DNA from: Bacteroidales bacterium
GTDB lineage: Bacteria; Bacteroidota; Bacteroidia; Bacteroidales; UBA932
Assembly: GCA_015060405.1 (NCBI GenBank)
Contig: SUYN01000015.1
Span: 2,821 to 66,820 of the forward strand
DNA length: 64,000 bases
Direction: 5' to 3'
In this document: positions 1-64,000 of the stretch, piece by piece
How positions within the stretch are numbered: the stretch's first letter is position 1
Layout of the letters: every line of letters begins with the position of its first letter
Notes under the pieces: generated by a model
The model's input: the letters and a program-made list of their open reading frames with translations, nothing else
Database searches by the model: none
What the model was told of the DNA's origin: nothing
Translations under genes and position numbers: made by a program

Positions 1-1758
1 AGGGGCTCATACGACAATCTTCAGTACAAGGGACTGGATCCAAGCTCGGACTATGTCATCTATGTATATGGAATTACTCCTGAAGGAGAGCGGACCACGG
101 ACATATATTCTGCAGCGGCGACAACCCTGCCTCCTTATGAGGGACCTATCACCCTTGCCTTGGAGGTGTCTGAGACCGACAACATCATGGACATAACGGT
201 GACACCTTCCCACGATGGAGTGAACTATTACTGGAACCTGATGGACAGGGCGACATATGACGGATATGCTGCAGAGTGCGGCGATGATCCGACTGCTGTC
301 TTCCAGGCATATATAGAATGGGATATACAGGATCTGATCGATTACGGTGACATTACCGTGCGCGGTGAATATTACGAATGGTACAGTGATGTCAATAAGG
401 TGAACAGCCAGTTCGAAAGCCTTGCTCTCACGGAATATATAGTGTTTGCATGTAAGTGGGATGAGGATTGCAGGCTTACCGGGGAACCGGCTTATGTATG
501 GCATACGACAGGAGATGTCCCTCCTTCGGACAATGTCATCACAGTCACTGTCGGTGACGATGTAGACCAGTCTTCGTTCTTCGTAGATGTGAAGACAACC
601 AATAATGACCCATATGTGATGATCGCCGAACCGTCAAAGTTCATGCAGGGGATGGACGAGGATGAGATATATGCCCATCTCATGGAGGATTACGGTACCT
701 GGGGCATTCTCAATTTCGTGTATGAGGGCAGTCTCTCCGGCCGTATGACAGGGCTTGAGCCCGACACTGAATACACTATGGTGGTTTTTGGCTACAAGGC
801 AGGAAAGAAGACTACTGCCATGCAGAAGTTTACCGTCAAGACATCACCTGCGGGTCCTGCCGAAGATTGCGTGTTCGATTTCGAACTTCTTGAATCAGGA
901 TCCAATTCTCTGAAGATTACCGTTACACCGTCAGATGCGGCACATTTCTACTATTGGTATGTCTATCCTACAGATGCGACGGCAGATCAGGTCCGAGAGG
1001 ATATAACAGACCTGATAAACGGTTCATATTATGGGGATATGTACGAGTTCAGCTATTGGGAGCTCTCGCAAGGCCGCTCGACCGGTACCATATCCTTCCT
1101 TGCTCCGGAAACAGAGTATAAGGTCGCAGCTGTGGTCATGGATGAGGAAACCGGAGAGTTCCTGGCAGATGTAATCTTCAGCGGACCTTTCAGCACTTCA
1201 GAAGCTGATTATGCAGACATCACGATCACTGCCTCGTATGACAAGTTCTATGACGGAGACGACCTGTATGACATCAATCCTGATGCCGGTGCACAGTACC
1301 GGGGATATGCCATGGTGCCTGTATCGATTTCGATAGACGGAGACTACAAGTCCTACTACTACACGATGATAGACTATGTGACGGATCTGGAGAATCCGGA
1401 CGTCTATCCTGATGCAGCACTTTATGAAACCCTCGTATATTATGGGGTATATTATGCTGAAACAGTGAATTTCCGTGCTCCATGGAATAAGACCGTGCTT
1501 CTGGCAGCGATGGCGATAGACGACGAAGGACGATACAGCCGTGTATTCCGTCAGAAGTGTCAGTTCAGGAAGTATAATGCCTCTGACATAGAGGATCTCT
1601 TCACTAAATCATGGACCTTTGCCGGAGGAGTGGACATACCGTATGCATTGCCTGAGCCGGGAATCAAGCTGGAAAAAGAACGTCGCACCGGAGATGACAG
1701 GTTCTGTTCAGAGAACCTCGATAAGATAAGGCGGGAACACAGAATCAGAAAATACTGA
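1..1758 (+). CDS. 5'-truncated repeat-module surface protein (hypothetical), first visible gene of the Sus-like operon
   Basis: Frame 1 is open from base 1 (RGSYDNLQYKGLDPSSDYVIYVYGITPEGE...), so the Met at 160 is internal. The stop at 1756-1758 lies 11 nt before the SusC-like start. Internal repeats are visible: 'ITVTPSHDGVNYYWNL' / 'ITVTPSDAAHFYYWYV' and 'LDPSSDYVIYVYGITPEG' / 'LEPDTEYTMVVFGYKAG' / 'APETEYKVAAVVMDEE'. These suggest several Ig/FN3-like modules. No named family recognised. Confidence 0.6.
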   Translation, partial: RGSYDNLQYKGLDPSSDYVIYVYGITPEGERTTDIYSAAATTLPPYEGPITLALEVSETDNIMDITVTPSHDGVNYYWNLMDRATYDGYAAECGDDPTAVFQAYIEWDIQDLIDYGDITVRGEYYEWYSDVNKVNSQFESLALTEYIVFACKWDEDCRLTGEPAYVWHTTGDVPPSDNVITVTVGDDVDQSSFFVDVKTTNNDPYVMIAEPSKFMQGMDEDEIYAHLMEDYGTWGILNFVYEGSLSGRMTGLEPDTEYTMVVFGYKAGKKTTAMQKFTVKTSPAGPAEDCVFDFELLESGSNSLKITVTPSDAAHFYYWYVYPTDATADQVREDITDLINGSYYGDMYEFSYWELSQGRSTGTISFLAPETEYKVAAVVMDEETGEFLADVIFSGPFSTSEADYADITITASYDKFYDGDDLYDINPDAGAQYRGYAMVPVSISIDGDYKSYYYTMIDYVTDLENPDVYPDAALYETLVYYGVYYAETVNFRAPWNKTVLLAAMAIDDEGRYSRVFRQKCQFRKYNASDIEDLFTKSWTFAGGVDIPYALPEPGIKLEKERRTGDDRFCSENLDKIRREHRIRKY

Positions 1759-1769
1759 CTCCTCCAGCC

Positions 1770-4700
1770 ATGAGAAGACTCCTGAACATATCAGTGCTCA
1801 TATTCATTTCCCTGGTGTCGTATGCCCAGGGAAATGTTGCCGTGCTTAAGGGAAAGGTGATAGATTCGTCCGATGGCTATCCGTTGGTCGGAGTGTCCGT
1901 CATAGTCACCGGAACTGAATACGGTATCACTACTGATGTTGACGGGTTCTATGAGCTAAGGATTCCTCAAGGGGAGTGCGAGGTGACTTTCTCGTACCTG
2001 GGCTACGATGACGAAGTCAGGGTATATACGGGGAAGAATGCCCAGTCCTTTTCGCGTATCGTGATGAGCATGAATACCGAACAGCTTGCCGATGTGGTTG
2101 TGACCGGTGTGTACGAAAGGAAGAAGGAAAGCTTTACCGGTGCATCAGCTACATTCAAGACTGACGAGCTCAAGGCCGTAGGATCTGCCAATGTCCTGCA
2201 GAGTCTCAAGACTCTCGACCCTTCCTTCAGAATGATGGAGAACACCAGGTTCGGATCCAATCCGAACATGATGCCTGACATCGAGATACGAGGCAAGACA
2301 AGCATCGCCGGCCTGAAGGAGGAGTATGGCACGGACCCTAACCAGCCGTTGTTCATCCTTGACGGATTCGAGACCACCTTGGAGACGATAATGAACCTCA
2401 ATATGAACCGTGTGGCTTCTGTGACCATCCTCAAGGATGCGGCCTCCACTGCCATATACGGTTCGAAGGCTTCCAATGGTGTTGTCGTCATTGAGACCAA
2501 GGCACCGTCCCGAGGCAGGCTCCGGTTGTCGTATAAGGGGGATTTCGGGCTCTCTGTGGCTGACCTTACCGACTATAACCTGATGAACTCAAGGGAAAAG
2601 CTTGAGTTTGAGGCGCTCGCGGGAGTGTACAAGGACAATTCCGGTGACCCTTTCGCACAGATCAGACTTGACAACCTGTACAATGAGAGACTCAAGGAGA
2701 TCGAAAGAGGGGTGGATACTTACTGGCTGAGCGAACCGGTGCGCACAGGTTTCACTCACAAGCATAATGTCTATGCCGAGGGTGGCGAGGATAAGATACG
2801 TTACGGAATCGGCCTCAGTTACGGTGAAGTGGCAGGAGTGATGAAGGACTCTGACAGAAGGACTCTGGAAGGGAATGTCGATCTCATATACCGCTCCGGC
2901 AAATTCCAGTTCAGCAACAAGCTGTCCATAAACTGGCTTGATGTGACCAATCCGGTGGTGTCTTTTGCCGAATATGCATACGCTAATCCGTATTACAGGA
3001 AATACAACGCTGACGGAGGAGTCGACAGGTATCTGTACTACCCGCAGGAAGGTGTGGATGATTATCCTGTCGCCAATCCTTTGTGGAACGCCCATCTGAA
3101 CAATTGGGACAAGGCCTCAGGCATGGGATTCACCAATAACTTCATATTCGAGTGGTTTGTCACAGAGGAATTCCGCTTCCGTGCGAAGTTCGGCCTCTCC
3201 AGGCAGGATGATGATGAGCAGATGCGCCTGTCACCGCTTCACACCCGTTTTGACGATATGGGAGAGACAGAGAAAGGACTGTATTCCCATACGCAGATCG
3301 ATGAATTGTCATATGAGGGCGACCTTGCCGCCACATTCGGCAAGGTGGTGGCGCAGAAGCACATGATCAATGCTGTGGGCGGCTTCAATTTCAGCAGCGG
3401 CAGCAGGGAGGTGTACGGCTACTCGGCAAACGGCTTTACAGATGACCGTTTTGATGCTCCCTCATTTGCAAACGGCTATCCTTCAGGCGGTTCGCCGGAC
3501 TATAGTGAAAGCCTGAAACGTGCCGCAAGTTTTTATGTGAACGGAGGATATGTCTACGATGAGAGGTACCTGATGGACTTCAACTACAGGCTTGACGGAG
3601 CATCCATGTTCGGAACGGGCAACCGTTTCAGGAACACATGGTCGGTGGGAACAGGCTGGAACATCCACAAAGAGCCGTTCATGTCCGGAGATGATTTCTT
3701 CTCGATGCTGAAGCTTCGTGGCTCGGTCGGCAATCCCGGCAATCAGAATTTTTCGGCGTACCAGGCCTTCTCCACATACAAGTTCAACGGATGGATGACC
3801 AATGTCTTCGGAACAGGCGTCATTCTCAATGCATTAGGAAATGCCGGACTTGCCTGGCAGGAGACTGTCAACTATGACATAGGTGCCGACATCTCTTTCT
3901 GGGGCGACAGGGTCAACCTGACTCTGGATTATTATTGGAAACATACCGATCCGCTTCTTGCCGTCATCACCACACCCGGTTCCATGGGTGTCACCAGCAT
4001 TGCGATGAATGCCGGAAGCCAGAAGACAGAGGGATGGGAGGCAGTATTCAGGATTTCACCGGTATACAGGCCTGCTGAGGGGATCAATTGGAACATAAGC
4101 ATCAATGCTGTCAGTTCGCGGTCCGAGTATGCCGACATAGGCGATTCATTCAGTGCGTTGAATGAAAGCGGCAAGACTTCGCTTGCAGGCACCACGAGGT
4201 ATTATGACGGAGGAAGCCCGACAGCCATCTGGGCTGTGCGGTCTGCCGGCATCGATCCGGCTACCGGAAAGGAGCTCTTCATAAAGAAGGACGGTTCATA
4301 TTCCTTTACATACGATGTCGATGATGAAGTGGTGGTCGGAGACACACAGCCGAGAATAGAAGGCCTTTTAGGTACGATGCTCTACTATAAGGGCCTGTCA
4401 CTTGGATGCTATTTCCGTTACAGATGGGGAGGCCAGGTGTTCAATTCCTCGCTTTTCCAGAAGGTCGAGAACATCGGGACCCAGGATGTATATAACAATC
4501 ATGATAAGAGGGCTCTCTATGACAGATGGTCCGAGAATAACAGGGAGGCATATTTCAAGGGCATCTCCATGGTGCAGAAGACCGAGAAGTCATCCCGTTT
4601 CGTCATGGATGACAATTCGATCGCAGGAGAGTCCTTCAACCTGGGTTACGAATTCCCTGACAGGATCGTCAGAAGGATGGGAATGGGTGCAATGAACATC

Positions 4701-4808
4701 CAGCTCATCATGACTGATGTCTTCAGGGCATCTACAGTCAGGGTGGAGAGGGGTATCGATTACCCGTTTGCCAGAAGTGTGACCATGTCGTTAGGCATAA
4801 CATTCTAA
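1770..4808 (+). CDS. SusC/RagA-family TonB-dependent outer-membrane transporter
   Basis: 1012 aa. Signal peptide, carboxypeptidase-regulatory-like domain (VLKGKVIDSSDGYPLVGVSVIVTGTEYGITTDVDGFYEL), plug region (ILKDAASTAIYGSKASNGVVVIETK), long barrel ending in aromatic F. A SusD-like gene follows 5 nt downstream. Confidence 0.93.
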   Translation: MRRLLNISVLIFISLVSYAQGNVAVLKGKVIDSSDGYPLVGVSVIVTGTEYGITTDVDGFYELRIPQGECEVTFSYLGYDDEVRVYTGKNAQSFSRIVMSMNTEQLADVVVTGVYERKKESFTGASATFKTDELKAVGSANVLQSLKTLDPSFRMMENTRFGSNPNMMPDIEIRGKTSIAGLKEEYGTDPNQPLFILDGFETTLETIMNLNMNRVASVTILKDAASTAIYGSKASNGVVVIETKAPSRGRLRLSYKGDFGLSVADLTDYNLMNSREKLEFEALAGVYKDNSGDPFAQIRLDNLYNERLKEIERGVDTYWLSEPVRTGFTHKHNVYAEGGEDKIRYGIGLSYGEVAGVMKDSDRRTLEGNVDLIYRSGKFQFSNKLSINWLDVTNPVVSFAEYAYANPYYRKYNADGGVDRYLYYPQEGVDDYPVANPLWNAHLNNWDKASGMGFTNNFIFEWFVTEEFRFRAKFGLSRQDDDEQMRLSPLHTRFDDMGETEKGLYSHTQIDELSYEGDLAATFGKVVAQKHMINAVGGFNFSSGSREVYGYSANGFTDDRFDAPSFANGYPSGGSPDYSESLKRAASFYVNGGYVYDERYLMDFNYRLDGASMFGTGNRFRNTWSVGTGWNIHKEPFMSGDDFFSMLKLRGSVGNPGNQNFSAYQAFSTYKFNGWMTNVFGTGVILNALGNAGLAWQETVNYDIGADISFWGDRVNLTLDYYWKHTDPLLAVITTPGSMGVTSIAMNAGSQKTEGWEAVFRISPVYRPAEGINWNISINAVSSRSEYADIGDSFSALNESGKTSLAGTTRYYDGGSPTAIWAVRSAGIDPATGKELFIKKDGSYSFTYDVDDEVVVGDTQPRIEGLLGTMLYYKGLSLGCYFRYRWGGQVFNSSLFQKVENIGTQDVYNNHDKRALYDRWSENNREAYFKGISMVQKTEKSSRFVMDDNSIAGESFNLGYEFPDRIVRRMGMGAMNIQLIMTDVFRASTVRVERGIDYPFARSVTMSLGITF

Positions 4809-4813
4809 GATTT

Positions 4814-6259
4814 ATGAGGAAGATATTGACATATATGACTTTATGTCTCATGTTATCCACCTCCTGTGATGTGTGGCTGGATGTGAAACCTTATGACAAG
4901 ATGTCTCAGGATGAGCTGCTTTCTGAAGAGGAAGGATTCATCAAGCTTCTGAACGGGATATACATAGAACTCAACAGCGATATGCTTTATGGCGGAGCCC
5001 TGTCTGTCGAGATGCTGGAAGTCATGGGAGGAGCATATATCATGGGTACAGACAAGTCGGTCTGGGGTAATTACATCGACCTGGCTTCATACGAATACGG
5101 AACACCATATTGGCGTGCGCGCCTTAATGAGACCTGGAACAAGGCCTATTCGCTCATTCTGAACTGCAATCTCCTCCTGGAGAACCTTGAGAAGGGCGGC
5201 GTTCGCTTTACAGGGGACAACTACAAGATAATCAAGGGAGAAGCTTTAGCACTCCGCGCCATGCTCCATTTCGACATGCTGCGCCTCTTCGGCCCGGTCT
5301 TCTCGCGTCATCCGGACCAGCAGGCCATCCCGTATTACAGAAAATGCTCTACTCTTCCCAACAGCCGGCTCACTGCCCGTGAGGTGGCTCAAGAGGTGAC
5401 GCATGATCTTCTGGAGGCCCGTATCCTTCTGGCAAACGATCCGATACGTACAGAGGGAACAATGACTGATGCCCCTTCGGACGGCTCTTCTGTATTCATG
5501 TATTATAGGAATCTCAGACTGAACTACTATGCGGTTACCGCTCTTCTGGCACGCTCAAGCCTTTATTTCGGTGATATGAAGTCAGCCTACGGCTACTCTG
5601 TCGAAGTCATCCGGGCTGCTGAGGAGGGTGTCTTCCCATTCGTGGACAGAAGTCTGGTGACCGGCTCGCCGGATGATCCCGACAGGATATTCTCGTCTGA
5701 AGTCATCTTTGCGCTTTCCCATTCTCAAAGGAACAGGCTCTTCAAGAATTATTTCGATCCCAGCCGCATTCCGAATTATGTGTTCCGTATGGACAATGAC
5801 CTGATGAGCAACAGGATCTTCGGGGGCGGGACGCTCACCGGAGGAAGCCAGGATGATTACAGGTATCGTGTCAATTGGGTGGCGACAGGTGCCAACAGGT
5901 ACTTCTACAAGTATGCAGATATGGTACAGACCGGAAATGTATGCAATACGATGATACCTATGCTCAGACTTGGGGAAATGTATCTCATCGCTGCCGAAAG
6001 CCGTTCCGAGGATATAGGCGCCGGCCTTGTGTATGTCAACAGGCTGCGTGCAAAGAGAGGGACCGGAGCGCTTCAGCAGCTCACCCGTGAGACCCTGCAG
6101 TATGAATATATCCGCGAACTGTATGGAGAAGGACAGCTCTTCTATATGTATAAGAGGATGTATTCTCCGATAATCTTCTCTGTCTCGGAGAATTCCAACC
6201 CTCAACCTGATGATGCAATATTCACTGTCCCTGTACCGGACACAGAAACTGAAAACTGA
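4814..6259 (+). CDS. SusD/RagB-family nutrient-binding outer-membrane lipoprotein
   Basis: 481 aa. Lipobox (LMLSTSC). SusD-type helical motifs (YSLILNCNLLLENL, ALALRAMLHFDMLRLFG, MIPMLRLGEMYLIAAES, LYGEGQLFYMYKR). Sits immediately after SusC. Confidence 0.9.
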   Translation: MRKILTYMTLCLMLSTSCDVWLDVKPYDKMSQDELLSEEEGFIKLLNGIYIELNSDMLYGGALSVEMLEVMGGAYIMGTDKSVWGNYIDLASYEYGTPYWRARLNETWNKAYSLILNCNLLLENLEKGGVRFTGDNYKIIKGEALALRAMLHFDMLRLFGPVFSRHPDQQAIPYYRKCSTLPNSRLTAREVAQEVTHDLLEARILLANDPIRTEGTMTDAPSDGSSVFMYYRNLRLNYYAVTALLARSSLYFGDMKSAYGYSVEVIRAAEEGVFPFVDRSLVTGSPDDPDRIFSSEVIFALSHSQRNRLFKNYFDPSRIPNYVFRMDNDLMSNRIFGGGTLTGGSQDDYRYRVNWVATGANRYFYKYADMVQTGNVCNTMIPMLRLGEMYLIAAESRSEDIGAGLVYVNRLRAKRGTGALQQLTRETLQYEYIRELYGEGQLFYMYKRMYSPIIFSVSENSNPQPDDAIFTVPVPDTETEN

Positions 6260-7008
6260 TGAACAGGAATCTATATCTTATACTGCTGGCTCTGGGTGTG
6301 CTTCTCTCCTGCGAAGAGCGCACGCCGGATCTGTTCGGGGATGTGACGGGGGTGTATTTCCATAATACTACCGGTACGATGTCTGTCACAGACAGTCTGG
6401 ACCTTACATTTGTCTATGAGGCTTCTGATGTGATGGAGGTCCCTGTAAGGATACAGCTCCTTGGAAGGCCGTCGGATGAGGACAGGCCGATTGATGTTTC
6501 TGCAGCTTCCACGGATGCTGTGGAAGGTCAGGATTACATATTGCCTCAGACTTCTTTTCTTCCGGCAGGTGCATCATCGGTGGATTATGTGGTGACTCTG
6601 CTGAGAACAGATGCATTGAAAAGCGGGAAGAAGATGCTGGAACTTGAACTTCATGCGAACAGCCATTTCTCTCTTGCTGTTTCAGAACTTGACCAGGTGG
6701 CCGACACTGTGTCTCTTGTCAGGTTCAGGATAATGTTTTCGGATATGTTCACCTCGCCTCCATCTGCATGGGACGAGAATCTTGTGGGAGAATTCACCCA
6801 GCAGAAATTTGAGCTGATCTGCAAGGTGCTGCAGATAGACCCGGCCGACTTCAACGATCAGACCAGGATAACTCTAGCGAAACTGCTTTATATCGGGGCG
6901 GAGATGACTGCCTATGTACGGGAGCAGGTCGAACTTAAAGGCAGAGGGGAGGCCTTCGATCAGGATGCGTTTGATCCGGAGACAGGCGAGCCGTTGATAT
7001 TCAGATGA
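6259..7008 (+). CDS. DUF4843-like lipoprotein (Calx-beta-like N-terminal module)
   Basis: 249 aa. Lipobox (LGVLLSC). The start overlaps the SusD stop (TGATG). 'AVEGQDYILPQTSFLPAGASSVDYVVTL' looks like a Calx-beta-type motif. The position after SusD and before a PKD-like lipoprotein matches a recurrent Bacteroidales arrangement. Family assigned from memory, not from a search. Confidence 0.5.
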   Translation: MNRNLYLILLALGVLLSCEERTPDLFGDVTGVYFHNTTGTMSVTDSLDLTFVYEASDVMEVPVRIQLLGRPSDEDRPIDVSAASTDAVEGQDYILPQTSFLPAGASSVDYVVTLLRTDALKSGKKMLELELHANSHFSLAVSELDQVADTVSLVRFRIMFSDMFTSPPSAWDENLVGEFTQQKFELICKVLQIDPADFNDQTRITLAKLLYIGAEMTAYVREQVELKGRGEAFDQDAFDPETGEPLIFR

Positions 7009-8570
7009 TTATGAGAAGAATACATAAATATGCCATTCTGTTGTCCATATTCTGGCTCGTGATGTCATGCAGCCGGGATATAGGTAATTACGATTACAGG
7101 GATCTTGATGAGCCGCAGATCACAGGAGTCGAGGACAGGAGTGTGCTCATGTTCTCGCGTCTTGTGATGACTCCCGGGCTGGGGTCTGACAGATTCTCGG
7201 GACAGGATTATTCCCATGAATGGAAGGTGGTGAACCGTAATTCAGATGTGGCTCCTGTGGTGATAGGTACGGAAAGAGAGCTTGACTATGAAGTCACCCT
7301 GCAGCCTGGCTCCTATGTCCTTTATTACACTGTGTCAGAAAAGGCGACCGGCATATATTGGCAGGCTGAGGCTGAACTCATTGTAAGTTCGGTGACTTCG
7401 GAGGGATGGATGGTGCTGTGTTCCGACGGCGGACGTGCCAGACTGGATGTGGTCTCTGCCGTGACCGGCGAAGTCATCAGAGATGTCCTGAAGGATAACG
7501 GGATGCCTCAGATGAACGGGCCGCGCAGGATCCAATGGCTTTCTGACAAGACCGATGCGGCTTCTCCGTATTATCTCCTCACCGACGATGGCGCCACCAG
7601 ACTCGGCGCAGATGCATTCGAGTGGAAACCGGAATATGACCTGTCCTATGAGGTGGCTGTCAATGAACATGTCGCACCGTACTCTATAGTGTCTTCTGGA
7701 TTTGGAAAGATGATGGTCAGCGGGACGTCTGCATACTATTGTGAAATAATGGGGTTTGACGGCCTGTACGGCAGCGCGGTAAACAAGGATTTTGCAGTGG
7801 CCCCATATATAGGAGCCAATGTCCTTGCGACTCAGGTGTATGCTGCTGTGTATCTGTTATATGACACGGACAACAGACGTATGATGGCCTATTGCCCTCT
7901 CCTGTCTACCAATGACCTTGGAGGTCAGGATCCTCTTGCAGACATGGACCAGATGGGACAGATAGCTGAAGGTATGGCACCGGGAGCGGGTGTGCTGGGG
8001 GATGCCTTTGACAGCTGGCCCCAGGGGTATGACTGTCTCTATATGGAGAATACCAGATACGATCCCGGCAATGCAAAGATGGGCCTGACCTATGTTCTTC
8101 TTGCCAAGGGTGATCAGTGCCATCTGTATGGGGTGCAGCTGGGTGACATGCTTCGTTATGCGGACTGTACCTATGTCCTCGGCAAAGGAAGCTATGCCGA
8201 CCTGTCGGACTGCAGCCTGATCCGTGATGAGGATGCCTTGTATGCCTTCAGCTCCCTCAAGAGCTGCATGTACTATGCGGTGGGCGGCACGGTGTATCGC
8301 ATTGACCTGTCTGCAGACCCCGTGAGGGAAGAGAGACAGTTCACCTTGCCGGGAGAGGACATAACCTGTCTTAAATTCAATCTGTATCAGAAGAGCGATA
8401 ATTTCCAGAGGAGCTACGACCTTATAGTAGGGTCCGTCAGGGATGGGGAAGGTGTGCTCCGGATATACGAAGGTGCAATGTCAGACGGCGATTTCCGCGA
8501 AGTGGAACCGGTTGTCTATGACGGATTCGCCGAGATAAAGGATGTGACATATAAAGAAAGAATATATTGA
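7005..8570 (+). CDS. PKD-like family lipoprotein (Ig-like N-domain plus probable beta-propeller)
   Basis: 521 aa. Lipobox (WLVMSC). ATGA overlap with the upstream gene. The Ig/PKD-like segment 'YSHEWKVVNRNSDVAPVVIGTERELDYEVTLQPGSYVLYYTVSEKATGIYWQAEAELIV' is followed by about 400 aa of beta-rich sequence. Confidence 0.5.
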   Translation: MIMRRIHKYAILLSIFWLVMSCSRDIGNYDYRDLDEPQITGVEDRSVLMFSRLVMTPGLGSDRFSGQDYSHEWKVVNRNSDVAPVVIGTERELDYEVTLQPGSYVLYYTVSEKATGIYWQAEAELIVSSVTSEGWMVLCSDGGRARLDVVSAVTGEVIRDVLKDNGMPQMNGPRRIQWLSDKTDAASPYYLLTDDGATRLGADAFEWKPEYDLSYEVAVNEHVAPYSIVSSGFGKMMVSGTSAYYCEIMGFDGLYGSAVNKDFAVAPYIGANVLATQVYAAVYLLYDTDNRRMMAYCPLLSTNDLGGQDPLADMDQMGQIAEGMAPGAGVLGDAFDSWPQGYDCLYMENTRYDPGNAKMGLTYVLLAKGDQCHLYGVQLGDMLRYADCTYVLGKGSYADLSDCSLIRDEDALYAFSSLKSCMYYAVGGTVYRIDLSADPVREERQFTLPGEDITCLKFNLYQKSDNFQRSYDLIVGSVRDGEGVLRIYEGAMSDGDFREVEPVVYDGFAEIKDVTYKERIY

Positions 8571-9931
8571 TGATGAGAAACTTTAAACTATTGGCTGCAG
8601 TCCTTCTTATTGCGGCAGGATGCGGCAGAGCCGTGCAGGAGGACATTGTCCTGGATTTCAATGTTTCAGAACCGGTGTCCGGCGAAGTCGTGCTCGTGGT
8701 TCATGATAAGATAAGCACCGTGTCCCTTGATCAGGACGGAAAGGCACGGATTGTCCTTGAAGGATATGAGGCCGCATATGCCAGACTCTTTTATGGAAGA
8801 GAATTCAAATGGATATATATCGAAGGGGGAGACCATGCTGCCGTCTCTTTCAATGGAAATGATTTTGACTCATCCTTTGCCTATGATGGTGAGAAGGGGG
8901 AGGCTGTGAACTACCTCAACACCATCACCCTTACGGCCTTGCCGGACGAAGACTATGCCCTTCCGTTTGACGAGTATCTTGCGAAAGTCCGGAAGAAGGA
9001 GCAGGAGGCTGTGAAGCTTATGAAGGCCAACGGACTTGGTAAGGCAGGTAATTTCGAGACTCTTGAAGAAGGCAGGATCAGATATTCCTATGCCACATTG
9101 CTGCTCATGCATCCTATAGGACACATGATGATGACGGGACAGCCGGGATACGAGCCGGACGAATTCTATTACGACACTATCGATTCTTATCTGGATGCCG
9201 GTCCGCTGTATGCTGTTCTTGATGAATTCCGTTCTTTTGCAGCGGAAGCCGCACATGTCCTGGATGAGGGGAACCGTAATGTGTCTGCACTATATCCGAA
9301 GACCCTGGCTCAGATGAGGTTCATTTCGGACAGGTTCTCTGATGAAGAGACAAGGAACACCCTGCTTCATTATCTGGCTGCCGCATATGTCGACAGTTAC
9401 GGAACCGATGATATCACAGATATGGAGAATATCTACCGGACGTATGTCAAGGATGAGGCGATGCTTGCGGAATTCGAGGCAAAGTGTGACAGATGGGACC
9501 GTTCGACTCCGGGCAAGCCTTCTCCAGCCTTAAGCGGAGTCGATGTGGATGGAAAGACATGGACTCTGGATGATTTCAAGGGTAAGTATGTATATATAGA
9601 CATGTGGGCTACCTGGTGTGCACCGTGCAGGCGCGAGATGCCTTTCCTCAAGGAACTGCATAAGCAGTTTGAGGACGCAGCTATCGTATTCCTCGGTCTG
9701 TCGACTGACGGTGACAGGGATAAATGGAAGGAAATGGTTCAGTCAGGTGATCTTACTGGAGTCCAGCTGTATCTGGGTCCGCAGAGCGGGTTCCAGAAAG
9801 CCTACAACATCGAGGCTATTCCGAGATTCATTCTGCTGGACAGGAATGGCGTCATCATCAGCAACGATATGACAAGACCGTCTGATCCGGCCACGGCAGA
9901 AACGCTCAATGCACTTGAAGGAATAAGATGA
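8570..9931 (+). CDS. TlpA/ResA-like thiol-disulfide oxidoreductase lipoprotein with a large N-terminal domain of unknown function
   Basis: The track start at 8567 is TTG; the ATG at 8570 overlaps the upstream stop (TGATG). Lipobox (LIAAGC). The C-terminal ~130 aa form a thioredoxin fold with a CxxC motif: 'FKGKYVYIDMWATWCAPCRREMPFLKEL ... IPRFILLDRNGVII'. The N-terminal ~320 aa are unassigned. Confidence 0.85.
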   Translation: MMRNFKLLAAVLLIAAGCGRAVQEDIVLDFNVSEPVSGEVVLVVHDKISTVSLDQDGKARIVLEGYEAAYARLFYGREFKWIYIEGGDHAAVSFNGNDFDSSFAYDGEKGEAVNYLNTITLTALPDEDYALPFDEYLAKVRKKEQEAVKLMKANGLGKAGNFETLEEGRIRYSYATLLLMHPIGHMMMTGQPGYEPDEFYYDTIDSYLDAGPLYAVLDEFRSFAAEAAHVLDEGNRNVSALYPKTLAQMRFISDRFSDEETRNTLLHYLAAAYVDSYGTDDITDMENIYRTYVKDEAMLAEFEAKCDRWDRSTPGKPSPALSGVDVDGKTWTLDDFKGKYVYIDMWATWCAPCRREMPFLKELHKQFEDAAIVFLGLSTDGDRDKWKEMVQSGDLTGVQLYLGPQSGFQKAYNIEAIPRFILLDRNGVIISNDMTRPSDPATAETLNALEGIR

Positions 9932-11271
9932 TTCATAGAACGATGATCTCAAGGTCTTTCATATACGTGATGCTGGCCATGTGCCTGTTATGTGCCTGCA
10001 ATGAGAATGGCAGGGAATCCGTTGATGGCGGGGACAACCCTTTGTCTGAGTGGACTCTTCCCGTCATGGTGGCCCAGGCTGGGGAGGGGACTGTCCAGTG
10101 GAACGGATTTACGGAAGAGACAGTGCTGCTGCTGGTGTCTCCGGATGGCTCGGAATACCGCTTGGAAATCACCGTCCTTACGGATTCAGGAGTGAACTTC
10201 AGAGTCCCGTCCGATGTGCCGGAAGGAACATATATGATGGTCATGGAACAGGACGGCAGGACAGAGATGGGACAGATCCGGATTACAGGAAGGAGCCTTC
10301 CTGTGAGCGATGTCAGGATGCCTTCAGAGGCGGTTGCAGGTGCAGTCGTCTCAATAGCCGGAATCGGGTTTGAGGATGGCTGCAGCATAGTCCTTGCCGG
10401 TTCTGCCGGAGAGGAACATGTCCTCGGGACCACCCTCTCATGTGATGGCGTCTGTGTCACGGTACCCGACGATGTTTCAGAAGGGACATACGATGTCTAT
10501 CTCCTTCAGGAGGGGGGCAGGTGGCTGATTTCCGATTCATTCAGAGTCACTTCCGCATCGGTGGCCAGAAGATGCACGTCAATCCGGTATATTGCGCCAT
10601 ATGTGGGAGAGGCGGAAATAATGCTGGCCTGGGACATTTCCGATGATGTCCTGACGCTTTCCGAGTATCTTGTCCAGGAGGGAGTACCTGAATTGAATGC
10701 CTACGACAGCTATGTGCGTAGGGACGAAGGATACTATGCCCTTGAACATGACGGATTTGAGTCTTCAAATGATATGGAGATGCTTTACAGCCGTGATCAG
10801 GACGGCAATGTCGTGTCGTCAGATGTGCTCATATATGGTGATGACCGTACTACAGCCTTTACATGGACCTATGACTCATCCGGACTTCTTGTGGACATCT
10901 CTTCTCCAAGGATGTCCTTCCGCACTCTTTCGTATGAAGAAGGAAGGATTACAGCCTTTCATCAGACATCTTTCGAATATGCACCTGATGGCCCGGTGAA
11001 CAGCGTGTATGCCCCTGATGTGATCTGGGCCTATATGTCGCTGATGGACAGGAACGATCCGTTTGTATATCTCCCATATCTTCTCGGATGGTATTCCACT
11101 GCATCCGACAGGCTTCCGTCGAAGATCCTCAAGCCTTCTCCTTCAGGTTCCGGCGTCCTTTCATGCAGCCTTGAATATGAGTTTGATGATGACGGCTACG
11201 TCGTGTCCATGAACTGGTCGGAAGGAAGTGAGCGGCACCGCATCGAGTTTATTTATTCCGATATGATATAA
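9928..11271 (+). CDS. Hypothetical lipoprotein with two Ig/IPT-like modules and a YD-repeat-like C-terminal half
   Basis: 447 aa. ATGA overlap with the TlpA-like gene. Lipobox (LLCAC). Paired modules end in 'VPSDVPEGTYMMVMEQDG' and 'VPDDVSEGTYDVYLLQEGG'. The C-terminal part has YD-like turns ('FTWTYDSSGLLVD', 'YSRDQDGNVV'). Confidence 0.55.
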   Translation: MIHRTMISRSFIYVMLAMCLLCACNENGRESVDGGDNPLSEWTLPVMVAQAGEGTVQWNGFTEETVLLLVSPDGSEYRLEITVLTDSGVNFRVPSDVPEGTYMMVMEQDGRTEMGQIRITGRSLPVSDVRMPSEAVAGAVVSIAGIGFEDGCSIVLAGSAGEEHVLGTTLSCDGVCVTVPDDVSEGTYDVYLLQEGGRWLISDSFRVTSASVARRCTSIRYIAPYVGEAEIMLAWDISDDVLTLSEYLVQEGVPELNAYDSYVRRDEGYYALEHDGFESSNDMEMLYSRDQDGNVVSSDVLIYGDDRTTAFTWTYDSSGLLVDISSPRMSFRTLSYEEGRITAFHQTSFEYAPDGPVNSVYAPDVIWAYMSLMDRNDPFVYLPYLLGWYSTASDRLPSKILKPSPSGSGVLSCSLEYEFDDDGYVVSMNWSEGSERHRIEFIYSDMI

Positions 11272-11298
11272 AATATCGGTATATGACGAAAATTATAT

Positions 11299-11306
11299 TA
11301 TATTTG
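11299..11306 (+). promoter_or_regulatory. Candidate Bacteroides-type -7 box (TATATTTG) inside the operon
   Basis: Exact match to the TAnnTTTG consensus, 25 nt upstream of the ATG at 11331, in the only AT-rich gap (59 nt) of the operon. No clear -33 TTTG seen. Confidence 0.25.
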
Positions 11307-11330
11307 AAATATTTTATCTAACAGATTTAA

Positions 11331-13205
11331 ATGAAAGCATTTACGTTCTTCAGATTGTTACTGGTCCAGCTTCTGGTGTCGGGAGTCGTGATGGCCTGTC
11401 AGAAAGACCCTGTCAGCGGTGATGGTGACAACGACGGGCCTCAGGATCCTATTGTCGAGAATCCTTCCGAAAACGGAATATCCAATGTAAGCAACAGTCA
11501 TGAGAATAAGGAAGTCTCATATAGAGGCGCTACCATCTCAATAAAGTTTGATGCCTCTGCGTCCTGGACGGCGTCTCTGGAACTCGAGACTGAACCTGAG
11601 AGCGGATGGGCGGCGATAAGTCCGTCTACTCAGAGCGGAGAGGCGGGGGACAGTCGCACCGTAAGGGTCGTCTTTGAAACCAATAAGTCGGACGTAAGCA
11701 GGACTGCCGGACTTTGGGTGACTGCAGAAGGTTTCGAGCCTCTGTGCATTGCCGTCCTGACTCAGGCAGCATCAGGTACAAGTGCCGATTCGAAGATCAA
11801 TCAGGCCCTCAATACATATATGCATGAGATCCTGGCAGAGGATTATCTTTTCAATGATGCATACAACTCGCAGGAGATTGACCTTACTGTGGCGTACTCC
11901 GATTTCCTTTCCACCCATCTTCTGAGTCTTGGAGATGTGAATCTTGAGGACGGAGGCTATTACAGGGCGACCCAGCCTGATCCCGGCAAGAGGTTCATAT
12001 ATACGAACATTGTCGAGGTCCAGCCACTCACGCGTGCCGCTCAGACAGATGGACTCGGTTTCGGCCCCTTCATCTCGACAGCTCTTTCGGATGCGTCCTC
12101 TCTTATGGGACTGGCACCGTCTTATGTGCGCAGAGGATCACCTGCAGAAGCTGCAGGCCTCCGCAGGGGTGACATCATATATGCGGTCAACGGAACCCAG
12201 CTGACAACTTCCAACTACAGGAATTACATGACCGGCCTGTACCAGAACCCGAGCGGCTCGTACAGATTCTCGTTCTTGAGATTTGAGCAGAACGGAAAAG
12301 GAGGCTATGATCTGAATTCATATGAATCAGGTACCGTTTCCGCATCAGTTCATATGTATGATCCTGTGCTCCATGCGTCAGTCCTGTCTGATCCGGAAGA
12401 TGATGCGGTGAAGATCGGCTATCTCGTGTACGAATCTTTCGATCTCAATTCGCAGGAACTGCTTGAGGAGACAGTCAAGGAGTTCGCCCAGACGGGAATA
12501 ACTGATATGATCCTCGACCTCCGCTTCAATTCGGGAGGAGCCGTGGCACAGAGCCGCTGGCTGTCCGGATGTATTGCGGGAAAGGCAAATTATTCCAAGA
12601 CCTTCACCAAGGTCGTCTACAATGACGGCTCGACCGAGGACTGGAAATTTGATTACGGTTACACCAATGACACCGATAACCTCGGCCTGCCGATAGACCT
12701 GGGCCTCGACAGGCTGTACGTGATTTCTTCATATAATACCGCCTCTGCAGCGGAACTTGTCATCAGTTCTCTCAAGGGAATCGACTTCCCTGTAAAGATG
12801 ATAGGTTGCCGTACAGAAGGAAAGAATGTCGGTATGACCGTTTCGGAGACCACATACAATGGCAGGCGTTTCCAGTTCTCTCCAGTGACGTTCTGGGTCA
12901 GGAACGCCAAGGACTGGGGAGACTACAAGGACGGAATCGAGCCGGATGAATATGTCAACAACGACAACACCATCATGACAGATGACGCGGACAATGTGTT
13001 CCCGTATTCGTTCTCGGACTGGGGGAACATGGACTATAATATCGCTCTTCAGTGGGCTTACTGTGACATTACCGGCCGGCCGAGATGGACAGAAGCCCCT
13101 TTGACCAGGTCATGCCCGGCTGTGTCGCTTTGTCCTGTAGACTTCCAGCCATACGGGCTCTCACACGGAAGATACGGCAACCTCATGTATGATAACAATA
13201 ACTAA
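11331..13205 (+). CDS. S41-family (C-terminal processing / Tsp-like) serine peptidase with N-terminal BACON-like domain and PDZ-like segment
   Basis: 624 aa. Lipobox (VVMAC). BACON-like segment 'SASWTASLELETEPESGWAAISPSTQSGEAGDSRTVRVVFETNKSDVSRTAGLWV'. PDZ-like 'AAGLRRGDIIYAVNG'. S41 signatures 'LDLRFNSGG', catalytic-Ser motif 'NTASAAELV' and Lys motif 'RTEGKNVG'. Confidence 0.85.
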   Translation: MKAFTFFRLLLVQLLVSGVVMACQKDPVSGDGDNDGPQDPIVENPSENGISNVSNSHENKEVSYRGATISIKFDASASWTASLELETEPESGWAAISPSTQSGEAGDSRTVRVVFETNKSDVSRTAGLWVTAEGFEPLCIAVLTQAASGTSADSKINQALNTYMHEILAEDYLFNDAYNSQEIDLTVAYSDFLSTHLLSLGDVNLEDGGYYRATQPDPGKRFIYTNIVEVQPLTRAAQTDGLGFGPFISTALSDASSLMGLAPSYVRRGSPAEAAGLRRGDIIYAVNGTQLTTSNYRNYMTGLYQNPSGSYRFSFLRFEQNGKGGYDLNSYESGTVSASVHMYDPVLHASVLSDPEDDAVKIGYLVYESFDLNSQELLEETVKEFAQTGITDMILDLRFNSGGAVAQSRWLSGCIAGKANYSKTFTKVVYNDGSTEDWKFDYGYTNDTDNLGLPIDLGLDRLYVISSYNTASAAELVISSLKGIDFPVKMIGCRTEGKNVGMTVSETTYNGRRFQFSPVTFWVRNAKDWGDYKDGIEPDEYVNNDNTIMTDDADNVFPYSFSDWGNMDYNIALQWAYCDITGRPRWTEAPLTRSCPAVSLCPVDFQPYGLSHGRYGNLMYDNNN

Positions 13206-13215
13206 ATATTACATT

Positions 13216-16134
13216 ATGAAATTTTCTTTGAACTTCAAGTCAGGATTGCTGAAGGCCATGACCGCCCTGATGGCGGTGTGCCCGGCAGCTGTGTCCTGTT
13301 ATGATGATTCTGCCCTTCAGGAGCAGATTGACATGTTGGTGGACAAGCTCTATGAGCTGGAGACAAGACTAAGTAACGAGATTGATGCCCTTCAGGACAT
13401 GCTGAGAGGAAAGGCTCTGATAACCGATGTGTCAACCAACGCGGCTACAGGTGTTACGACGATCACCCTTTCCACAGGAAGCACACTCCAGCTGCTTCCT
13501 GAGCAGGATCTTGAGTCGTTCGTCACATATATCACCCTGGGAGACGGAGAAAACTACTGGGCCTACGTGGACGAAAGCGGAAAGAAGCAGCTTTTCCTCG
13601 ACAAGGACGGAAAGGCCATTCCGGTCCTGAGCGAGACTCCGGAGGTCGTGACTGTCGATGGCGAGACCTACCTTGTTGTCGGTGGAGTGCGTTATCCTCT
13701 GTCAGGTAACTCGGTGTTCTCGGATTATGAGCTCGTCACTGACGAACTGACAGGCGAGGTCTATGCCGTGACATTCACATTCGGCGATGATATGACTTTC
13801 ACTGTCACCGTGGATGGTGCATGCGGTTTTTATTTCGTGAAGCAGTCGGGATGGTCTACAGTGATGGTTTCAGACTGGTATATTGCAAACGGACTCACGG
13901 AACGCGTGTCTGTCGATGCCCGTGGCGTCGTGGACTATGTCCTTCAGATCCCTGACGGATGGAGGGTAAAGGAGCATAAGGACATCTATATGGGTGGTCT
14001 CTATCTTGATATTACGGCTCCATCCAAGGAACTCGTCGAGTCAGGAGTGGCTGCAGCAGAGGGTGACCTCAAGGTGGTGGCAGTGCTTGAAGGCGGAAAG
14101 GCTACTGTGGCACGTCTGTATCTGACTACGACTCCATTCAGGAATTTCGGTGTGTCTCTTGGAAATGTGACTGCACAGATGTACAACGGTCTTCAGAAGT
14201 TTGTCTACGGCGTATGTCCGGAGGCGGCATTTGATGAAGAGGTGCTGTTTGAGACGGCTTCCGGCCTCCTGGAGGCTTATGACTATCCGGCAGGCTTCGG
14301 ATTGTCGACAGATGACCTTTCAGCAGCGGTTTCTGATGTGCTCGGATCGGAACCTGTAGCCGGCGAATCTTATGTGTTCTGGGCTCTCCCTGCGATGTAC
14401 TATCAGAATGAGGAAGCGGCAGGATACTATCTGGCAGAAGGTACCTTCGTCACATCATCATTCAACTATGCTTCAGTGGATTTCGAGATTACAGGAGAAA
14501 AGTTCCGTGATGCAACCCTTACGATGGATGTCCTCGGAGCCGATGCTTATTATATGGCTCTTGTCCCTGCCGCAGACTATATGCTGGAAGATGTGCTGTA
14601 TGCCCTGAATAATTCATACTATGAGCCAAAGACATCGCCTATGTCCTACATCGGCTCTGTCTTTGAACTGGCAGGTGTGACAGCTGAACCGGCTACTGAT
14701 TATGTAGCCTGGATCGCCCTTGCGGAAGAAGGCAGGACCTACACAGAGCAGGATCTTATCGTCTGCAGGTTCTCTACCCTGAAACTTGTGGAGGGAGCAG
14801 ATGTGAAGGTCGTTTCAGGCGAGGTGTCTGCCACTGCGCTTGATGTGAAGGTGCCTTTGACGGCAGAAGGAGCGGAGACTCTTTATTATACATTCATGAC
14901 ATCATCTGATGCAAAGAAATATACGGATGATAAGGACAAGGCTTCATATCTCCTTGAGAATGGAATAAGCATAGACGGTACAAGTGCAGAGGCCAGACTC
15001 TCGGATGTCCTGACAAAGACAAAACCTGCAACAACCTATGTGCTTCTTGCTGTAGCATCTGACAGCGAGGGCAGGTATGGCGAAGTGCTAACACTTGAAT
15101 GCAAGACGACTGACATCATATATAATGACCTTGAGGTCAAGATAGAGCTTGCCGCCAATGATCCCGGCAATGTTGTGATAAACATATCGTCCGAAGGTGC
15201 AGTGGGCTACCTCTATTGGGTAGGTAAGATTTCCGACAACACATGGAAAAGCTCGAATTACCTTGGAGGCAGTGCTGCGACAGCTCAGGAGTACATGTAT
15301 GTGAACCCGACACATTCGCGTCTTACTGACGTAATGAACAGGTATCCTGTCATTGATGGCGTCATGACTCTTACTGATCTTTCGAATGGTGTGGAACATG
15401 TCATCGTGATCATGGCGCAGGCTGCAGACGGTACTTATTCAAAGGCTTATGAGATGAGGTTCACCACAAGGACTGTCGCAATAGGTACCATCGTCACCTC
15501 GGATGACAGCAGGTGGGAGTCAGCCAGACCGACCGTAGACTTCTTGATGAAAAGCTTCTATCCTGCATCAGGAATGATGTCGGGCCAGTATGCGGCGGAC
15601 ATTACCATCCCTCTCGGTTACACAGGCTATGTGCTTCTTGGAACAGACGCATATTTCACCGAGGGTGAGACTCAGGTCGAACTGTCTGTAGAGGAAAAGA
15701 TTCTCAGTGTGATAGGATTTGCTGACAACAGCAGGGACGTAAGCATCCTTATCGATGAGGAGGCATGGGTTACCCAGGGTTACCCTTATGGCTATGAATT
15801 CTATCATTATGAACATGGTTCTCCTGCGAACGGAACAAGACCGGGAGCAGCTGTCATCTGGGCGAGTCAGGAGTTCCATGATCAAAGGTGTGACTGCCTC
15901 GTCGATCCGCCTGCGACAAGGATCATAAATGGAGTGGAAATGCCGATGAATTATGTCGTTCTGATAAATGACGGAAATCCTGTGAAGTTCGTCCAGCCGA
16001 GCGCTATCGGAAGCACTACTGAGGTGATTGACAGAATCTTCATCGTGTGTCAGGATGCGGAAGGAAACTGCTATGAGACATTTGAATACGATGTTCCTTT
16101 CGAGTATTTTGCCAATGCACAGCCAAAAGAATAG
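13216..16134 (+). CDS. Large repeat-module lipoprotein with N-terminal coiled coil (hypothetical)
   Basis: The ATG at 13216 gives a lipoprotein signal (MKFSLNF...LMAVCPAAVSC); the listed start at 13189 overlaps the peptidase gene. Coiled-coil segment 'LQEQIDMLVDKLYELETRLSNEIDALQDML'. Repeated modules resemble those of the 1-1758 protein ('ADAYYMALVPAADY', 'AETLYYTFMTSSDA', 'AVGYLYWVGKISDN', each closed by 'TDYVAWIALAEEGRTY', 'TTYVLLAVASDSEGRYG', 'EHVIVIMAQAADGTYS'). Confidence 0.6.
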   Translation: MKFSLNFKSGLLKAMTALMAVCPAAVSCYDDSALQEQIDMLVDKLYELETRLSNEIDALQDMLRGKALITDVSTNAATGVTTITLSTGSTLQLLPEQDLESFVTYITLGDGENYWAYVDESGKKQLFLDKDGKAIPVLSETPEVVTVDGETYLVVGGVRYPLSGNSVFSDYELVTDELTGEVYAVTFTFGDDMTFTVTVDGACGFYFVKQSGWSTVMVSDWYIANGLTERVSVDARGVVDYVLQIPDGWRVKEHKDIYMGGLYLDITAPSKELVESGVAAAEGDLKVVAVLEGGKATVARLYLTTTPFRNFGVSLGNVTAQMYNGLQKFVYGVCPEAAFDEEVLFETASGLLEAYDYPAGFGLSTDDLSAAVSDVLGSEPVAGESYVFWALPAMYYQNEEAAGYYLAEGTFVTSSFNYASVDFEITGEKFRDATLTMDVLGADAYYMALVPAADYMLEDVLYALNNSYYEPKTSPMSYIGSVFELAGVTAEPATDYVAWIALAEEGRTYTEQDLIVCRFSTLKLVEGADVKVVSGEVSATALDVKVPLTAEGAETLYYTFMTSSDAKKYTDDKDKASYLLENGISIDGTSAEARLSDVLTKTKPATTYVLLAVASDSEGRYGEVLTLECKTTDIIYNDLEVKIELAANDPGNVVINISSEGAVGYLYWVGKISDNTWKSSNYLGGSAATAQEYMYVNPTHSRLTDVMNRYPVIDGVMTLTDLSNGVEHVIVIMAQAADGTYSKAYEMRFTTRTVAIGTIVTSDDSRWESARPTVDFLMKSFYPASGMMSGQYAADITIPLGYTGYVLLGTDAYFTEGETQVELSVEEKILSVIGFADNSRDVSILIDEEAWVTQGYPYGYEFYHYEHGSPANGTRPGAAVIWASQEFHDQRCDCLVDPPATRIINGVEMPMNYVVLINDGNPVKFVQPSAIGSTTEVIDRIFIVCQDAEGNCYETFEYDVPFEYFANAQPKE

Positions 16135-16160
16135 CAGATATATACATATTGCCTGAATAT

Positions 16161-16198
16161 GAGGATGACCGCTTTTCACAAGGCGGTCATCCTCTTTT
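16161..16198 (+). terminator. Rho-independent terminator closing the nine-gene operon
   Basis: Perfect 12-bp stem GAGGATGACCGC / GCGGTCATCCTC (16161-16172 / 16183-16194), 10-nt loop, then TTTT. Confidence 0.8.
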
Positions 16199-16245
16199 AG
16201 CATAATACTTGAATCAGACGCGTGGAATGATTAAAAACAAGTGCT

Positions 16246-16842
16246 ATGAAACGTCAATTTGAAAACATCAGAAGGAGAGCTTCGCAGTCGGTACGCCACT
16301 GGTGGCTCTTCATGATCGCCGGAATCATCGGAATCATTCTCGGCATTACGGTATTTGTCTTTCCACTCGAAAGCTATGTTGTCCTCAGCATACTTTTCGG
16401 GGTCCTCATGCTGGCTGTCGGTGCGGCCAAGCTCATTGCAGCCTCAGCAAGCGACAACTTCTTCATGATGAAGAATTATGTCCTCATAGGAGGTGTCCTG
16501 GATGTTGTTCTCGGAATATTCCTTTGCGTATATCCTGAAATCACCCTGGTGCTTCTTCCGATCATGATGGGATTCTGGATGCTGTACAACAGTTTTGTCC
16601 TGATCGGACTTGCCGGAGATCTGGATACCTATGGCGTTCCCGGGACCGCCTGGCTTTCCGCCGGTGCCATCCTTCTTATGATTCTGTCGATTATTGTCCT
16701 GGTAAATCCTTTCGGTGCGGGAATTGCAACTGTAGTGCTGCTTGCGGGAATAGGACTGATTGTTTTCGGAATCCTTCTCTGTGTCTTGTCAAAGACCCTC
16801 AAGGAGGTACATACTTATTTCGATACGGAACCTTCCCGTTGA
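16246..16842 (+). CDS. HdeD/DUF308-family integral membrane protein
   Basis: 198 aa with six hydrophobic spans. The N-terminal 'WWLFMIAGIIGIILGITVFVFP' pattern is typical of DUF308 repeats. Confidence 0.7.
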   Translation: MKRQFENIRRRASQSVRHWWLFMIAGIIGIILGITVFVFPLESYVVLSILFGVLMLAVGAAKLIAASASDNFFMMKNYVLIGGVLDVVLGIFLCVYPEITLVLLPIMMGFWMLYNSFVLIGLAGDLDTYGVPGTAWLSAGAILLMILSIIVLVNPFGAGIATVVLLAGIGLIVFGILLCVLSKTLKEVHTYFDTEPSR

Positions 16843-16864
16843 TTATAGTAGTGTGGTGTTGGTT

Positions 16865-16908
16865 GAGGGTGTATTCCGAGGCTTTGATCTGCCAAGGAAT
16901 ACACCCTC
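16865..16908. terminator. Bidirectional terminator-like hairpin between convergent genes
   Basis: Perfect 13-bp stem GAGGGTGTATTCC / GGAATACACCCTC with an 18-nt loop, between the HdeD-like stop (16842) and the nuclease stop (16935). Confidence 0.55.
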
Positions 16909-16934
16909 TTGTAATTCTTCCTCTCTTGCCGGCC

Positions 16935-17744
16935 TTATCCGAAGATAGTGTTCAGGACGTATGCGAGTCTGTAGCCTCCTGTAAGGAGCCTGTCCTCGAG
17001 AAGAGGGGAGAAATCGTATACGAACTGGTACGAGAGATTCGGTTCTTCCTCTCCGATGCTCTCCACATATTCATATATTGATGCGGCGCCGTCCACCGTC
17101 TCCTTGAACCACTCCCGGTAGGTTCCGCGCATGACGCTCTTCCTGTACTTCCTGCTGGTCCTGTCGAGCTGCTGGGTCCATTCCTTGTAGCCCCATTTCC
17201 TTGCGGAGCTGATCATCCTGCTGTCCCACACAGAGTGGAGGTTTGTACTCTGGCCGAACCATTTCACCTTCATCTGGTTGCCGCCTCTGTCAGAAAGCCT
17301 TCCTGCGTGCATCGGACAGTGCAGGTCGCCTACCATGTGGACTATCATCTTCAGATAGTCTACCCTCATGCTGTCAGTGAGGTTGTCGTAATTCACCGTG
17401 AGTTCCCTGGTGAGGCTGTCAAGTGCAGTCACCACGTCGCCGAGAGGGTTCTTAGGCATCGTCTCGTAGGTGTGGCCCTTGTCTACATTTGCATAGTGCC
17501 AGGTCTTGGTCCTGTAGTAGCCGTCCTCCCAGTAAGGGGAGTTCTGGATGTTGTCCATCCATGAAGAGTAATAGACGATGGACTTGCCCTCGAGCAGCTT
17601 GTTTATCTTTCTCTTTGCCTTGCGGGTAAGGTTCTGTTCTGCAATGGATGCCACCACGTCGTGACCCGTAGGACCCCATGCATAGGCGGATGTGAAATCC
17701 AGGAGCATGATGATGCTCAGTATCGGAATAAGTAAGCGTTTCAT
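16935..17744 (-). CDS. S1/P1-family zinc nuclease (secreted)
   Basis: Signal peptide MKRLLIPILSIIMLLDFTSAYA, then the family N-terminus 'WGPTGHDVVASIAEQNL'. His/Asp zinc-ligand motifs are present ('HYANVD', 'VGDLHCPMH', 'NLHSVWD'). The start at 17744 (MKRLL) is preferred over the track start at 17771. Confidence 0.88.
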   Translation of the reverse strand: MKRLLIPILSIIMLLDFTSAYAWGPTGHDVVASIAEQNLTRKAKRKINKLLEGKSIVYYSSWMDNIQNSPYWEDGYYRTKTWHYANVDKGHTYETMPKNPLGDVVTALDSLTRELTVNYDNLTDSMRVDYLKMIVHMVGDLHCPMHAGRLSDRGGNQMKVKWFGQSTNLHSVWDSRMISSARKWGYKEWTQQLDRTSRKYRKSVMRGTYREWFKETVDGAASIYEYVESIGEEEPNLSYQFVYDFSPLLEDRLLTGGYRLAYVLNTIFG

Positions 17745-17870
17745 GTTTCTGCTGTTATTGATCTGATGCAAATATATAATATTTTTTTGCTTGCAGATGC
17801 TCCTTTTTCAGATTAATTCCATAACTTTACAAGTTGTGCAAAAAACTAAAACTGATAATCAGCATCCGAT

Positions 17871-18416
17871 ATGAATCTTAAAAGAATATCAATCTCACTG
17901 CTTGCAGGAGCGGCTGTCCTTGCATCCTGTTCGCAGGAAAAGGGTTATGTCATTTATGGTACTGTCAGCAACCCCGACCTTGAGGGTGCACAGGTGTTCC
18001 TTGTGCCTCTTGAAAACGCGACAAAGGAGACGATAGACTCCGTATACATCCACAACCAGATGTTCGAGTTCCGCGGGACGGAAGAGAAGATCGCCGACAT
18101 AAGGATCGAAAGGTTCAAGCGTCTGGGCAATGAAAACCTCCTTGTGGTAACCGAGCCTGGCGAGACCTTCGTCACCATAGGCCAGGTGAGCAGCAGCAGA
18201 GGTACACCTCAGAACGACTCTCTCCAGGTCTGGAAGAACCTCACCAAGCAGTACTTCCAGCAGTCGGCCAAGCTCAGGAGCCAGGGCCGCAAGGACGAGG
18301 CTGCCGGGCTGCGCGAGAGATATGTAGCCCGTACACGTCAGATGGCATCCAATGTAGGCAGATCGACGACTCTCGGAGCATTCCTGGATTCCCGTTATCC
18401 TGAAAAACAGCAGTAA
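17871..18416 (+). CDS. DUF4369-like lipoprotein (stand-alone)
   Basis: 181 aa. Lipobox (VLASC). 'GYVIYGTVSNPDLEGAQVFLVPLE' resembles the N-terminal DUF4369 module usually fused to thioredoxin-like proteins. No thioredoxin domain is present here. Confidence 0.45.
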   Translation: MNLKRISISLLAGAAVLASCSQEKGYVIYGTVSNPDLEGAQVFLVPLENATKETIDSVYIHNQMFEFRGTEEKIADIRIERFKRLGNENLLVVTEPGETFVTIGQVSSSRGTPQNDSLQVWKNLTKQYFQQSAKLRSQGRKDEAAGLRERYVARTRQMASNVGRSTTLGAFLDSRYPEKQQ

Positions 18417-18422
18417 TCCTAT

Positions 18423-20063
18423 ATGAAACACAGTCTGAATGCTGTCTTGAGCGCAGCATCATCAATCTTCATCCTGCTGGGTGCGGCTTCGTGTGCATCT
18501 TCAGAGCAGGAGGTACCGGATACAGTAGGCAACCCTTATCTTCCTATGTGGGAGCACATTCCTGACGGCGAGCCTTATGTGTTCGAGGATCCTGATAATC
18601 CGGGCGAGTACAGGGTGTATGTCTACGGATCCCATGACACCATGATCACAGGCTATTGCGGACGCGAACTCGTAGTGTGGTCCGCGTCGGTGGACAATCT
18701 CAACGAATGGCGTTACGACGGCGAGATCCTCAGGGTACTGGACAATGCCGACGGTGAACCTCTCAGCAAGGAGGGGCTTTCCGATGTCCTCTACGCTCCT
18801 GATGTCACGGAAAAGATAGAACCCGACGGAAGCAGGATGTATTATCTGTATCCTAACGATATGGAATACGGAAGACGCTCCCTGATAGCGAAGAGCCCGC
18901 GTCCTGACGGACCGTTCGAGGTGTGCAACTGGAGCAAGGAGAATCCTTCGTGGACAGAAGGCATCCTCGAATTCGATCCGGGTGTATTTGTGGACGATGA
19001 CGGTAGGGTATACGGCTACTGGGGCTTTGAGTGTTCCTATGCGGCCGAGCTTGATCCTGAGACGATGTGTACCTTGAAGGAGGGCACGGAGATAGTCAAG
19101 GACATGATCTCGAGCAGCAGGTCCGACGATATATTCCGTTTCTTCGAGGCATCTTCCATACGTAAGATCGAGGATAAGTACGTCCTCGTATACAGCCGCG
19201 TGACCCACGACGGCGAATTCGGCCTTCCGTCTACCAACTATACGCTTGCATATGCCTACAGCGATGCGCCTCTCGGCCCTTGGACCTATGGAGGTACCAT
19301 CATCGACGGCCGCGCCCGCGAGATCGACGAGAACGGCAATGTGATCGCTTCTGCCACTGTGGCAGGCAACACCCACGGTGGTATATGCAGGATCAAGGAC
19401 CAGTGGTATGTGTTCTACCACAGGCAGACGGGCCTCAACGAGTATGCACGTCAGGCCATGGTAGCTCCTATAACCGTCGAGGTGGAGAAGGGGAAAGGCG
19501 GCAAGGTGAGCATTTCTGAGGGAGAGTACAATTCTGAAGGTTTCTCACTTGGAGGACTTGATCCGCTCGAAGTGCATTCGGCAGGCATAGCATGCTGGTA
19601 CACAGGACCGAAGGTCGCCATCCATGAATATCCGAACAACATCTTCTTCGGTTCATATGTGGCATCAGGCTACGGCACGGAAGACAAGTATGAGGCTCCT
19701 TATGCCATCAGGAACAACACCAATCCGGTGGTAAACAACACGGACGGTTCCATTGTGGGCTACAAATACTTCAATTTTGACAGTACCTGCGGACGCAGGA
19801 AGCTGGACCTTGTCCTTAACCTTATACCTGAAGGTGTCGACGGAACCATCACAGTCATGGCCGACCGCCCTTGGGCTTCGCAGGGCGGCATAGAGGTCGG
19901 CCGGATCGATCTCAAGGCCGATATGCCGGCCGCTCCGGTCGATGTGGCTATCGCGGTTCCGGAACTTGCAAAGATGAAGGGCAAGCATGCCATATATCTG
20001 AAGTTCAGTTCGGAAACCAAGGAGAAGTCTATATGTGTGCTTAATACGATAAAATTCAAATAA
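18423..20063 (+). CDS. GH43-family glycoside hydrolase (arabinofuranosidase/xylosidase-type) with C-terminal CBM6-like module
   Basis: 546 aa. Lipobox (LLGAASC). The N-terminal 'NPYLPMWEHIPDGEPYVFEDP...YRVYVYGSHD' is characteristic of one GH43 subgroup. The C-terminal ~130 aa beta-sandwich ('VGYKYFNFD...IYLKFSS') looks CBM6-like. Confidence 0.8.
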   Translation: MKHSLNAVLSAASSIFILLGAASCASSEQEVPDTVGNPYLPMWEHIPDGEPYVFEDPDNPGEYRVYVYGSHDTMITGYCGRELVVWSASVDNLNEWRYDGEILRVLDNADGEPLSKEGLSDVLYAPDVTEKIEPDGSRMYYLYPNDMEYGRRSLIAKSPRPDGPFEVCNWSKENPSWTEGILEFDPGVFVDDDGRVYGYWGFECSYAAELDPETMCTLKEGTEIVKDMISSSRSDDIFRFFEASSIRKIEDKYVLVYSRVTHDGEFGLPSTNYTLAYAYSDAPLGPWTYGGTIIDGRAREIDENGNVIASATVAGNTHGGICRIKDQWYVFYHRQTGLNEYARQAMVAPITVEVEKGKGGKVSISEGEYNSEGFSLGGLDPLEVHSAGIACWYTGPKVAIHEYPNNIFFGSYVASGYGTEDKYEAPYAIRNNTNPVVNNTDGSIVGYKYFNFDSTCGRRKLDLVLNLIPEGVDGTITVMADRPWASQGGIEVGRIDLKADMPAAPVDVAIAVPELAKMKGKHAIYLKFSSETKEKSICVLNTIKFK

Positions 20064-20069
20064 CACTTT

Positions 20070-22922
20070 ATGAAAACTAAACTGACCTTTTTGACACTTC
20101 TCGCTGCAATGACCCTGTGCGCATGTTCAGGCGATGTGAAGCAGAATGAAGACGGCGTGACAGTCAAGGTGCAGTCTCCTGCGGAGAACGGACCTGCTCT
20201 TGTCCGCCTTGAAGTGATGGGCGAAAAGCTCATCCATGTTTCTGCGACACCTGAAAGAAAGTTCGCTGACCCTGAAAGTCTCATCATCATCCCGTCAGAG
20301 GAGAAGACTCCGTTTACCGTTGTGAAGGACGGCGAGACAGTCACCCTGGCTACATCGGCTGTGAAGGCCAATGTAAATACGCTCACCGGTGAGGTGTGGT
20401 TCACAGACCTTGAGGGCAACATGATCCTTGCCGAGCAGAACGGCGGAGGAAAATCATTCGAGCCTATCGAAATCGAGGGCACCCACGGCTACTCTTTCCG
20501 TCAGGTGTTCGAGTCTCCTGAAGACGAGGCCTTCTACGGACTGGGACAGCATCAGGCAGATGAGTTCAACTACAAGGGCAAGAACGAGGAGCTCTTCCAG
20601 TACAACACCAAGGTTTCCGTACCTTTCATCGTGTCCAACAAGGGCTATGGAGTCCTGATGGACAGCTACTCGATGATGCGTTTCGGTAATCCGGAAGAGT
20701 ACAGACAGCTTGGTGAAGTGTTCAAGCTTTATGACAAGAACGGCAAGGAAGGCTGTCTTACAGGTACTTATGTGCCTGCGAATGGCGAGACCATCGTACG
20801 CGATGAACCGAAGATCTATTTCGAGCATCTGATCGCCCCTGAAATGGAACGCGTGGTCAACCTTCCTGAAGGCTTTGCATTCTATAATTCTAATGTGACC
20901 TACGAAGGCTCCCTGGAGGCATCCGTGACAGGTGAATATCAGTTCATCCTCTATTATGCAGGTTACACGACAGTCACCCTCGGTGGCGAGGTGGTGGTTC
21001 CTGAGCGCTGGCGTACAGCATGGAATCCTAATGCCTATAAGTTCACTGTGCATCTTGAGGCAGGAGTGAAGACTCCGATCCGCATCGACTGGGCTCCGGA
21101 CGGAGGCGTCTCATATTGCGGACTCCGCGTTTATGATGTGGTCGATCCTGTACAGCAGGCAAAGCATCAGTGGTGGAGCGAGATGACCAAGCAGATGGAC
21201 TGGTACTTCATCGCAGGTGATGATATGGACGAGGTGATCAGCGGCTACCGCACACTGACCGGCAAGGCCCCTATCATGCCTAAGTGGGCGATGGGATTCT
21301 GGCAGAGCCGTGAAAGATACAAGACCTCGACTGAAATGATAGAGGCTCTTGAGGGCTTCCGCAAGAGGAATATCCCGATCGACAACATCGTCCTTGACTG
21401 GAGCCACTGGAGGGAAGCAGAGTGGGGTAGCCATGAGTTCGACCTTGCGAGATTCCCTGATCCTAAGGCCATGGTGGATTCGATCCACAACCTCGGCGGA
21501 CGCATGATGGTGTCCGTATGGCCTAAGTTCTATGTGGAGACAGAACACTATAAGGAGTTCGACGAGAAGGGCTGGATGTACACCAAGGCATATGAGGACG
21601 GTGTGCGCGACTTCATCGCCCATGGTTATCTCTACGGTTTCTACGATGCCTATTCGGCAGATGCCCGCAAGCTCTTCTGGAACCAGATGTACGAGCACTA
21701 TTATCCGCTTGGCATAGACGCATGGTGGATGGACGCATCGGAGCCAAACGTGCGTGACTGTACTGACATGGACTACAGGAAGGCTCTTTGCGGCCCTACA
21801 GCCCTCGGATCTTCAACAGAGTTCTTCAATGCCTATGCACTCGTGAATGCGGATGCGATCTATAACGGACAGCGCGGTGTGGACAACGACAAGCGTGTCT
21901 TCCTCCTCACCCGTTCGGGCTTCGCAGGCCTCCAGAGGTATTCTACAGCGACCTGGAGCGGCGACATCGCCACCCGTTGGGAGGATATGAAGGCGCAGAT
22001 CTCTGCAGGTCTTAACTTCGCTATCAGCGGTATTCCATACTGGACTATGGATATCGGAGGATTCTGCGTCGAGAACCGTTATGTCGCAGGCCAGGAGATC
22101 TACAACCGCACAGGAAAGGAGAACGCTGACCAGAAGGAATGGCGCGAGCTCAACACCCGCTGGTTCCAGTTCGGAGCATTCTGCCCTCTCTTCCGTGCCC
22201 ACGGACAGTATCCTTTCCGCGAGCCATGGGAGATCGCACCTGAAGGACATCCTGCATATGAATCCATCGTATATTACACCAAGCTCCGCTACACCCTCAT
22301 GCCATATATATACTCTCTGGCAGGTATGACATGGTTCGAGGACTACACTATCATGCGTCCGCTTGTCATGGACTTCATGGCTGATGCCAAGGTCACCAAT
22401 ATCGGTGATACATATATGTTCGGACCTTCCTTCCTCGTTGCCCCTGTATATGAATATGGTGCACGCAAGCGTGATGTCTACTTCCCTGAATCTGCAGGCT
22501 GGTATGACTACTACACAAACAAGTTCCAGGAAGGCGGAGTCGAGAAGACCGTCGATGCACCTTACGGAAGGATGCCTCTCTATGTACGCGCAGGTTCCAT
22601 CGTTCCTTGCGGTCCTCAGATCCAGTGGTCGGATGAGAAACCGGCAGACGTGATCGACCTCTATGTATATATGGGCGCAGACGGCGGATTCACCCTCTAT
22701 GAGGACGAGAACGTGAACTACAACTATGAGAAGGGCGCATATTCAAAGATCGCCTTCTCGTATGATGAGAGGATGAAGCTCCTTTCCATCGGAGAGCGTG
22801 AAGGCGAATTCCCTGGAATGCTTCAGGAGAGGACCTTCAACATCATCCCTGTTTCAAAGAAAGGCGTAGGCAAGACACAGACAGTGGTCTACAACGGCCT
22901 TTCGATGAAGGTTGTCCTCTAG
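20070..22922 (+). CDS. GH31 alpha-xylosidase-type glycoside hydrolase with PA14 insertion
   Basis: 950 aa. Lipobox (TLCAC). GH31 core motifs are present ('KAPIMPKWAMGFWQSRERY', nucleophile region 'GIDAWWMDASEPN', 'WSGDI', 'FGAFCPLFRAHG'). A PA14-like insert ('GTYVPANGETIVRDEP...VTGEYQFILYYAGYTTVTLGGEVVV') matches the architecture of characterised xyloglucan alpha-xylosidases. Confidence 0.85.
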   Translation: MKTKLTFLTLLAAMTLCACSGDVKQNEDGVTVKVQSPAENGPALVRLEVMGEKLIHVSATPERKFADPESLIIIPSEEKTPFTVVKDGETVTLATSAVKANVNTLTGEVWFTDLEGNMILAEQNGGGKSFEPIEIEGTHGYSFRQVFESPEDEAFYGLGQHQADEFNYKGKNEELFQYNTKVSVPFIVSNKGYGVLMDSYSMMRFGNPEEYRQLGEVFKLYDKNGKEGCLTGTYVPANGETIVRDEPKIYFEHLIAPEMERVVNLPEGFAFYNSNVTYEGSLEASVTGEYQFILYYAGYTTVTLGGEVVVPERWRTAWNPNAYKFTVHLEAGVKTPIRIDWAPDGGVSYCGLRVYDVVDPVQQAKHQWWSEMTKQMDWYFIAGDDMDEVISGYRTLTGKAPIMPKWAMGFWQSRERYKTSTEMIEALEGFRKRNIPIDNIVLDWSHWREAEWGSHEFDLARFPDPKAMVDSIHNLGGRMMVSVWPKFYVETEHYKEFDEKGWMYTKAYEDGVRDFIAHGYLYGFYDAYSADARKLFWNQMYEHYYPLGIDAWWMDASEPNVRDCTDMDYRKALCGPTALGSSTEFFNAYALVNADAIYNGQRGVDNDKRVFLLTRSGFAGLQRYSTATWSGDIATRWEDMKAQISAGLNFAISGIPYWTMDIGGFCVENRYVAGQEIYNRTGKENADQKEWRELNTRWFQFGAFCPLFRAHGQYPFREPWEIAPEGHPAYESIVYYTKLRYTLMPYIYSLAGMTWFEDYTIMRPLVMDFMADAKVTNIGDTYMFGPSFLVAPVYEYGARKRDVYFPESAGWYDYYTNKFQEGGVEKTVDAPYGRMPLYVRAGSIVPCGPQIQWSDEKPADVIDLYVYMGADGGFTLYEDENVNYNYEKGAYSKIAFSYDERMKLLSIGEREGEFPGMLQERTFNIIPVSKKGVGKTQTVVYNGLSMKVVL

Positions 22923-22923
22923 T

Positions 22924-24153
22924 ATGGAAAAGACCTGGAGGTGGTTCGGAAAGAATGATAAGATCACTCTTTCCATGTTGAGGCAGATAGGCGTGGAGGG
23001 CATTGTGACTGCCCTTCACGACGTGCCCAACGGCGAGGTGTGGCCACGTGAGAAGATCCGTGACCTGCGTGAGTACATCGAAGGCTTCGGCATGCGCTGG
23101 TCAGTCGTGGAAAGTCTCCCGGTGAGCGAGAGCATAAAGTATGGCGGTCCTGACCGTGATGCGCTCATAGACAACTATAAGCAGAGTCTCCGCAACCTTT
23201 CGGCAGAAGGCGTGCATACGATATGCTACAACTTCATGCCTGTCCTTGACTGGGCACGTACAGATCTGAATCACCCGAATCCCAACGGTACTTCAAACCT
23301 GTATTTTTCCTACAGCGAATTCGCCTACTTTGACATATATATAGTAGGACGCGAAGGAGCGCGTGAGGAATGGGCGGCCTTCAAGGTGCCAGGAATCGAC
23401 ACGGACAGGGACATCCTTGCCGAGGTCGAGGCTCTCCGCTCCAAGATGACTCCAGAAGGGGAGCACAGGCTCGTAGAGAACATCATCGTCAAGACCCAGG
23501 GATTCGTCAGCGGAAACATCCGTGAAGATGACGAGCATCCGGTCGAGCTGTTCCGTCAGCTCCTGTCGCTGTACGACGGGATCACCAGGGAGCGTCTGAG
23601 GGAGAACATGAAATATTTCCTTTCTGCGATAATGCCGGTCTGCGAGGAATGTGGCATGAACATGTGCGTGCATCCCGACGACCCGCCTTTCCCTGTCCTC
23701 GGACTTCCGCGCATCGTGACCTCGGATGAAGATATCGAGTGGTTTCTCGGAGCAGTGGACAACCCTCATAACGGACTTACCTTCTGTGCCGGCTCCCTTT
23801 CTGCCGGTGCGCATAACGACGTGACCGCTATGGCAAGGAAATATGCCTCAAGGACACATTTCGTACACCTCAGGTCATGCCACATATTCCCGAACGGAGA
23901 CTTTACGGAGGCCAGCCATCTGGGCGGACGTGCCGACATCGTGGAGCTTGTACGCATCTTCGAAAAGGAGAATCCGGAGCTTCCGATGCGCGTGGACCAT
24001 GGAATGACCATGCTTGACGATGCCTCCAAGGGCTACAATGCCGGCTATTCCTTCCTCGGGAGAATGTTCGCGATGGGCCAGGTCCAGGGGATAATGGCGG
24101 CTGCAGACAAGGAATTAGGAATCAGATATAAGATAACAGGATTCTATGAGTAA
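22924..24153 (+). CDS. uxuA: Mannonate dehydratase
   Basis: The N-terminus 'MEKTWRWFGKNDKITL' is the typical UxuA start. The ATG at 22924 lies 1 nt after the GH31 stop; the track start at 22912 is a TTG inside the GH31 gene. Length (~409 aa) fits. Confidence 0.9.
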   Translation: MEKTWRWFGKNDKITLSMLRQIGVEGIVTALHDVPNGEVWPREKIRDLREYIEGFGMRWSVVESLPVSESIKYGGPDRDALIDNYKQSLRNLSAEGVHTICYNFMPVLDWARTDLNHPNPNGTSNLYFSYSEFAYFDIYIVGREGAREEWAAFKVPGIDTDRDILAEVEALRSKMTPEGEHRLVENIIVKTQGFVSGNIREDDEHPVELFRQLLSLYDGITRERLRENMKYFLSAIMPVCEECGMNMCVHPDDPPFPVLGLPRIVTSDEDIEWFLGAVDNPHNGLTFCAGSLSAGAHNDVTAMARKYASRTHFVHLRSCHIFPNGDFTEASHLGGRADIVELVRIFEKENPELPMRVDHGMTMLDDASKGYNAGYSFLGRMFAMGQVQGIMAAADKELGIRYKITGFYE

Positions 24154-24958
24154 GCTTTTTGACATCACCGGAAACGTGACGGTAATCACCGGAGGCACAG
24201 GCGTTCTGGGACGTACCATAGCAAAGTATCTTGCCCTTGAGGGCGCAAAGGTCATCATTCTCGGGCGCAAGGAGGATGTGGGCCGTAGTATAGCGGAAGA
24301 CATCTGCGCTGCAGGTGGCTCCTGTGAATTCATGAAGACGGATGTGATGGATCCAGCAGTCGTAAGGAAGAACTGCGAAGACATCCTGGAGCGTTACGGA
24401 CGCATCGACACTCTTCTCAATGCCGCAGGCGGCAATATGCCTGGTGCTACAATTCCTCCTGACAAGACCTTCTTCGATCTTCAGGTGGACCAGTTCCAGA
24501 CGGTGCTGAATCTCAACCTGACAGGAACGGTCATCCCGACACAGGTGTTTCTTGAGCCTATGGTGCGTCAGGGCAAGGGGGCGATAATCAATTTCTCGTC
24601 AATGGCGGCCTTCCGTCCGATGACCCGTGTGGCAGGCTATGCTGCAGCAAAGGCCGGCATATCCAATTTCACAGCCTTTATGGCTACAGAGTGCGCGAAG
24701 AAGTTCGGTGAGGGCATCCGTGTCAATGCGATAGCTCCGGGATTCTTCATTACGGAGCAGAACCGCACCCTTCTGACCAATCCTGACGGTACATACACCC
24801 AGCGTGGCCAGGATGTCATCCGTCAGACGCCGTTCGGCAGGATGGGTGATCCGGAAGAGCTCTGCGGTACAATACATTATCTGATGTCAGACGCTTCAAG
24901 ATTCGTCACCGGAACTGTGGCAGTCGTGGACGGAGGATTCAATGCATTTGCGATGTAA
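24146..24958 (+). CDS. SDR-family oxidoreductase, probable D-mannonate/fructuronate oxidoreductase
   Basis: 270 aa. Rossmann motif 'TGGTGVLG', 'NAAG', and catalytic 'YAAAKAG' (YxxxK). Overlaps uxuA by 8 nt, the usual position of the Bacteroides short-chain UxuB. Confidence 0.75.
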   Translation: MSKLFDITGNVTVITGGTGVLGRTIAKYLALEGAKVIILGRKEDVGRSIAEDICAAGGSCEFMKTDVMDPAVVRKNCEDILERYGRIDTLLNAAGGNMPGATIPPDKTFFDLQVDQFQTVLNLNLTGTVIPTQVFLEPMVRQGKGAIINFSSMAAFRPMTRVAGYAAAKAGISNFTAFMATECAKKFGEGIRVNAIAPGFFITEQNRTLLTNPDGTYTQRGQDVIRQTPFGRMGDPEELCGTIHYLMSDASRFVTGTVAVVDGGFNAFAM

Positions 24959-24963
24959 CCCCT

Positions 24964-27495
24964 ATGAAGAAGATATTTTTCTCTGTCATTGCCCTGGCTG
25001 CCCTCTTCTGCGGATGCGGAAAGACCGACCAGGTACGCGTGAAGGCGGATTTCAACGACGGCTGGCGTTTCCATCTCGGAGAAGCGGCCGGTGCTGCCTT
25101 CAATGACTATGACGATTCTTCATGGCGTGAGCTGGAACTTCCTCACGACTGGGCCATTGAAGGCGATTTCAGCATAGATAATCCTTCAGGCACCGGTGGC
25201 GGCGCTCTTCCGGGAGGAATCGGCTGGTACAGAAAGACCTTCGTGCCGTCATCGGCAGAAGCCGGCAAGCTCTGGAGACTCGAATTCGATGGTGTGTATA
25301 TGAATGCCGAGGTCTTCGTCAACGGCGAATCTCTCGGTGTACGTCCCTATGGATACATATCTTTCGGCTATGACATATCACATCTTCTCAGATGGGATGA
25401 GGAGAATGTCGTGGCTGTGCGTGTCGACAATGCGGAGCAGCCGAACTCCCGCTGGTATTCCGGCTGCGGAATCTACCGCAATGTATGGATGGTGAAGACA
25501 GGAAAGGTACGTGTCGCACCATATGGCATCTGCGTCGTGCCACGTATGACATATCTTCCCGAACCGGGAGAAGAAGGTCCTGGAAAGCTGCATGAGGGAT
25601 TCTTCTTCGTGCAGACTGATGTCCTTTGCGAGGAGGATGACCGCTCTGAGATCGTATTGAGACAGATTGTACTTGATGCTGACGGAAAGGAGGCTGGCAG
25701 GGTGGAAGATGTCTTTGCAATCTCAGGATTGAAGGATCAGGAGCAGGTGGTGAGGATTTCCAGGCCTCATCTCTGGGATGTCGATGATCCATATCTCTAC
25801 ACCCTGGTGACCGAAGTCTCAGGACTTGACGGCGAACTTCTGGACAGGGTCGAGACGAAGACCGGACTGAGACACTTCTTCTTCAGTCCGGAAAATGGTT
25901 TCTCATTGAATGACAAGCCGTTGAAGATCAACGGTGTGTGCATGCATCATGACCTCGGATGTCTGGGTGCTGCAGTCAACAGGAACGCCATCAGACGCCA
26001 GCTCGAGATCCTGAAGGGAATGGGCTGCAATGCGATAAGGACCTCACACAATCCTCCTGCACCTGAGCTTCTGGACCTGTGTGACGAGATGGGCTTCATC
26101 GTCCAGGACGAGGCCTTCGACATGTGGAGGAAGAAGAAGACCGCCCATGACTATTCGAGGTATTTCAACGAGTGGCACGAGCGTGATCTCCGCGACTTCA
26201 TACTTCGCGACCGCAACCACCCTTCAGTGATGATGTGGAGCATAGGAAACGAAGTGCTTGAGCAGTGGTCTCATGCTGATGCCGACACGCTCAGCCTTGC
26301 CGAGGCCAACCTTCTTCTGAATTTCGGCCACTCAGCCGACATGCTTGCTTCAGAGGACGGGGAGATGAGCGTGAATTCTCTGCTGACAAAGAAGCTTGCA
26401 GATATGGTCCGCTCCCTGGATCCTGCCAGACCGGTGACAGCCGGCTGCAACGAGCCTTCGCCCGGCAACCACCTCTTCCGCAGCGGTGCACTTGACATCA
26501 TAGGATATAATTATCACAATCAGAACATAGCATCCGTGCCGGAGAACTTCCCTGGCAAACCTTTCATAATCACGGAGAGCAATTCTGCCCTGATGACCCG
26601 CGGCTACTACCGCATGCCGAGCGATCAGATGTTCATCTGGCCGGCACGCTGGGACATCCCGTTCTACGACGAATCATTCTCATGCTCTTCCTATGAGAAC
26701 TGCCATGTGCCTTGGGGCAACACCCATGAGGAGACCCTGAAGCTTGTGCGCGACAACGATTTCGTCAGCGGACAGTTCATCTGGACGGGCTTTGACTATA
26801 TAGGTGAGCCTACACCTTACGGCTGGCCTGCACGAAGCTCTTTCTTCGGTGTAGTCGACCTAGCCGGATTCCCGAAGGATGTATATCACCTCTACAGGTC
26901 GCAGTGGACAGACGAGACCGTACTCCATCTCTTCCCGCACTGGAACTGGACAGAAGGTCAGGAAATCGACATGTGGTGCTACTACAACAATGCAGACGAA
27001 GTGGAACTCTTCGTCAACGGCCGTTCTCAGGGAGTAAGGTCGAAGACTGATGACTGCCTGCATACGGTATGGCGTACGGTTTTCGAGCCTGGCTGTGTCG
27101 AGGTAGTTGCCCGCAGGGACGGAGCCGAAGTGGGCCGTAAATCCATACGGACCGCCGGCGAGCCTGCGCAGATAAGGCTGACTGCCGACAAGTACGGCGA
27201 GGGTGTCGCTGACGATGCTCTTGCCTTCGTGACCGTCGAGATCCTCGATGCGGAAGGAAACCTCTGCCCGTGGGCAGACAACCTTGTCCACTTCGAGGTC
27301 ACTTCCGGAGCATCCATAGCCGGAACAGACAACGGCAATCCTGTGTCAATGGAGCGTTTCAAGGACAACAGACGCAAGGCCTTCAACGGAAAGTGCCTTG
27401 TGGTGCTGGAAGCGCTTGAAAAGGGCAGGACCACGCTTACGGCGACATCGGAAGGCATTACAAAATCGACAGTTTCTATCGAATTTGAAAGATAG
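24964..27495 (+). CDS. GH2-family beta-galactosidase-type glycoside hydrolase
   Basis: 843 aa. Lipobox (LFCGC). GH2 sugar-binding domain ('DFNDGWRFHLGE', 'LPHDWAIEG', 'VYMNAEVFVNG'). TIM-barrel motifs 'NAIRTSHNPPAPELLDLCDEMGFIV' and 'WSIGNEV' (acid/base Glu). Confidence 0.88.
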   Translation: MKKIFFSVIALAALFCGCGKTDQVRVKADFNDGWRFHLGEAAGAAFNDYDDSSWRELELPHDWAIEGDFSIDNPSGTGGGALPGGIGWYRKTFVPSSAEAGKLWRLEFDGVYMNAEVFVNGESLGVRPYGYISFGYDISHLLRWDEENVVAVRVDNAEQPNSRWYSGCGIYRNVWMVKTGKVRVAPYGICVVPRMTYLPEPGEEGPGKLHEGFFFVQTDVLCEEDDRSEIVLRQIVLDADGKEAGRVEDVFAISGLKDQEQVVRISRPHLWDVDDPYLYTLVTEVSGLDGELLDRVETKTGLRHFFFSPENGFSLNDKPLKINGVCMHHDLGCLGAAVNRNAIRRQLEILKGMGCNAIRTSHNPPAPELLDLCDEMGFIVQDEAFDMWRKKKTAHDYSRYFNEWHERDLRDFILRDRNHPSVMMWSIGNEVLEQWSHADADTLSLAEANLLLNFGHSADMLASEDGEMSVNSLLTKKLADMVRSLDPARPVTAGCNEPSPGNHLFRSGALDIIGYNYHNQNIASVPENFPGKPFIITESNSALMTRGYYRMPSDQMFIWPARWDIPFYDESFSCSSYENCHVPWGNTHEETLKLVRDNDFVSGQFIWTGFDYIGEPTPYGWPARSSFFGVVDLAGFPKDVYHLYRSQWTDETVLHLFPHWNWTEGQEIDMWCYYNNADEVELFVNGRSQGVRSKTDDCLHTVWRTVFEPGCVEVVARRDGAEVGRKSIRTAGEPAQIRLTADKYGEGVADDALAFVTVEILDAEGNLCPWADNLVHFEVTSGASIAGTDNGNPVSMERFKDNRRKAFNGKCLVVLEALEKGRTTLTATSEGITKSTVSIEFER

Positions 27496-27563
27496 TCTGT
27501 CATAAATGTAACAGATGACTTTCTGCGATATTTCTGCCGATGTAATTAATCAAGGATATATTT

Positions 27564-27571
27564 TATATTTG
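27564..27571 (+). promoter_or_regulatory. Candidate Bacteroides-type -7 box (TATATTTG) upstream of xylB
   Basis: Exact TAnnTTTG match 27 nt upstream of the xylB ATG, in a 102-nt AT-rich gap. Confidence 0.3.
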
Positions 27572-27597
27572 TATCTATAAAGCTAATTGAAAGAAAT

Positions 27598-29064
27598 ATG
27601 TACTTACTTGGTTACGATATCGGAAGTTCGTCAGTAAAGGCGAGCCTCGTCGATGCCCAGAGCGGCAGATGTGTAGCTTCGGCCTTCTATCCTAAGTCAG
27701 AGGCTGCGATCCTCGCAGTGAAACCGGGCTGGGCCGAGCAGGAACCGGCTTCGTGGTGGGAGAACCTGAAGCTTGCCACTTCAGACATATTGGCATCCTC
27801 TTCAGTCTGTCCGAATGACATCAAGGCTATAGGAATATCATATCAGATGCACGGCCTGGTGTGTGTTGACAAGGATATGAATCCTCTCCGTCCGTCCATC
27901 ATCTGGTGCGATTCCAGGGCGGTGCCTTACGGCCAGAAGGCATTTGACGAGATCGGACATGAGAAATGTCTGTCACACCTTCTCAACTCGCCGGGCAACT
28001 TCACAGCATCCAAGCTGGCATGGGTGAAGGAGAACGAGCCTGAGCTTTATTCGAAGATATATAAGATCATGCTCCCGGGAGACTACATCGCCATGAAGCT
28101 TACAGGTGAGATATGCACAACGATATCAGGCCTTTCCGAGGGAATGATGTGGGACTTCTCCGAGGGAAGGACAGCAGCCATGCTTCTCGATTACTACGGC
28201 ATAGATGAGGCTCTCATACCAGAGATCCGTCCTACATTCGCCGAGCAGGGCAGGGTGAGTGCTTCCGCTGCTGCGGAGCTTGGACTCGCAGAAGGCATCC
28301 CAGTGACCTACCGTGCAGGTGACCAGCCTAACAATGCATTGTCACTCAATGTGTTCAACCCTGGTGAGATCGCTTCTACAGCAGGCACTTCAGGCGTGGT
28401 GTACGGAGTACTCGGCGAGGTGAACTACGACCCTAAATCACGTGTCAACACATTTGCGCATGTGAACCATACCCCTGATCAGACTCGTCTGGGTGTTCTC
28501 CTCTGCATCAACGGAACGGGCATCCTGAACTCATGGATGAAGAGGAATGTCGCTCCTGAAGGCATCTCGTATGCGGAGATGAATGATCTTGCGGCTACCG
28601 CCCCTATCGGAAGCGCAGGAGTGAGCATCCTGCCTTTCGGAAACGGAGCGGAGCGAATGTTGGAGAATCAGGAGGTGGGAAGTTCCATCCATGGTGTGAA
28701 CTTCAACATCCACTCGAAGGCACACCTTCTCCGTGCGGCACAGGAAGGTATTGTTTTCTCGTTCAAGTACGGTGTGGACATCATGGAAGATATGGGAATG
28801 TCTGTCAGGAAGATCCATGCGGGCCACGCCAACATGTTCCTGAGCCCGATTTTCCGTCAGACCCTCTCCGGCGTTACCGGAGCTGTCATCGAACTTTATG
28901 ACACTGACGGTTCGGTCGGAGCTGCCAAGGGCGCAGGAATCGGAGCTGGCATATACAAGGACAACAACGAAGCCTTCGCAACCCTCGAAAAGCTTGCGGT
29001 CATCGAGCCGCAGTGCCAGGAGCAGTATGCAGAGGCATACGAACTTTGGAAATCACGTCTATAA
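27598..29064 (+). CDS. xylB: Xylulokinase (FGGY carbohydrate kinase)
   Basis: 488 aa. FGGY N-terminus 'LLGYDIGSSSVKASL' and 'MHGLVCVD...LRPSIIWCDSR'. Immediately upstream of xylA. Confidence 0.88.
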   Translation: MYLLGYDIGSSSVKASLVDAQSGRCVASAFYPKSEAAILAVKPGWAEQEPASWWENLKLATSDILASSSVCPNDIKAIGISYQMHGLVCVDKDMNPLRPSIIWCDSRAVPYGQKAFDEIGHEKCLSHLLNSPGNFTASKLAWVKENEPELYSKIYKIMLPGDYIAMKLTGEICTTISGLSEGMMWDFSEGRTAAMLLDYYGIDEALIPEIRPTFAEQGRVSASAAAELGLAEGIPVTYRAGDQPNNALSLNVFNPGEIASTAGTSGVVYGVLGEVNYDPKSRVNTFAHVNHTPDQTRLGVLLCINGTGILNSWMKRNVAPEGISYAEMNDLAATAPIGSAGVSILPFGNGAERMLENQEVGSSIHGVNFNIHSKAHLLRAAQEGIVFSFKYGVDIMEDMGMSVRKIHAGHANMFLSPIFRQTLSGVTGAVIELYDTDGSVGAAKGAGIGAGIYKDNNEAFATLEKLAVIEPQCQEQYAEAYELWKSRL

Positions 29065-29096
29065 TCAATAATCAATAAAGCAAAATACTAATCACT

Positions 29097-30413
29097 ATGG
29101 CAACAAAAGAATTTTTCCCTGGTATCGGCAAGATCCAGTTTGAAGGCAAAGAAAGCAGGAATCCGCTTGCGTTCCGCTATTATGATGCAGACAAGGTAGT
29201 CCTTGGAAAGAAGATGAGCGAGTGGCTCAAGTTCTCTATGGCATGGTGGCACACACTCTGTGCTGAAGGTGCAGACCAGTTCGGCGGCGGCACAAAGACT
29301 TTCCCATGGAACGGCGCAGCCTGCCCTATACAGGCAGCCAAGGATAAGGTTGATGCAGGATTTGAGTTCATGCAGAAGATCGGCATCGAGTACTATTGTT
29401 TCCACGATGTTGACCTCGTTGACGAAGGTGCAGATGTAGAGGAATATGAGGCAAGACTCAAGGAAGTCGTGGCTTATCTCAAGGAGAAGCAGGCCGAGAC
29501 AGGCATCAAGCTTCTTTGGGGAACAGCAAACGTATTCGGCAACAAGAGATATATGAACGGCGCGGCTACCAACCCTGACTTTGATGTCGTTGCACGTGCA
29601 GCCGTACAGATCAAGAACGCGATCGACGCTACAATCGAGCTCGGCGGTACAAACTACGTGTTCTGGGGTGGTCGTGAGGGTTATATGAGCCTTCTCAACA
29701 CAGACCAGAAGCGTGAGAAGGAGCATCTTGCAATGATGCTTACCCTTGCCCGCGACTATGCACGTTCAAAGGGCTTCACAGGAACCTTCCTCATCGAGCC
29801 TAAGCCGATGGAGCCTACAAAGCACCAGTACGATGTCGACACTGAGACTGTCATCGGATTCCTTAAGGCACATGGCCTTGACAAGGACTTCAAGGTGAAC
29901 ATCGAGGTGAACCACGCTACTCTCGCAGGCCACACATTCGAGCACGAACTCGCTTGTGCAGTTGACGCAGGCATGCTCGGCTCTATCGACGCAAACCGTG
30001 GTGACTACCAGAACGGCTGGGACACTGACCAGTTCCCGATCGACTCATTCGACCTTACCCAGGCCATGATGCAGATCATCCGCAACGGCGGTCTCGGAAA
30101 CGGTGGTACAAACTTCGATGCAAAGACCCGTCGTAACTCTACAGACCTTGAGGACATCTTCATCGCCCACATCGCGGCTATGGATGCAATGGCCCGTGCT
30201 CTTGAGAATGCAGCAGCCCTCCTCGAGGAGTCTCCTCTCTGCCAGATGGTGAAGGAGCGCTACTCAAGCTTCGACTCAGGTCTCGGAAAGAAGTTCGAGG
30301 ACGGCGAGCTCACACTTGAGGACGTTTACGCATACGGCAAGGAGGTCAACGAGCCTAAGCAGACATCAGGTAAACAGGAGCTTTACGAGGCCATCCTCAA
30401 CATGTACTGCTAG
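29097..30413 (+). CDS. xylA: Xylose isomerase
   Basis: 438 aa. Classic XylA N-terminus '[31 protein letters not shown]'. Metal and catalytic motifs 'FHDVD', 'LWGTANVF', 'VFWGGREGY', '[16 protein letters not shown]', '[18 protein letters not shown]'. Confidence 0.97.
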
Positions 30414-30416
30414 TCC

Positions 30417-30485
30417 GGTCTTCCCCGGCCTGACCAATCGTCATCCCCGGCCTGACCAAACGTCATCCCCGGCCTGACCGGGGAT
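30417..30485 (+). repeat. Three tandem ~22-nt units ending in a complete hairpin (CGTCATCCCCGGCCTGACC...)
   Basis: Units are 'gtcttccccggcctgaccaat', 'cgtcatccccggcctgaccaaa', 'cgtcatccccggcctgaccggggat'. The last forms an 8-bp stem ATCCCCGG/CCGGGGAT (30465-30472 / 30478-30485) with loop CCTGA. Same element family as 59461-59486. Confidence 0.85.
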
Positions 30486-30501
30486 CTGTCCCAAAAACAA
30501 T

Positions 30502-31986
30502 ATGACAATGACAAACACCAACAACAAAGGCAGCAAGGGCTATCTTCTTTCGATAGTCCTTGTGGCCGTAATAGGCGGTCTGCTGTTCGGATACGACACA
30601 GCAGTCATCTCTGGTGCAGAGAAAGGCCTTCAGGCATTCTTCATGGGTGCAAAGGACTTTGTCTACACTGACTTCTTGCATGGCATCACCTCTTCAAGCG
30701 CCCTTATCGGCTGTGTGATCGGTGCTGCAATCTCAGGAATATGCGCATCCAGGATGGGACGTAAGAAGTCCCTCATCATGGCAGGTGTATTCTTCTTCCT
30801 CTCGGCTCTGGGCTCGTATAATCCGGAATTCATATTCTTCGACAAAGGACAGCCGTCCTTCTCCCTTCTGATCGCCTTCAACCTCTATAGAGTCCTCGGC
30901 GGAGTAGGTGTGGGTCTGGCATCGGCGATATGTCCTATGTACATTGCGGAGGTGGCTCCGAGCAATCTTCGCGGTACCCTCGTCTCATGGAACCAGTTCG
31001 CCATCATCTTCGGTCAGCTTGTGGTATATTTCGTGAACTTCCTGATTCTCGGCGACCACATCGCTCCTGCCATCCAGAAGATGGCTGAAGGAATCAACCA
31101 GGTGATGAATCCGGGAGAGGCGCAGTGGATGATAGAGACGGGATGGAGGTATATGTTTGTGAGTGAGGCAGTTCCGGCAGGTCTCTTCACCCTTCTCCTT
31201 TTCCTCGTCCCTGAGACTCCACGTTATCTTGCCATGACAGGCAACGACAGTCAGGCTCTTGCCATCCTTACAAAGATCAACGGTACATCAAAGGCGAAGG
31301 AGATTCTTGCAGAGATCAAGGCTACTGTCACAGAGAAGACTGAAAAGCTCTTTACCTACGGATGGCTCGTCATCTTCGTGGGCATCATGCTCAGCGTCTT
31401 CCAGCAGGCTGTCGGCATCAATGCAGTCCTGTATTTCGCGCCTCGTATATTCGAGTCTCTCGGCATGGGCAACCCTATGATGCAGACCGTCCTGATGGGT
31501 ATCGTGAACATCACCTTCACCCTCGTGGCTATCTTCACCGTAGAGAAATGGGGCCGCAAGCCTCTCCTCATCTGGGGCTCTATCGGAATGGCCGTCGGAG
31601 CGGCAGGAGTAGCTGTAACAAGTGTTTCTGCAGCTCTTCCTCCAGTCATTGCAGTCATCAGCATCATGGTCTACAGCGCATCATTCATGTTCAGCTGGGG
31701 ACCTATCTGCTGGGTGCTCATCTCCGAGATCTTCCCGAACACGATCCGTGGTGCTGCAGTCGCTATCGCAGTGGCATTCCAGTGGATCTTCAACTTCATC
31801 GTTTCTTCGACCTTCCTTCCTATGTACAACATGAGCCTCGGCTCTATGGGCGAGAACTTCGGTCACGCCTTTACATACGGTCTTTACGGAGTAATCTGCA
31901 TCCTTGCAGCAGTCTTCGTGTGGAAACTCGTACCTGAGACCAAGGGCAAGACCCTCGAAGACATGTCAAAGCTCTGGAAGAAATAG
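30502..31986 (+). CDS. xylE: MFS sugar porter, D-xylose:proton symporter type
   Basis: 494 aa, 12 TM pattern. Sugar-porter motifs 'GRKKSLIMAG', 'VPETPRYL', 'PETKGKTLEDM'. Lies next to xylAB. Confidence 0.85.
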   Translation: MTMTNTNNKGSKGYLLSIVLVAVIGGLLFGYDTAVISGAEKGLQAFFMGAKDFVYTDFLHGITSSSALIGCVIGAAISGICASRMGRKKSLIMAGVFFFLSALGSYNPEFIFFDKGQPSFSLLIAFNLYRVLGGVGVGLASAICPMYIAEVAPSNLRGTLVSWNQFAIIFGQLVVYFVNFLILGDHIAPAIQKMAEGINQVMNPGEAQWMIETGWRYMFVSEAVPAGLFTLLLFLVPETPRYLAMTGNDSQALAILTKINGTSKAKEILAEIKATVTEKTEKLFTYGWLVIFVGIMLSVFQQAVGINAVLYFAPRIFESLGMGNPMMQTVLMGIVNITFTLVAIFTVEKWGRKPLLIWGSIGMAVGAAGVAVTSVSAALPPVIAVISIMVYSASFMFSWGPICWVLISEIFPNTIRGAAVAIAVAFQWIFNFIVSSTFLPMYNMSLGSMGENFGHAFTYGLYGVICILAAVFVWKLVPETKGKTLEDMSKLWKK

Positions 31987-32010
31987 TATCTATCAGATAC
32001 AGAGTATATT

Positions 32011-32052
32011 AAATAGAATCACCTGCGCCATCTGACGCAGGTGATTCTATTT
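32011..32052. terminator. Bidirectional terminator hairpin between convergent xylE and GH31
   Basis: Perfect 17-bp stem AAATAGAATCACCTGCG / CGCAGGTGATTCTATTT (32011-32027 / 32036-32052) with an 8-nt loop. A/T runs on both sides. Confidence 0.8.
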
Positions 32053-32095
32053 AATGGTCTGATTATCAGTCTGTTGCTATTCTCGGTCGGCGGGA

Positions 32096-34639
32096 CTATT
32101 TCAAATTCCAGCCGCAGTGGTTCAGGAACCATTCGATGTCAGCCTCCTTGAGGCGTGGCTGCTGTCTGAGGATTTCAGGGAGGTTGTTGTAACCTTCGAT
32201 GAACTCCACTGTCAGCTCCGCCGCCTTTTCAGGGTTGTAGAGGATGGCTTCGTTTACAGAACCGAGTTTCGCGAGGGCGTCGATAGGGTCGGCGCCTGTG
32301 CGGAACTTGAGAGCCTCGATGCTGCGGGCCATTCTGCGTGAGAGACCTACAGTGCCCTGTGCAAGTGAAGTACATTCACATGGATAGGTGATGCTGATGA
32401 CCTTCTCTGCAGCGCAGTCTGTTACAGGCACGTCAACTGTGAAAGAGAGGTCGTAGCCGTCGTATTCATAAGAAGCCTCCTTTCCGTTTACAGTCACTGC
32501 TGCCGGTGCGACGCTGCCCATGACCCTCACCTTGAAGTTGCGCTCTGCCGGCATGTCCTTGTAGCTGCCCTGACGTGGAGCGATGGTTATTGTCTGTTCT
32601 GTGCCGTTCCACTGTGAAGAGAGAAGGGTAGTGGCAAACTCGGTGTCATAGTTCTTGTCATTTCCTGCGTCCTCGTACATTGTGAATGTGCTATTGCCTT
32701 TAGGGAAGACTGTCACTATGATGTCCTCGTCGTTTCCGTTGAGGTTGTTGACTGTGTCGTCGTAGAACGGAAGCACAGCTCCTGCCTTGATGTAGACACC
32801 GTACTCGTCGATTGCGAAATGGCGTTTCACGACAGCGCCGCCTTCGAGAAGTGTTCCGGTGTGAAGCTCATACCATGTTCCTTCCGGAAGCCATATCTCC
32901 ATTGCTGTGAAGCCGCCTTCGTCAGCCGGTCTTGTGACAGGGGCGATGAGCATGTCATCTCCGAACATATACTGGCTTCTGAAGTCATATGCCTCCTCGC
33001 ACTCAGGATAGTCGTAATAGAGAGGACGGCAGAGTGAGAGGCCTTCGTCATAGCCCTTGCGAGCCATTGCATATATATATGGTGCCATCTCATAGCGCTG
33101 ACGCACTGTGTTTCTGATGACCTCCGCATATTTCTCCTCAAACACCCATGGCTCCTTGTTGAGGGAACCGCTTTTTGAGCTGTGCGTACGCATCACAGGG
33201 CTGAATCCGCCGTACTGAAGCCAGCGGGTGTACATCTCAGGATCTATACCCTTGCCCTGGTCCAGGTGACCGCCTATGTCGTGGCTCCAGTAGCCGTAAA
33301 GCACGTTGGAAGCAGTGGCTGTGAAGTATGGCTGGAATTCGAGGGATTTCCATGTGATCGTGGCGTCTCCCGAGAATCCTATCTGATAGCGGTGGTTTCC
33401 GAGTCCTCCCCAGCGATGGTAGAGGAGAGGACGCTTGTCACCGTTACGTTCCATGTCGGTGAAGAACGCGTAGTTGATCCACCATGTGTTGTGAAGCTTT
33501 TCGAGTCTTGTATCATAGACATGCTGCTGCCAGTCGAGCCACCAGAAGTCTACGCCTTCCTTCTGCATAGGATGGAGGACCTGCTCGAACATGTTGGTCA
33601 TGAAGGCCTTGTCAGAGTTGATCCACTCGATCCTTTCCTTGCCTGCAGGGTCCTTGCCGAGGCTCTCTGCAAGTGCAGGGTAGCTTTCTTCCCAATGGTC
33701 GAAGCCGTCTGCAGGATGCAGGTTCAGTGTGACTTTGAGGTCATTGTCCTTCAGGTAGCCCATGAACTTCTCTGGATCAGGGAATATCGACTTGTTCCAG
33801 GTCCAGCCTGTCCATCCGCCGCGTCCCTCGTCCGTATAGTGCCAGTCCATGTCGACAACCAGCACATCAAGAGGAATATTGAATGTATGGAACTTGTCCA
33901 CGAGGTTGCGGAGCTCCTTGTCAGAATAGGCCCAGTAGCGGCTCCACCAGTAACCGAAGGTGAATCTTGGAGGGAGTGGCATCTTGCCTGCGAACACTGT
34001 GAAATCCTTCAGTGCAGCCTTGTAGTCGTGGCCGTAAGCCATGAAGTACCAGTCCTGTCCTTTCGCTTCTCTTTCCTTTACCCAAGCCCACTCGGAGTCA
34101 TCAAAGAGATAACTCTCGGACTCATCGATGAGTGTCCATCCGTCGCGGGCTATGATTCCTTCCTCGAACTGACGGGTCTCGCCCTTCTTCATGTCTGAAA
34201 CCCAGTCCTGGGTCTGCACATCTCCGTCAAGGCCGTCGAGGGTCCTGAATGTACCCTTGAGGTTGGCCTGCTGTTTCATTCCCGGCTTCCATGTGAAGAA
34301 ACCGTCCTTTGCCTTGATCACGAGGTTCGAGGCGGTGAATTCACCAGTGCCCTTCCTGTACTCAAGGATCATCCTGGCTGTCTCGATCCTGACCTTCTTT
34401 CCGCCGGCCTTCACCTTGTAATCGACAGCCGGATAGTCCCGTTCCGAAGCTACAAACGAAGGAAGGTCAGTGAATCTGCCTTCTGCCTGCCATTCCAGGC
34501 GGATCACGCCGTCTGTGATGACCGTGAAGCGGACTTCAGAGTCCTGGTAGGCAACATTCTTTGCCTCCTGCGCTGAAAGTGACGCCGTGATGAACAGCAT
34601 CGCCATGCAGAGCAAGGTACCGATTTTTCCTTTTGACAT
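32096..34639 (-). CDS. GH31-family alpha-glucosidase-type hydrolase (last gene of the alpha-glucan PUL)
   Basis: 847 aa with a signal peptide. GH31 motifs 'PPRFTFGYWWSRYWAY', nucleophile region 'GVDFWWLDWQQ', 'FSGDATITW', 'FSPVMRTHS'. It ends in an unusual ~90-aa helical tail. Confidence 0.85.
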   Translation of the reverse strand: MSKGKIGTLLCMAMLFITASLSAQEAKNVAYQDSEVRFTVITDGVIRLEWQAEGRFTDLPSFVASERDYPAVDYKVKAGGKKVRIETARMILEYRKGTGEFTASNLVIKAKDGFFTWKPGMKQQANLKGTFRTLDGLDGDVQTQDWVSDMKKGETRQFEEGIIARDGWTLIDESESYLFDDSEWAWVKEREAKGQDWYFMAYGHDYKAALKDFTVFAGKMPLPPRFTFGYWWSRYWAYSDKELRNLVDKFHTFNIPLDVLVVDMDWHYTDEGRGGWTGWTWNKSIFPDPEKFMGYLKDNDLKVTLNLHPADGFDHWEESYPALAESLGKDPAGKERIEWINSDKAFMTNMFEQVLHPMQKEGVDFWWLDWQQHVYDTRLEKLHNTWWINYAFFTDMERNGDKRPLLYHRWGGLGNHRYQIGFSGDATITWKSLEFQPYFTATASNVLYGYWSHDIGGHLDQGKGIDPEMYTRWLQYGGFSPVMRTHSSKSGSLNKEPWVFEEKYAEVIRNTVRQRYEMAPYIYAMARKGYDEGLSLCRPLYYDYPECEEAYDFRSQYMFGDDMLIAPVTRPADEGGFTAMEIWLPEGTWYELHTGTLLEGGAVVKRHFAIDEYGVYIKAGAVLPFYDDTVNNLNGNDEDIIVTVFPKGNSTFTMYEDAGNDKNYDTEFATTLLSSQWNGTEQTITIAPRQGSYKDMPAERNFKVRVMGSVAPAAVTVNGKEASYEYDGYDLSFTVDVPVTDCAAEKVISITYPCECTSLAQGTVGLSRRMARSIEALKFRTGADPIDALAKLGSVNEAILYNPEKAAELTVEFIEGYNNLPEILRQQPRLKEADIEWFLNHCGWNLK

Positions 34640-34691
34640 AATTGTGTTTGCTGTTATGGTTATTTCGTGTAAATATAGATATTTTTTTACA

Positions 34692-34723
34692 AACCGGTCC
34701 GTCCTTCACAGGCAGGACCGGTT
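34692..34723 (-). terminator. Hairpin in the 151-nt gap between the SGNH-fusion gene and GH31
   Basis: 9-bp perfect stem AACCGGTCC / GGACCGGTT, extendable with mismatches. On the minus strand it is followed by TTTGT and then an A-run, so terminator function is uncertain. Confidence 0.35.
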
Positions 34724-34790
34724 GGAACGTGACAATCTACTAACCAACAATATTCTGATTGTCACGGGATATTTCATTGTCCGTCTCCGG

Positions 34791-36947
34791 TTATTCCGGA
34801 TCTACGGTTCCAGGATTGTCAGATACGATGCTTTCCGCAAGGTTTCTCATGTACTTGGCGCGCTCTGCCGCAACATTGCAGTTTACATCAGGAGCCTTGA
34901 ACTCCAGACCGAACATAGTGACATACTCCACACAGGCCTCCAGAAAGGCGCTTGTGCGGGTAGGGTGGAGACCGTCTCCTGAGAAATACAGGCTCCAGCC
35001 GGAATGTTCCTTGCGCGACTGCGCAAATGCCATTCCTACAGGAGCTATCCTGCAGTCTGCAGCCAGGGCCATTTCCATGACACCGTCATAAAGGAGCTGG
35101 TCGAAATTCTCATAGCTGCCGTATCCTCCGAATGTGTTGTCGGAGTTAGGATAGGCCCATGTAAGGTCAAGTATCACATCACATTCAGGAGAGTACTGGC
35201 GTATCATATCTGCAAGCTTCACGCAATTATCGCGGACCTTTGCATATCCTGTCGGATCGTCCGCCAGCCTTGCCGGGTTCTTGCTCTGGTCCTGGATGAT
35301 CGCGAAGTCATATCCTCCCTTTCTTACCGCCTCCAGAGAGTTGGAGAGCTGGAGATGCTTCTCGAACGACTGTGATCCCTTCACGTGTGCAGTGATCTTC
35401 AGGTCGATGCCCTGGCTCCATGCTATCTCCCGGAGCATGAACATAGGGTTGAAGTAGTAGTGGAAAGAGTTTCCGAGGATGAGCACCTTCTTTGTCTGGG
35501 TGATCTCCACGTCCGGATAGAGCTGCACGTCAGAAGCCGTGAAGCCGAAGTCAGGCAGGCTGCATGCAGAATTTGCGGTTGCATTGATGTCCTGGGCGCT
35601 TCCGTCGCAGGTCATGCCGCCGACTGCGCGGCACCTGATCTGCACCTTGTCGGCAGCATTCTCGAAACGGCATGTCTGCATCACTGTAGTGTACTGATAG
35701 GTGTCGTTTGATCCGGTAGAAACCTCTCCGGAGAGCTTGTAGGTGTACTTCACTGAAGCATCCTCCTCGGCAGTCAGGAGATCTTCTTCCGAAGACTTCC
35801 ATACTCCGCCGTCAAGGTACTCGACGATGAAGTATTTAGGTGCCTTCTTGTCTCCCGCCATAGTCGCATTGAATGCGATCACAGCCCCGGCATCTATTGA
35901 TGCGTCGAATGTGTAGAGCCAGCAGTCTCCTTCCACCATCGTAGATACATTAGGATTGTTTCCTACGACCTTGCAGGTGAACGGCACATCTGCATTCGCC
36001 TCTCCGCGTACCACTGTGATCTGTCCTGCAGAACCATCGGTAGCGCCGACAATGTGCATGTGGGGCCATGAGACGGAGTAGGTGTTCTTGTTGTCACGGA
36101 AGACCCACTGGCTGAGGAACGGCTCCTTGGCGGCAGCCTGGCTCACGCTGAACTCAATGTTCTGGCTCTTGTCTGAAGATGAGAGCATGAACTTGCCTTC
36201 GCGCTTGCTCTTCAATCCGTTAGGGGCTGCATAGAGGGTGAGGTACTGTGCCTTTGCACTTTTCTGACCTGATGTCACCTTCTCGCCGTTTTCGTCAAGG
36301 ACCACAAGCCAGTCGTTTCCACAGAGGTCGATTGTCCAGTCGTAGTCCCTTGCTGACAGAGTCAGTGATTTTCCTCCCGTAGGCAGGCTCTCGAAACTTG
36401 CGGATGTGGCTGAAAGTGCGAATGTGTCGCCGGCCTCTTCTGCGAAATAAGGATCCACTTCCTCTGCAGAGTCATCAGTCACCTTGAAGAAATAGTGACG
36501 GTTCATCGTCACCTCGTACCCGTCCTGGGTGTTCTGTGATGAGCTGCAGTTGAAGATGAGCTTCATGGTCTTGTCGTTGAGCGCCTTGCCCATGTCGACA
36601 TATTTATATGTCACTTCATTTATGTCGACGCTTCCGGTCACTGCATTTCCCGGCCATCCCTTGGTCACGCTGCCGTCCGCGCTGTTCCATCCGTAGATGT
36701 GAGTCGCGCCCCATGAAGTGCGGTCCTGAAAGAAGATGGCATAGCCGTCAAGTTCAAGGGCGGCAACGGGATCCTTCTGTTCTCCCTCATCCTCCTTTCC
36801 GGGCTCGTCTTCCTTGTTGTCAGGTGTCTCCTCTGTCTGTCCCTTGTCGTCGTCAGGCACTACAGGCTCCGGCTCCGGATTGCATGCAACCAGAACGGAA
36901 GAGACGAAGGCAGCCAGAAAGGCTGCAGATATTCTTCTTATATTCAT
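34791..36947 (-). CDS. Multidomain lipoprotein: starch-type CBM + BACON-like + unknown beta domain + SGNH/DUF4886-like esterase domain
   Basis: 718 aa. Lipobox (VLVAC), then an acidic Pro/Glu linker. CBM25/26-like segment 'THIYGWNSADGSVTKGWPGNAVTG...KLIFNCSSSQNTQDGYEV'. BACON-like segment 'DYDWTIDLCGNDWLVVLD...REGKFMLSS'. The C-terminal domain has 'KKVLILGNSFHYY' (GxS block I) and 'SGDGLHPT' (DxxH block V). Confidence 0.65.
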   Translation of the reverse strand: MNIRRISAAFLAAFVSSVLVACNPEPEPVVPDDDKGQTEETPDNKEDEPGKEDEGEQKDPVAALELDGYAIFFQDRTSWGATHIYGWNSADGSVTKGWPGNAVTGSVDINEVTYKYVDMGKALNDKTMKLIFNCSSSQNTQDGYEVTMNRHYFFKVTDDSAEEVDPYFAEEAGDTFALSATSASFESLPTGGKSLTLSARDYDWTIDLCGNDWLVVLDENGEKVTSGQKSAKAQYLTLYAAPNGLKSKREGKFMLSSSDKSQNIEFSVSQAAAKEPFLSQWVFRDNKNTYSVSWPHMHIVGATDGSAGQITVVRGEANADVPFTCKVVGNNPNVSTMVEGDCWLYTFDASIDAGAVIAFNATMAGDKKAPKYFIVEYLDGGVWKSSEEDLLTAEEDASVKYTYKLSGEVSTGSNDTYQYTTVMQTCRFENAADKVQIRCRAVGGMTCDGSAQDINATANSACSLPDFGFTASDVQLYPDVEITQTKKVLILGNSFHYYFNPMFMLREIAWSQGIDLKITAHVKGSQSFEKHLQLSNSLEAVRKGGYDFAIIQDQSKNPARLADDPTGYAKVRDNCVKLADMIRQYSPECDVILDLTWAYPNSDNTFGGYGSYENFDQLLYDGVMEMALAADCRIAPVGMAFAQSRKEHSGWSLYFSGDGLHPTRTSAFLEACVEYVTMFGLEFKAPDVNCNVAAERAKYMRNLAESIVSDNPGTVDPE

Positions 36948-36949
36948 GG

Positions 36950-38290
36950 CTATTTCAGTATGATGTATCCGTATGGGTCAAGATGAATGTTCTCGCCGAG
37001 GATGAGCTTTGCGCCGGTCATGAGGTCGGTGCACTCCTTTCCGGCCCATTCTTCAGGTGTCTTGATGGTGTAGTCCTCGTGACGTACGTTCACAAGCACG
37101 AGCACCTTGTCGCAGCAGTCGCTCTTCTGGAAGGCGAGGATGTTCTCGTCCGGATATGCGGTGATCTCTCCCTTGCGGATTGCAGGGATCTCATTGTAGA
37201 GTCTGATGAGGTCCGTATATTCCTTGTTGAGGTCGGAATTGGCCTCCCAATCCACCGGAACATATCTGAAGAAGTTGATTCTTCCAGGATAGCCGGCTTC
37301 CTGCGAACCATAGATGAGTGCACCTCCGTTGATGTAGGCAGATGCCACGAAGGCTGCCATAGATCCTCTTTCTCCGCCGAATTCTCTGATTGGGGACATC
37401 TTGTCTGATTCGTCATGGTTGGTGGTGAAACGGAGCTTCACACATCCTTCAGGAACTCCTGCGTATTCAGCAGAGTCAGCTGCAAACAGGCTGTGTGCCG
37501 GCTGTGCGGGACCTCGTCTTCCTCCATTGAACACAGATCTTACAGCTGCGAGATAGTCCCATGCATAGTTCATCTCGAATCCTGCATCGAAGTGATCCTT
37601 TCTCTTGCCTTCAGCAAGAAGGAGGAGCTTGTGGTCAGGAATCGCGCGGAGCGAATCACAGCACTGCTTCCAGAAGTCGAAAGGAACGAAGTCCGCAGCA
37701 TCGCAGCGGAAGCCGTCGATGCCTACTTCAGTCACCCAGTACTTCATTGCGTCAATCATTGCAAGACGCATGTCCTGATTGTCAAAGTTCAGGTCGGCCA
37801 CGTCAAGCCATCCTGTGTTGGCTGGGGAAACGATCTCTCCCTTCTCGTCCAGGGTGTACCACTCCTTGTGCTCCATCCAGTTGCTGTCCCATGATGTGTG
37901 GTTGGCAACCCAGTCCACGATCACGCTCATCCCTTTCCGGTGGCACAGTGACACGAGGCTCTTGAATTCCTCAAGTGTTCCGAACTCCGGATTCACTCCC
38001 TTATAGTCGCTGATGCAGTAAGGGGAGTTGACGGTCTTTATCTGACCGACCGGATATACAGGCATGAACCACACCACGTTGGTTCCGAGAGCCTTTATCG
38101 AATCGATATGCTCAGCTACGGCATTGAATGATTTCTCCGGTGCAAACACGCGCGGATTCACCTGGTACATCACCACATCTTCCGGAGCAGGTACTTCGTA
38201 GCCGTCTTCACATGTGCAGCTGCTGTTGCAGCAAGATGCAGCCAGAACTGCGCAGGCAACAAGGCCTGCAAATATATTCCTGTACGTCAT
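36950..38290 (-). CDS. GH13 alpha-amylase-family lipoprotein (paralog 2)
   Basis: 446 aa. Lipobox (LAASC). GH13 regions I-IV: 'VDWVANHTS', 'GFRCDAADFVP', 'LLLLAEGKR', 'FTTNHDES'. Confidence 0.9.
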   Translation of the reverse strand: MTYRNIFAGLVACAVLAASCCNSSCTCEDGYEVPAPEDVVMYQVNPRVFAPEKSFNAVAEHIDSIKALGTNVVWFMPVYPVGQIKTVNSPYCISDYKGVNPEFGTLEEFKSLVSLCHRKGMSVIVDWVANHTSWDSNWMEHKEWYTLDEKGEIVSPANTGWLDVADLNFDNQDMRLAMIDAMKYWVTEVGIDGFRCDAADFVPFDFWKQCCDSLRAIPDHKLLLLAEGKRKDHFDAGFEMNYAWDYLAAVRSVFNGGRRGPAQPAHSLFAADSAEYAGVPEGCVKLRFTTNHDESDKMSPIREFGGERGSMAAFVASAYINGGALIYGSQEAGYPGRINFFRYVPVDWEANSDLNKEYTDLIRLYNEIPAIRKGEITAYPDENILAFQKSDCCDKVLVLVNVRHEDYTIKTPEEWAGKECTDLMTGAKLILGENIHLDPYGYIILK

Positions 38291-39642
38291 TACTTTTCTA
38301 TTTTCCAGATTTTGTACTCGTATGCTTCGAGATTCAGGGCGGCAGGTATTGTCTCTGACTTGCCGGTCATCATGTTGACAGCCTTGTCGCCGGCGCGTTC
38401 CATAGGGGTCTTGACCTGCACTGCAGAACCGCTTGTGTTCGCTGTCACCAGCAGACCGCCTTTGTAGTAGATGGACACCAGGTCGCCGGTGTTATACAGA
38501 ACCGGTTCCTCGCCCCTTAAATCGGCAGACTCCTGATAGGCTGCCATAACTTTCTGATACTCTTCGGTATATGAAGGGTTGCTGTCCCAGTCCATCACTG
38601 TGGTAGTGAAGAAACTGAGGGTCTTGGCATATCCGATTTCCTGCGAACTGTATATGAGAGGGATGCCACCCATGTATGCGGAAATCACGAATGCCGCCAT
38701 CGCTCCTCTTTCTCCTTTATACATGGAGATAGGTGAGGACTCGTTCATTGCCTTGTCGTGGTTAGTGGAGAATCTCAGTCTGTCCTTACCTTCTGCGAGT
38801 CCCTTGTATTCGTTCTCATGAGCCTCATACAGTTTGGCGACTGTCGTGCGTCCGCTGAACAGGGAGGCAAGCTTTGACTGGAAATCCCATCCGTAAAGCA
38901 TCTGGAAACCGCAGTCAAGGAGCTTGAGCTCCGATCCTTCGGCGAGCAGGACTGCATCCGGCTTGAGTGCGAGAACCGCATCCAGAGCCTCGCTCCAGTA
39001 GTCCATAGGCACTCCGTCGGCATAGTCACATCTGAAGCCGTCGATGTCGGCCTCTCTGATCCAATAGGTCATTGCCTCAGTCATGGCGGCGCGCAGTTCC
39101 TTGTTGTTGAAGTTCAGGTCTGCAACGTCGTTCCAGCCCATTCCTGCAGGTGACATTATGTTTCCGTTCGCATCCTTTGTGTACCAGTCAGGATGCTCGC
39201 TTATCCATACATTGTCCCATGATGTGTGATTGGCAATCCAGTCAAGTATGACCTTCATGTCCATGGAATGTGCCTTCTTTACAAGGGACTTGAGGTCGTC
39301 CATGGTTCCATAGGAGCTGTTCACGGCCTTGAAGTCGCGGATGCAGTAAGGAGAACCTACCGCATTCTTCGAACCCTGCTGCTGGATCGGCATGAGCCAG
39401 ATCACGTTCACTCCGAGGTCCTGGATCTCGTCAAGACGCTCCTCTATGGCCTTGAGTGACTTGCTTGAGGCGAATACCTTAGGATTTGCCTCATATATCA
39501 CCATTGTGTTTCCCGGTTCCGATACGCCGGGAGTGTCCGGACCCGTCGGATCGACAGGGCCTTTGCCGTCATCTCCACAGCTGACTGCGCTCAAGGCGAG
39601 CGCAGCCAGAATGGAAATGAATAAAGTCTTGGAAAACTTCAT
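38290..39642 (-). CDS. GH13 alpha-amylase-family lipoprotein (paralog 1)
   Basis: 450 aa. Lipobox (LSAVSC). GH13 regions I-IV: 'LDWIANHTS', 'GFRCDYADGVP', 'VLLAEGSE', 'FSTNHDKA'. Its stop overlaps the next start by 1 nt (TAATG on the minus strand). Confidence 0.9.
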   Translation of the reverse strand: MKFSKTLFISILAALALSAVSCGDDGKGPVDPTGPDTPGVSEPGNTMVIYEANPKVFASSKSLKAIEERLDEIQDLGVNVIWLMPIQQQGSKNAVGSPYCIRDFKAVNSSYGTMDDLKSLVKKAHSMDMKVILDWIANHTSWDNVWISEHPDWYTKDANGNIMSPAGMGWNDVADLNFNNKELRAAMTEAMTYWIREADIDGFRCDYADGVPMDYWSEALDAVLALKPDAVLLAEGSELKLLDCGFQMLYGWDFQSKLASLFSGRTTVAKLYEAHENEYKGLAEGKDRLRFSTNHDKAMNESSPISMYKGERGAMAAFVISAYMGGIPLIYSSQEIGYAKTLSFFTTTVMDWDSNPSYTEEYQKVMAAYQESADLRGEEPVLYNTGDLVSIYYKGGLLVTANTSGSAVQVKTPMERAGDKAVNMMTGKSETIPAALNLEAYEYKIWKIEK

Positions 39643-39647
39643 TGTCT

Positions 39648-41483
39648 TTATTCGATTGGTGTTACACCTTCAGCTGTCACGGTCAGGAAGATGTCGCGGT
39701 CTGCCTTGATATTGTAGTCAGCAAGCTGCACTCCTGCACCATTGTTGTTGAAGATGAGGTTGCATGATGTCGCGAATCCCTCTGCAGGAATCTCGAACAC
39801 CTTGTACTCCTTTCCGTCAACGGTCTCGACAGTGCATGCAACTCCCGGCCATCCTCCGACAACGTCGTTGATGTCCCCCCATGAGTACATTGCGATGCCT
39901 TCCCAGCCTGTCTGGTCGTCGACATATACCTTCACAGCCGGTGCGGCTCCGATCTCGGCAGCCTCTGCACCTGCAACGAGGAAGTTGTATTCCGCGAGGG
40001 CGACAACTGGAGCATCGTACTGTGTTCCGGCGCCATTGTTGTTGAAGATCGGGTGATATTCGAGTCCGTATGCTGTTGCTGTCGTCTCGATTCTGCTGTA
40101 AGCGACACCGCCGCAAGTCAGGTTGTTCTCGACAGCCGCACCAGGCCATCCTCCGAAGAGTTCAGGCAGGGCGTCGCCCCATGCATAGATGCTTGTAGCC
40201 TCCCATCCGGTGTTGTTCTGGATGTAGAACACTACAGGAACCGGTTCTGCAGGAACCTCTGGCTCCTCGCCGTTCTCCTTGCCTGTGCAGTCCTGGCAGC
40301 CTTCGCAGTCGCAGCCACAACCGCCTGTCTCGCCACCTTCGTTTCCGCCTTCGTCGCCACCTTCGTCACCTCCGACAGGTTCGCGGTTGAACGGATCCTC
40401 GATAACGATGCAGTCCTTCTCTCCGTAGATCAGGAAGAAGTGGTCGACCACATCAGCGCTGAATGTCACTGCCATGTCACCGGTCTGGATGCCGGCGCCG
40501 TTGTTGTTGAAGATGAGGTTCTGTGCAAGTCCCTCGACATCAGCTATGGCATACTCGAAGTATGTGTACTCTACGCCTGCGATCTTTGCAGTTCCTGCAG
40601 GCTGTACGCCTGGCCATCCGCCGCCGAGGTCGTTGACATCACCCCACTGGTAGAGTGCTACAGCCTCCCAGCCGGCCTGGTTGTCGACATATACGCGGAT
40701 GGTGCCCTCGTGTGACGGGATAGAGTTTGCCACCTCGACACCCTCGTCAGTGATGGTGAGGAAGTACTCGTCCTTGTCAAGGGTCACGTTGTAGTCAGCG
40801 AGCTGTGAACCGTTGCCGTTGTTGTTGAAGATGAGGTTGAGGTTCAGGCCTCTGTTAGCCTCACCGAGATCGAAATATGTCCAGTTTGTACCGTCGATGG
40901 CGATCTCGCCTGTAGGCTGCATGCCCGGCCATCCGCCGAAAGCCTCGGCATCGCCCCATGCATAGAGTGCAAGTGCATCCCAGCTTGTCTGGTTGTTGAC
41001 ATATACTACAGGACCGTCATGCTCGAGCTCAGGAGCCACATAGAAGAACATGTTCCAGTAAGATACATAGATGTTGGCTCTTGTACCTGGAGCGAAGTCC
41101 TCTGTGCGGTTTACAGCCTCGTTCTTTGCAGTCCTTTCCTCTCCCTCGCGTACAGACACGAAACGGTAGCCGTCGGCAAGTGTCTTTCCGCTCTCGAAAG
41201 CAGAAGGATCAAGGTAGATACCCCACTTCTTGTCGATAGTGGTAGACTTTTCAAGATGCCATCTTACATCCTTGGCGGCAACTTCGTCACCTCCGTTGAA
41301 TGCTCCGGAGATGTAGATTACATCGTCAGCCTTCGTGCTTGAAGGAACGATGACCTCAAGGAGGATCATACCATCCTTGGTTTCAAAGGCAGGCTGCTCG
41401 TGGTCGAAAACGATCTCCTCCTGGGTACAAGCACCAAGAAGCATCATCAGCGGCAGCAGAAGCCAGTTAAATATCTTTTTCAT
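39648..41483 (-). CDS. SusE/SusF-like starch-binding outer-membrane lipoprotein with four tandem CBM repeats
   Basis: 611 aa. Lipobox (LLGAC). Four ~95-aa repeats share 'W(D/E)A..(L/I)Y.WGD....GGWPG......(I/V).G..Y..F.......NLIFNNNG.G.Q..D'. It sits directly after SusD. An acidic Gly/Cys linker separates repeats 2 and 3. Confidence 0.8.
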   Translation of the reverse strand: MKKIFNWLLLPLMMLLGACTQEEIVFDHEQPAFETKDGMILLEVIVPSSTKADDVIYISGAFNGGDEVAAKDVRWHLEKSTTIDKKWGIYLDPSAFESGKTLADGYRFVSVREGEERTAKNEAVNRTEDFAPGTRANIYVSYWNMFFYVAPELEHDGPVVYVNNQTSWDALALYAWGDAEAFGGWPGMQPTGEIAIDGTNWTYFDLGEANRGLNLNLIFNNNGNGSQLADYNVTLDKDEYFLTITDEGVEVANSIPSHEGTIRVYVDNQAGWEAVALYQWGDVNDLGGGWPGVQPAGTAKIAGVEYTYFEYAIADVEGLAQNLIFNNNGAGIQTGDMAVTFSADVVDHFFLIYGEKDCIVIEDPFNREPVGGDEGGDEGGNEGGETGGCGCDCEGCQDCTGKENGEEPEVPAEPVPVVFYIQNNTGWEATSIYAWGDALPELFGGWPGAAVENNLTCGGVAYSRIETTATAYGLEYHPIFNNNGAGTQYDAPVVALAEYNFLVAGAEAAEIGAAPAVKVYVDDQTGWEGIAMYSWGDINDVVGGWPGVACTVETVDGKEYKVFEIPAEGFATSCNLIFNNNGAGVQLADYNIKADRDIFLTVTAEGVTPIE

Positions 41484-41496
41484 TCTTTATGATCTG

Positions 41497-43305
41497 TTAA
41501 TAGTTAGGATTCTGAACAAGACCTGGGTTCACCAGAAGGGCAGAAGCCGGGAGAGGATACCACTCGTACTTCCTGTCACGCTGTGCAGGGTATGAACCGT
41601 ATCCGTCAGCTTCAACTCGTCCGAAGAACCACCACTGGCCCTGAGTGAACTGGTCAAAACGGCGGAGGTCTGTACGGCGACGGCGACCCTCACCGAGGAA
41701 TTCTATACCCCACTCATGGAGCATCCAGTCCTCATCGTATGAAGTGAAGCCCATAGGAAGTGCAAGAGCATCATCGGCATTGTCGAAATACCTTGACTTC
41801 ACGCTCTTTACAAGCTCCTTGGCTGCGTCTGTCTGACCTGCACGGAGCTTGCACTCTGCAAGTGTGTAGACAACCTCTGCAAGACGGAACTCAACCTCGT
41901 CGATGTTCTGGAAGTCGATTCCGGCAGCCTCAGGATAGATAGGATACTTGATCATACGGATTCCTGAGTTTGTCTCACCCCAACGCGGGTGCATGACTGT
42001 CTGGAGAGGTGTGCCGAGATTGAGGAATGTTCCCACCTGGTCAACATACACAAGGTCCTGTCCCTCACGGTCAGCGTCAGCCTTGAGCGGTGTAGTGCCG
42101 TCGTAGCTCATCATGGCGCCCTTGAGGAACATACCTCCGTTCCATGTTCCGTCCTCTTCGGCACGGAAGTTTGCCTTTACACGGATGTCGTTCTTGTTGA
42201 ATCTTTCATATACGGCTCCGAGCTTGTCTCCATAACCGGCAGCCGGATCAAGGAAACACTTCGCTCCGGTAGAACCGCCGAGGTTCTGGACTTCACCTGA
42301 GTTGTCGAATGAAGGAGCAAGGCAGGTACAGTTCCAGCCTGACTGCTCGTAAGTTCCGCCCATGTACTCCCAGATGTTGTATGGAAGGCTAGGCATGTTT
42401 TTCATCCATCCGATGTTGAGCTGGCCGACTTCAGTCGCGAAGGCCATCACGACCTCAGGACAGTTCACGTTGTCGATGGTGTAGATGTCCCTGTGGTCTG
42501 AAGCGATGCTGTAGGTACCATACTTTCCGTCGAGGATCTCCTGTGCAAGCACTGCACACTCGTCATATTTCTTCACTCCTGTGAATACTTCAGAGTTGAG
42601 GAGCATACGCATCTTGAGCATACGGTTCACAGCCTGGTTCATTCTGTTTGCCTCGTTCTGTGGAAGAGCCTCCCAGCAGCCGTCAAGCTCGTCGACGATG
42701 AAGTCGAAGATCTTCTGGCAGCTTGTAGCGAAATCAGGGTCAGCTGTACCAGGGATTTCTGCAGACTCTGCAGATGCCTTGATGTTGAGAGGAAGGGCTC
42801 CGCCCCAGATCTCATATATATTATAGTATGCCCATGCACGGAGGGTGCGGCACTCTGCGATGTAGAGGTCAAGCTTCTCCTGAGTCATTCCTATAGCTTC
42901 AGGAGCAACCTTGCCGAGTTCGTAGATTACGTTGTTGGCAAGTCCGATAGTGGTCCATGCCTTTTCCCAAGCCTGACGTACGATTGTAGACTCGGCATTC
43001 CAAGTGTGTGATGAAAGCACGAATTTGAGCGCCTCATCCCATCCCCAGGCACCTCCGTTCCAGGTTCTCCATGCAATCTGGTCGGCAGAGAACTCCTGAA
43101 GATACCAGAAATACTCACAGTAACCGTATGCTGCCTCTGCGTAGATGGCTCCTACGGCACCCTGCACACTCGCCTCGTCAGCATAGTAGACTGAACCGTC
43201 CACTCTGTCGAATACCTCTTCATCAAGGTTGAAGCATGAAGTATATGACACGCAGGCTGCGAGCAGCAGTGCAATATTCAATATATATCTTTTCATTTCA
43301 TTCAT
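41497..43305 (-). CDS. SusD-family starch/alpha-glucan-binding lipoprotein
   Basis: 602 aa. Lipobox (VSYTSC). SusD-type helical core ('RTLRAWAYYNIYEIWGG', 'FRLAEVVYTLAECKLRAG'). Lies 4 nt downstream of SusC. Confidence 0.9.
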   Translation of the reverse strand: MNEMKRYILNIALLLAACVSYTSCFNLDEEVFDRVDGSVYYADEASVQGAVGAIYAEAAYGYCEYFWYLQEFSADQIAWRTWNGGAWGWDEALKFVLSSHTWNAESTIVRQAWEKAWTTIGLANNVIYELGKVAPEAIGMTQEKLDLYIAECRTLRAWAYYNIYEIWGGALPLNIKASAESAEIPGTADPDFATSCQKIFDFIVDELDGCWEALPQNEANRMNQAVNRMLKMRMLLNSEVFTGVKKYDECAVLAQEILDGKYGTYSIASDHRDIYTIDNVNCPEVVMAFATEVGQLNIGWMKNMPSLPYNIWEYMGGTYEQSGWNCTCLAPSFDNSGEVQNLGGSTGAKCFLDPAAGYGDKLGAVYERFNKNDIRVKANFRAEEDGTWNGGMFLKGAMMSYDGTTPLKADADREGQDLVYVDQVGTFLNLGTPLQTVMHPRWGETNSGIRMIKYPIYPEAAGIDFQNIDEVEFRLAEVVYTLAECKLRAGQTDAAKELVKSVKSRYFDNADDALALPMGFTSYDEDWMLHEWGIEFLGEGRRRRTDLRRFDQFTQGQWWFFGRVEADGYGSYPAQRDRKYEWYPLPASALLVNPGLVQNPNY

Positions 43306-43309
43306 TTTG

Positions 43310-46255
43310 TTAGAAGTTCATTGTAAGACCAAGTGTCACCTGAGCTGCAAGAGGGTAAGCTCCTGAGTTGTCAATGCTTGGTGTAAGACCGTTTGAAGCA
43401 AGGATAGACGGATCATTTCCTGAGTAGCCTGTGAGGGTGAAGAGGTTCTTTGCAGAAACATATACCCTCATCTTCTTCATGATGTCGGTGTTTGACGGTG
43501 TGAAGTTGTAGCCGAGTGTAAGGCTCTCAAGCTTGAACCAGTCACCCTTCTCAAGGAAATATGATGAGATCACACCACCGCTGGCATATACGTTCTTGTC
43601 CTCGAGATAAGCTGAACGGAGGACGTTGTCAGAACCAGCACCGATCAGACCCATGCCGTACTTCTGCATGTTGAAGATCTCGAATCCGAGGGCTCCTCTG
43701 AAGAATACGTTGAGGTCGAAGTTCTTGTAACGGAGAGTGTTGTTCAATGACACGAAGTGGGTAGGGACACCGTTGCCGATGTATCTCTTCTCTGCAGGAT
43801 CTGCTGTAGAAGCGAGTACCGGACCGTTTGCAGTCTCGACGAGGATGTTTCCTTCTTCATCGATGCCGGCATGCTCAAAGCCGTAGAACTGTCCTACCTT
43901 GCTGCCTTCCTGAACGCGGAAGAAGTACTCGTTAGCACCTACGCCGCCCTTTGAACCCATGTCCACGTAAGAAGCCTTGTAGATGTTGTTCGAGAGGTTC
44001 TTCATGATGGTGTTGCCTGTAGACCAGTTTACGCCCATTGTCCAGGTGAGTTCCTTTGTGGAGATGATATCACCGTCAACTGCAAGCTCGATACCTCTGT
44101 TCTGGGTTGTACCTACGTTCACAAGGATGCTTGAGTAGATATAAGGAGGTTGTGGAGCGGTGTAGTTGTAAAGGAGGTCCTGTGACTGTCTGTCGAAGAG
44201 GTCCACCGAACCGCGGAGTCTTCCGTTGAGGAGAACGAAGTCAACTCCGATGTTGGTGCTGACGAGCTTCTCCCATGCGAGACCTGGGTTTGCGTTGAGT
44301 GAAGGAGCATATCCTGTCACCCACTGGCCGTTGAAGAAGTAGCTGTTACGTGTGCTGTATGTAGACAGTGACTGGTAAGAGCCGAAGCCTGAACGTCCTG
44401 TCACACCATATGATACACGTGGCTTGAGGCTCTGGACGATGTGTCCGTGATCCTGGAGGAAAGGCATGTTCGCCATTTCCCAGGCTACGGAAGCAGCAGG
44501 GAAGTAACCCCACTTGTTGTTCGCACCGAACTTGGTCGATCCCTCGTAACGGAGAGAAGCGGAAGCCATGATGATGTCTTTCCAGTTGTAGTTGACACGG
44601 CCGAACACTGAAACAAGCTTTGAAAGAGACTTGCCTGAGTACATTGAAGCCTTACCGTCAGCAAGATATGAACCTGCGCCGATGTTGTTGTACTTCATGT
44701 TGTCGAATGTGAAGTTCTGGTTGGACATTCCCATCGACTCGTTGTTGGAATCCTCCCATGTGTAACCTGCGACAGCCTGGATGCTGTGGTCCTGGAGATA
44801 CATCGAATAGTTCACGAGCCACTCGAAGTGGTTGCTCCAGTACTTGCTGTAGTCAAGTGATGCGGATCCCTTGTAGCCGTCCCAATATGACTGACCTGAA
44901 TCGGCAGGTCTGTAGTTGTTCGACTTGAAGTCGTTGTAGTCAAGTGAGTAGCTTACTGTAGTGTTGAGGTTGTGTACATCTGTAGTGAGGATGTTGAGCT
45001 TGCCTGAAACTGTACCGAGCAGGTAGAGTCTCTGACCGTTGCTGTTGCCCTCGAGAAGTACCATCTCCTTGTAAGGGTTACGTGCACCTGTAGGAGAGGT
45101 AGGCTGGTAGAATGAGCCGTCCTCGTTGTATACAGGCATTGTAGGGTTCATTGTGAGAGCCGTTCCGAACATCCCGTCGTTGCCCCACTCCTCGTTCACA
45201 CGGCGTGCGTTGATGGATGCGTTGACCTGGAGCTTGTTCATGAATGCCTTCTGCTCTACAGCTACGCGACCGCCGAATTCCTTACGGCCTGAACGGATGT
45301 CAAGACCCTTTGCGTCCTTGTAGTTGATAGAAGCGTTGTAAGAACCGCCCTTTGTGCTTCCGTCGATGGCAAGGTACTGGTTGTGGTCGTAACCGAAATC
45401 TCTCATGAGAAGGCTGTACCAGTCTGTGCTGTAGCCATAGTCTGTGCCACGGCCCGATCTGCGGAACTCATCGGCAGAGAGGATCTCCGGATGTGGCTTA
45501 GCGAGGTTCATTCCGAACCAGCTGTCGTATGTGATGCCTGAAACGCCCTCACCTCCTTCAGAACCCTTGCGGGTGGTGATGAGGATGACACCGTTTGCAC
45601 CTCGTGTACCATAGATCGCTGCTGATGCGGCGTCCTTGAGCACTGTCATTGACTCGATGTCCTGAGGGGCGATTGTCCTGATGTCTCCGCCAGGGACGCC
45701 GTCGATGACAACGAGAGGGTTGTTGCCGGCCTGAAGTGAAGTCGCTCCACGTACCTGGAGGTCTGAGCTTGAGTTAGGATTAGCAGCGGCAGCTGTGGTC
45801 ACGTTGAGTCCGGCTACCTTACCGGTCAACATTTCCATAGGGTTGTTCATCGCGCCTTTGAAGAGGTCATCCTTCTCCACCTGGACGATAGAGCTGGAAA
45901 GTTCCTTCTTGCTCAACGAACCGTAACCGATGACAACGGTTTCCTCAAGGAACATCGTGTCCTCGGTAAGGACGATTGTTGCCGGCACTGCTGAAGCCGG
46001 ATAGGTCTGTGTCGCATAGCCGATGCAGCTGATCTCCACAATGGCGTCACGACTTGAAACCTTGAGGGAATAGTCGCCGTCAAGACCGGTGGATGTTCCG
46101 TTTGCCGTTCCCTGCTCCAGGATGGTAGCGGCAACGACGGGACCATACTCATCGACAACTGTTCCCTTAACCTCATAGCCGTTCTGAGCGGCTGCTGAAA
46201 GCGAGATGACGCAGGATAGTGCGAAACCCGCAAGTAAGGTCATTATTCGATTCAT
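43310..46255 (-). CDS. SusC-family TonB-dependent transporter
   Basis: 981 aa. Signal peptide, carboxypeptidase-regulatory-like domain ('VKGTVVDEYGPVVAATILEQGTANGTSTGLDGDYSLKV'), plug ('VLKDAASAAIYGTRGANGVILITTRKG'), barrel ending '...LGLTMNF'. Confidence 0.93.
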   Translation of the reverse strand: MNRIMTLLAGFALSCVISLSAAAQNGYEVKGTVVDEYGPVVAATILEQGTANGTSTGLDGDYSLKVSSRDAIVEISCIGYATQTYPASAVPATIVLTEDTMFLEETVVIGYGSLSKKELSSSIVQVEKDDLFKGAMNNPMEMLTGKVAGLNVTTAAAANPNSSSDLQVRGATSLQAGNNPLVVIDGVPGGDIRTIAPQDIESMTVLKDAASAAIYGTRGANGVILITTRKGSEGGEGVSGITYDSWFGMNLAKPHPEILSADEFRRSGRGTDYGYSTDWYSLLMRDFGYDHNQYLAIDGSTKGGSYNASINYKDAKGLDIRSGRKEFGGRVAVEQKAFMNKLQVNASINARRVNEEWGNDGMFGTALTMNPTMPVYNEDGSFYQPTSPTGARNPYKEMVLLEGNSNGQRLYLLGTVSGKLNILTTDVHNLNTTVSYSLDYNDFKSNNYRPADSGQSYWDGYKGSASLDYSKYWSNHFEWLVNYSMYLQDHSIQAVAGYTWEDSNNESMGMSNQNFTFDNMKYNNIGAGSYLADGKASMYSGKSLSKLVSVFGRVNYNWKDIIMASASLRYEGSTKFGANNKWGYFPAASVAWEMANMPFLQDHGHIVQSLKPRVSYGVTGRSGFGSYQSLSTYSTRNSYFFNGQWVTGYAPSLNANPGLAWEKLVSTNIGVDFVLLNGRLRGSVDLFDRQSQDLLYNYTAPQPPYIYSSILVNVGTTQNRGIELAVDGDIISTKELTWTMGVNWSTGNTIMKNLSNNIYKASYVDMGSKGGVGANEYFFRVQEGSKVGQFYGFEHAGIDEEGNILVETANGPVLASTADPAEKRYIGNGVPTHFVSLNNTLRYKNFDLNVFFRGALGFEIFNMQKYGMGLIGAGSDNVLRSAYLEDKNVYASGGVISSYFLEKGDWFKLESLTLGYNFTPSNTDIMKKMRVYVSAKNLFTLTGYSGNDPSILASNGLTPSIDNSGAYPLAAQVTLGLTMNF

Positions 46256-46386
46256 AGATTTGTTGGTTGTGTTTTTGAATGGTTAATGTTTGTGCGGCAA
46301 AGTAACCCATTTCGCGCGTGTAAAGGAAAATATAAAGGTGTTGTATTGACGTTTTTAGGTTATGTAAAAAATAAAGTGCTGATAGT

Positions 46387-46394
46387 CAAAGTTA
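46387..46394 (-). promoter_or_regulatory. Candidate -7 box (TAACTTTG on the minus strand) upstream of susC-like gene
   Basis: Exact TAnnTTTG match about 130 nt upstream of the SusC start, in the 208-nt gap after the regulator gene. No -33 TTTG at the expected spacing. Confidence 0.25.
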
Positions 46395-46463
46395 TATAAC
46401 TTATCATATCTGCACTTTGTATTAATGCTTTATAAGGCTTCATTGCCTTGTGCCGTCGTGTGT

Positions 46464-48020
46464 CTATCCGATTTCCACAGCTTTTATGCGCTTCTCGAAC
46501 TCGTCGTTGTCCACAATGCTTTTGGTCTTCACGCGGGTCTTGTAGGTATAGATTGTGTGTACGGAATAATTCAGGAATCGGGCGATCTTCTCGCTGTCGT
46601 TGATGCCCAGACGTATCAGAGCGAAGATCCTCATCTCTGATGTGAGTGATGTCGCGTTCGGGTCAATATAACCTTCAGGGAAGAGTTTCGCATATTCGTT
46701 GACAAACGACGGGAATATGTTGAGGAAGCACTTGTCGAAGGATTCGTACATGCTTTCGCGTTTCTTGTTGACCTTTGCCTGCTTGGAAATGTCGCGTAGA
46801 TCCTCATACTGACGGGCGGAGATCTTCTGATTGATGGTCTTGTAGAGCTCTTCGGCTTCGGCTATGAACTCGGAGTTGACATAGAACGAATGACCTATGT
46901 ATTCTTCCTTGATCCTGTTGGCTTCCTGAAGCTGCCGGCTCTTTTTCTGGAGCTTTCTGTGCTGTCTTCTGAATGCAGTTGCCGCAACGGTCAGCAATGT
47001 TACCATAAGGACACACAATACAGTTATTATGATCATGAGGTTCCTCTGCCTCACTATGGCGTCCAGCCGGGCCTTCTCAATGATGGGAAGGATAGGGTTT
47101 ATGCTGAGTTTCCTGTGTCTAGCGTTGTAGAAGTCCGCATCAGCGAGTGCCGTATGTATATAGGTATATGCCCTTTCGCTGTCATTTTCTTCACACAGCA
47201 TCTCTGCGAGGCGATAGAGGGCGGTAGTCTCCTTGGTCGCTGAAATTATGTCGTGAATGGCGGCCTTTGCCAGATAGACCATGGAACTGTCCTTTTGTCC
47301 GAGCGCCTTGAAGGCTCCGCCGATGCTGGAGTTGATTATGGCCTTGTTGTGGTCGCTGATGTCGTAGTCTGCGAGAAGCTTCTTATAGTACGCGATACAT
47401 TCGGAATAGTGCCAGTGCTTGATTTCGCATTGTGCTGTGGCGAATATATGCTGGTAGCTGTCCTTCGGCACTGCTGCCATGAGTGAATCCGCGTACATGG
47501 TGCCCAGGCGGGTGTATTCTATGCTGCAGCTCTCCGTGTCATTGAAATCGGAAGCGTCATAATACAGGCGGTTGTAGAGGGAGTAGTATTCGGCCCTGAC
47601 ATCCGGAGATACATTACGCACGTCCACATCCTCCATCTCATTGAACGCTTCATGGAAAAGACCGGACGAGAGGTAGCAGAAAACGAGGGCGCAGCGGGAA
47701 CGTACAATCTTGTCACTGTCCTGCATCTTCTCCGCCAGTTCGAGAGAACGTGTGGCATAGAAATATGCGGAATCGTATTTGAATGACTTGAATTCTTCGA
47801 ACAGGGCGTAGTTCAACTCATAGGCACGGCTGCAGGAGACATCGGCAAGCTCGTTTCTCAGCTGAATGATCCTGTCCTGTTTCTTCCGGACATATATCTC
47901 ACTGTTCTCAATGTGTTCATCAAGTGTCTTCAGGACATTGGCGAGGTCTTCCGCACCCCGGGAAGTGACAGCGGCTGCTGTCAGAGCTATGAATGCAGTC
48001 AGTAGTATTCTCATACGCAA
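46464..48020 (-). CDS. SusR-like membrane-spanning transcriptional regulator (periplasmic TPR-like sensor, one TM helix, cytoplasmic HTH)
   Basis: 518 aa. N-terminal signal/anchor, then ~320 aa of helical-repeat region. TM helix 'LMIIITVLCVLMVTLLTVAATAF'. Basic coiled coil 'RRQHRKLQKKSRQLQEANRIKEE'. C-terminal HTH 'IFALIRLGINDSEKIARFLNYSVHTIYTYKTRVKTK'. Lies directly upstream of susCD on the same strand. Confidence 0.7.
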   Translation of the reverse strand: MRMRILLTAFIALTAAAVTSRGAEDLANVLKTLDEHIENSEIYVRKKQDRIIQLRNELADVSCSRAYELNYALFEEFKSFKYDSAYFYATRSLELAEKMQDSDKIVRSRCALVFCYLSSGLFHEAFNEMEDVDVRNVSPDVRAEYYSLYNRLYYDASDFNDTESCSIEYTRLGTMYADSLMAAVPKDSYQHIFATAQCEIKHWHYSECIAYYKKLLADYDISDHNKAIINSSIGGAFKALGQKDSSMVYLAKAAIHDIISATKETTALYRLAEMLCEENDSERAYTYIHTALADADFYNARHRKLSINPILPIIEKARLDAIVRQRNLMIIITVLCVLMVTLLTVAATAFRRQHRKLQKKSRQLQEANRIKEEYIGHSFYVNSEFIAEAEELYKTINQKISARQYEDLRDISKQAKVNKKRESMYESFDKCFLNIFPSFVNEYAKLFPEGYIDPNATSLTSEMRIFALIRLGINDSEKIARFLNYSVHTIYTYKTRVKTKSIVDNDEFEKRIKAVEIG

Positions 48021-48083
48021 GTTCTGAAAGTGTTTGATCGTTGAATATATGAGGTCTGTTTTTCTTCCGTTTTGGGGAGGGGA

Positions 48084-48641
48084 TTACATCAGCCACGCTG
48101 ACATGTCTTCTCCACGTGCAGTTCCTTCGCGGATGGCGCTTGACGAGATGTCCACCATTTCCGCCTCAAGGATGTCTATCCTGTAACCCGGGTCTTCTGC
48201 AGTAAGGTCTTCCTGTATCTGCTTGAGGTCATATCCCTTCCGCGGATATACCGCGCAGCCGAACTCCTTGAGTATTCTCCTGTACTCGCGCCATCTTCTG
48301 ATCCCTGCAAGGTTGTCGGCCCCCATTATGAGGGTGAAGCTGTTGTCAGGCTCTCTGTTCTTCAGGGCTTCCAGGGTGCGTATCGTATAATGCGGCTCAG
48401 GCATATCCAGTTCTATGTCATCTGTCCTGACCTTCAGTTCAGGGTGTCTTCCGACAGCTTCCCTGGCCGCTTCGTACCTCTCGCGCCCGGTTGCGCTGCT
48501 TATGCCTTCCTTCAAGGGATTCTTGGGAGAGACTATCAGATACACACAGTCGAAACCGCCCTTCTCCGTCAGGTATCTCATTATGGCCATATGCCCGATG
48601 TGAAGGGGATTGAAAGATCCGGAATATACGGCTACATTCAT
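48084..48641 (-). CDS. nadD: Nicotinate-nucleotide adenylyltransferase
   Basis: 185 aa. 'YSGSFNPLHIGHMAI' is the (H/T)xGH nucleotidyltransferase motif of NadD. Overlaps gmk by 4 nt. Confidence 0.88.
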   Translation of the reverse strand: MNVAVYSGSFNPLHIGHMAIMRYLTEKGGFDCVYLIVSPKNPLKEGISSATGRERYEAAREAVGRHPELKVRTDDIELDMPEPHYTIRTLEALKNREPDNSFTLIMGADNLAGIRRWREYRRILKEFGCAVYPRKGYDLKQIQEDLTAEDPGYRIDILEAEMVDISSSAIREGTARGEDMSAWLM

Positions 48642-49234
48642 TTCTGCATGAATTCATCGATGACCTTTTCAGCTTCGGCAAATGCCTTCTCAAGGTCGTC
48701 GTTCACAAGCACATAATCGAACTTTCCTGCAGCGAATTCCATTTCTGAGGCAGCCTTCGCAACTCTTCTCTCGATTGCTTCCTCTGTGTCCGTGCCTCGG
48801 CCGATCAGCCTCTCGCGGAGCACTTCCACAGATGGCGCCTGGATGAATACTGAAAGGGCCTGGTCTCCGAAGATCCTCTTGAGATTCACTCCTCCCTGGA
48901 CATCGATGTCGAATACTATCGCGTGACCTTTAGCCCAGATCCTTTCCACTTCGGACTTCAGTGTGCCGTAGAACGAGCCGGCATAGACTTCCTCATATTC
49001 CACGAACTTGTCTTCCGCTATCATCTGACGGAACTGGTCGGTGGTGAAGAAGTAGTACTCGACTCCGTGTCTTTCCAGGCCTCTGGGTGCTCTGGAGGTT
49101 GCTGAGATCGAGAATTCCAGCTCCGGGCGAAGACCGAGAAGATGGTTCACGATCGTGCTTTTGCCTGCTCCTGAAGGAGCCGAGAAGATGATGACTTTGT
49201 TGCTCATTGGACGTGGTGTTTTGTTCTTTCTCAC
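48638..49234 (-). CDS. gmk: Guanylate kinase
   Basis: P-loop 'SAPSGAGKSTIV' and 'SATSRAPRGLERHGVEYYF'. The true start may be the internal Met at 49207 (MSNKVIIF). Confidence 0.9.
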   Translation of the reverse strand: MRKNKTPRPMSNKVIIFSAPSGAGKSTIVNHLLGLRPELEFSISATSRAPRGLERHGVEYYFFTTDQFRQMIAEDKFVEYEEVYAGSFYGTLKSEVERIWAKGHAIVFDIDVQGGVNLKRIFGDQALSVFIQAPSVEVLRERLIGRGTDTEEAIERRVAKAASEMEFAAGKFDYVLVNDDLEKAFAEAEKVIDEFMQK

Positions 49235-49408
49235 AAGCTCCCTCTCATGGACAGGAGACTTGCTGCCGACCTTAAGGTCTCAATATCAGGGTACTTTCGC
49301 ATCGCGAAAGCCAAATCTTTGTATTAAAGTTTCAATTTTAGGCAAAAATAATTAATTTTGCCAAGATTTTGAGACAAGCAAAGGATTTTTAAACAAATTA
49401 ATAAGATT

Positions 49409-50410
49409 ATGATTTCTTACAAAGAACTTGGTCTTGTGAACACAAGAGAGATGTTCGCAAAGGCAATCGAAGGTGGTTATGCCATCCCTGCATTCAACTT
49501 CAACAACATGGAGCAGCTCCAGGCTATCATCTCAGCAGCAGCTGAGACTAAGTCTCCAGTGATCCTCCAGGTTTCAAAGGGTGCCCGTCAGTATGCAAAC
49601 CAGACTCTCCTCCGTTACATGGCAGAGGGTGCTGTGGAGTATGCAAAGGAGCTCGGCTGGGAGAATCCTCAGATCGTTCTTCACCTCGACCATGGTGACT
49701 CTTTCGAGACTTGCAAGAGCTGCATCGACATGGGCTTCTCATCAGTGATGATTGACGGTTCACATCTTCCATATGAGGATAACGTAGCTCTTACAAAGAA
49801 AGTGGTAGAGTACGCACACCAGTTCGACGTTACAGTCGAGGGAGAGCTCGGAGTTCTCGCAGGTGTCGAGGATGAGGTAAGCTCAGACCACCACACTTAC
49901 ACAAAGCCGGAGGAAGTCGTTGACTTCGTGTCACGCACTGGCTGCGACTCTCTCGCCATCTCTATCGGAACATCACACGGTGCCTACAAGTTCACTCCTG
50001 AGCAGTGTACTGTGGATCCTGAGACAGGTCTCCTCGTACCTCCGATGCTCGCATTCGACGTTCTCGAGGGTGTTGAGAAGGAGCTTCCTGGATTCCCTAT
50101 CGTTCTCCACGGCTCTTCATCAGTTCCACAGGACGAGGTTGCAACAATCAACAAGTACGGCGGTGCCCTCAAGGCAGCTATCGGTATCCCTGAGCCATGG
50201 CTCCGCAAGGCTGCCGAGTCTGCAGTATGTAAGATCAACATCGACTCTGACTCACGTCTCGCAATGACTGCAGCTATCCGTGAGGTCTTCGCAAACAAGC
50301 CGGCTGAGTTCGACCCACGCAAGTACCTCGGTCCAGCTCGTGACAACATGAAGAAGCTCTACATCCACAAGATCGTAAACGTTCTTGGTTCAGACGGAAA
50401 GGCAGAGTAA
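49409..50410 (+). CDS. fba: Class II fructose-1,6-bisphosphate aldolase
   Basis: 333 aa. 'AIPAFNFNNMEQ', 'VILQVSKGA', 'VLHLDHGDS', 'MIDGSHL', 'VEGELGVLAG', 'LAISIGTSHGAYKF', 'VLHGSSSVP'. Confidence 0.95.
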   Translation: MISYKELGLVNTREMFAKAIEGGYAIPAFNFNNMEQLQAIISAAAETKSPVILQVSKGARQYANQTLLRYMAEGAVEYAKELGWENPQIVLHLDHGDSFETCKSCIDMGFSSVMIDGSHLPYEDNVALTKKVVEYAHQFDVTVEGELGVLAGVEDEVSSDHHTYTKPEEVVDFVSRTGCDSLAISIGTSHGAYKFTPEQCTVDPETGLLVPPMLAFDVLEGVEKELPGFPIVLHGSSSVPQDEVATINKYGGALKAAIGIPEPWLRKAAESAVCKINIDSDSRLAMTAAIREVFANKPAEFDPRKYLGPARDNMKKLYIHKIVNVLGSDGKAE

Positions 50411-50431
50411 TCTGCTCTCCATAAACTGATA

Positions 50432-50477
50432 AGGCTGCCTGAAGTCGCTGATTCCTCAATCAGACTTCAGGCAGCCT
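50432..50477 (+). terminator. Terminator hairpin after fba
   Basis: 15-bp perfect stem AGGCTGCCTGAAGTC / GACTTCAGGCAGCCT, extended by an inner CTGATT/AATCAG stem, followed by a T-rich CTTCTGTTGCTCTT. Confidence 0.7.
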
Positions 50478-50493
50478 CTTCTGTTGCTCTTGC

Positions 50494-51368
50494 CGACACC
50501 CGTCTTGGAACAGGGAAGCTGCACCCAGGTGTACTTTTAAACGCCCCCCCCGGGTGCGCCAGTCGGTCTCTGAGTGCGGTCTGTGGCACTTCGCTGCCCC
50601 CTGGTGTGCTTTGATCCGACCCCCGGGTGCGCCAGCCGGCTCCTGAGCGCATTCCAATACACATCGCTGCACCTAGGTGTGCTTGTGACTGACCCCCGGG
50701 TGCGCCAGCCGATCTCTGAGTGCGGTCTGTGGCACTTCGCTGCCCCCTGGTGTGCATGTGAACGACGCCCGAGTGCGCAAGCCGGTCTCTGAGTGCATTC
50801 CAAGGCGTCTCGCTGCACCTAGGTGTGGTTGTGAACGACACCCGAGTGCGCCAGCCGGTCTCTGAGTGCATTCCAAGACACTTCGCTGCACCTAGGTGCG
50901 CTTGTGACTGACCCCCGGGTGCGCCAGTCGGTCTCTGAGTGCATTCTAAGACACATCGCTGCACCTAGACGTGTTTGTAAACGACACCCAGGTACGCTGA
51001 CCAGTGCCTGAGTGCGGTCTGTGGCACTGCGCTGCACCTAGGTGTGTTTGTGAACGACACCCGAGTGCGCCAGCCGGTCTCTGAGTGCATTCCACGGCGT
51101 CTCGCTGCACCTAGGCGTGTTTGTAAACGACCCCCGGGTGCGCTGACCGGTGCCTGAGTGCGGTCTGTGTCATGTTTCTGCACTCGGGGGGCTAAATGAC
51201 ACCCAGGTGCATAATTCGGCCCCTGAGCGCATTCCACGGCGTCTCGCCACACCTAGGCGTGTTTGTAAACGACGCCCGGGTGCGCAAGCCGGTCTCTGAG
51301 TGCATTCCAAGACACATCGCTGCACCTACGTATGCTTGTAAACGACACCCGGGTGCAACCTGAGTTCG
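50494..51368 (+). repeat. Tandem array 1 of a 73-bp repeat (11 full units plus a ~50-nt partial unit)
   Basis: The anchor 'ctgcacc' recurs at 50519, 50594, 50667, 50740, 50813, 50886, 50959, 51032, 51105, 51178, 51247 and 51320. Spacing is 73 nt, except 75 once and 69 once. The whole unit is conserved, so there are no unique spacers. The 3' segment comes in three variants (see findings). Confidence 0.95.
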
Positions 51369-51491
51369 GATATCTGTTAAAAAATCGACAAAACTTTAAA
51401 AATAAAGAAAAACTTGAAGAACCTTTTTTATAAGTCGATGATAATCTGATTCCATATCCATATATTTATCCCATTCAAATTATTCGTCAAT

Positions 51492-52397
51492 ATGAGTGAA
51501 TTATTGTTGAAGGACTTATTTGATGGGAACTTCTATCATATAAGCACAGAGGGGCTGGAGCAGGTTTCCTTACTGAAAGATGAAGAAGATTACAGGGTTG
51601 CATGGAACTATCTTGCGCTGGTTGTCTGGAAGACTGGTGTGGATATGCTGGCATTTGTCTTGATGTCCAATCACATCCATATGCTTCTGGCATGCCGTGA
51701 TGTAGAACAGGCCAGGAAGGCAGTATTCCTGTTCAAGCAATTGTTGTCGACGTATCTGAGAAATAGATATGGTCTCTCCCATGTGCTGCATGATTCAAGT
51801 GATTCGATTTCATTGATTGACTCCATGAAGTATCTGAGAAACTGCATTGCTTATATTTACAGGAATCCGATAAGTGCAAGAATATGTGCCTTGCCGGAAG
51901 AATACAGATGGTCCAGCTATAATTCCTGCTTTAAACCTTGTGCTGTATATGGCAATGCCAGGAAGGTGACAAATCTTAAATATCGGGAGAGACGCAAGGT
52001 CATGCATATCAGCGGGAATCTTTCAGAATGCCCTCTGCTCATAGATGATGAGGGATATGTGACATTGGATTCTTTTGTCAGAAACGATATCGTATCCAAT
52101 GCGTTCTGGAACTCCGGGAAGTCTCTTTTGTATCATATGGGCACTTGCAATGATGCAAAGACGGAGTACGAGCTGGTGTATCAGCCAATGATGGGGACCA
52201 CTGATAATGACATGTATGAAGTCGTCTCCAGGTATGTAGCTGCACGCTTCCAGAACAAGGCCATCTCTGAGCTGACTACGCCGGAAAAATGTTCTATACT
52301 CAAGACACTTTTCTTTAGCCATAAGACAACTGTGCCTCAACTCGCAAGAATCATTGGCTTGCCACGGGAACTTGTAAGGAAGATGCTTTTGCAGTGA
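51492..52397 (+). CDS. IS200-like HUH / Y1 transposase-family protein of the REP-associated (RAYT) type, with C-terminal HTH-like tail
   Basis: 301 aa. HUH motif in 'AFVLMSNHIHMLL'. Catalytic-Tyr region 'YLRNCIAYIYRNPISARICALPEEYRWSSY' fits the Y-x-x-x-NP ... W-SS pattern typical of RAYTs. C-terminal 'TTVPQLARIIGLPRELVRKML' looks like a helix-turn-helix. The sequence is visibly AT-richer than its surroundings (about one third G+C in the first 60 nt by my count). Confidence 0.8.
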   Translation: MSELLLKDLFDGNFYHISTEGLEQVSLLKDEEDYRVAWNYLALVVWKTGVDMLAFVLMSNHIHMLLACRDVEQARKAVFLFKQLLSTYLRNRYGLSHVLHDSSDSISLIDSMKYLRNCIAYIYRNPISARICALPEEYRWSSYNSCFKPCAVYGNARKVTNLKYRERRKVMHISGNLSECPLLIDDEGYVTLDSFVRNDIVSNAFWNSGKSLLYHMGTCNDAKTEYELVYQPMMGTTDNDMYEVVSRYVAARFQNKAISELTTPEKCSILKTLFFSHKTTVPQLARIIGLPRELVRKMLLQ

Positions 52398-52438
52398 TTT
52401 GCTTTCAGTATCCTTGTTGCGCACGTGTCACTGATACA

Positions 52439-53294
52439 ATGCACCTGGGAGTCATTTCAGTCAACCTCCAGGTGCATAATTCGGTCCCTGAGCGCATTCC
52501 ACGGCGTTTCGCTGCACCTGGGCGTGTTTGTAAACGACGCCCGAGTGCGCCAGTCGGTCTCTGAGTGCATTCTAAGACACATCGCTGCACCTAGGTGTGT
52601 TTGTGAACGACACCCGAGTGCGCAAGCCGGTCTCTGAGTGCATTCTAAGACACATCGCTGCACCTAGGCGTGTTTGTGAACGGCGCCCGGGTGCGCAAGC
52701 CGGTCTCTGAGTGCGGTCTGTGGCACTTCGCTGCACCTAGGTGTGCTTGTGAATGACACCCGAGTGCGCAAGCCAGTCTCTGAGTGCGGTCTGTGGCACT
52801 TCGCTGCACCCAGGTGTGCTTTGATCCGACCCCCGGGTGCGCTAACCGGTGCCTGAGTGCGGTCTGTGGCACTTCGCTGCACCTAGGTGTGCTTATGAAC
52901 GACACCAGAGTGCGCACGCCGATCTCTGAGTGCATTCCATGACACATCGCTGCACCTAGGTGTGTTTGTGAACGACACCCGAGTGCGCAAGCCGGTCTCT
53001 GAGTGCATTCCACGGCGTCTCGCTGCACCTAGACGTGTTTGTAAACGACACCCGAGTGCGCAAGCCGGTTCCTGAGTGCATTCCAAGGCGTCTCGCTGCA
53101 CCTGGGTATGTTTGTGAACGACACCCGGGTGCGCCAGTCGGTCTCTGAGTGCGGTCTGTGGCACTTCGCTGCGCCTAGGTGAGCTTGTGAATGACACCCG
53201 AGTGCGCAAGCCGGTCTCTGAGTGCATTCCACGGCGTCTCGCTGCACCCAGGTGTGCTTTGATCCGACCCCCGGGTGCGCTGACCGGTGCCTGA
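52439..53294 (+). repeat. Tandem array 2 of the same 73-bp repeat (11 full units plus a 52-nt partial unit), same orientation as array 1
   Basis: The anchor 'ctgcacc' (or a 1-nt variant) recurs at 52439, 52512, 52585, 52658, 52731, 52804, 52877, 52950, 53023, 53096, 53169 and 53242. Spacing is exactly 73 nt throughout. Confidence 0.95.
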
Positions 53295-53416
53295 TGGTTG
53301 TGTCAGGGAGCAGGTGTTGAGGTCTGGGAAATGCTTCAGGATGATGAGCAGGTGTGATGGTTAGGAAAATGCTGTCGGGTGAATGCTGTGTCCTGCTGGG
53401 GATGGGGTAGACAAAT

Positions 53417-53447
53417 AAAGGTCCTGACGGTTGGTCGGGACCTTTTT
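53417..53447 (-). terminator. Terminator-like hairpin downstream of ppa (possibly bidirectional)
   Basis: AAAGGTCCTGAC / GTCGGGACCTTT stem with one G-T pair and a 4-5-nt loop. T-runs on both strands (TTTTTCT on plus; TTATTTGT on minus). Confidence 0.6.
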
Positions 53448-53466
53448 CTGAAATCCGGTGGAAACT

Positions 53467-54093
53467 TTATTTCCTGCTGGCTATGTAGTCGTCGTAGTCT
53501 TCCATTGCGCGGGTGATGACGTCTTTTGCAACGTCGGGGCCGTAGATGCTGATGAACTGCATGCGGCTCGTGTGCTCTCCAGGAATGTCCTTATAGGTGC
53601 TGAAGTAGTGGATGAGTCTGCGGATGATGTCTACAGGCACCTGCTCGATGTCCGTCATCATTCCATATACGGCATCGCTCTTGAGTACTGCTATGATCTT
53701 GTCGTCAGCCTGGTTGTGGTCGAGGAGACGGAGTCCTCCGATAGGGCGTGCGTTGACGATGATGTCTCCGTGAGTCACATCCTTTTCGGTGAGGATGCAG
53801 ATGTCTAGAGGGTCGCCGTCGCCGTCGACATCAAGACGGACGAGAGCCTTGTTAGTCAGTTCTGCCATCTTAGGACCGCAGTAGGTGCGTGGAAGAAAAC
53901 CGTAGAGGGACGGAACTATGTTGGAGAATTTCTGCGGACGGTCAAGAGACAGGTAGCCGGACTCTTTGTCCACTTCATATTTTACTGTGTCTGTAGGTAC
54001 GATTTCAATGAATGCCCTCACTTCTTCGGGCACGCTGCTTCCAAGGCTGATTCCGTGCCAAGGGTGTGCTTTGTGTGCGTTCTTATAATCCAT
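53467..54093 (-). CDS. ppa: Inorganic pyrophosphatase, family I
   Basis: 208 aa. 'FIEIVPTDTVKYEVDKESG' and the metal-binding 'DGDGDPLDICIL'. Confidence 0.9.
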   Translation of the reverse strand: MDYKNAHKAHPWHGISLGSSVPEEVRAFIEIVPTDTVKYEVDKESGYLSLDRPQKFSNIVPSLYGFLPRTYCGPKMAELTNKALVRLDVDGDGDPLDICILTEKDVTHGDIIVNARPIGGLRLLDHNQADDKIIAVLKSDAVYGMMTDIEQVPVDIIRRLIHYFSTYKDIPGEHTSRMQFISIYGPDVAKDVITRAMEDYDDYIASRK

Positions 54094-54128
54094 CTTAGAA
54101 AATTTTGACGTGCAAAGTTAGCAAAGAT

Positions 54129-54623
54129 TTACAAAGAAAGGAGTTTTTCACCGACAATTCGTGCTGAAATTCCCACAAGCTCTTCGCATGGCCGTTTCTT
54201 GTAGTAATCGGCAGTCCTGTCAGATGGTTCCGGCGATTCCCTGGCAGCTGAGGCGCCGCTTCCCATAGGCACCAGTCCCAGCAGTTCTTTGCATACGATG
54301 CTGCCGTTGATTTCCTTGAATCTCCCTGCCATTTCCTGGACCAGGGCATAGTTGGATGTCCTGGCTGTCTTGACTGACGGGTCGGATGCGGGGGATATGA
54401 ATCCGGCCAGCATCACCATTCCGCTGACGCTGCCGCATACTTCGCGCATACGTCCCATGCCGCCTCCGAAGCCGGATGCCATCGTGGCAGCCAGTTCGTC
54501 AGTGAGGCCGAAAAGGTCGCTGTATGCCATCACAACAGCCTGGCAGCAGTTGTAACCGTCTTCCTTGAACAGTCTTTTTGCCTTTGCGACCCTTGCTTCG
54601 ATGTCGATTCTTTCTTTTACCAT
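54129..54623 (-). CDS. C_GCAxxG_C_C-family protein (putative redox-active)
   Basis: 164 aa. Family cysteines in order: 'GYNCCQAVVMAY', 'GGGMGRMREVCGSVSG', 'GSIVCKELL', 'KKRPCEELV'. Confidence 0.75.
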   Translation of the reverse strand: MVKERIDIEARVAKAKRLFKEDGYNCCQAVVMAYSDLFGLTDELAATMASGFGGGMGRMREVCGSVSGMVMLAGFISPASDPSVKTARTSNYALVQEMAGRFKEINGSIVCKELLGLVPMGSGASAARESPEPSDRTADYYKKRPCEELVGISARIVGEKLLSL

Positions 54624-54655
54624 ATCATTTATTCAAGATCTTCAAGTTATATCCC

Positions 54656-56815
54656 TCAGATTCGTGATATCTTTATCACGTTGCGGAGAATGCGTATCTG
54701 GGATATGACCTTGTCCAGCTCGAGATTGCTCGGAACGGCTATCTTCATGCTGATGTCATAGGTTCCCTGACGGTCGTTTTCCGTGACGTTGAACATTCTT
54801 ATTGATGCCCTGAATGAGTTGACGATGTCCATGATCTCGTTTATTACAGACGGCTCCAGAGCTGTGGTGACGCGAAGGGCTGTCTGGAAGTTGCTTGAGG
54901 CAGGGCTCTCGCTCCATTTCACCTTCTGGATCCTGTAAGGATACATGTCCAGAAGTCTTGAGGCATTCGGACAGGTCATTCTGTGGATCTTGATCCCTTC
55001 AGTCCTGGTCACAAAGCCGAATACGTCATCTCCATATATGGGATTGCAGCATCTGGCCATCCTGTAATCTATTCCGCGTACGTTTCTGGCGTCAATCACA
55101 AGGATGTCGTCGCTCCCTCCCTGATGGTGCTCGTGTATTCCCACGCTCTGCTTCCTGTCCTGTTCTGCAACCGGAGCGGTGATGTTCTGGATTTCGGATA
55201 TCATGTTCTTGACATCGCTGACATCGAGCACACCTTCGCCTATGGCTGCATAGAAGGCGTTGATGGTCTTGTAGGGAAGCTTCTTCATAAGGGCTGCCAT
55301 AGTCTCGTCCTCGAGTTCCATCTTCCAGTTCTTCAGACGTCTGGCGAGAAGTTCCTTTCCGTCTGCGGCTTTCTTGAATTCCGCTTCGCTGAGCTTCTGA
55401 CGTATCTTGTTGCGGGCCTTGTTGCTGACCACGATGTTGAGCCAGTCCTGAGAAGGCTTCTGGTTCTTGCCGGACATTATCTCCACCACGTCTCCTGTCT
55501 TGAGCTTCTCGGTGATCTTCACAGCCTTTCCGTTTACCTTTCCTCCCGTGCATTTCACTCCGAGGTTGGTGTGTATGTCAAAGGCGAAATCCAATACAGT
55601 GGCCCCAGACGGAAGCTTGCGCAATTCTCCTGACGGAGTGAACACGAAGACTTCCTTTGTCGGCATGGCCATGAGTTCGTCCTCATAGTAGGCCGCCATC
55701 GGGTCGCTCTCCGATCCGAGAGGACTTTCAAGTGCGCGGCGCACTGCCGTAAGCCATTGAGTCAGAGTTTCTTCATGGCGTATCCCTTTATATGACCAAT
55801 GAGATGCCAGGCCGCTTTCAGCCATGTCATCCATACGCTTTGTCCTGATCTGCACCTCTATGAAGCTGCCTTCCCTGTTCTTTACTGTAATGTGAAGTGA
55901 CTCGTAACCGTTCGGCTTAGGATTGGATATCCAGTCGCGCAGACGCCTGGTGTCGGATTCGTATTCCTCTGTCACATAGGAGAACACCTTCCAGCATAGA
56001 GCGTGCTCCACTGCGCGGTCCTCTTCACAGTCGATGATGAAACGGATGGCGAACACGTCGAAGACGCCTTCGAACGGCACCTTCTGCTTCTGCATCTTCC
56101 TGTATATGGACAATGCTGTCTTGGTGCGCACCTTCAGCTTATAGCAGATGCCTTCGTCGGAAAGTCTCTGCTTCAGAGGTTCTATGAACTGGGTCATCAG
56201 CTTCTGCCTGTCCTTTTCGGTACTTTTGAGCTTGTTGGTGATAAGACGGTACTGCTCCGGTTCCGCGTGACGGAAATATATATCCTCCATCTCGCTCTTT
56301 ATGTTATACAGACCTAACTGGTGTGCCAATGGTATATACAGCATCATGGTTTCCAGAACCTTGCGTTCCCGTGATGCCTTGGGGAACATCTCCAGAGAAC
56401 GCATCACCTCCAGTCTGTCGGCGATCTTGATGACCGTCACACGAGGATCCTTCGAATATGATACTATCAGCTTCTTGTAGTTCTCAGCCTCAAGCTTTGT
56501 GTCCTTTGGCTTGATGGTGGAGATCTTGTTGAGGCCGTCCACCATTGTGTATATGTCCTGGCTGAACCTGGCGGATGCTATGTCTGTTTCGGGGAAGAAC
56601 CTTGTCGCCTCATGCAGGAATACGGCGGCAATGCACTCGGCAGAAAGACCGATTTCATCATATACTATCTTAGCGACAGCGAGAGGGTGCTCTATGAAGG
56701 GAGCTCCATTGCCCCTCTTCTGGTCCTTCAGGGCTTCAGCTGCAATCGAATATGCAGAACCGATGAGCTCCAGCCCCTTGCTGTCGTATCTTGGGAACAT
56801 TTTTCCAAAATCCAT
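54656..56815 (-). CDS. Bifunctional RelA/SpoT-homolog (p)ppGpp synthetase/hydrolase
   Basis: 719 aa. HD hydrolase region ('PFIEHPLAVAKIV', 'AAVFLHE'), synthetase region ('VFDVFAIRFII', 'GYESLHITV', 'IEVQIRTKRMD'), TGS ('VFVFTPSGELRKLPSGATVLDFAFDIH') and a C-terminal ACT-like domain. Confidence 0.92.
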   Translation of the reverse strand: MDFGKMFPRYDSKGLELIGSAYSIAAEALKDQKRGNGAPFIEHPLAVAKIVYDEIGLSAECIAAVFLHEATRFFPETDIASARFSQDIYTMVDGLNKISTIKPKDTKLEAENYKKLIVSYSKDPRVTVIKIADRLEVMRSLEMFPKASRERKVLETMMLYIPLAHQLGLYNIKSEMEDIYFRHAEPEQYRLITNKLKSTEKDRQKLMTQFIEPLKQRLSDEGICYKLKVRTKTALSIYRKMQKQKVPFEGVFDVFAIRFIIDCEEDRAVEHALCWKVFSYVTEEYESDTRRLRDWISNPKPNGYESLHITVKNREGSFIEVQIRTKRMDDMAESGLASHWSYKGIRHEETLTQWLTAVRRALESPLGSESDPMAAYYEDELMAMPTKEVFVFTPSGELRKLPSGATVLDFAFDIHTNLGVKCTGGKVNGKAVKITEKLKTGDVVEIMSGKNQKPSQDWLNIVVSNKARNKIRQKLSEAEFKKAADGKELLARRLKNWKMELEDETMAALMKKLPYKTINAFYAAIGEGVLDVSDVKNMISEIQNITAPVAEQDRKQSVGIHEHHQGGSDDILVIDARNVRGIDYRMARCCNPIYGDDVFGFVTRTEGIKIHRMTCPNASRLLDMYPYRIQKVKWSESPASSNFQTALRVTTALEPSVINEIMDIVNSFRASIRMFNVTENDRQGTYDISMKIAVPSNLELDKVISQIRILRNVIKISRI

Positions 56816-56861
56816 ATGTGTTTCGCTTTATATTGATCGTTTATGAAATGAAGATGTCCTG

Positions 56862-59036
56862 TCAGGCCTTCCACACCTTCAGGTACTGCTGCAGAGCCCA
56901 CATCTCGTCTCTGTATTTTGCTGCCGCCATGAAGTCGAGGTCTGCAGCTGCCTTCTGCATGTTCCTCTTCGCCTGTTCGACGGCCTTCTCCACCTGCTTA
57001 CGGCTCATAGAGCGGATGACCGGATCCTGGAGCACGGCCGCAAGGTCTGCCTGAAGATAACCGTCGACATATGCGGAATTGCTCTCGCGTTTCGAATCAT
57101 GTCCGAGCCCGACGCTGACTGTGCCTCGGCCGAGATCGGAAGGGTCAGGGATATATGTAGGGTCGTCGTATGAATTCGCTGCGCTGACTTTGCCGGTGAC
57201 TGTGTTTGCCAGTCTCGGATTCCTGTTTCCTTCCGTTGCGCCGGCCTCTTCCAGCAGGACGTTCTTCTTCACCGACACCTGGGTCGGCGTGATGCCGTGG
57301 AGCTTGTTGTACTCCATCTGTCTGGTACGTCGGCGGTCGGTTTCGTATATTGTCTGCTGCATGGAATCAGTGATGACGTCCGCATACATGATCACCAGTC
57401 CGTTGACGTTTCTGGCTGCGCGGCCTGCGGTCTGGGTCAAGGCCCTTCCGCTTCGCAGGAAGCCTTCCTTGTCCGCATCCAGGATGGCCACCAGAGAGAC
57501 TGTCGGTATGTCAAGGCCTTCACGCAGAAGGTTCACACCCACAAGCACATCGAACAGGCCGTTCTTGAAGTCCTCGATGATCTCCACTCTTTCCATGGTG
57601 TCCACGTCGGAATGGATGTACCGGCATCGTACTCCCATCTTTGTGAAATACTTCTCGAGCTCCTCCGCCATTCTCTTTGTGAGTGTCGTGACAAGCACCC
57701 TCTCGTCCATCTCGGCCCTCTTGCGGATCTCCTCCAGAAGGTCGTCGACCTGATTCTTGATCGGCCTCACCTCTATCGGAGGATCCAGAAGTCCTGTCGG
57801 ACGTACGACCTGTTCCACCACGAGCCCTTCCGATCTTTCCAGTTCGTAATCTGCAGGGGTGGCGCTGACAAAGACCTTCTGTCCGGTGATCTCCTCGAAC
57901 TCGTCGAATTTCAGCGGCCTGTTGTCAGCGGCTGCCGGCAGTCGGAATCCATATTCCACCAGAATCGACTTGCGCGAATGGTCACCTCCGTACATGGCTC
58001 TGATCTGAGGCAGGGTGACATGACTTTCGTCTATGAACGTAATGAAATCCTTAGGGAAATAGTCGATCAGGCAGAACGGCCTCATTCCCTCGCTCCGGCC
58101 GTCGAAATATCTGGAATAATTCTCAATCCCCGGGCAATATCCCATCTCCTTGATGAACTCCAGGTCATATTCCACGCGCTGCTTCAATCGCTTGGCCTCC
58201 AGATGTTTGCCTATTTCGTGGAAATATTCGCACTGGGCAGTCATGTCGTCCTGTATCTGGCTTATCGCCTTGATGCTCCGCTCCTTCGTCGTCACGAAAT
58301 TTCCGGCGGGATATATGGCTATCTCATCGAGCTCGTCAATGAATGCCCCGGTCAGCGGGTCGATAACCGATATCTGCTCCACTTCATCTCCGAAGAATTC
58401 TATCCGGACCGCATTCTCGCCGTAGCCTATGCATATATCCACAGTGTCTCCGCGCACCCTGAATGTACCTCTCTTGAATTCCACTTCCGTACGTGAGTAG
58501 AGGGCATCGACCAGCTGGTAGAGAAGCCTTGTCATGCTGCGCTCTTCTCCGCGCTTCACCACGACGGTCTGGGCGTGGAAGTCAGCAGGGTTTCCGATGC
58601 CATACAGGCATGATACACTGGATATTACTATGACGTCACGCCTTCCTGAAAGCAGGGATGAGGCCGCGCTGAGACGGAGCTTCTCGATCTCGTCGTTGAT
58701 GCTGAGGTCCTTCTCTATGTATGTGTCGGTAACAGGGAGATATGCCTCCGGCTGATAATAGTCGTAGTAGGATACGAAATATTCCACGGCGTTGTTTGGA
58801 AAGAACGACTTGAACTCTCCGTACAACTGGGCTGCGAGTGTCTTGTTGTGGCTCAGGATCAGCGCCGGTCTCTGCAGCTTCTCGATGACATTGGCCATGG
58901 TGAATGTCTTGCCGGAGCCGGTCACACCGAGAAGTGTGACAGCGTCCACTCCGCTGTTCAGAGCGGAGCATATGCCCTCGATTGCCGCCGGCTGATCGCC
59001 TGATGGCTTATATTCCGAATCTATCTTGAACTTCAT
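56862..59036 (-). CDS. uvrB: Excinuclease ABC subunit B
   Basis: 724 aa. '[13 protein letters not shown]', Walker A '[15 protein letters not shown]', 'DESHVTLPQ', helicase C motifs, and a C-terminal UVR motif ('[13 protein letters not shown]'). Confidence 0.95.
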
Positions 59037-59096
59037 TTTCCCTGATATATAATCATACCCCTCATACCCCTCTTCCCCGTTTTAACCGTCCCTTCC

Positions 59097-59486
59097 CGTC
59101 ATTTACGTCATTCCGTCCCTCATCGTCATTCCCGGCCTTCATCGTCGTTCCCGGCCTTCATCGTCGTTCCCGGCCTTCATCGTCATTCCGTCCCTCATCG
59201 TCATTCCCGTCCCTCATCGTCATTCCGTCCCTCACCGTCATTCCCGTCCCTCATCGTCATTCCGTCCCTCATCGTCATTCCATCCCTCATCGTCATTCCC
59301 GGCCTTCTTCGTCATTCCCGTCCCTCATCGTCATTCCCGGCCTTCATCGTCATTCCCGGCCTTCATCGTCATTCCCGGCCTTCATCGTCATTCCGTCCCT
59401 CATCGTCATTCCGTCCCTCATCGTCATTCCCGTCCCTCATCGTCATTCCCGGCCCTCATTGTCATTCCCGGCCTGACCGGGAATCC
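59097..59486 (+). repeat. About 20 tandem copies of an 18-19-bp unit (CATCGTCATTCC[C]G[GT]CC[CT]T), ending in a complete hairpin element
   Basis: 'gtcatt/gtcgtt' recurs at 59107, 59125, 59144, 59163, 59182, 59200, 59219, 59237, 59256, 59274, 59292, 59311, 59330, 59349, 59368, 59387, 59405, 59423, 59442 and 59461. The last copy continues into an 8-bp stem ATTCCCGG/CCGGGAAT (59464-59471 / 59477-59484) with loop CCTGA. Degenerate copies extend back to about 59050. Confidence 0.9.
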
Positions 59487-59575
59487 AATGGAAACATCTA
59501 TGCAAATATAGCGAATTATATGCATTAATCCCTGATAAAATACTATATTTACACTCTGAACTAACCAATTACAAT

Positions 59576-61396
59576 ATGACAATCAGACATATCCTTTTTG
59601 CATCAGCAGTTGCATTGTCCGCAATCTCCTGCAGGTCAGCCTTGTCGGCAGATGACTGGACTCCGGCCGGAGACCGCATCATGACCACCTGGGGTGAGAA
59701 TCTTGACCCTTCAGATGTCCTTCCCGAATATCCTCGTCCGCAGCTTGTCCGCGACCGCTGGGTGAACCTCAACGGCCTCTGGCATTATGCGGTCACAGAT
59801 GCACAGACGGAGCCGGATAAGATGGATGGTGCCATCTTGGTTCCGTTTGCGGTTGAGTCCGCATTGTCGGGCGTCGGCCGTGCGGTGACCGAAAACGAGG
59901 CTCTCTGGTACAGCCGTGAATTCGAAGTCCCTCAGGAGTGGACAGGCCAGAGGGTGATGCTGAACTTCGGTGCAGTAGACTGGAAAGCGGAAGTGTATGT
60001 GGATGAGCAGTTTGCCGGCGAACATACTGGAGGCTATGCTCCCTTCTCCTTCGATATTACAGACCTTCTCGGCAAAGGCCGCAGACATACATTGACAATC
60101 AGAGTCACCGACCGTACGGACAAATGGTTCCAGCCTCGCGGAAAGCAGGTGTCAGAGCCTGAAGGAATATGGTACACCGCAGTGACGGGAATATGGCAGA
60201 CCGTATGGATGGAGCCTGTTCCGGCAGCTCATGTGGAGTCATATTCCGCTGAGGCAGATGTCGATGCAGCTACCTTGCAGGTGAATGTGGAAGCTGTGGT
60301 CGAGGAAGGCGATGTGATCGAGGTCGTGCTCCTTGCAGATGGAACGCCGGTAGCCAAGGCGGAGGGCAGGGAAGTGGTCCTTGCAGTGCCGGACATGAAG
60401 CTCTGGTCACCTGATACGCCATATCTTTATGACCTGGAGATCAAGGTGATGCGTGACGGTGCAGTCGTTGATGCCGTGAAGGGATATGCTGCCATGAGAG
60501 AGATCGGCGTGATCCGAGACAAGGCAGGTCACAAGAGGATGACCCTGAATGGAGAGCCTCTCTTCCAGTACGGCCCTCTCGATCAGGGATGGTGGCCTGA
60601 CGGGCTCTACACGGCACCAAGTGACGAGGCCCTCGCATTCGACATCGAAAAGACAAAGGAGATGGGATTCAACCTCATACGCAAACATGTGAAGGTGGAG
60701 CCGGCGCGCTGGTACTGGCATTGCGACCGTCTCGGCATGCTCGTATGGCAGGATATGCCGAGCATAGCAGATAACAGCAGGAATGTATGGGACAACAGGA
60801 CCTATAACGATGGCACCGACACTCCTGTGCCTGAAGACGGAAAGTCAAACTACTATAAGGAATGGTCAGAAATCATCGCTGCCTATAAGGTCTTCCCTTG
60901 CATCGTCTCATGGGTTCCGTTCAATGAGGCATGGGGCCAGTTCGACACTGAAGAAGTCGTCGTATTCACCCGCCGGCTTGACCCTACACGTCTGATCAAT
61001 TATGCGTCGGGTGGAAACTTCGTGAAGTGCTCAGGTGACATCCTCGACCTGCATAACTATCCTCATCCTGAAATGTATCTCTATGACAAGGACTATGTCA
61101 ACATCCTCGGAGAGTACGGCGGCATAGGCTGGCCGGTCGAGGGACATCTCTGGCAGCCTGACCGCAACTGGGGATACGTGCAGTTCAAGAGTGCGGACGA
61201 AGTGCTTGATACATATGAGAAATATGCGGATATGCTGATAGACCTCATCGACGACGGCTTTGCGGCGGCCATATATACACAGACTACCGACGTGGAGATC
61301 GAAGTGAACGGCCTTATGACATATGACAGGAAGGTCGTGAAGCTGGATATGGACCGTCTGAGCTCGATTAATCGCAGAGTGATTGAAAGTATGTAG
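59576..61396 (+). CDS. GH2-family glycoside hydrolase (short ~600-aa type; specificity unknown)
   Basis: 606 aa with signal peptide/lipobox (LSAISC). 'EYPRPQLVRDRWVNLNGLWHY', a jelly-roll sugar-binding domain ('GAVDWKAEVYVDEQFAGEHTGGYAPFSFDIT'), and TIM-barrel motifs 'NLIRKHVKVEP' and 'WVPFNEAWGQF' (acid/base Glu). Confidence 0.8.
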   Translation: MTIRHILFASAVALSAISCRSALSADDWTPAGDRIMTTWGENLDPSDVLPEYPRPQLVRDRWVNLNGLWHYAVTDAQTEPDKMDGAILVPFAVESALSGVGRAVTENEALWYSREFEVPQEWTGQRVMLNFGAVDWKAEVYVDEQFAGEHTGGYAPFSFDITDLLGKGRRHTLTIRVTDRTDKWFQPRGKQVSEPEGIWYTAVTGIWQTVWMEPVPAAHVESYSAEADVDAATLQVNVEAVVEEGDVIEVVLLADGTPVAKAEGREVVLAVPDMKLWSPDTPYLYDLEIKVMRDGAVVDAVKGYAAMREIGVIRDKAGHKRMTLNGEPLFQYGPLDQGWWPDGLYTAPSDEALAFDIEKTKEMGFNLIRKHVKVEPARWYWHCDRLGMLVWQDMPSIADNSRNVWDNRTYNDGTDTPVPEDGKSNYYKEWSEIIAAYKVFPCIVSWVPFNEAWGQFDTEEVVVFTRRLDPTRLINYASGGNFVKCSGDILDLHNYPHPEMYLYDKDYVNILGEYGGIGWPVEGHLWQPDRNWGYVQFKSADEVLDTYEKYADMLIDLIDDGFAAAIYTQTTDVEIEVNGLMTYDRKVVKLDMDRLSSINRRVIESM

Positions 61397-61436
61397 CGCG
61401 AATCCGATTTTTTATTATCTTTGCACGATTGCTAAG

Positions 61437-61523
61437 CCATCCCGAGCTTGTCGATGCCAGGCAATTGTCATCCCGAGCGAAGCCGGTGCCAAGTAATGTC
61501 ATCCCGAGCTTGTCGAGGGAACT
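61437..61523 (+). repeat. Three tandem ~31-nt units with core (G/C)TCATCCCGAGC
   Basis: Units are 'gccatcccgagcttgtcgatgccaggcaatt', 'gtcatcccgagcgaagccggtgccaagtaat', 'gtcatcccgagcttgtcgagggaactaacg'. They lie in the gap between the GH2 stop and the NifU-like start. They share the GTCATCCC head with the 30417 element. Confidence 0.75.
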
Positions 61524-61562
61524 AACGAAAGTAACGTTTTAAAACTAAATTATAGTACTATT

Positions 61563-62264
61563 ATGGTTTATTCACACGAAGTGCAGCAGATGTGCTGCGT
61601 AAAGAAGGGACCTAACCACGGTCCGGCTCCAATTCCTGAAGAAGGAAAGTGGGTAAAATCAAAACAGATCACTGATATTTCAGGCCTTACTCATGGTATC
61701 GGCTGGTGCGCACCTCAGCAGGGTGCCTGCAAGCTTACACTCAATGTAAAGGAAGGTATCATCCAGGAGGCTCTCGTCGAGACTATCGGATGCTCAGGTA
61801 TGACTCACTCAGCTGCAATGGCATCTGAGATCCTCCCAGGCAAGACTCTTCTTGAGGCTCTCAACACAGACCTCGTTTGCGACGCCATCAACACAGCTAT
61901 GCGCGAGCTCTTCCTTCAGATCGTTTACGGACGTACTCAGTCAGCTTTCTCTGAGGGTGGTCTTATGATCGGTGCAGGTCTTGAGGACCTTGGAAAGGGA
62001 CTCCGTTCACAGGTAGGTACACTTTACGGTACTCTCGCAAAGGGTCCTCGTTACCTCGAGATGGCAGAAGGTTACATCAAGACTCTCGCACTTGACAAGA
62101 ACGACGAGATCTGCGGCTACCAGTTCGTACACCTCGGACGTTTCATGGACCTCATCAAGAAGGGAGTAGACGCTAATGAGGCTCTCAAGCAGGTAACAGG
62201 AACATATGGCCGTTTCTCTGAAGAGGCCGGTGCAGTTAAATACATTGACCCACGTCACGAATAA
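61563..62264 (+). CDS. NifU/IscU-N-terminal-like iron-sulfur scaffold-related protein (partner of the GGGtGRT protein)
   Basis: 233 aa. 'LTHGIGWCAPQQGACKLTLNVKEGIIQEALVETIGCSGMTHSAAMASEILPGKTLLEAL' has the spacing of IscU/NifU N-domain cysteines. The extra ~110-aa C-terminal part is unassigned. Confidence 0.6.
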   Translation: MVYSHEVQQMCCVKKGPNHGPAPIPEEGKWVKSKQITDISGLTHGIGWCAPQQGACKLTLNVKEGIIQEALVETIGCSGMTHSAAMASEILPGKTLLEALNTDLVCDAINTAMRELFLQIVYGRTQSAFSEGGLMIGAGLEDLGKGLRSQVGTLYGTLAKGPRYLEMAEGYIKTLALDKNDEICGYQFVHLGRFMDLIKKGVDANEALKQVTGTYGRFSEEAGAVKYIDPRHE

Positions 62265-62265
62265 T

Positions 62266-62272
62266 AAGGAGG
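62266..62272 (+). promoter_or_regulatory. Canonical Shine-Dalgarno sequence AAGGAGG, 7 nt upstream of the ATG at 62280
   Basis: Read directly: 'taataAGGAGGaaagactATG'. Comparable sites are absent upstream of nearly all other genes in the window. Confidence 0.7.
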
Positions 62273-62279
62273 AAAGACT

Positions 62280-63290
62280 ATGATTAGAGAAGTAAAATTC
62301 GAAAGCCAGGATCGTCGTATCAACCAGATCCTCGCAGTTCTCAACGAGAACGGTATCGCTTCTATCGAGGAGGCAAACGCAATCTGCGATCAGTATGGTC
62401 TCGATCCTTATATGACATGTGAGGAGACTCAGCCAATCTGCTTCGAGAACGCAAAGTGGGCTTATGTAGTAGGATGTGCAATCGCTCTCAAGAAGGGTTG
62501 CAAGAACGCAGCTGAGGCAGCTGAGGCTATCGGTCTCGGTCTCCAGGCATTCTGTATCCCAGGTTCAGTAGCTGACGACCGTAAGGTTGGTCTCGGCCAC
62601 GGTAACCTCGCAGCTATGCTCCTCCGTGAGGAGACAAAGTGCTTCGCATTCCTCGCAGGTCACGAGTCATTCGCAGCAGCTGAGGGTGCAATCAAGATCG
62701 CAGCTAAGGCTGACAAGGTTCGCAAGGAGCCTCTCCGCGTGATCCTCAACGGTCTCGGTAAGGATGCAGCTCAGATCATCGCACGTATCAACGGTTTCAC
62801 ATATGTACAGACTGAGTTCGACTACTTCACTGGTGAGCTCAAGGAAGTACGCCGTATCCCATACAGCGACGGTCCACGCGCAAAGGTGAACTGCTACGGT
62901 GCAGACGACGTACGCGAGGGTGTAGCAATCATGTGGCACGAGGGTGTTGACGTATCTATCACAGGTAACTCAACAAACCCTACACGTTTCCAGCACCCTA
63001 CAGCAGGTACTTACAAGAAGGAGCGCGTGCTCGCAGGCAAGCCATACTTCTCAGTAGCATCAGGTGGTGGTACAGGCCGTACACTTCACCCAGACAACAT
63101 GGCAGCAGGTCCGGCATCATACGGTATGACCGACACCATGGGTCGTATGCACTCTGACGCTCAGTTCGCAGGCTCATCATCAGTTCCAGCACACGTTGAG
63201 ATGATGGGATTCCTCGGCATCGGTAACAACCCAATGGTAGGTTGTACAGTTGCTTGTGCGGTTGACGTTGCTACTGCGCTCAACAAATAA
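62280..63290 (+). CDS. GGGtGRT-motif protein (conserved, function unknown)
   Basis: 336 aa. Contains the eponymous motif 'FSVASGGGTGRTLHPDNMAAGPASYGMTD'. Codon usage resembles the highly expressed genes here (xylA, fba). Paired with the NifU-like gene 15 nt upstream. Confidence 0.7.
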   Translation: MIREVKFESQDRRINQILAVLNENGIASIEEANAICDQYGLDPYMTCEETQPICFENAKWAYVVGCAIALKKGCKNAAEAAEAIGLGLQAFCIPGSVADDRKVGLGHGNLAAMLLREETKCFAFLAGHESFAAAEGAIKIAAKADKVRKEPLRVILNGLGKDAAQIIARINGFTYVQTEFDYFTGELKEVRRIPYSDGPRAKVNCYGADDVREGVAIMWHEGVDVSITGNSTNPTRFQHPTAGTYKKERVLAGKPYFSVASGGGTGRTLHPDNMAAGPASYGMTDTMGRMHSDAQFAGSSSVPAHVEMMGFLGIGNNPMVGCTVACAVDVATALNK

Positions 63291-63321
63291 ATTTGTTTCG
63301 CTTGTAGCAAGCAAAGAATAC

Positions 63322-63347
63322 GCCCGGCTCACCGCCGGGCTTTTTCT
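63322..63347 (+). terminator. Rho-independent terminator after the GGGtGRT gene
   Basis: Stem GCCCGGC / GCCGGGC (63322-63328 / 63334-63340), 5-nt loop, then TTTTTCTTT. Confidence 0.8.
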
Positions 63348-63801
63348 TTGCAACTATCTTAACCCCAGTCAGCTGACGCTGACAGCCCCTGTCAGGGGCA
63401 TGCCGGTCACTCCCTTCGGTCGGACCGGGCGTCCCTGCTGCTTCTACTTTCTTCGAAAGTCTCGCTGACGCAGATGACGCGGCGCTGATGCGCCTTATTA
63501 TAGTGTATATGTTGTGTGCATATCCTTTCGAGGGTGTCTCTTTTTTGTCTGCCACCTTCCGGCCAGAAAAACGCCACTTATCTTGGCCACCGACCTTGAA
63601 AACACCTTCCCGGCCATAAAAAAGGCTGTTTTTATGGCCGGTGACCTCAAGAATAGTTTCCAGTCCACGAAATCGCCCAATTTCATGGACAGAACGACCT
63701 TCCCGCACCCAATGAGCGACCTGTTTCAGATGGCTCGCGGTATATGCTTGCGTTTTGCTGATTAATAACTATCTTTACAAATGGATCATAAAGGAGTATT
63801 A

Positions 63802-64000
63802 ATGAACACGTGTGTCATTTTAGACGGTGTGAACGGGCACGGAGTGAAACGGATGCTCAGTACTTTCAAAGAGGATTATAATATTGGGGACAGGTTTCAT
63901 CGATTCTGTTTGAATGTATATGCTCTCGACTTTAAGAAACATCTTGTTGTTTTTGAAGGAGGGTACAAGTTTGAAGATTTCTATGATCTTCTTTTGACTC
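63802..64000 (+). CDS. 3'-truncated hypothetical ORF (AT-rich) running off the window
   Basis: Open frame MNTCVILDGVNGHGVKRMLSTFKEDYNIGDRFHRFCLNVYALDFKKHLVVFEGGYKFEDFYDLLLT..., preceded by AAGGAG 5 nt upstream. An in-frame ATG also exists at 63781. No family recognised; composition differs from neighbouring genes. Confidence 0.35.
   Translation, partial: MNTCVILDGVNGHGVKRMLSTFKEDYNIGDRFHRFCLNVYALDFKKHLVVFEGGYKFEDFYDLLLT

Follow-up and report, generated by a model that had tools for sequence, protein, structure and literature searches.

Gut Bacteroidota take up nutrients mainly through SusCD systems, and almost all of the characterised ones take glycans. The known non-glycan cases, which concern peptides, cobamides and phospholipids, have each started a new topic. 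RagAB of Porphyromonas gingivalis and BT2261-2264 of Bacteroides thetaiotaomicron are SusCD-type complexes with bound oligopeptides and thus a non-glycan ligand, which agrees with the initial annotation of the locus analyzed here, according to which such pairs can take peptides. Our locus resembles both in having a SusC/RagA barrel and a SusD/RagB lid, no CAZyme in the operon and extra lipoprotein genes directly downstream (BT2261 and BT2262 in B. thetaiotaomicron). It differs in that its SusC is no closer to RagA or BT2264 than to a glycan SusC, and in that no TlpA or S41 gene has been described with either system. Like our locus, canonical Sus-like PULs and utilisomes have a susC-susD pair, downstream of which surface lipoproteins containing Ig, IPT and BACON domains are encoded, but here thiol-disulfide oxidoreductases and a peptidase are found instead of a glycoside hydrolase, lyase or esterase. 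A third point of comparison is the BtuB-BtuG/H/K/J system, since the PKD_2-family protein of our locus has the Ig plus beta-propeller architecture of BtuK2 (BT1487, 4r5o) and both are accessory lipoproteins at the surface that serve TonB-dependent uptake. The two proteins, however, share 11% identity, the transporter and lid are SusC and SusD here and BtuB and BtuG there, and no riboswitch, including one for cobalamin, was found upstream in seven loci (L001 and six core-only loci).

The putative enzymes of the locus have described relatives outside SusCD systems. The TlpA-like protein shares with TlpA, ResA and CcmG a thioredoxin fold with WCxPC and a membrane tether, and its profile matched the Bacteroides structural-genomics domain 2lja very strongly (2.5e-62); it differs in its 300-aa N-terminal domain and in being encoded in a SusCD cassette rather than in a cytochrome-maturation operon. 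The S41 peptidase has the S41 and PDZ domains and the Ser/Lys dyad motifs of Prc/Tsp, CtpA and GFO_1087, but differs in being a lipoprotein, in its acidic N-terminus of the export type and in an additional beta domain at the N-terminal end. Proteins of 370 and 377 aa encoded upstream passed the Pfam threshold of the Omp28 family (56.5 and 77.7 bits versus 34.9), which includes P. gingivalis Omp28 and DUF1223/Atu2684, and their CxxC aligned with that of thioredoxin-like Atu2684 (PDB 2axo). We know of no established function for this family. A difference to its described members is that as many as five paralogues occur in tandem, most of them with a gene for a giant lipoprotein directly behind.

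Organization and mosaic structure of the locus

The locus lies at the start of a 64,000-nt stretch of DNA (in the following termed the window), and its features are listed in Table 1. The organism is an uncultured Bacteroidales bacterium from the herbivore gut and kin of Candidatus Cryptobacteroides.

Table 1. Coordinates of the genes and other features of the locus within the window.
Feature	Position	Strand	Remarks
P1, giant lipoprotein	1..1758	+	C-terminal 585 aa of a 778-aa protein; frame open from base 1
SusC/RagA-family TonB-dependent transporter	1770..4808	+	1012 aa; first gene of module A
SusD/RagB-family lipoprotein lid	4814..6259	+	481 aa; alternative start 4850 (36 nt later)
DUF4843 lipoprotein	6259..7008	+	249 aa; PF16132 at 4.7e-18
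PKD_2-family lipoprotein	7005..8570	+	521 aa; Ig-like domain and beta-propeller; PF16407 at 8.5e-23
TlpA/ResA-like thiol-disulfide oxidoreductase lipoprotein	8570..9931	+	start 8567/8570; 300-aa N-terminal domain, then thioredoxin domain with WCAPC
P7, lipoprotein	9928..11271	+	447 aa; two IPT/TIG Ig-like domains and DUF4595/YD-repeat-like C-terminal domain
Spacer between core cassette and S41-P9 pair	11272..11330	+	59 nt, AT-rich; motif TATATTTG, TAnnTTTG-like
S41 serine peptidase lipoprotein	11331..13205	+	624 aa; N-terminal beta domain, PDZ domain, S41 catalytic domain
P9, giant lipoprotein	13216..16134	+	972 aa; coiled coil and DUF4988 N-terminus, about eight beta-sandwich domains, C-terminal domain
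Intrinsic terminator	16161..16198	+	15-bp GC-rich stem 16161-16194, then TTTT

The initial annotation had described nine closely packed genes in the same orientation, and this was borne out by the ORF calls and by direct reading of the junction sequences, which showed gaps of 11, 5, 59 and 10 nt as well as overlaps of the type TGATG (6257-6261 and 8568-8572) and ATGA (7005-7008 and 9928-9931). The exact gap lengths vary with the choice of the start codon, because the gene callers of metagenome data place the starts of SusD (resulting in a gap of 41 nt), TlpA and P7 later. The strong terminator proposed to close the cluster was missed by a simple terminator scanner but picked up by folding (-29.5 kcal/mol; z = -5.8; none of 200 shuffles folded as well). 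A lipobox was claimed for all products except SusC and is indeed present in the seven complete ones, and for P1 it was found in the full-length form (locus L001, 7653-9989). The start of the cluster at position 1 did not hold, however: the window edge cuts the cluster, and at least four further co-oriented genes follow in the 5' direction, encoding two Omp28-like CxxC thioredoxin-fold lipoproteins and two giant lipoproteins. The whole surface-lipoprotein locus comprises at least 14 genes in the same direction, and its 3' two-thirds lie within the window.

The cluster is a mosaic of two modules, one of which is nested within the other. Module A, a self-contained cassette, comprises SusC-SusD-DUF4843-PKD_2-TlpA-P7 (1770-11271) and ends with P7. 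The upstream part of module B consists of Omp28-like thioredoxin-fold CxxC lipoproteins paired with giant beta-sandwich lipoproteins, the last of which is P1, and its downstream part of the S41-PDZ peptidase and the giant P9. We analyzed the gene neighbourhood in 63 Bacteroidales loci carrying the core cassette. The exact six-gene order was present in 43 of these and the adjacency of PKD_2, TlpA and P7 in 54, whereas S41 was present in 14 and missing in the other 49. Hence, the expectation that the gene combination recurs in Bacteroidales held for the core but not for its association with the peptidase. Conversely, P1 and S41-P9 directly adjoin without SusCD between them in four related genomes, with a P1-S41 distance of 5-10 nt in genomes lacking the core, so that the nine genes are not one evolutionary unit. 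S41 and the giants need not feed SusC, given that module B also occurs in the absence of SusCD. The nesting could be no more than a tolerated insertion. On the other hand, the core has giant lipoproteins from the same families as neighbours in 18 loci and in several arrangements that differ from one another, a pattern suggestive of functional coupling. An M16 peptidase adjoins the core in one other locus.

Some further clues from composition and neighbourhood were followed and discarded. A recent transfer of the core was not apparent, as GC content (0.49-0.52) and GC3 (0.53-0.63) showed no clear step throughout. Endonucleases, which might have hinted at nucleic-acid uptake, were represented by three Endonuclease_NS matches among 61 neighbour representatives, none of which could be assigned to a place next to the core. 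The upstream neighbours in loci of the L028 type, which include a thioredoxin-reductase-like gene, are housekeeping genes (SDR, BamD, RNA polymerase omega, RecN), and their position was considered a coincidence.

No regulator of the SusR, HTCS or ECF sigma/anti-sigma type was found in the window or in the 10 kb upstream. An ECF sigma/anti-sigma pair often precedes core-only loci, and ECF sigma, FecR and STN accompany orthologous cores in Bacteroides, Alistipes and Odoribacter. The SusC encoded here lacks the STN signalling domain, which its orthologues behind sigma/anti-sigma genes have in addition. The spacer between P7 and S41 contains no hairpin. Its TAnnTTTG-like motif might be part of a promoter, a tentative reading, since chance alone would yield about four such motifs per strand in 16 kb.

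Properties of the encoded proteins

SusC was assigned by TIGR04056 (1e-164, 550 bits versus a cut-off of 368) and contains Plug and CarbopepD_reg_2 domains. Its orthologues in 58 loci are 66-88% identical, and the core occurs in Bacteroides, Alistipes, Odoribacter, Prevotella and Cryptobacteroides. SusD matched SusD-like_3 (3.3e-19) and SusD_RagB (1.1e-7) in Pfam and has the lipobox LSTSC followed by D. The similarity of the pair to solved structures turned out to be uninformative about the substrate, as SusC scored 193.6 bits with the glycan SusC 8aa4, 185 with RagA and 72.8 with BT2264, and SusD had no RagB match at E ≤ 0.001.

For DUF4843, no relative was found in the PDB, profile search included; besides the lipobox cysteine, C188 is its sole invariant cysteine. 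PKD_2 has five invariant cysteines and one near-invariant one and showed no sequence match to any PDB chain, but its AlphaFold model (pLDDT 75.6, pTM 0.71) had BT1487 as best Foldseek match (E 1e-12, TM 0.41-0.50). The other top matches were generic WD40/YWTD propellers and included no sialidase, GH43 or GH32, which argues against a propeller of the glycoside hydrolase type. Homology of DUF4843 and PKD_2 to BT2262 and BT2261 was dismissed as well, given the missing PDB sequence matches and the absence of 5fq6-8 chains from the top 50 Foldseek matches of PKD_2. P7 matched SGBP-B 6e57 at 8e-5, YD shells of teneurin/Rhs at 1e-3, the Ig domains of CGTase and, at 0.0025, DUF4595, which is also weakly matched by its homologues; it has no conserved cysteine beyond the lipobox. 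In the literature, we found no paper on the function of DUF4843, PKD_2 (PF16407), DUF4595 or the SusCD-TlpA cassette.

The CxxC thiol-disulfide oxidoreductase of the initial annotation was confirmed by a Redoxin match (9.3e-20) and the WCAPC motif; WCxPC is kept in 59 of 61 TlpA orthologues. The protein scored below the NCBIfam equivalog cut-offs for TlpA (70.3 bits versus 230) and ResA (73.4 versus 170). Its N-terminal domain forms 187 representative clusters, in which nearly all full-length members have about 450 aa. This fusion to a conserved domain specific to its architecture suggests a dedicated partner or ligand; a CcdA/DsbD partner was not found within the window. Acidic residues after the lipidated cysteine are described as a surface-export signal (PMC5080379, PMC6222051). 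They are present in every other lipoprotein of the locus, SusD and S41 included, and absent from TlpA alone. Of the TlpA orthologues, 35/58 have no D or E at positions +1 to +5 and 23/58 have one or two, the mean number of acidic residues being 0.45 compared to 1.3-2.0 in the other lipoproteins. By this criterion, which is a heuristic, TlpA probably faces the periplasm. Of the previously proposed surface machine that reduces, clips and imports its substrate, the surface TlpA is therefore unlikely and a periplasmic reduction more plausible, whereas the thiol-redox theme has become stronger through the two upstream Omp28-like lipoproteins.

The S41 peptidase with its TASAAE serine and TEGK lysine motifs was verified (Peptidase_S41, 63.2 bits versus a cut-off of 24), and all 13 orthologues have retained TASAAE and T.GK; its score with the NCBIfam equivalog GFO_1087 (172.8 bits) was below the cut-off of 455. 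Of the two accessory domains previously assigned to it, the PDZ-like one was recovered as PDZ_6 (2.4e-9, residues 265-294) ahead of the catalytic domain, but the BACON-like one was reduced to a "faint" Pfam match in a homologue. A BACON domain (5.5e-9), together with fn3-like domains, is present in full-length P1, which is a paralogue of an upstream 805-aa protein (32% identity over the full length) that also carries BACON.

P9, a paralogue of an upstream 1038-aa protein, matched DUF4988 at 2.5e-10. Its C-terminal domain contains invariant His, Cys and Asp residues; C892 is invariant and C945 and C952 are near-invariant. The AlphaFold model of P9 (pLDDT 81) had fn3/Ig/MG chains as top Foldseek matches. 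The "giant repeat" character ascribed to these lipoproteins thus applies at the level of the fold but not of the sequence, where BLAST revealed no repeats at E ≤ 0.05. An assignment of P9 to the PL29 hyaluronan lyases (BT3328 family) was rejected, as the match (46.1 bits versus a cut-off of 1100) covered only residues 20-156, that is DUF4988. Likewise, a hidden lyase or hydrolase was not apparent in P9, since Foldseek returned only beta-sandwich chains for the whole model, with the C-terminal 210 aa searched only as part of it.

The CxxC of the Omp28-like proteins occurs in every copy and is kept in 10-11 of 11 orthologues, and an "Omp28-related selenoprotein" family is listed in NCBIfam. Module B elsewhere encodes five Omp28-like CxxC proteins and a secreted ResA-like redoxin.

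The initial annotation had also stated that GH, PL and CE domains are missing. Profile-HMM searches (Pfam, NCBIfam) found no CAZyme in the nine window proteins and five upstream ones, whereas the same domain scan, as a positive control, readily detected GH13, GH31, GH43 and GH2 elsewhere in the window, where a textbook starch-type Sus-like locus is located at 32096-48020. A domain-wise Pfam rescan at E ≤ 1 yielded no match for the TlpA N-terminal domain, the propeller of PKD_2 or the middle and C-terminal parts of P9. At the level of the fold, the check by AlphaFold and Foldseek covered two proteins, PKD_2 and P9 as a whole chain, and both showed binding-type folds without a hidden GH or PL. 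Of the features by which PULs are recognized, the locus has the adjacent susC-like and susD-like genes, but neither a CAZyme was found among its 14 proteins nor a linked regulator in the window and 10 kb upstream.

Candidate substrates of the locus

From the gene content and order, the motifs and folds, the mosaic structure and the pattern of conservation, we infer the class of the substrate, the topology of the proteins and which protein reduces what. The preferred reading, to which we assign a probability of roughly 35%, is that a proteinaceous substrate with disulfide bonds is captured at the surface, trimmed at its C-termini, imported in a TonB-dependent manner and then reduced in the periplasm. 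The giant lipoproteins would bind a disulfide-bearing proteinaceous polymer at the cell surface, the Omp28-like proteins would act on its disulfides and S41 would trim exposed C-termini. Fragments might then be captured by SusD, DUF4843, PKD_2 and P7 and imported by SusC, and TlpA, tethered on the periplasmic side, would reduce the disulfides of the imported fragments. In favour of a proteinaceous substrate, we count the lack of CAZymes in 14 proteins, compared to the GHs readily found in neighbouring loci of the window, the binding-type folds of P9 and PKD_2 together with the similarity of P7 to IPT lipoproteins of the SGBP-B type, and the conservation of the catalytic motifs in TlpA, S41 and the Omp28-like proteins. 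Against it, we count that most genomes have the core without any peptidase. A glycan and a small ligand are both live rivals.

Doubtful, though the best placed of the alternatives, is a locus for the utilization of a glycan or glycoconjugate whose degrading enzymes are encoded elsewhere. The giants, P7 and PKD_2 would then bind glycans at the surface, the peptide part of a glycoprotein would be taken off by S41, and the thioredoxin-fold proteins would be concerned with protein maintenance and not with the chemistry of the substrate. Glycan loci typically feature BACON, DUF4988 and IPT domains like those of SGBP-B, and here BACON is present in P1 and the 805-aa protein, the DUF4988 N-terminus of P9 is shared with the PL29 lyase family BT3328, and P7 matches the SGBP-B of a mixed-linkage glucan locus and CGTase Ig domains. 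In addition, the best solved relative of SusC is that of a glycan utilisome (8aa4). Orthologous cores lie behind ECF sigma/anti-sigma pairs with an STN-bearing SusC, an arrangement typical of host-glycan loci in B. thetaiotaomicron, and GH20, GH2 and a sulfatase occur near the core in one Bacteroides locus. Each of these three was, however, found only once in the neighbour sample, and no GH, PL or CE was detected in the 14 genes here or recurred across the 63 loci. The GH genes located downstream in the window lie past the strong terminator and a gene on the opposite strand and are absent there in related genomes. Moreover, the 66-88% identity of SusC across several families is unusually uniform for glycan-specific transporters.

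The high conservation of SusC across the five genera named above would fit import by the core of a defined, non-polymeric ligand without surface hydrolysis, for example a cofactor, a metallophore or a metabolite that contains sulfur or a disulfide. PKD_2, DUF4843 and P7 would then provide high-affinity capture, TlpA would reduce the imported ligand or its carrier and the nesting in module B would be incidental. We regard this as unlikely. It is in line with the absence of a hydrolase of any kind from the core in most genomes, the FecIRA-style ECF sigma/anti-sigma/STN control of orthologous cores and the finding that PKD_2 has its best structural match in BtuK2, which serves a TonB-dependent cobamide system as an accessory lipoprotein at the surface and whose paralogue BtuK1 binds cobalamin tightly. 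The likeness of PKD_2 to BtuK is, however, restricted to the fold (TM 0.4-0.5, no sequence match), and no riboswitch was found upstream in the seven loci. Furthermore, four accessory lipoproteins in addition to a full SusD lid are more commonly seen where oligomers are captured, and the giants repeatedly neighbour the core.

It is improbable that module B by itself represents a hitherto unrecognised, SusCD-independent surface system (DUF6029 barrel, secreted ResA-like redoxin, up to five Omp28-like proteins mostly paired with giants, S41) which performs extracellular disulfide chemistry on cross-linked proteins and has captured the core. Finally, TlpA and the Omp28-like proteins could be dedicated maturation or repair factors for the cysteine-bearing lipoproteins of the locus itself and have no action on the substrate, a role which fits any substrate model and the classic function of TlpA-family proteins as reductants in envelope protein maturation, as well as the conserved cysteines of PKD_2 and P9 and the 7-10 cysteines each of P9, P7 and S41, but which is quite unlikely, as P7 has no conserved cysteine past the lipobox and DUF4843 just one, five to six thioredoxin-fold genes in one locus are too many for maintenance, and TlpA is fused to its own conserved 300-aa domain.

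Significance for the Bacteroidales

The locus is enzyme-poor, with an import cassette nested in a peptidase and thioredoxin-like lipoprotein locus. This mosaic is a warning against inferring function from the gene list of one operon: the peptidase behind the protein hypothesis belongs to a different module. If the reading of module B as a system of its own were true, its targets would be proteins of the host or the diet, for instance mucin, keratin or seed storage proteins, and the SusCD-TlpA import cassette would have been captured in this lineage into one transcription unit. No other machine that breaks disulfides at the outer surface to forage for protein would have been described in Bacteroidota before module B. 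The cassette itself is conserved from Bacteroides, Alistipes and Odoribacter to Prevotella and Cryptobacteroides, and we found no described function for it in the literature. As it is present in the cultivable Bacteroides finegoldii, B. congonensis and Alistipes, with an ECF sigma/anti-sigma switch usable for induction, the question of its substrate is directly testable.

Gene layout and domain content

The cluster comprises nine ORFs lying back to back on the plus strand, and the feature coordinates are collected in the table. Direct reading of the junctions reproduced the gaps of 11, 5, 59 and 10 nt and the overlaps described in the initial annotation (TGATG at 6257-6261 and 8568-8572; ATGA at 7005 and 9928). 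These exact numbers hinge on start choice, because the starts of SusD, TlpA and P7 fall later when genes are called independently on metagenome contigs of identical sequence. The proposed terminator was also confirmed, with a 15-bp stem followed by TTTT (-29.5 kcal/mol, z = -5.8). A lipobox, claimed for every product except SusC, is present in all seven complete non-SusC products; the N-terminus of P1 lies outside the window, and its full-length form from elsewhere carries a lipobox.

Coordinates of the cluster and of other features (window positions unless a locus from another genome is named)
Feature	Position	Strand	Remarks
P1 lipoprotein	1-1758	+	frame open at window edge
SusC	1770-4808	+
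SusD	4814-6259	+
DUF4843 protein	6259-7008	+
DUF4843 Cys188	6820-6822		motif FELIC.VL
PKD_2 protein	7005-8570	+
TlpA-like protein	8567/8570-9931	+
P7	9928-11271	+	447-aa hypothetical lipoprotein
Intergenic gap	11272-11330		AT-rich, holds TATATTTG
S41 peptidase	11331-13205	+
P9	13216-16134	+	972-aa hypothetical lipoprotein
P9 C-terminal mixed alpha/beta domain	15793-16081		residues 860-955
Terminator stem	16161-16194
DUF308 gene	16246-16842
S1/P1 nuclease	16935-17771	-
DUF4369-domain protein	17871-18416		small, standing alone
Sugar-catabolism cluster	18423-31986	+	GH43, GH31, UxuA, SDR, GH2, FGGY kinase, xylose-isomerase-like TIM barrel, sugar transporter
Starch-type PUL, canonical	32096-48020	-
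GH31	32096-34639	-	starch-type PUL
CBM26 protein	34791-36947	-	starch-type PUL
GH13 alpha-amylase	36950-38290	-	starch-type PUL
GH13 alpha-amylase	38290-39642	-	starch-type PUL
CBM26 lipoprotein	39648-41483	-	starch-type PUL
SusD	41497-43305	-	starch-type PUL
SusC	43310-46255	-	starch-type PUL
DUF6377 regulator-like gene	46464-48020	-	starch-type PUL
C_GCAxxG_C_C protein	54129-54623	-	putative redox-active
GGGtGRT-family protein	62280-63290	+
M16 (insulinase-type) peptidase	L033 1008-3839		two genes upstream of core SusC
Upstream half of module B	L073 2141-9909		adjoins folP; also in L077, L078, L079

Searches against Pfam and NCBIfam identified SusC as a SusC/RagA transporter (550 bits), confirmed the SusD-like, DUF4843 and PKD_2 assignments, and detected a Redoxin/TlpA-like domain with a WCAPC motif in the TlpA-like protein and DUF4988 at the N-terminus of P9. 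The enzyme annotated as an S41 peptidase indeed contains Peptidase_S41 and PDZ domains with the TASAAE and TEGK motifs. The absence of carbohydrate-active enzymes likewise stood: no GH, PL or CE family was found in Pfam or NCBIfam, or in Pfam when the unassigned protein parts were rescanned alone at E ≤ 1. The same scans found GH43, GH31 and GH2 at 18.4-27.5 kb and the starch-type PUL, the positive control, and thus do detect CAZymes when these are present. The one suspicious match, of P9 to the BT3328 family of PL29 lyases, is limited to residues 20-156 with 46 bits versus a cut-off of 1100.

The terminator, the DUF308 gene and the nuclease gene separate the locus from the sugar-catabolism cluster, whose position is taken by infB in some related genomes, e.g., L006. 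DUF4369, found just downstream of the locus, is in Bacteroidota a common N-terminal fusion partner of TlpA-like thioredoxins. The C_GCAxxG_C_C and GGGtGRT-family proteins appear unrelated to the locus; their genes neighbor housekeeping genes (relA/spoT, uvrB, pyrophosphatase, aldolase).

Two modules and their distribution

To survey related loci, one genome per GTDB species was scanned with PKD_2 patterns, and ORFs were called in the resulting 63 loci and compared with the proteins of the window. The loci belong to Candidatus Cryptobacteroides and ruminant-gut Bacteroidales MAGs (up to 78% identity), Muribaculaceae, Bacteroides bouchesdurhonensis, B. congonensis, B. finegoldii, Odoribacter, Alistipes and Prevotella. 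The exact order SusC-SusD-DUF4843-PKD_2-TlpA-P7, hereafter the core cassette or module A, was found in 43 loci, and the pairs PKD_2-TlpA and TlpA-P7 were each adjacent in 54; some of the remaining loci are cut contigs and in some the crude ORF caller missed genes. SusC identity across core-cassette loci is 66-88%. S41 was found in 14 of the 63 loci and P9 in 13; Omp28-like genes are present in 11 and giant lipoproteins in 18 loci, and each of these occurrences falls within the Cryptobacteroides-like clade. Of the recurring gene combination suggested initially, the six-gene core therefore stands, while S41 is not a regular part of it. The core of Bacteroides, Alistipes and Odoribacter lies behind an ECF sigma/FecR anti-sigma gene pair, and its SusC carries an STN domain and roughly 100 additional residues; the SusC of the window has neither this domain nor the extra residues. 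Other neighbors vary; among them are housekeeping genes and, in locus L033, an M16 peptidase gene, a second peptidase beside the core that is unrelated to S41.

On contigs with identical SusC (L001-L005), co-oriented genes continue upstream of P1 in the order 1038-aa protein, 377-aa Omp28-like protein, 805-aa BACON protein, 370-aa Omp28-like protein and P1, which in full length has 778 aa and a BACON domain. Gaps downstream of the 1038-aa gene are 1-15 nt, and another plus-strand gene lies 46 nt upstream of it. The Omp28-like proteins share a conserved CxxC (HTGATCSNCP) that aligns with the CxxC of Atu2684, a thioredoxin-like DUF1223 protein (PDB 2axo); the NCBIfam family "Omp28-related selenoprotein" further hints at redox activity of this motif. 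Three pairs are paralogous: P1 with the 805-aa protein (32% identity), P9 with the 1038-aa protein (26%), and the two Omp28-like proteins with each other (43%). Internal sequence repeats were absent from P1, P9 and the 805- and 1038-aa proteins, so that the label "giant repeat lipoproteins" does not hold at the sequence level.

Together with S41, these Omp28-like and giant lipoproteins constitute module B, which occurs without SusCD in four related genomes (L073, L077, L078 and L079; 1038-aa protein 64-81% identical). There, folP is followed by genes for a ResA-like redoxin, a DUF6029 protein, three Omp28-like proteins, giant lipoproteins of ~760 and ~1031 aa and an Omp28-like protein, then, in all but one genome, a BACON giant, behind which two of the three add another Omp28-like gene, and finally P1 (68-75% identical to that of the window), S41 (69-71%) and P9. 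In L078, the sole contig reaching beyond P9, infB follows on the opposite strand. The ResA-like redoxin has a signal peptide and an SCKPC motif, the 524-aa DUF6029 protein ends in ...SITTSF and is by this C-terminus probably an outer-membrane barrel, and the three Omp28-like proteins of this upstream half are further CxxC lipoproteins. The whole thioredoxin-rich surface locus thus occurs without any SusCD.

In these genomes P1 and S41 are 5-10 nt apart, and the 9.5-kb core of the window occupies exactly this intergenic position. This adjacency, together with the frequent S41-less core, shows that the supposed single nine-gene operon is a composite: an import cassette (module A) nested in a module of thioredoxin-fold proteins, giant lipoproteins and S41, each seen without the other. 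The only sizeable intergenic gap of the cluster (11272-11330) coincides with the module junction; its TATATTTG we take to match the Bacteroides -7 promoter consensus TAnnTTTG, and such matches are expected by chance. In L015 and L018 the P1/Omp28-like pair is inverted between P7 and S41, indicating that the junction was rearranged more than once, and in L008 a BACON protein stands in the place of S41. GC and GC3 gave no sign of a recent foreign origin of the core.

Predicted folds and topology

Fold-level modeling covered P9 and PKD_2. In the P9 model (38 homologues, pLDDT 81), a coiled coil leads into about eight beta-sandwich domains, and the PDB neighbors are fn3, Ig and macroglobulin chains. 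The PKD_2 model (pLDDT 76, pTM 0.71) combines an Ig-like domain with a beta-propeller and is closest to BT1487 (4r5o; E 1e-12, TM 0.41-0.50); glycosidase propellers were absent from its top fold matches. A P7 profile (35 orthologues) matched the IPT/TIG domains of SGBP-B (6e57) and YD-repeat shells, and the P7 C-terminus weakly matched DUF4595. No hidden GH or PL was thus found in PKD_2 or in P9 ahead of its C-terminal 210 residues. In these 210 residues, whose mixed alpha/beta domain has no Pfam match, H867, H888, C892, D939 and D947 are invariant and C945 and C952 nearly so among the 38 homologues; they could bind a metal or belong to a cryptic active site.

DUF4843 had no solved relative in the PDB. 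Its Cys188 is the sole invariant cysteine besides that of the lipobox (30 orthologues), and such a lone thiol in a TlpA-containing cassette could serve as a mixed-disulfide site. The 300-aa N-terminal domain of TlpA had no Pfam or PDB match; it forms 187 representative clusters, nearly all full-length members of which share the same ~450-aa architecture.

In Bacteroidota, acidic residues right after the lipidated cysteine serve as the signal by which lipoproteins are exported to the surface (PMC5080379, PMC6222051). At least one D/E at +1 to +5 was almost always present in orthologues of SusD, DUF4843, PKD_2, P7, S41, P9, P1 and the giants (mean 1.3-2.0), whereas 35 of 58 TlpA orthologues had none (mean 0.45). 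By this heuristic, we infer that TlpA faces the periplasm and the other lipoproteins the surface. A TlpA-type reductase can be recharged in the periplasm; a CcdA/DsbD gene was absent from the 64-kb window.

Possible substrates of the locus

Our best reading, to which we assign a probability of roughly 35%, is protein foraging. At the cell surface, giant beta-sandwich lipoproteins would bind a proteinaceous polymer that contains disulfide bonds, Omp28-like thioredoxin-fold lipoproteins would act on its disulfides, and the PDZ-S41 peptidase would trim exposed C-termini. SusD, DUF4843, PKD_2 and P7 would then pass fragments to SusC, and periplasmic TlpA would reduce the imported disulfides. This keeps the core of the initially proposed reduce-clip-import scheme, but places the TlpA step in the periplasm in view of the few acidic export signals and assigns S41 to a separate, lineage-specific module. 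The locus would work in a manner like the SusCD utilisome; RagAB and BT2261-64 are closest in spirit, yet it shows no specific relatedness to RagAB.

By its CAZyme criterion, the PUL definition does not cover the locus. As a tentative alternative, the locus could nevertheless target a glycan or glycoconjugate, with the enzymes encoded at other sites; SusC and SusD similarity does not tell the substrate rivals apart, and GH20, GH2 and sulfatase genes each appeared only once in the sample of core neighbors. Import of a defined non-polymeric ligand by the core is unlikely, but might be considered, with BtuK-type capture and FecIRA-type control as analogies: BT1487, the best PKD_2 match, corresponds to BtuK2, a surface lipoprotein from the cobamide-uptake operon of B. 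thetaiotaomicron, and its paralogue BtuK1 binds cobalamin tightly (PMC12751083). No riboswitch that would reveal a ligand was found in the seven loci searched. That the thioredoxin-fold proteins are maturation factors for the cysteine-bearing lipoproteins of the locus itself is compatible with any substrate and seems rather improbable.

Full-text literature, at incomplete coverage, yielded nothing on the function of DUF4843, PKD_2, DUF4595 or a SusCD-TlpA cassette. The cassette, whose function we infer here, is widespread, conserved and uncharacterised, and it is testable in cultivable species.

Follow-up and report, generated by a model that had tools for sequence, protein, structure and literature searches.

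A RAYT-like Y1 HUH gene bracketed by tandem arrays of REP-like hairpins between fba and ppa in Bacteroidales: a probable REPtron-type locus

The stretch of DNA analysed here (the window) comprises 64,000 nucleotides of contig SUYN01000015.1 from a Bacteroidales genome (GCA_015060405.1). Between the housekeeping genes fba and ppa it carries a gene for a 301-aa protein, flanked on each side by a tandem array of a unit of about 73 bp (Table 1). Tandem Repeats Finder (TRF) detected two stretches with a period of 73 bp, one at 50518-51356 (11.5 copies, 73% matches), the other at 52482-53280 (10.9 copies, 83% matches). An extra, diverged unit at 52438-52510, whose best hairpin lies at 52439-52477, brings the right array to 12 hairpins, and the left array contains one variant unit at 51177-51245. 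A 16-mer of the unit, allowed up to three mismatches, occurs 22 times in the 64-kb window, always on the + strand and always within the two arrays; in shuffled sequences the mean was 0.43 matches and none attained 22. These results confirm the two tandem arrays described in an earlier reading made from the letters alone (hereafter, the sequence-only reading), along with their common orientation and their position between the fba and ppa terminators. The GC content is ~60% in the arrays and ~52% in the adjoining genes, compared to 36-46% in the gene and its leader (36% in the leader). The region from 49409 to 54093 was recovered at 99.9-100% identity in five independent assemblies (L074 and L078 from ENA and L075-L077 from JGI) with a single 1-nt gap (in L075), and the agreement of these assemblies rules out an assembly artefact. 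The window sequence is identical to L074 and L078, and L040 (GCA_052843635.1) represents a different strain.

Table 1. Features of the block between fba and ppa and of its two neighbours (window coordinates).
Feature	Positions	Strand	Basis
fba, class II fructose-bisphosphate aldolase, conserved left neighbour	49409..50410	+	ORF; Pfam F_bP_aldolase on the same gene in L040
Terminator-like hairpin of fba, GGCTGCCTGAAGTC...GACTTCAGGCAGCC	50433..50476	+	Read from the sequence; absent from the output of a simple terminator scan
Left array, 12 units of ~73 bp, the last stopping at the hairpin foot	50518..51357	+	TRF; units in register
AT-rich leader, presumed promoter (inferred function)	51358..51491	+	Sequence, GC
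AT-rich inverted repeat inside the leader	51397-51433		
RAYT-like Y1 HUH gene, 301 aa	51492..52397	+	ORF, profiles, AF2 model
Right array, variant first unit and 11 units of 73 bp, ending in linker (...GCTGACCGGTGCCTGA)	52438..53294	+	TRF; units in register
G-rich spacer downstream of the right array	53295..53419	+	
Bidirectional terminator-like hairpin GGTCCTGAC-GGTT-GGTCGGGACC then TTTTT, between the block and ppa	53420..53447	.	Inferred from the sequence
ppa, inorganic pyrophosphatase, conserved right neighbour	53467..54093	-	ORF, neighbour comparison

Each unit consists of an imperfect hairpin of ~35 nt followed by a linker of ~38 nt. The sequence-only reading had described a perfect palindrome, CACCTAGGTG, together with a CCCGGG or CCCGAG site. 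However, CACCTAGGTG and the CCCGRG motif are the 5' and 3' arms of one hairpin, and since this hairpin is of REP size, the unit is better understood as a REP-like hairpin plus a linker than as a separate kind of repeat. On the + strand, the hairpin model of the family (R1) matched 9 of 12 hairpins in the left array and all 12 in the right array. All hairpins in the window score best on that strand and have TTTGTGAACGA-like loops; having one common direction, they do not form inverted REPIN pairs. The linkers are not unique, and two or three types of them recur. The sequences at the hairpin feet are GCAC.., CTCAC.. or GTGC.., and the canonical 5' GT[AG]G foot is absent. Another conserved motif, roughly CAyATyGCy as read by eye, lies upstream of the second hairpin. 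Folding of a 363-nt stretch of array as ssDNA yielded long-range pairings between units (z = -3.0), a result with little bearing on the single hairpin, and a protein search with a pseudo-ORF encoded by the array, used to look for arrays elsewhere, found nothing.

The protein encoded between the arrays (P0247, MBE6236110.1) carries the motifs SNHIHML and AYIYRNP...YRWSSY. Its N-terminal catalytic domain (approximately residues 1-145) includes the HUH residues His61 and His63, Tyr121, Asn125, and a WSS motif (140-142) that follows the tyrosine helix; His61, His63, Tyr121, and Asn125 are invariant in 66 aligned sequences. The Pfam profile Y1_Tnp (PF01797), a search with which the sequence-only reading had proposed as a check, was matched at E=1.5e-4, with a score (22.3 bits) that is below the cut-off of 23 bits. 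The NCBIfam model REP_Tyr_transpos (NF047646) aligned at E=2.5e-10 over model positions 8-146 of 146 and scored 40.4 bits against a curated cut-off of 80. Given scores below the curated family cut-offs, the protein is a distant RAYT relative and not an equivalog. All 66 aligned relatives matched REP_Tyr_transpos at E<=1e-3 (best E=3.5e-15), whereas just 13 of the 66 matched transpos_IS200, against which the window protein scored 14.5 bits (cut-off 55 bits). An AF2 model of the protein (pLDDT 86) was best matched by Foldseek to 4er8_A, the E. coli TnpAREP/RAYT with a bound REP hairpin (E=2.1e-5, TM(target) 0.65), with the TnpA structures of IS608 and ISDra2 next in rank; a sequence search of the PDB with the whole protein gave marginal Y1 transposase matches only, around the HUH motif. 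Judged by its HUH and tyrosine motifs, its profile matches, and the match of its predicted fold to 4er8, the protein is a RAYT-like Y1 HUH enzyme, and the assignment of the ORF made in the sequence-only reading is borne out. The C-terminal domain (approximately residues 150-301) is conserved but uncharacterised, spans ~150 aa, and ends in an HTH-like segment. A profile search of the PDB with this half of the protein returned nothing credible, and comparison with Pfam gave only weak HTH matches, in a few family members. The protein family is labelled only 'hypothetical protein' at NCBI, and the clusters (50% identity) that match it with E<1e-30 number at least 164.

Relatives with 44-100% protein identity were examined in Bacteroidales and Ca. 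Cryptobacteroides MAGs. In the large majority of 38 loci, direct repeats of ~106-114 bp (78-100% identity, mostly >90%) lie on the two sides of the gene, each of them built as a hairpin, a ~38-nt linker, and a second hairpin. Hairpin doublets accompany nearly all relatives on both sides; their sequence is lineage-specific and their spacing is constant at 72-73 nt. In most relatives, a family covariance model located +/- hairpin pairs at a distance of 72-73 nt on either side of the gene, and it gave no matches in three control loci. In a comparison of 25 lineages, pairing extends to 95.6% of stem cells, and compensatory changes occur at 10 of 11 pairs, a level attained in none of 500 shuffles. 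Further, the hairpin stems co-vary with the protein lineage. Paralogues within a single MAG have differing hairpins (L003/L007, L002/L008, and L004/L020), and within a MAG each hairpin type goes with one gene. Most loci that have an AT-rich inverted repeat similar to that of the leader carry it 57-139 bp upstream of the gene.

The chromosomal position of the gene is conserved as well. The order gmk-fba-gene-ppa-C_GCAxxG-relA is common to the window, L001-L005, and L029, at protein identities of 60-80%, and the orthologous gene has fba as its left neighbour in L002, L004, L005, L046, L048, L056, and others. In at least seven species-level lineages, the fba-ppa site is occupied by the gene (60-100% protein identity). 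A search for an empty fba-ppa site reached ppa homologues at 82-84% identity, in which synteny is already gone and which are hence uninformative. Within the gene, synonymous changes predominate between strains (6 against 1 and 6 against 2).

High-copy dispersal is a hallmark of REPs. No hairpin copies were found with the 16-mer or the R1 model in the remaining ~61 kb of the window, for which the density in E. coli would predict ~8, and 397 kb of related loci yielded a single weak stray match far from a family gene (L016:183, E=3.8e-4). Solo doublet loci that lack the gene were seen in relatives, one confirmed (L059/L063) and one possible (L061). Hairpin dispersal is apparently low in the window and the related loci, it being noted that the metagenome collection scanned is incomplete for this organism (contigs of the same strain at JGI were not returned) and that missing matches there do not equate to missing dispersed copies.

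From these sequence comparisons and the structural model, we consider it probable that the block is a REPtron-type locus, in which a fixed gene for a RAYT-like Y1 HUH ssDNA endonuclease/strand-transferase is bracketed by clusters of its cognate REP-like hairpins; with that same degree of confidence, the gene would be domesticated, chromosomally fixed, and vertically inherited. The sequence-only reading could match the arrays to no described element, a view that is not supported, given precedents in two systems. In E. coli REPtrons and BIME-2, tandem copies differ in number between strains, and strand transfer assembles tandem BIMEs in vitro (Ton-Hoang et al., 2012; PMC3333891). In Pseudomonas fluorescens SBW25, every RAYT gene has adjoining REPIN clusters, and REPs also form arrays with even spacing and up to 12 members (Bertels and Rainey, 2011; PMC3116915).

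The locus resembles the E. coli REPtron in having one Y1 HUH gene at a single fixed chromosomal site, with cognate REP modules in variable number on both gene borders, and BIME-2 in having tandem modules with a strain-dependent copy number. Like E. coli REPs, the hairpins are imperfect with conserved mismatches, and the nearest solved structure, 4er8, is from that system. In contrast to E. coli TnpAREP, the protein here is ~300 aa long, has the additional conserved C-terminal domain, and lacks a W motif; the hairpins lack the GTAG foot of E. coli REPs; and, where E. coli BIMEs alternate y and z2 in inverted pairs, the window hairpins share one orientation at a fixed centre-to-centre spacing of 73 nt, in arrays of up to 33 units. 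As in SBW25, one genome holds several RAYT paralogues, every one paired with a REP type of its own; further similarities are REPIN clusters adjacent to RAYT genes, regular tandem REP arrays (up to 12 copies there), and the doublet as the basic unit, seen here as the +/- hairpin doublets of most relatives; the REPIN itself, an inverted REP doublet, is thus a feature of most relatives that is absent in the window. SBW25 differs in that its arrays are mostly away from RAYT genes and its REPINs number in the hundreds, whereas here the repeats are concentrated at the gene, the host belongs to Bacteroidota, and the protein is of a different subclass.

Among surveyed Y1 proteins, TnpAY1 subclass 2.6 occurs in Bacteroidetes, with 'atypical secondary structures' and an SS motif, and subclass 2.1 has a C-terminal HTH/DnaA_C and no REP (Quentin et al., 2018; PMC6006769). 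Features in common with these class 2 subclasses are the NH[ILV]H form of the HUH motif, the YIxxNP tyrosine motif, WSS past the tyrosine, a Bacteroidota host, and flanking atypical hairpins without GT[AG]G. At 301 aa, however, it exceeds the medians of subclasses 2.6 (179) and 2.1 (238), and the published W motif, compared by description, is absent. A large C-terminal domain and flanking REP-like structures, which are alternatives in the survey, are combined here, and the REP-associated subclasses are described without any additional 150-aa domain. The locus matches the REPtron/BIME-2 paradigm and is a Bacteroidales version of it, not a new kind of element; it departs from that paradigm in its protein subclass, in hairpins that lack the GT[AG]G foot, are phased at a fixed distance and all point one way, and in its apparently low dispersal.

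Strains differ markedly in array length. Upstream arrays of 11.5, 12.5, and 33.4 units and downstream arrays of 10.9, 6.6, 11.9, and about 4 units were found, a range of ~4 to 33 units at one locus. The differences are whole units (1, 4, 8, and 22, in multiples of 73 bp), with ppa at least 99.4% identical. The order of the units is mosaic. Strain L064 carries a duplication of a 291-bp (4-unit) block and another, outside the array, of a 38-bp piece of the G-rich spacer. All three features would also suit an ordinary minisatellite (VNTR) that varies by slippage and unequal crossing-over, with the protein merely encoded between its two parts, and an unrelated 19-bp x 19.6 tandem array at 59106-59470 of the same window shows that this genome tolerates tandem repeats. 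Incidental satellites would not, however, be expected to recur as a lineage-specific module with 72-73-nt spacing beside nearly every member of a protein family, down to 44% identity, or to have stems that co-vary with that protein. We regard the minisatellite as an unlikely account of the arrays, although slippage may be an expansion step within the REPtron explanation.

Another reading is that an autonomous insertion sequence of the IS200/IS605 type, made up of tnpA with hairpins at its left and right ends, landed between fba and ppa. In common with IS608 and ISDra2, the block has the Y1 HUH fold, subterminal hairpins that lie to either side of the gene and on a single strand, and, presumably, single-strand chemistry; the GC content of the gene, below that of its surroundings in 30 of 30 loci (mean difference 7 points), also fits such an origin. 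Yet the same site is occupied in at least seven species-level lineages, so that the block is syntenic across species and not mobile as a unit, and the repeats on the left match those on the right and stand in tandem, in place of distinct LE and RE ends. No tnpB is present, the RAYT model fits the family better than transpos_IS200 does, and each hairpin type has a single gene per MAG. Conserved synteny and identical ends led to the rejection of an insertion sequence, which we consider improbable to a greater degree than the minisatellite.

Some features might instead point to arrays that act as RNA, that is, transcribed structured repeats (CRISPR-like, sRNA, or an attenuator array) associated with the protein. 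A ~35-nt palindromic repeat with a 73-nt period approaches CRISPR geometry, G-U-type pairs occur at several stem positions in the lineage comparison, and all hairpins lie on the strand of the gene. A CRISPR array proper was ruled out: the ~38-nt linkers are conserved, with two or three types used repeatedly, the block is flanked by housekeeping genes without cas nearby, and PADLOC and Rfam gave no match. Known Y1 HUH enzymes work on single-stranded DNA, and a role of the arrays as RNA is, overall, very unlikely. The least probable explanation, to which we give almost no weight, is the remnant of an integrated rolling-circle plasmid or mobilisable element, in favour of which Rep proteins and relaxases also use HUH chemistry and origins typically have iterated binding sites, but the structural matches are to Y1 transposases and RAYT and not to Rep or relaxase, no further mobile-element genes are present, and housekeeping synteny is kept on both sides.

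Under the REPtron explanation, and if the protein behaves as E. coli TnpAREP and IS608 TnpA do, it would recognise the folded hairpin on transiently single-stranded DNA and would cleave in or beside the linker by means of an HUH-bound metal and Tyr121. Modules of 73 nt could then be gained or lost by strand transfer between adjacent units, and an ancestral doublet of 1.5 units per side may in this way have grown to the 4 to 33 units per array seen in this species. Between units, ordinary unequal recombination or slippage during replication would contribute too (compare the 4-unit block duplication in one strain); indeed, the mosaic unit order and this duplication can be explained by homologous recombination alone, which counts against a role of the enzyme. 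The sequence-only reading had suggested that the HTH-like tail could bind the units. More speculatively, the C-terminal domain probably binds dsDNA or a partner and possibly takes part in autoregulation at the AT-rich palindrome of the leader.

A bolder proposal, which we hold only tentatively and judge considerably less likely than the REPtron explanation itself, is that this ~300-aa two-domain family represents an undescribed Y1 HUH subclass whose modules, phased at 73 nt, are amplified mainly in cis beside the gene instead of spreading genome-wide. The outcome would be an array locus (4-33 units) that is hypervariable and strain-specific and whose host function is unlike classical REPIN mobilisation. 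If so, that function could be self-limiting sequestration or autoregulation of the enzyme, or the arrays could serve as a structural or insulating element between convergent housekeeping genes.

To our knowledge, nearly all detailed work on RAYT/REP systems has been in Proteobacteria. The locus would carry the REPtron paradigm into abundant, uncultured gut Bacteroidales, where a series of co-varying proteins and hairpins from dozens of lineages could be used to map the determinants of recognition. The strict 73-nt spacing hints at simultaneous engagement of two hairpins. At this otherwise near-identical locus, array size (4 to 33 units) is the one difference between natural strains, which offer a test of tandem-array building by a Y1 HUH enzyme in vivo. 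Additionally, the arrays explain why short-read assemblies break at this locus, and they could act as strain markers.

As the sequence-only reading had observed, a gene is confirmed in the window between two arrays of a 73-bp unit. Once a diverged first unit at 52438 is counted, each side carries 12 hairpin-bearing units in a single orientation, and the 301-aa ORF is preceded by an AT-rich leader of 134 bp. A 16-mer of the unit, with up to three mismatches, occurs 22 times (0.43 expected), always in the arrays. The arrays have a GC content of ~60%, the gene of 36-46% and the surroundings of ~52%. Two ENA and three JGI contigs derived from other samples carry the interval 49409-54093 at 99.9-100% identity with a single 1-nt gap (in the JGI contig L075); these five contigs rule out an assembly artefact as the source of the block. 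A G-rich tract lies directly outside the right array (53295-53419), and a 38-bp piece of it is duplicated in strain L064; in the related loci L046 (9492-9640) and L056 (744-815), pyrimidine-rich low-complexity tracts (TTTCCC repeats) adjoin the left repeat externally.

Layout of the block in the window (arrays from Tandem Repeats Finder)
Feature	Position	Strand	Description
fba	end 50410	+	upstream neighbour of the block
Left (upstream) array	50518-51356		73-bp period, 11.5 copies
RAYT-like ORF	51492-52397	+	301 aa, between both arrays
Right (downstream) array	52482-53280		73-bp period, 10.9 copies
ppa	end 53467	-	downstream neighbour of the block

In register, the unit consists of GCACCTAGGTGT, an 11-nt loop (GTTTGTGAACG), ACACCCGAGTGC and a linker of ~38 nt. 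The sequence CACCTAGGTG, which the sequence-only reading called a perfect palindrome, forms one arm of a single imperfect hairpin of ~35 nt, and the CCCGRG site forms the other; this hairpin has 9-10 of 12 positions paired, a conserved internal CTA/GAG mismatch and, in some units, compensatory GGCGT/ACGCC changes. The linkers recur as two or three types, none of them unique, and a CRISPR-like array is therefore excluded.

The protein (P0247; MBE6236110.1, annotated "hypothetical protein [Bacteroidales bacterium]") matches Pfam Y1_Tnp at E=1.5e-4 (22.3 bits; cut-off 23) and, over the whole model, NCBIfam REP_Tyr_transpos at E=2.5e-10 (40.4 bits; cut-off 80), while transpos_IS200 reaches only 14.5 bits. 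The RAYT model hits all 66 aligned relatives (best E=3.5e-15), the IS200 model only 13 of them. His61, His63, Tyr121 and Asn125 (Y-x-x-x-N) are invariant and are followed by a WSS motif. The AlphaFold2 model (pLDDT 86) has its closest structural match in the complex of E. coli TnpAREP with a REP hairpin (4er8; E=2e-5), followed by the TnpA structures of IS608 and ISDra2. The RAYT-model match, the HUH and Tyr residues and the predicted 4er8-like fold support the earlier reading of the ORF as RAYT-like. A conserved second domain (residues ~150-301) ends in an HTH-like segment and gave no match in Pfam, NCBIfam or PDB other than weak HTH ones. The two-domain architecture represents a sizeable, unnamed family, since a profile run against 1.84 billion representatives hit at least 164 clusters at E<1e-30, mostly full-length proteins (285-315 aa).

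Relatives are encoded at 39 genomic loci in Bacteroidales or Ca. Cryptobacteroides MAGs, mostly from animal guts. At most loci, direct repeats of 106-114 bp (78-100% identity, mostly >90%) flank the gene, each made up of a hairpin, a ~38-nt linker and a second hairpin; the general design of the family is doublet-gene-doublet. With a covariance model trained on 25 lineage-specific hairpins, plus/minus hairpin pairs were detected on either side of the gene at a spacing of exactly 72-73 nt; three control loci gave no match, and in 397 kb of related loci only one weak match (L016:183) lay well away from family genes. Between lineages the stem sequence is wholly replaced with pairing retained: 95.6% of cells are paired and 10 of 11 stem pairs show double changes, a level reached by none of 500 shuffles, it being noted that the hairpins were chosen by a hairpin finder, yet at positions set independently by the flanking repeats. 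Where a MAG has two paralogues, their hairpin types differ.

Within the clade made up of the window, L003, L046 and L056, every hairpin has the same direction, and the hairpins are repeated further. At locus L026, the loop of the hairpin at 3538-3570 is reverse-complemented in place relative to L017 (3538-3570) and to L026 5908-5940, with identical stems (37/37 matches in inverted orientation). Inversion of the loop can thus reverse the "orientation" of a hairpin, which may explain uniform versus inverted doublets.

The downstream hairpin starts 42 nt past the stop codon in the window, but only 4-13 nt past it in many loci (L004, L006, L010-L013, L017, L018, L027); at so short a distance a hairpin could terminate or stabilise the mRNA, or influence how translation of the gene itself terminates. 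At some loci 1.3-1.5 kb separate the upstream doublet from the gene, and the interval holds unrelated genes on the opposite strand: an ECF-sigma-like gene and a membrane protein in L011 (3700-4800) and two small membrane proteins in L017 (3850-4800). Many family genes have an AT-rich inverted repeat in their leader (e.g., AAAAAGAAAAAT...ATTTTCTTTTT, TATAAAATAAATTTT...AAAATTTATTTTA), at 51397-51433 in the window and ~57-100 bp upstream of the gene in L010, L012, L017, L018, L019 and L021; it is a possible operator for the C-terminal HTH.

The order gmk-fba-gene-ppa-C_GCAxxG-relA is common to the window, L001-L005 and L029 (protein 60-80% identical, fba and ppa 92-98%); the RAYT-like gene is therefore an old, vertically inherited resident and not a recent insertion. 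Differences between strains inside the gene are mostly synonymous. Gene GC is below that of the surroundings in all 30 family loci examined (mean -7 points; e.g., L003, L012, L007), and persists so despite long vertical inheritance at a fixed site. Array boundaries and neighbouring genes are nearly identical between strains, and array lengths vary within one species by 1, 4, 8 and 22 units: against 11.5 and 10.9 units in the window, upstream and downstream arrays hold 12.5 and 6.6 units in L064-66 and 33.4 and 11.9 in L040 (GCA_052843635.1), with ~4 downstream in L041 (upstream not covered). The upstream array of L040 (7435-9865, 2.4 kb) is the largest seen. The units follow one another in a mosaic order, and in one strain a block of four units is duplicated. 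These strains offer a useful natural series of array-size variants.

The contention that this architecture matches no described element is not supported, as precedents exist in REPtrons, in BIME-2 modules, which are tandem and strain-variable in copy number (PMC3333891), and in P. fluorescens SBW25, where each RAYT gene is adjoined by REPIN clusters and REP arrays of even spacing run to as many as 12 copies (PMC3116915). The features of the block fit the REPtron concept, and it is therefore read as a Bacteroidales REPtron. By analogy, the protein would recognise the hairpin on single-stranded DNA, Tyr121 would then cleave, and strand transfer would add or remove 73-nt modules; in vitro, tandem BIMEs can be assembled by TnpAREP strand transfer (PMC3333891). 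Unequal recombination surely contributes to array change and could even suffice alone.

The REPtron arrangement is thus already known; the Bacteroidales two-domain version is new. Several traits set it apart from systems described so far. The protein is composed of two domains and lacks the published W motif. A GT[AG]G foot is missing from the hairpin, and lineages whose proteins are as little as 44% identical keep the same 73-nt phasing. Hairpin orientation is uniform in the window's clade, arrays grow to as many as 33 units, and the repeats seem to be clustered next to the gene. Quentin et al. (2018; PMC6006769) presented flanking REPs and a large C-terminal domain as traits of alternative subclasses; the present family, compared by description, unites both features.

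No further hairpin copies were found in the remaining ~61 kb of the window, for which E. coli-like or SBW25-like REP densities predict ~8-13. One metagenome scan gave two contigs with the gene, as well as solo doublets (hairpins 73 nt apart) in other intergenic contexts in L061 (possible) and L059/L063, the latter lacking a gene over the 0.37 kb upstream and the 2.6 kb downstream. Relatives thus do have dispersed copies; a high copy number is not established.

Another, unrelated family of hairpin repeats (GCGACGCAGG...CCTGCGTCGC; 72-bp period, 3.5 copies, L007 7213-7467) also adjoins the solo doublet in L061 (1085-1205), so these genomes hold more than one REP-like family. The 31% identical homologue at L039 is flanked on both sides (3948-4766 and 5901-6026) by a different module with a 41-bp unit and a 258-bp higher-order period, and its flanks have long repeats in common (up to 251 bp at 92% identity). 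Elsewhere in the window, an unrelated pyrimidine-rich 19-bp tandem repeat (CGTCATTCCCGTCCCTCAT / ...CCCGGCCTTCAT; 19.6 copies, 59106-59470) takes up the intergenic space that separates uvrB (-) from a GH2 gene (+) and ends in a small hairpin, GTCATTCCCGGCCTGACCGGGAATCC; a 22-bp repeat (GTCATCCCCGGCCTGACCAAAC x2.8) at 30418-30479 is related to it.
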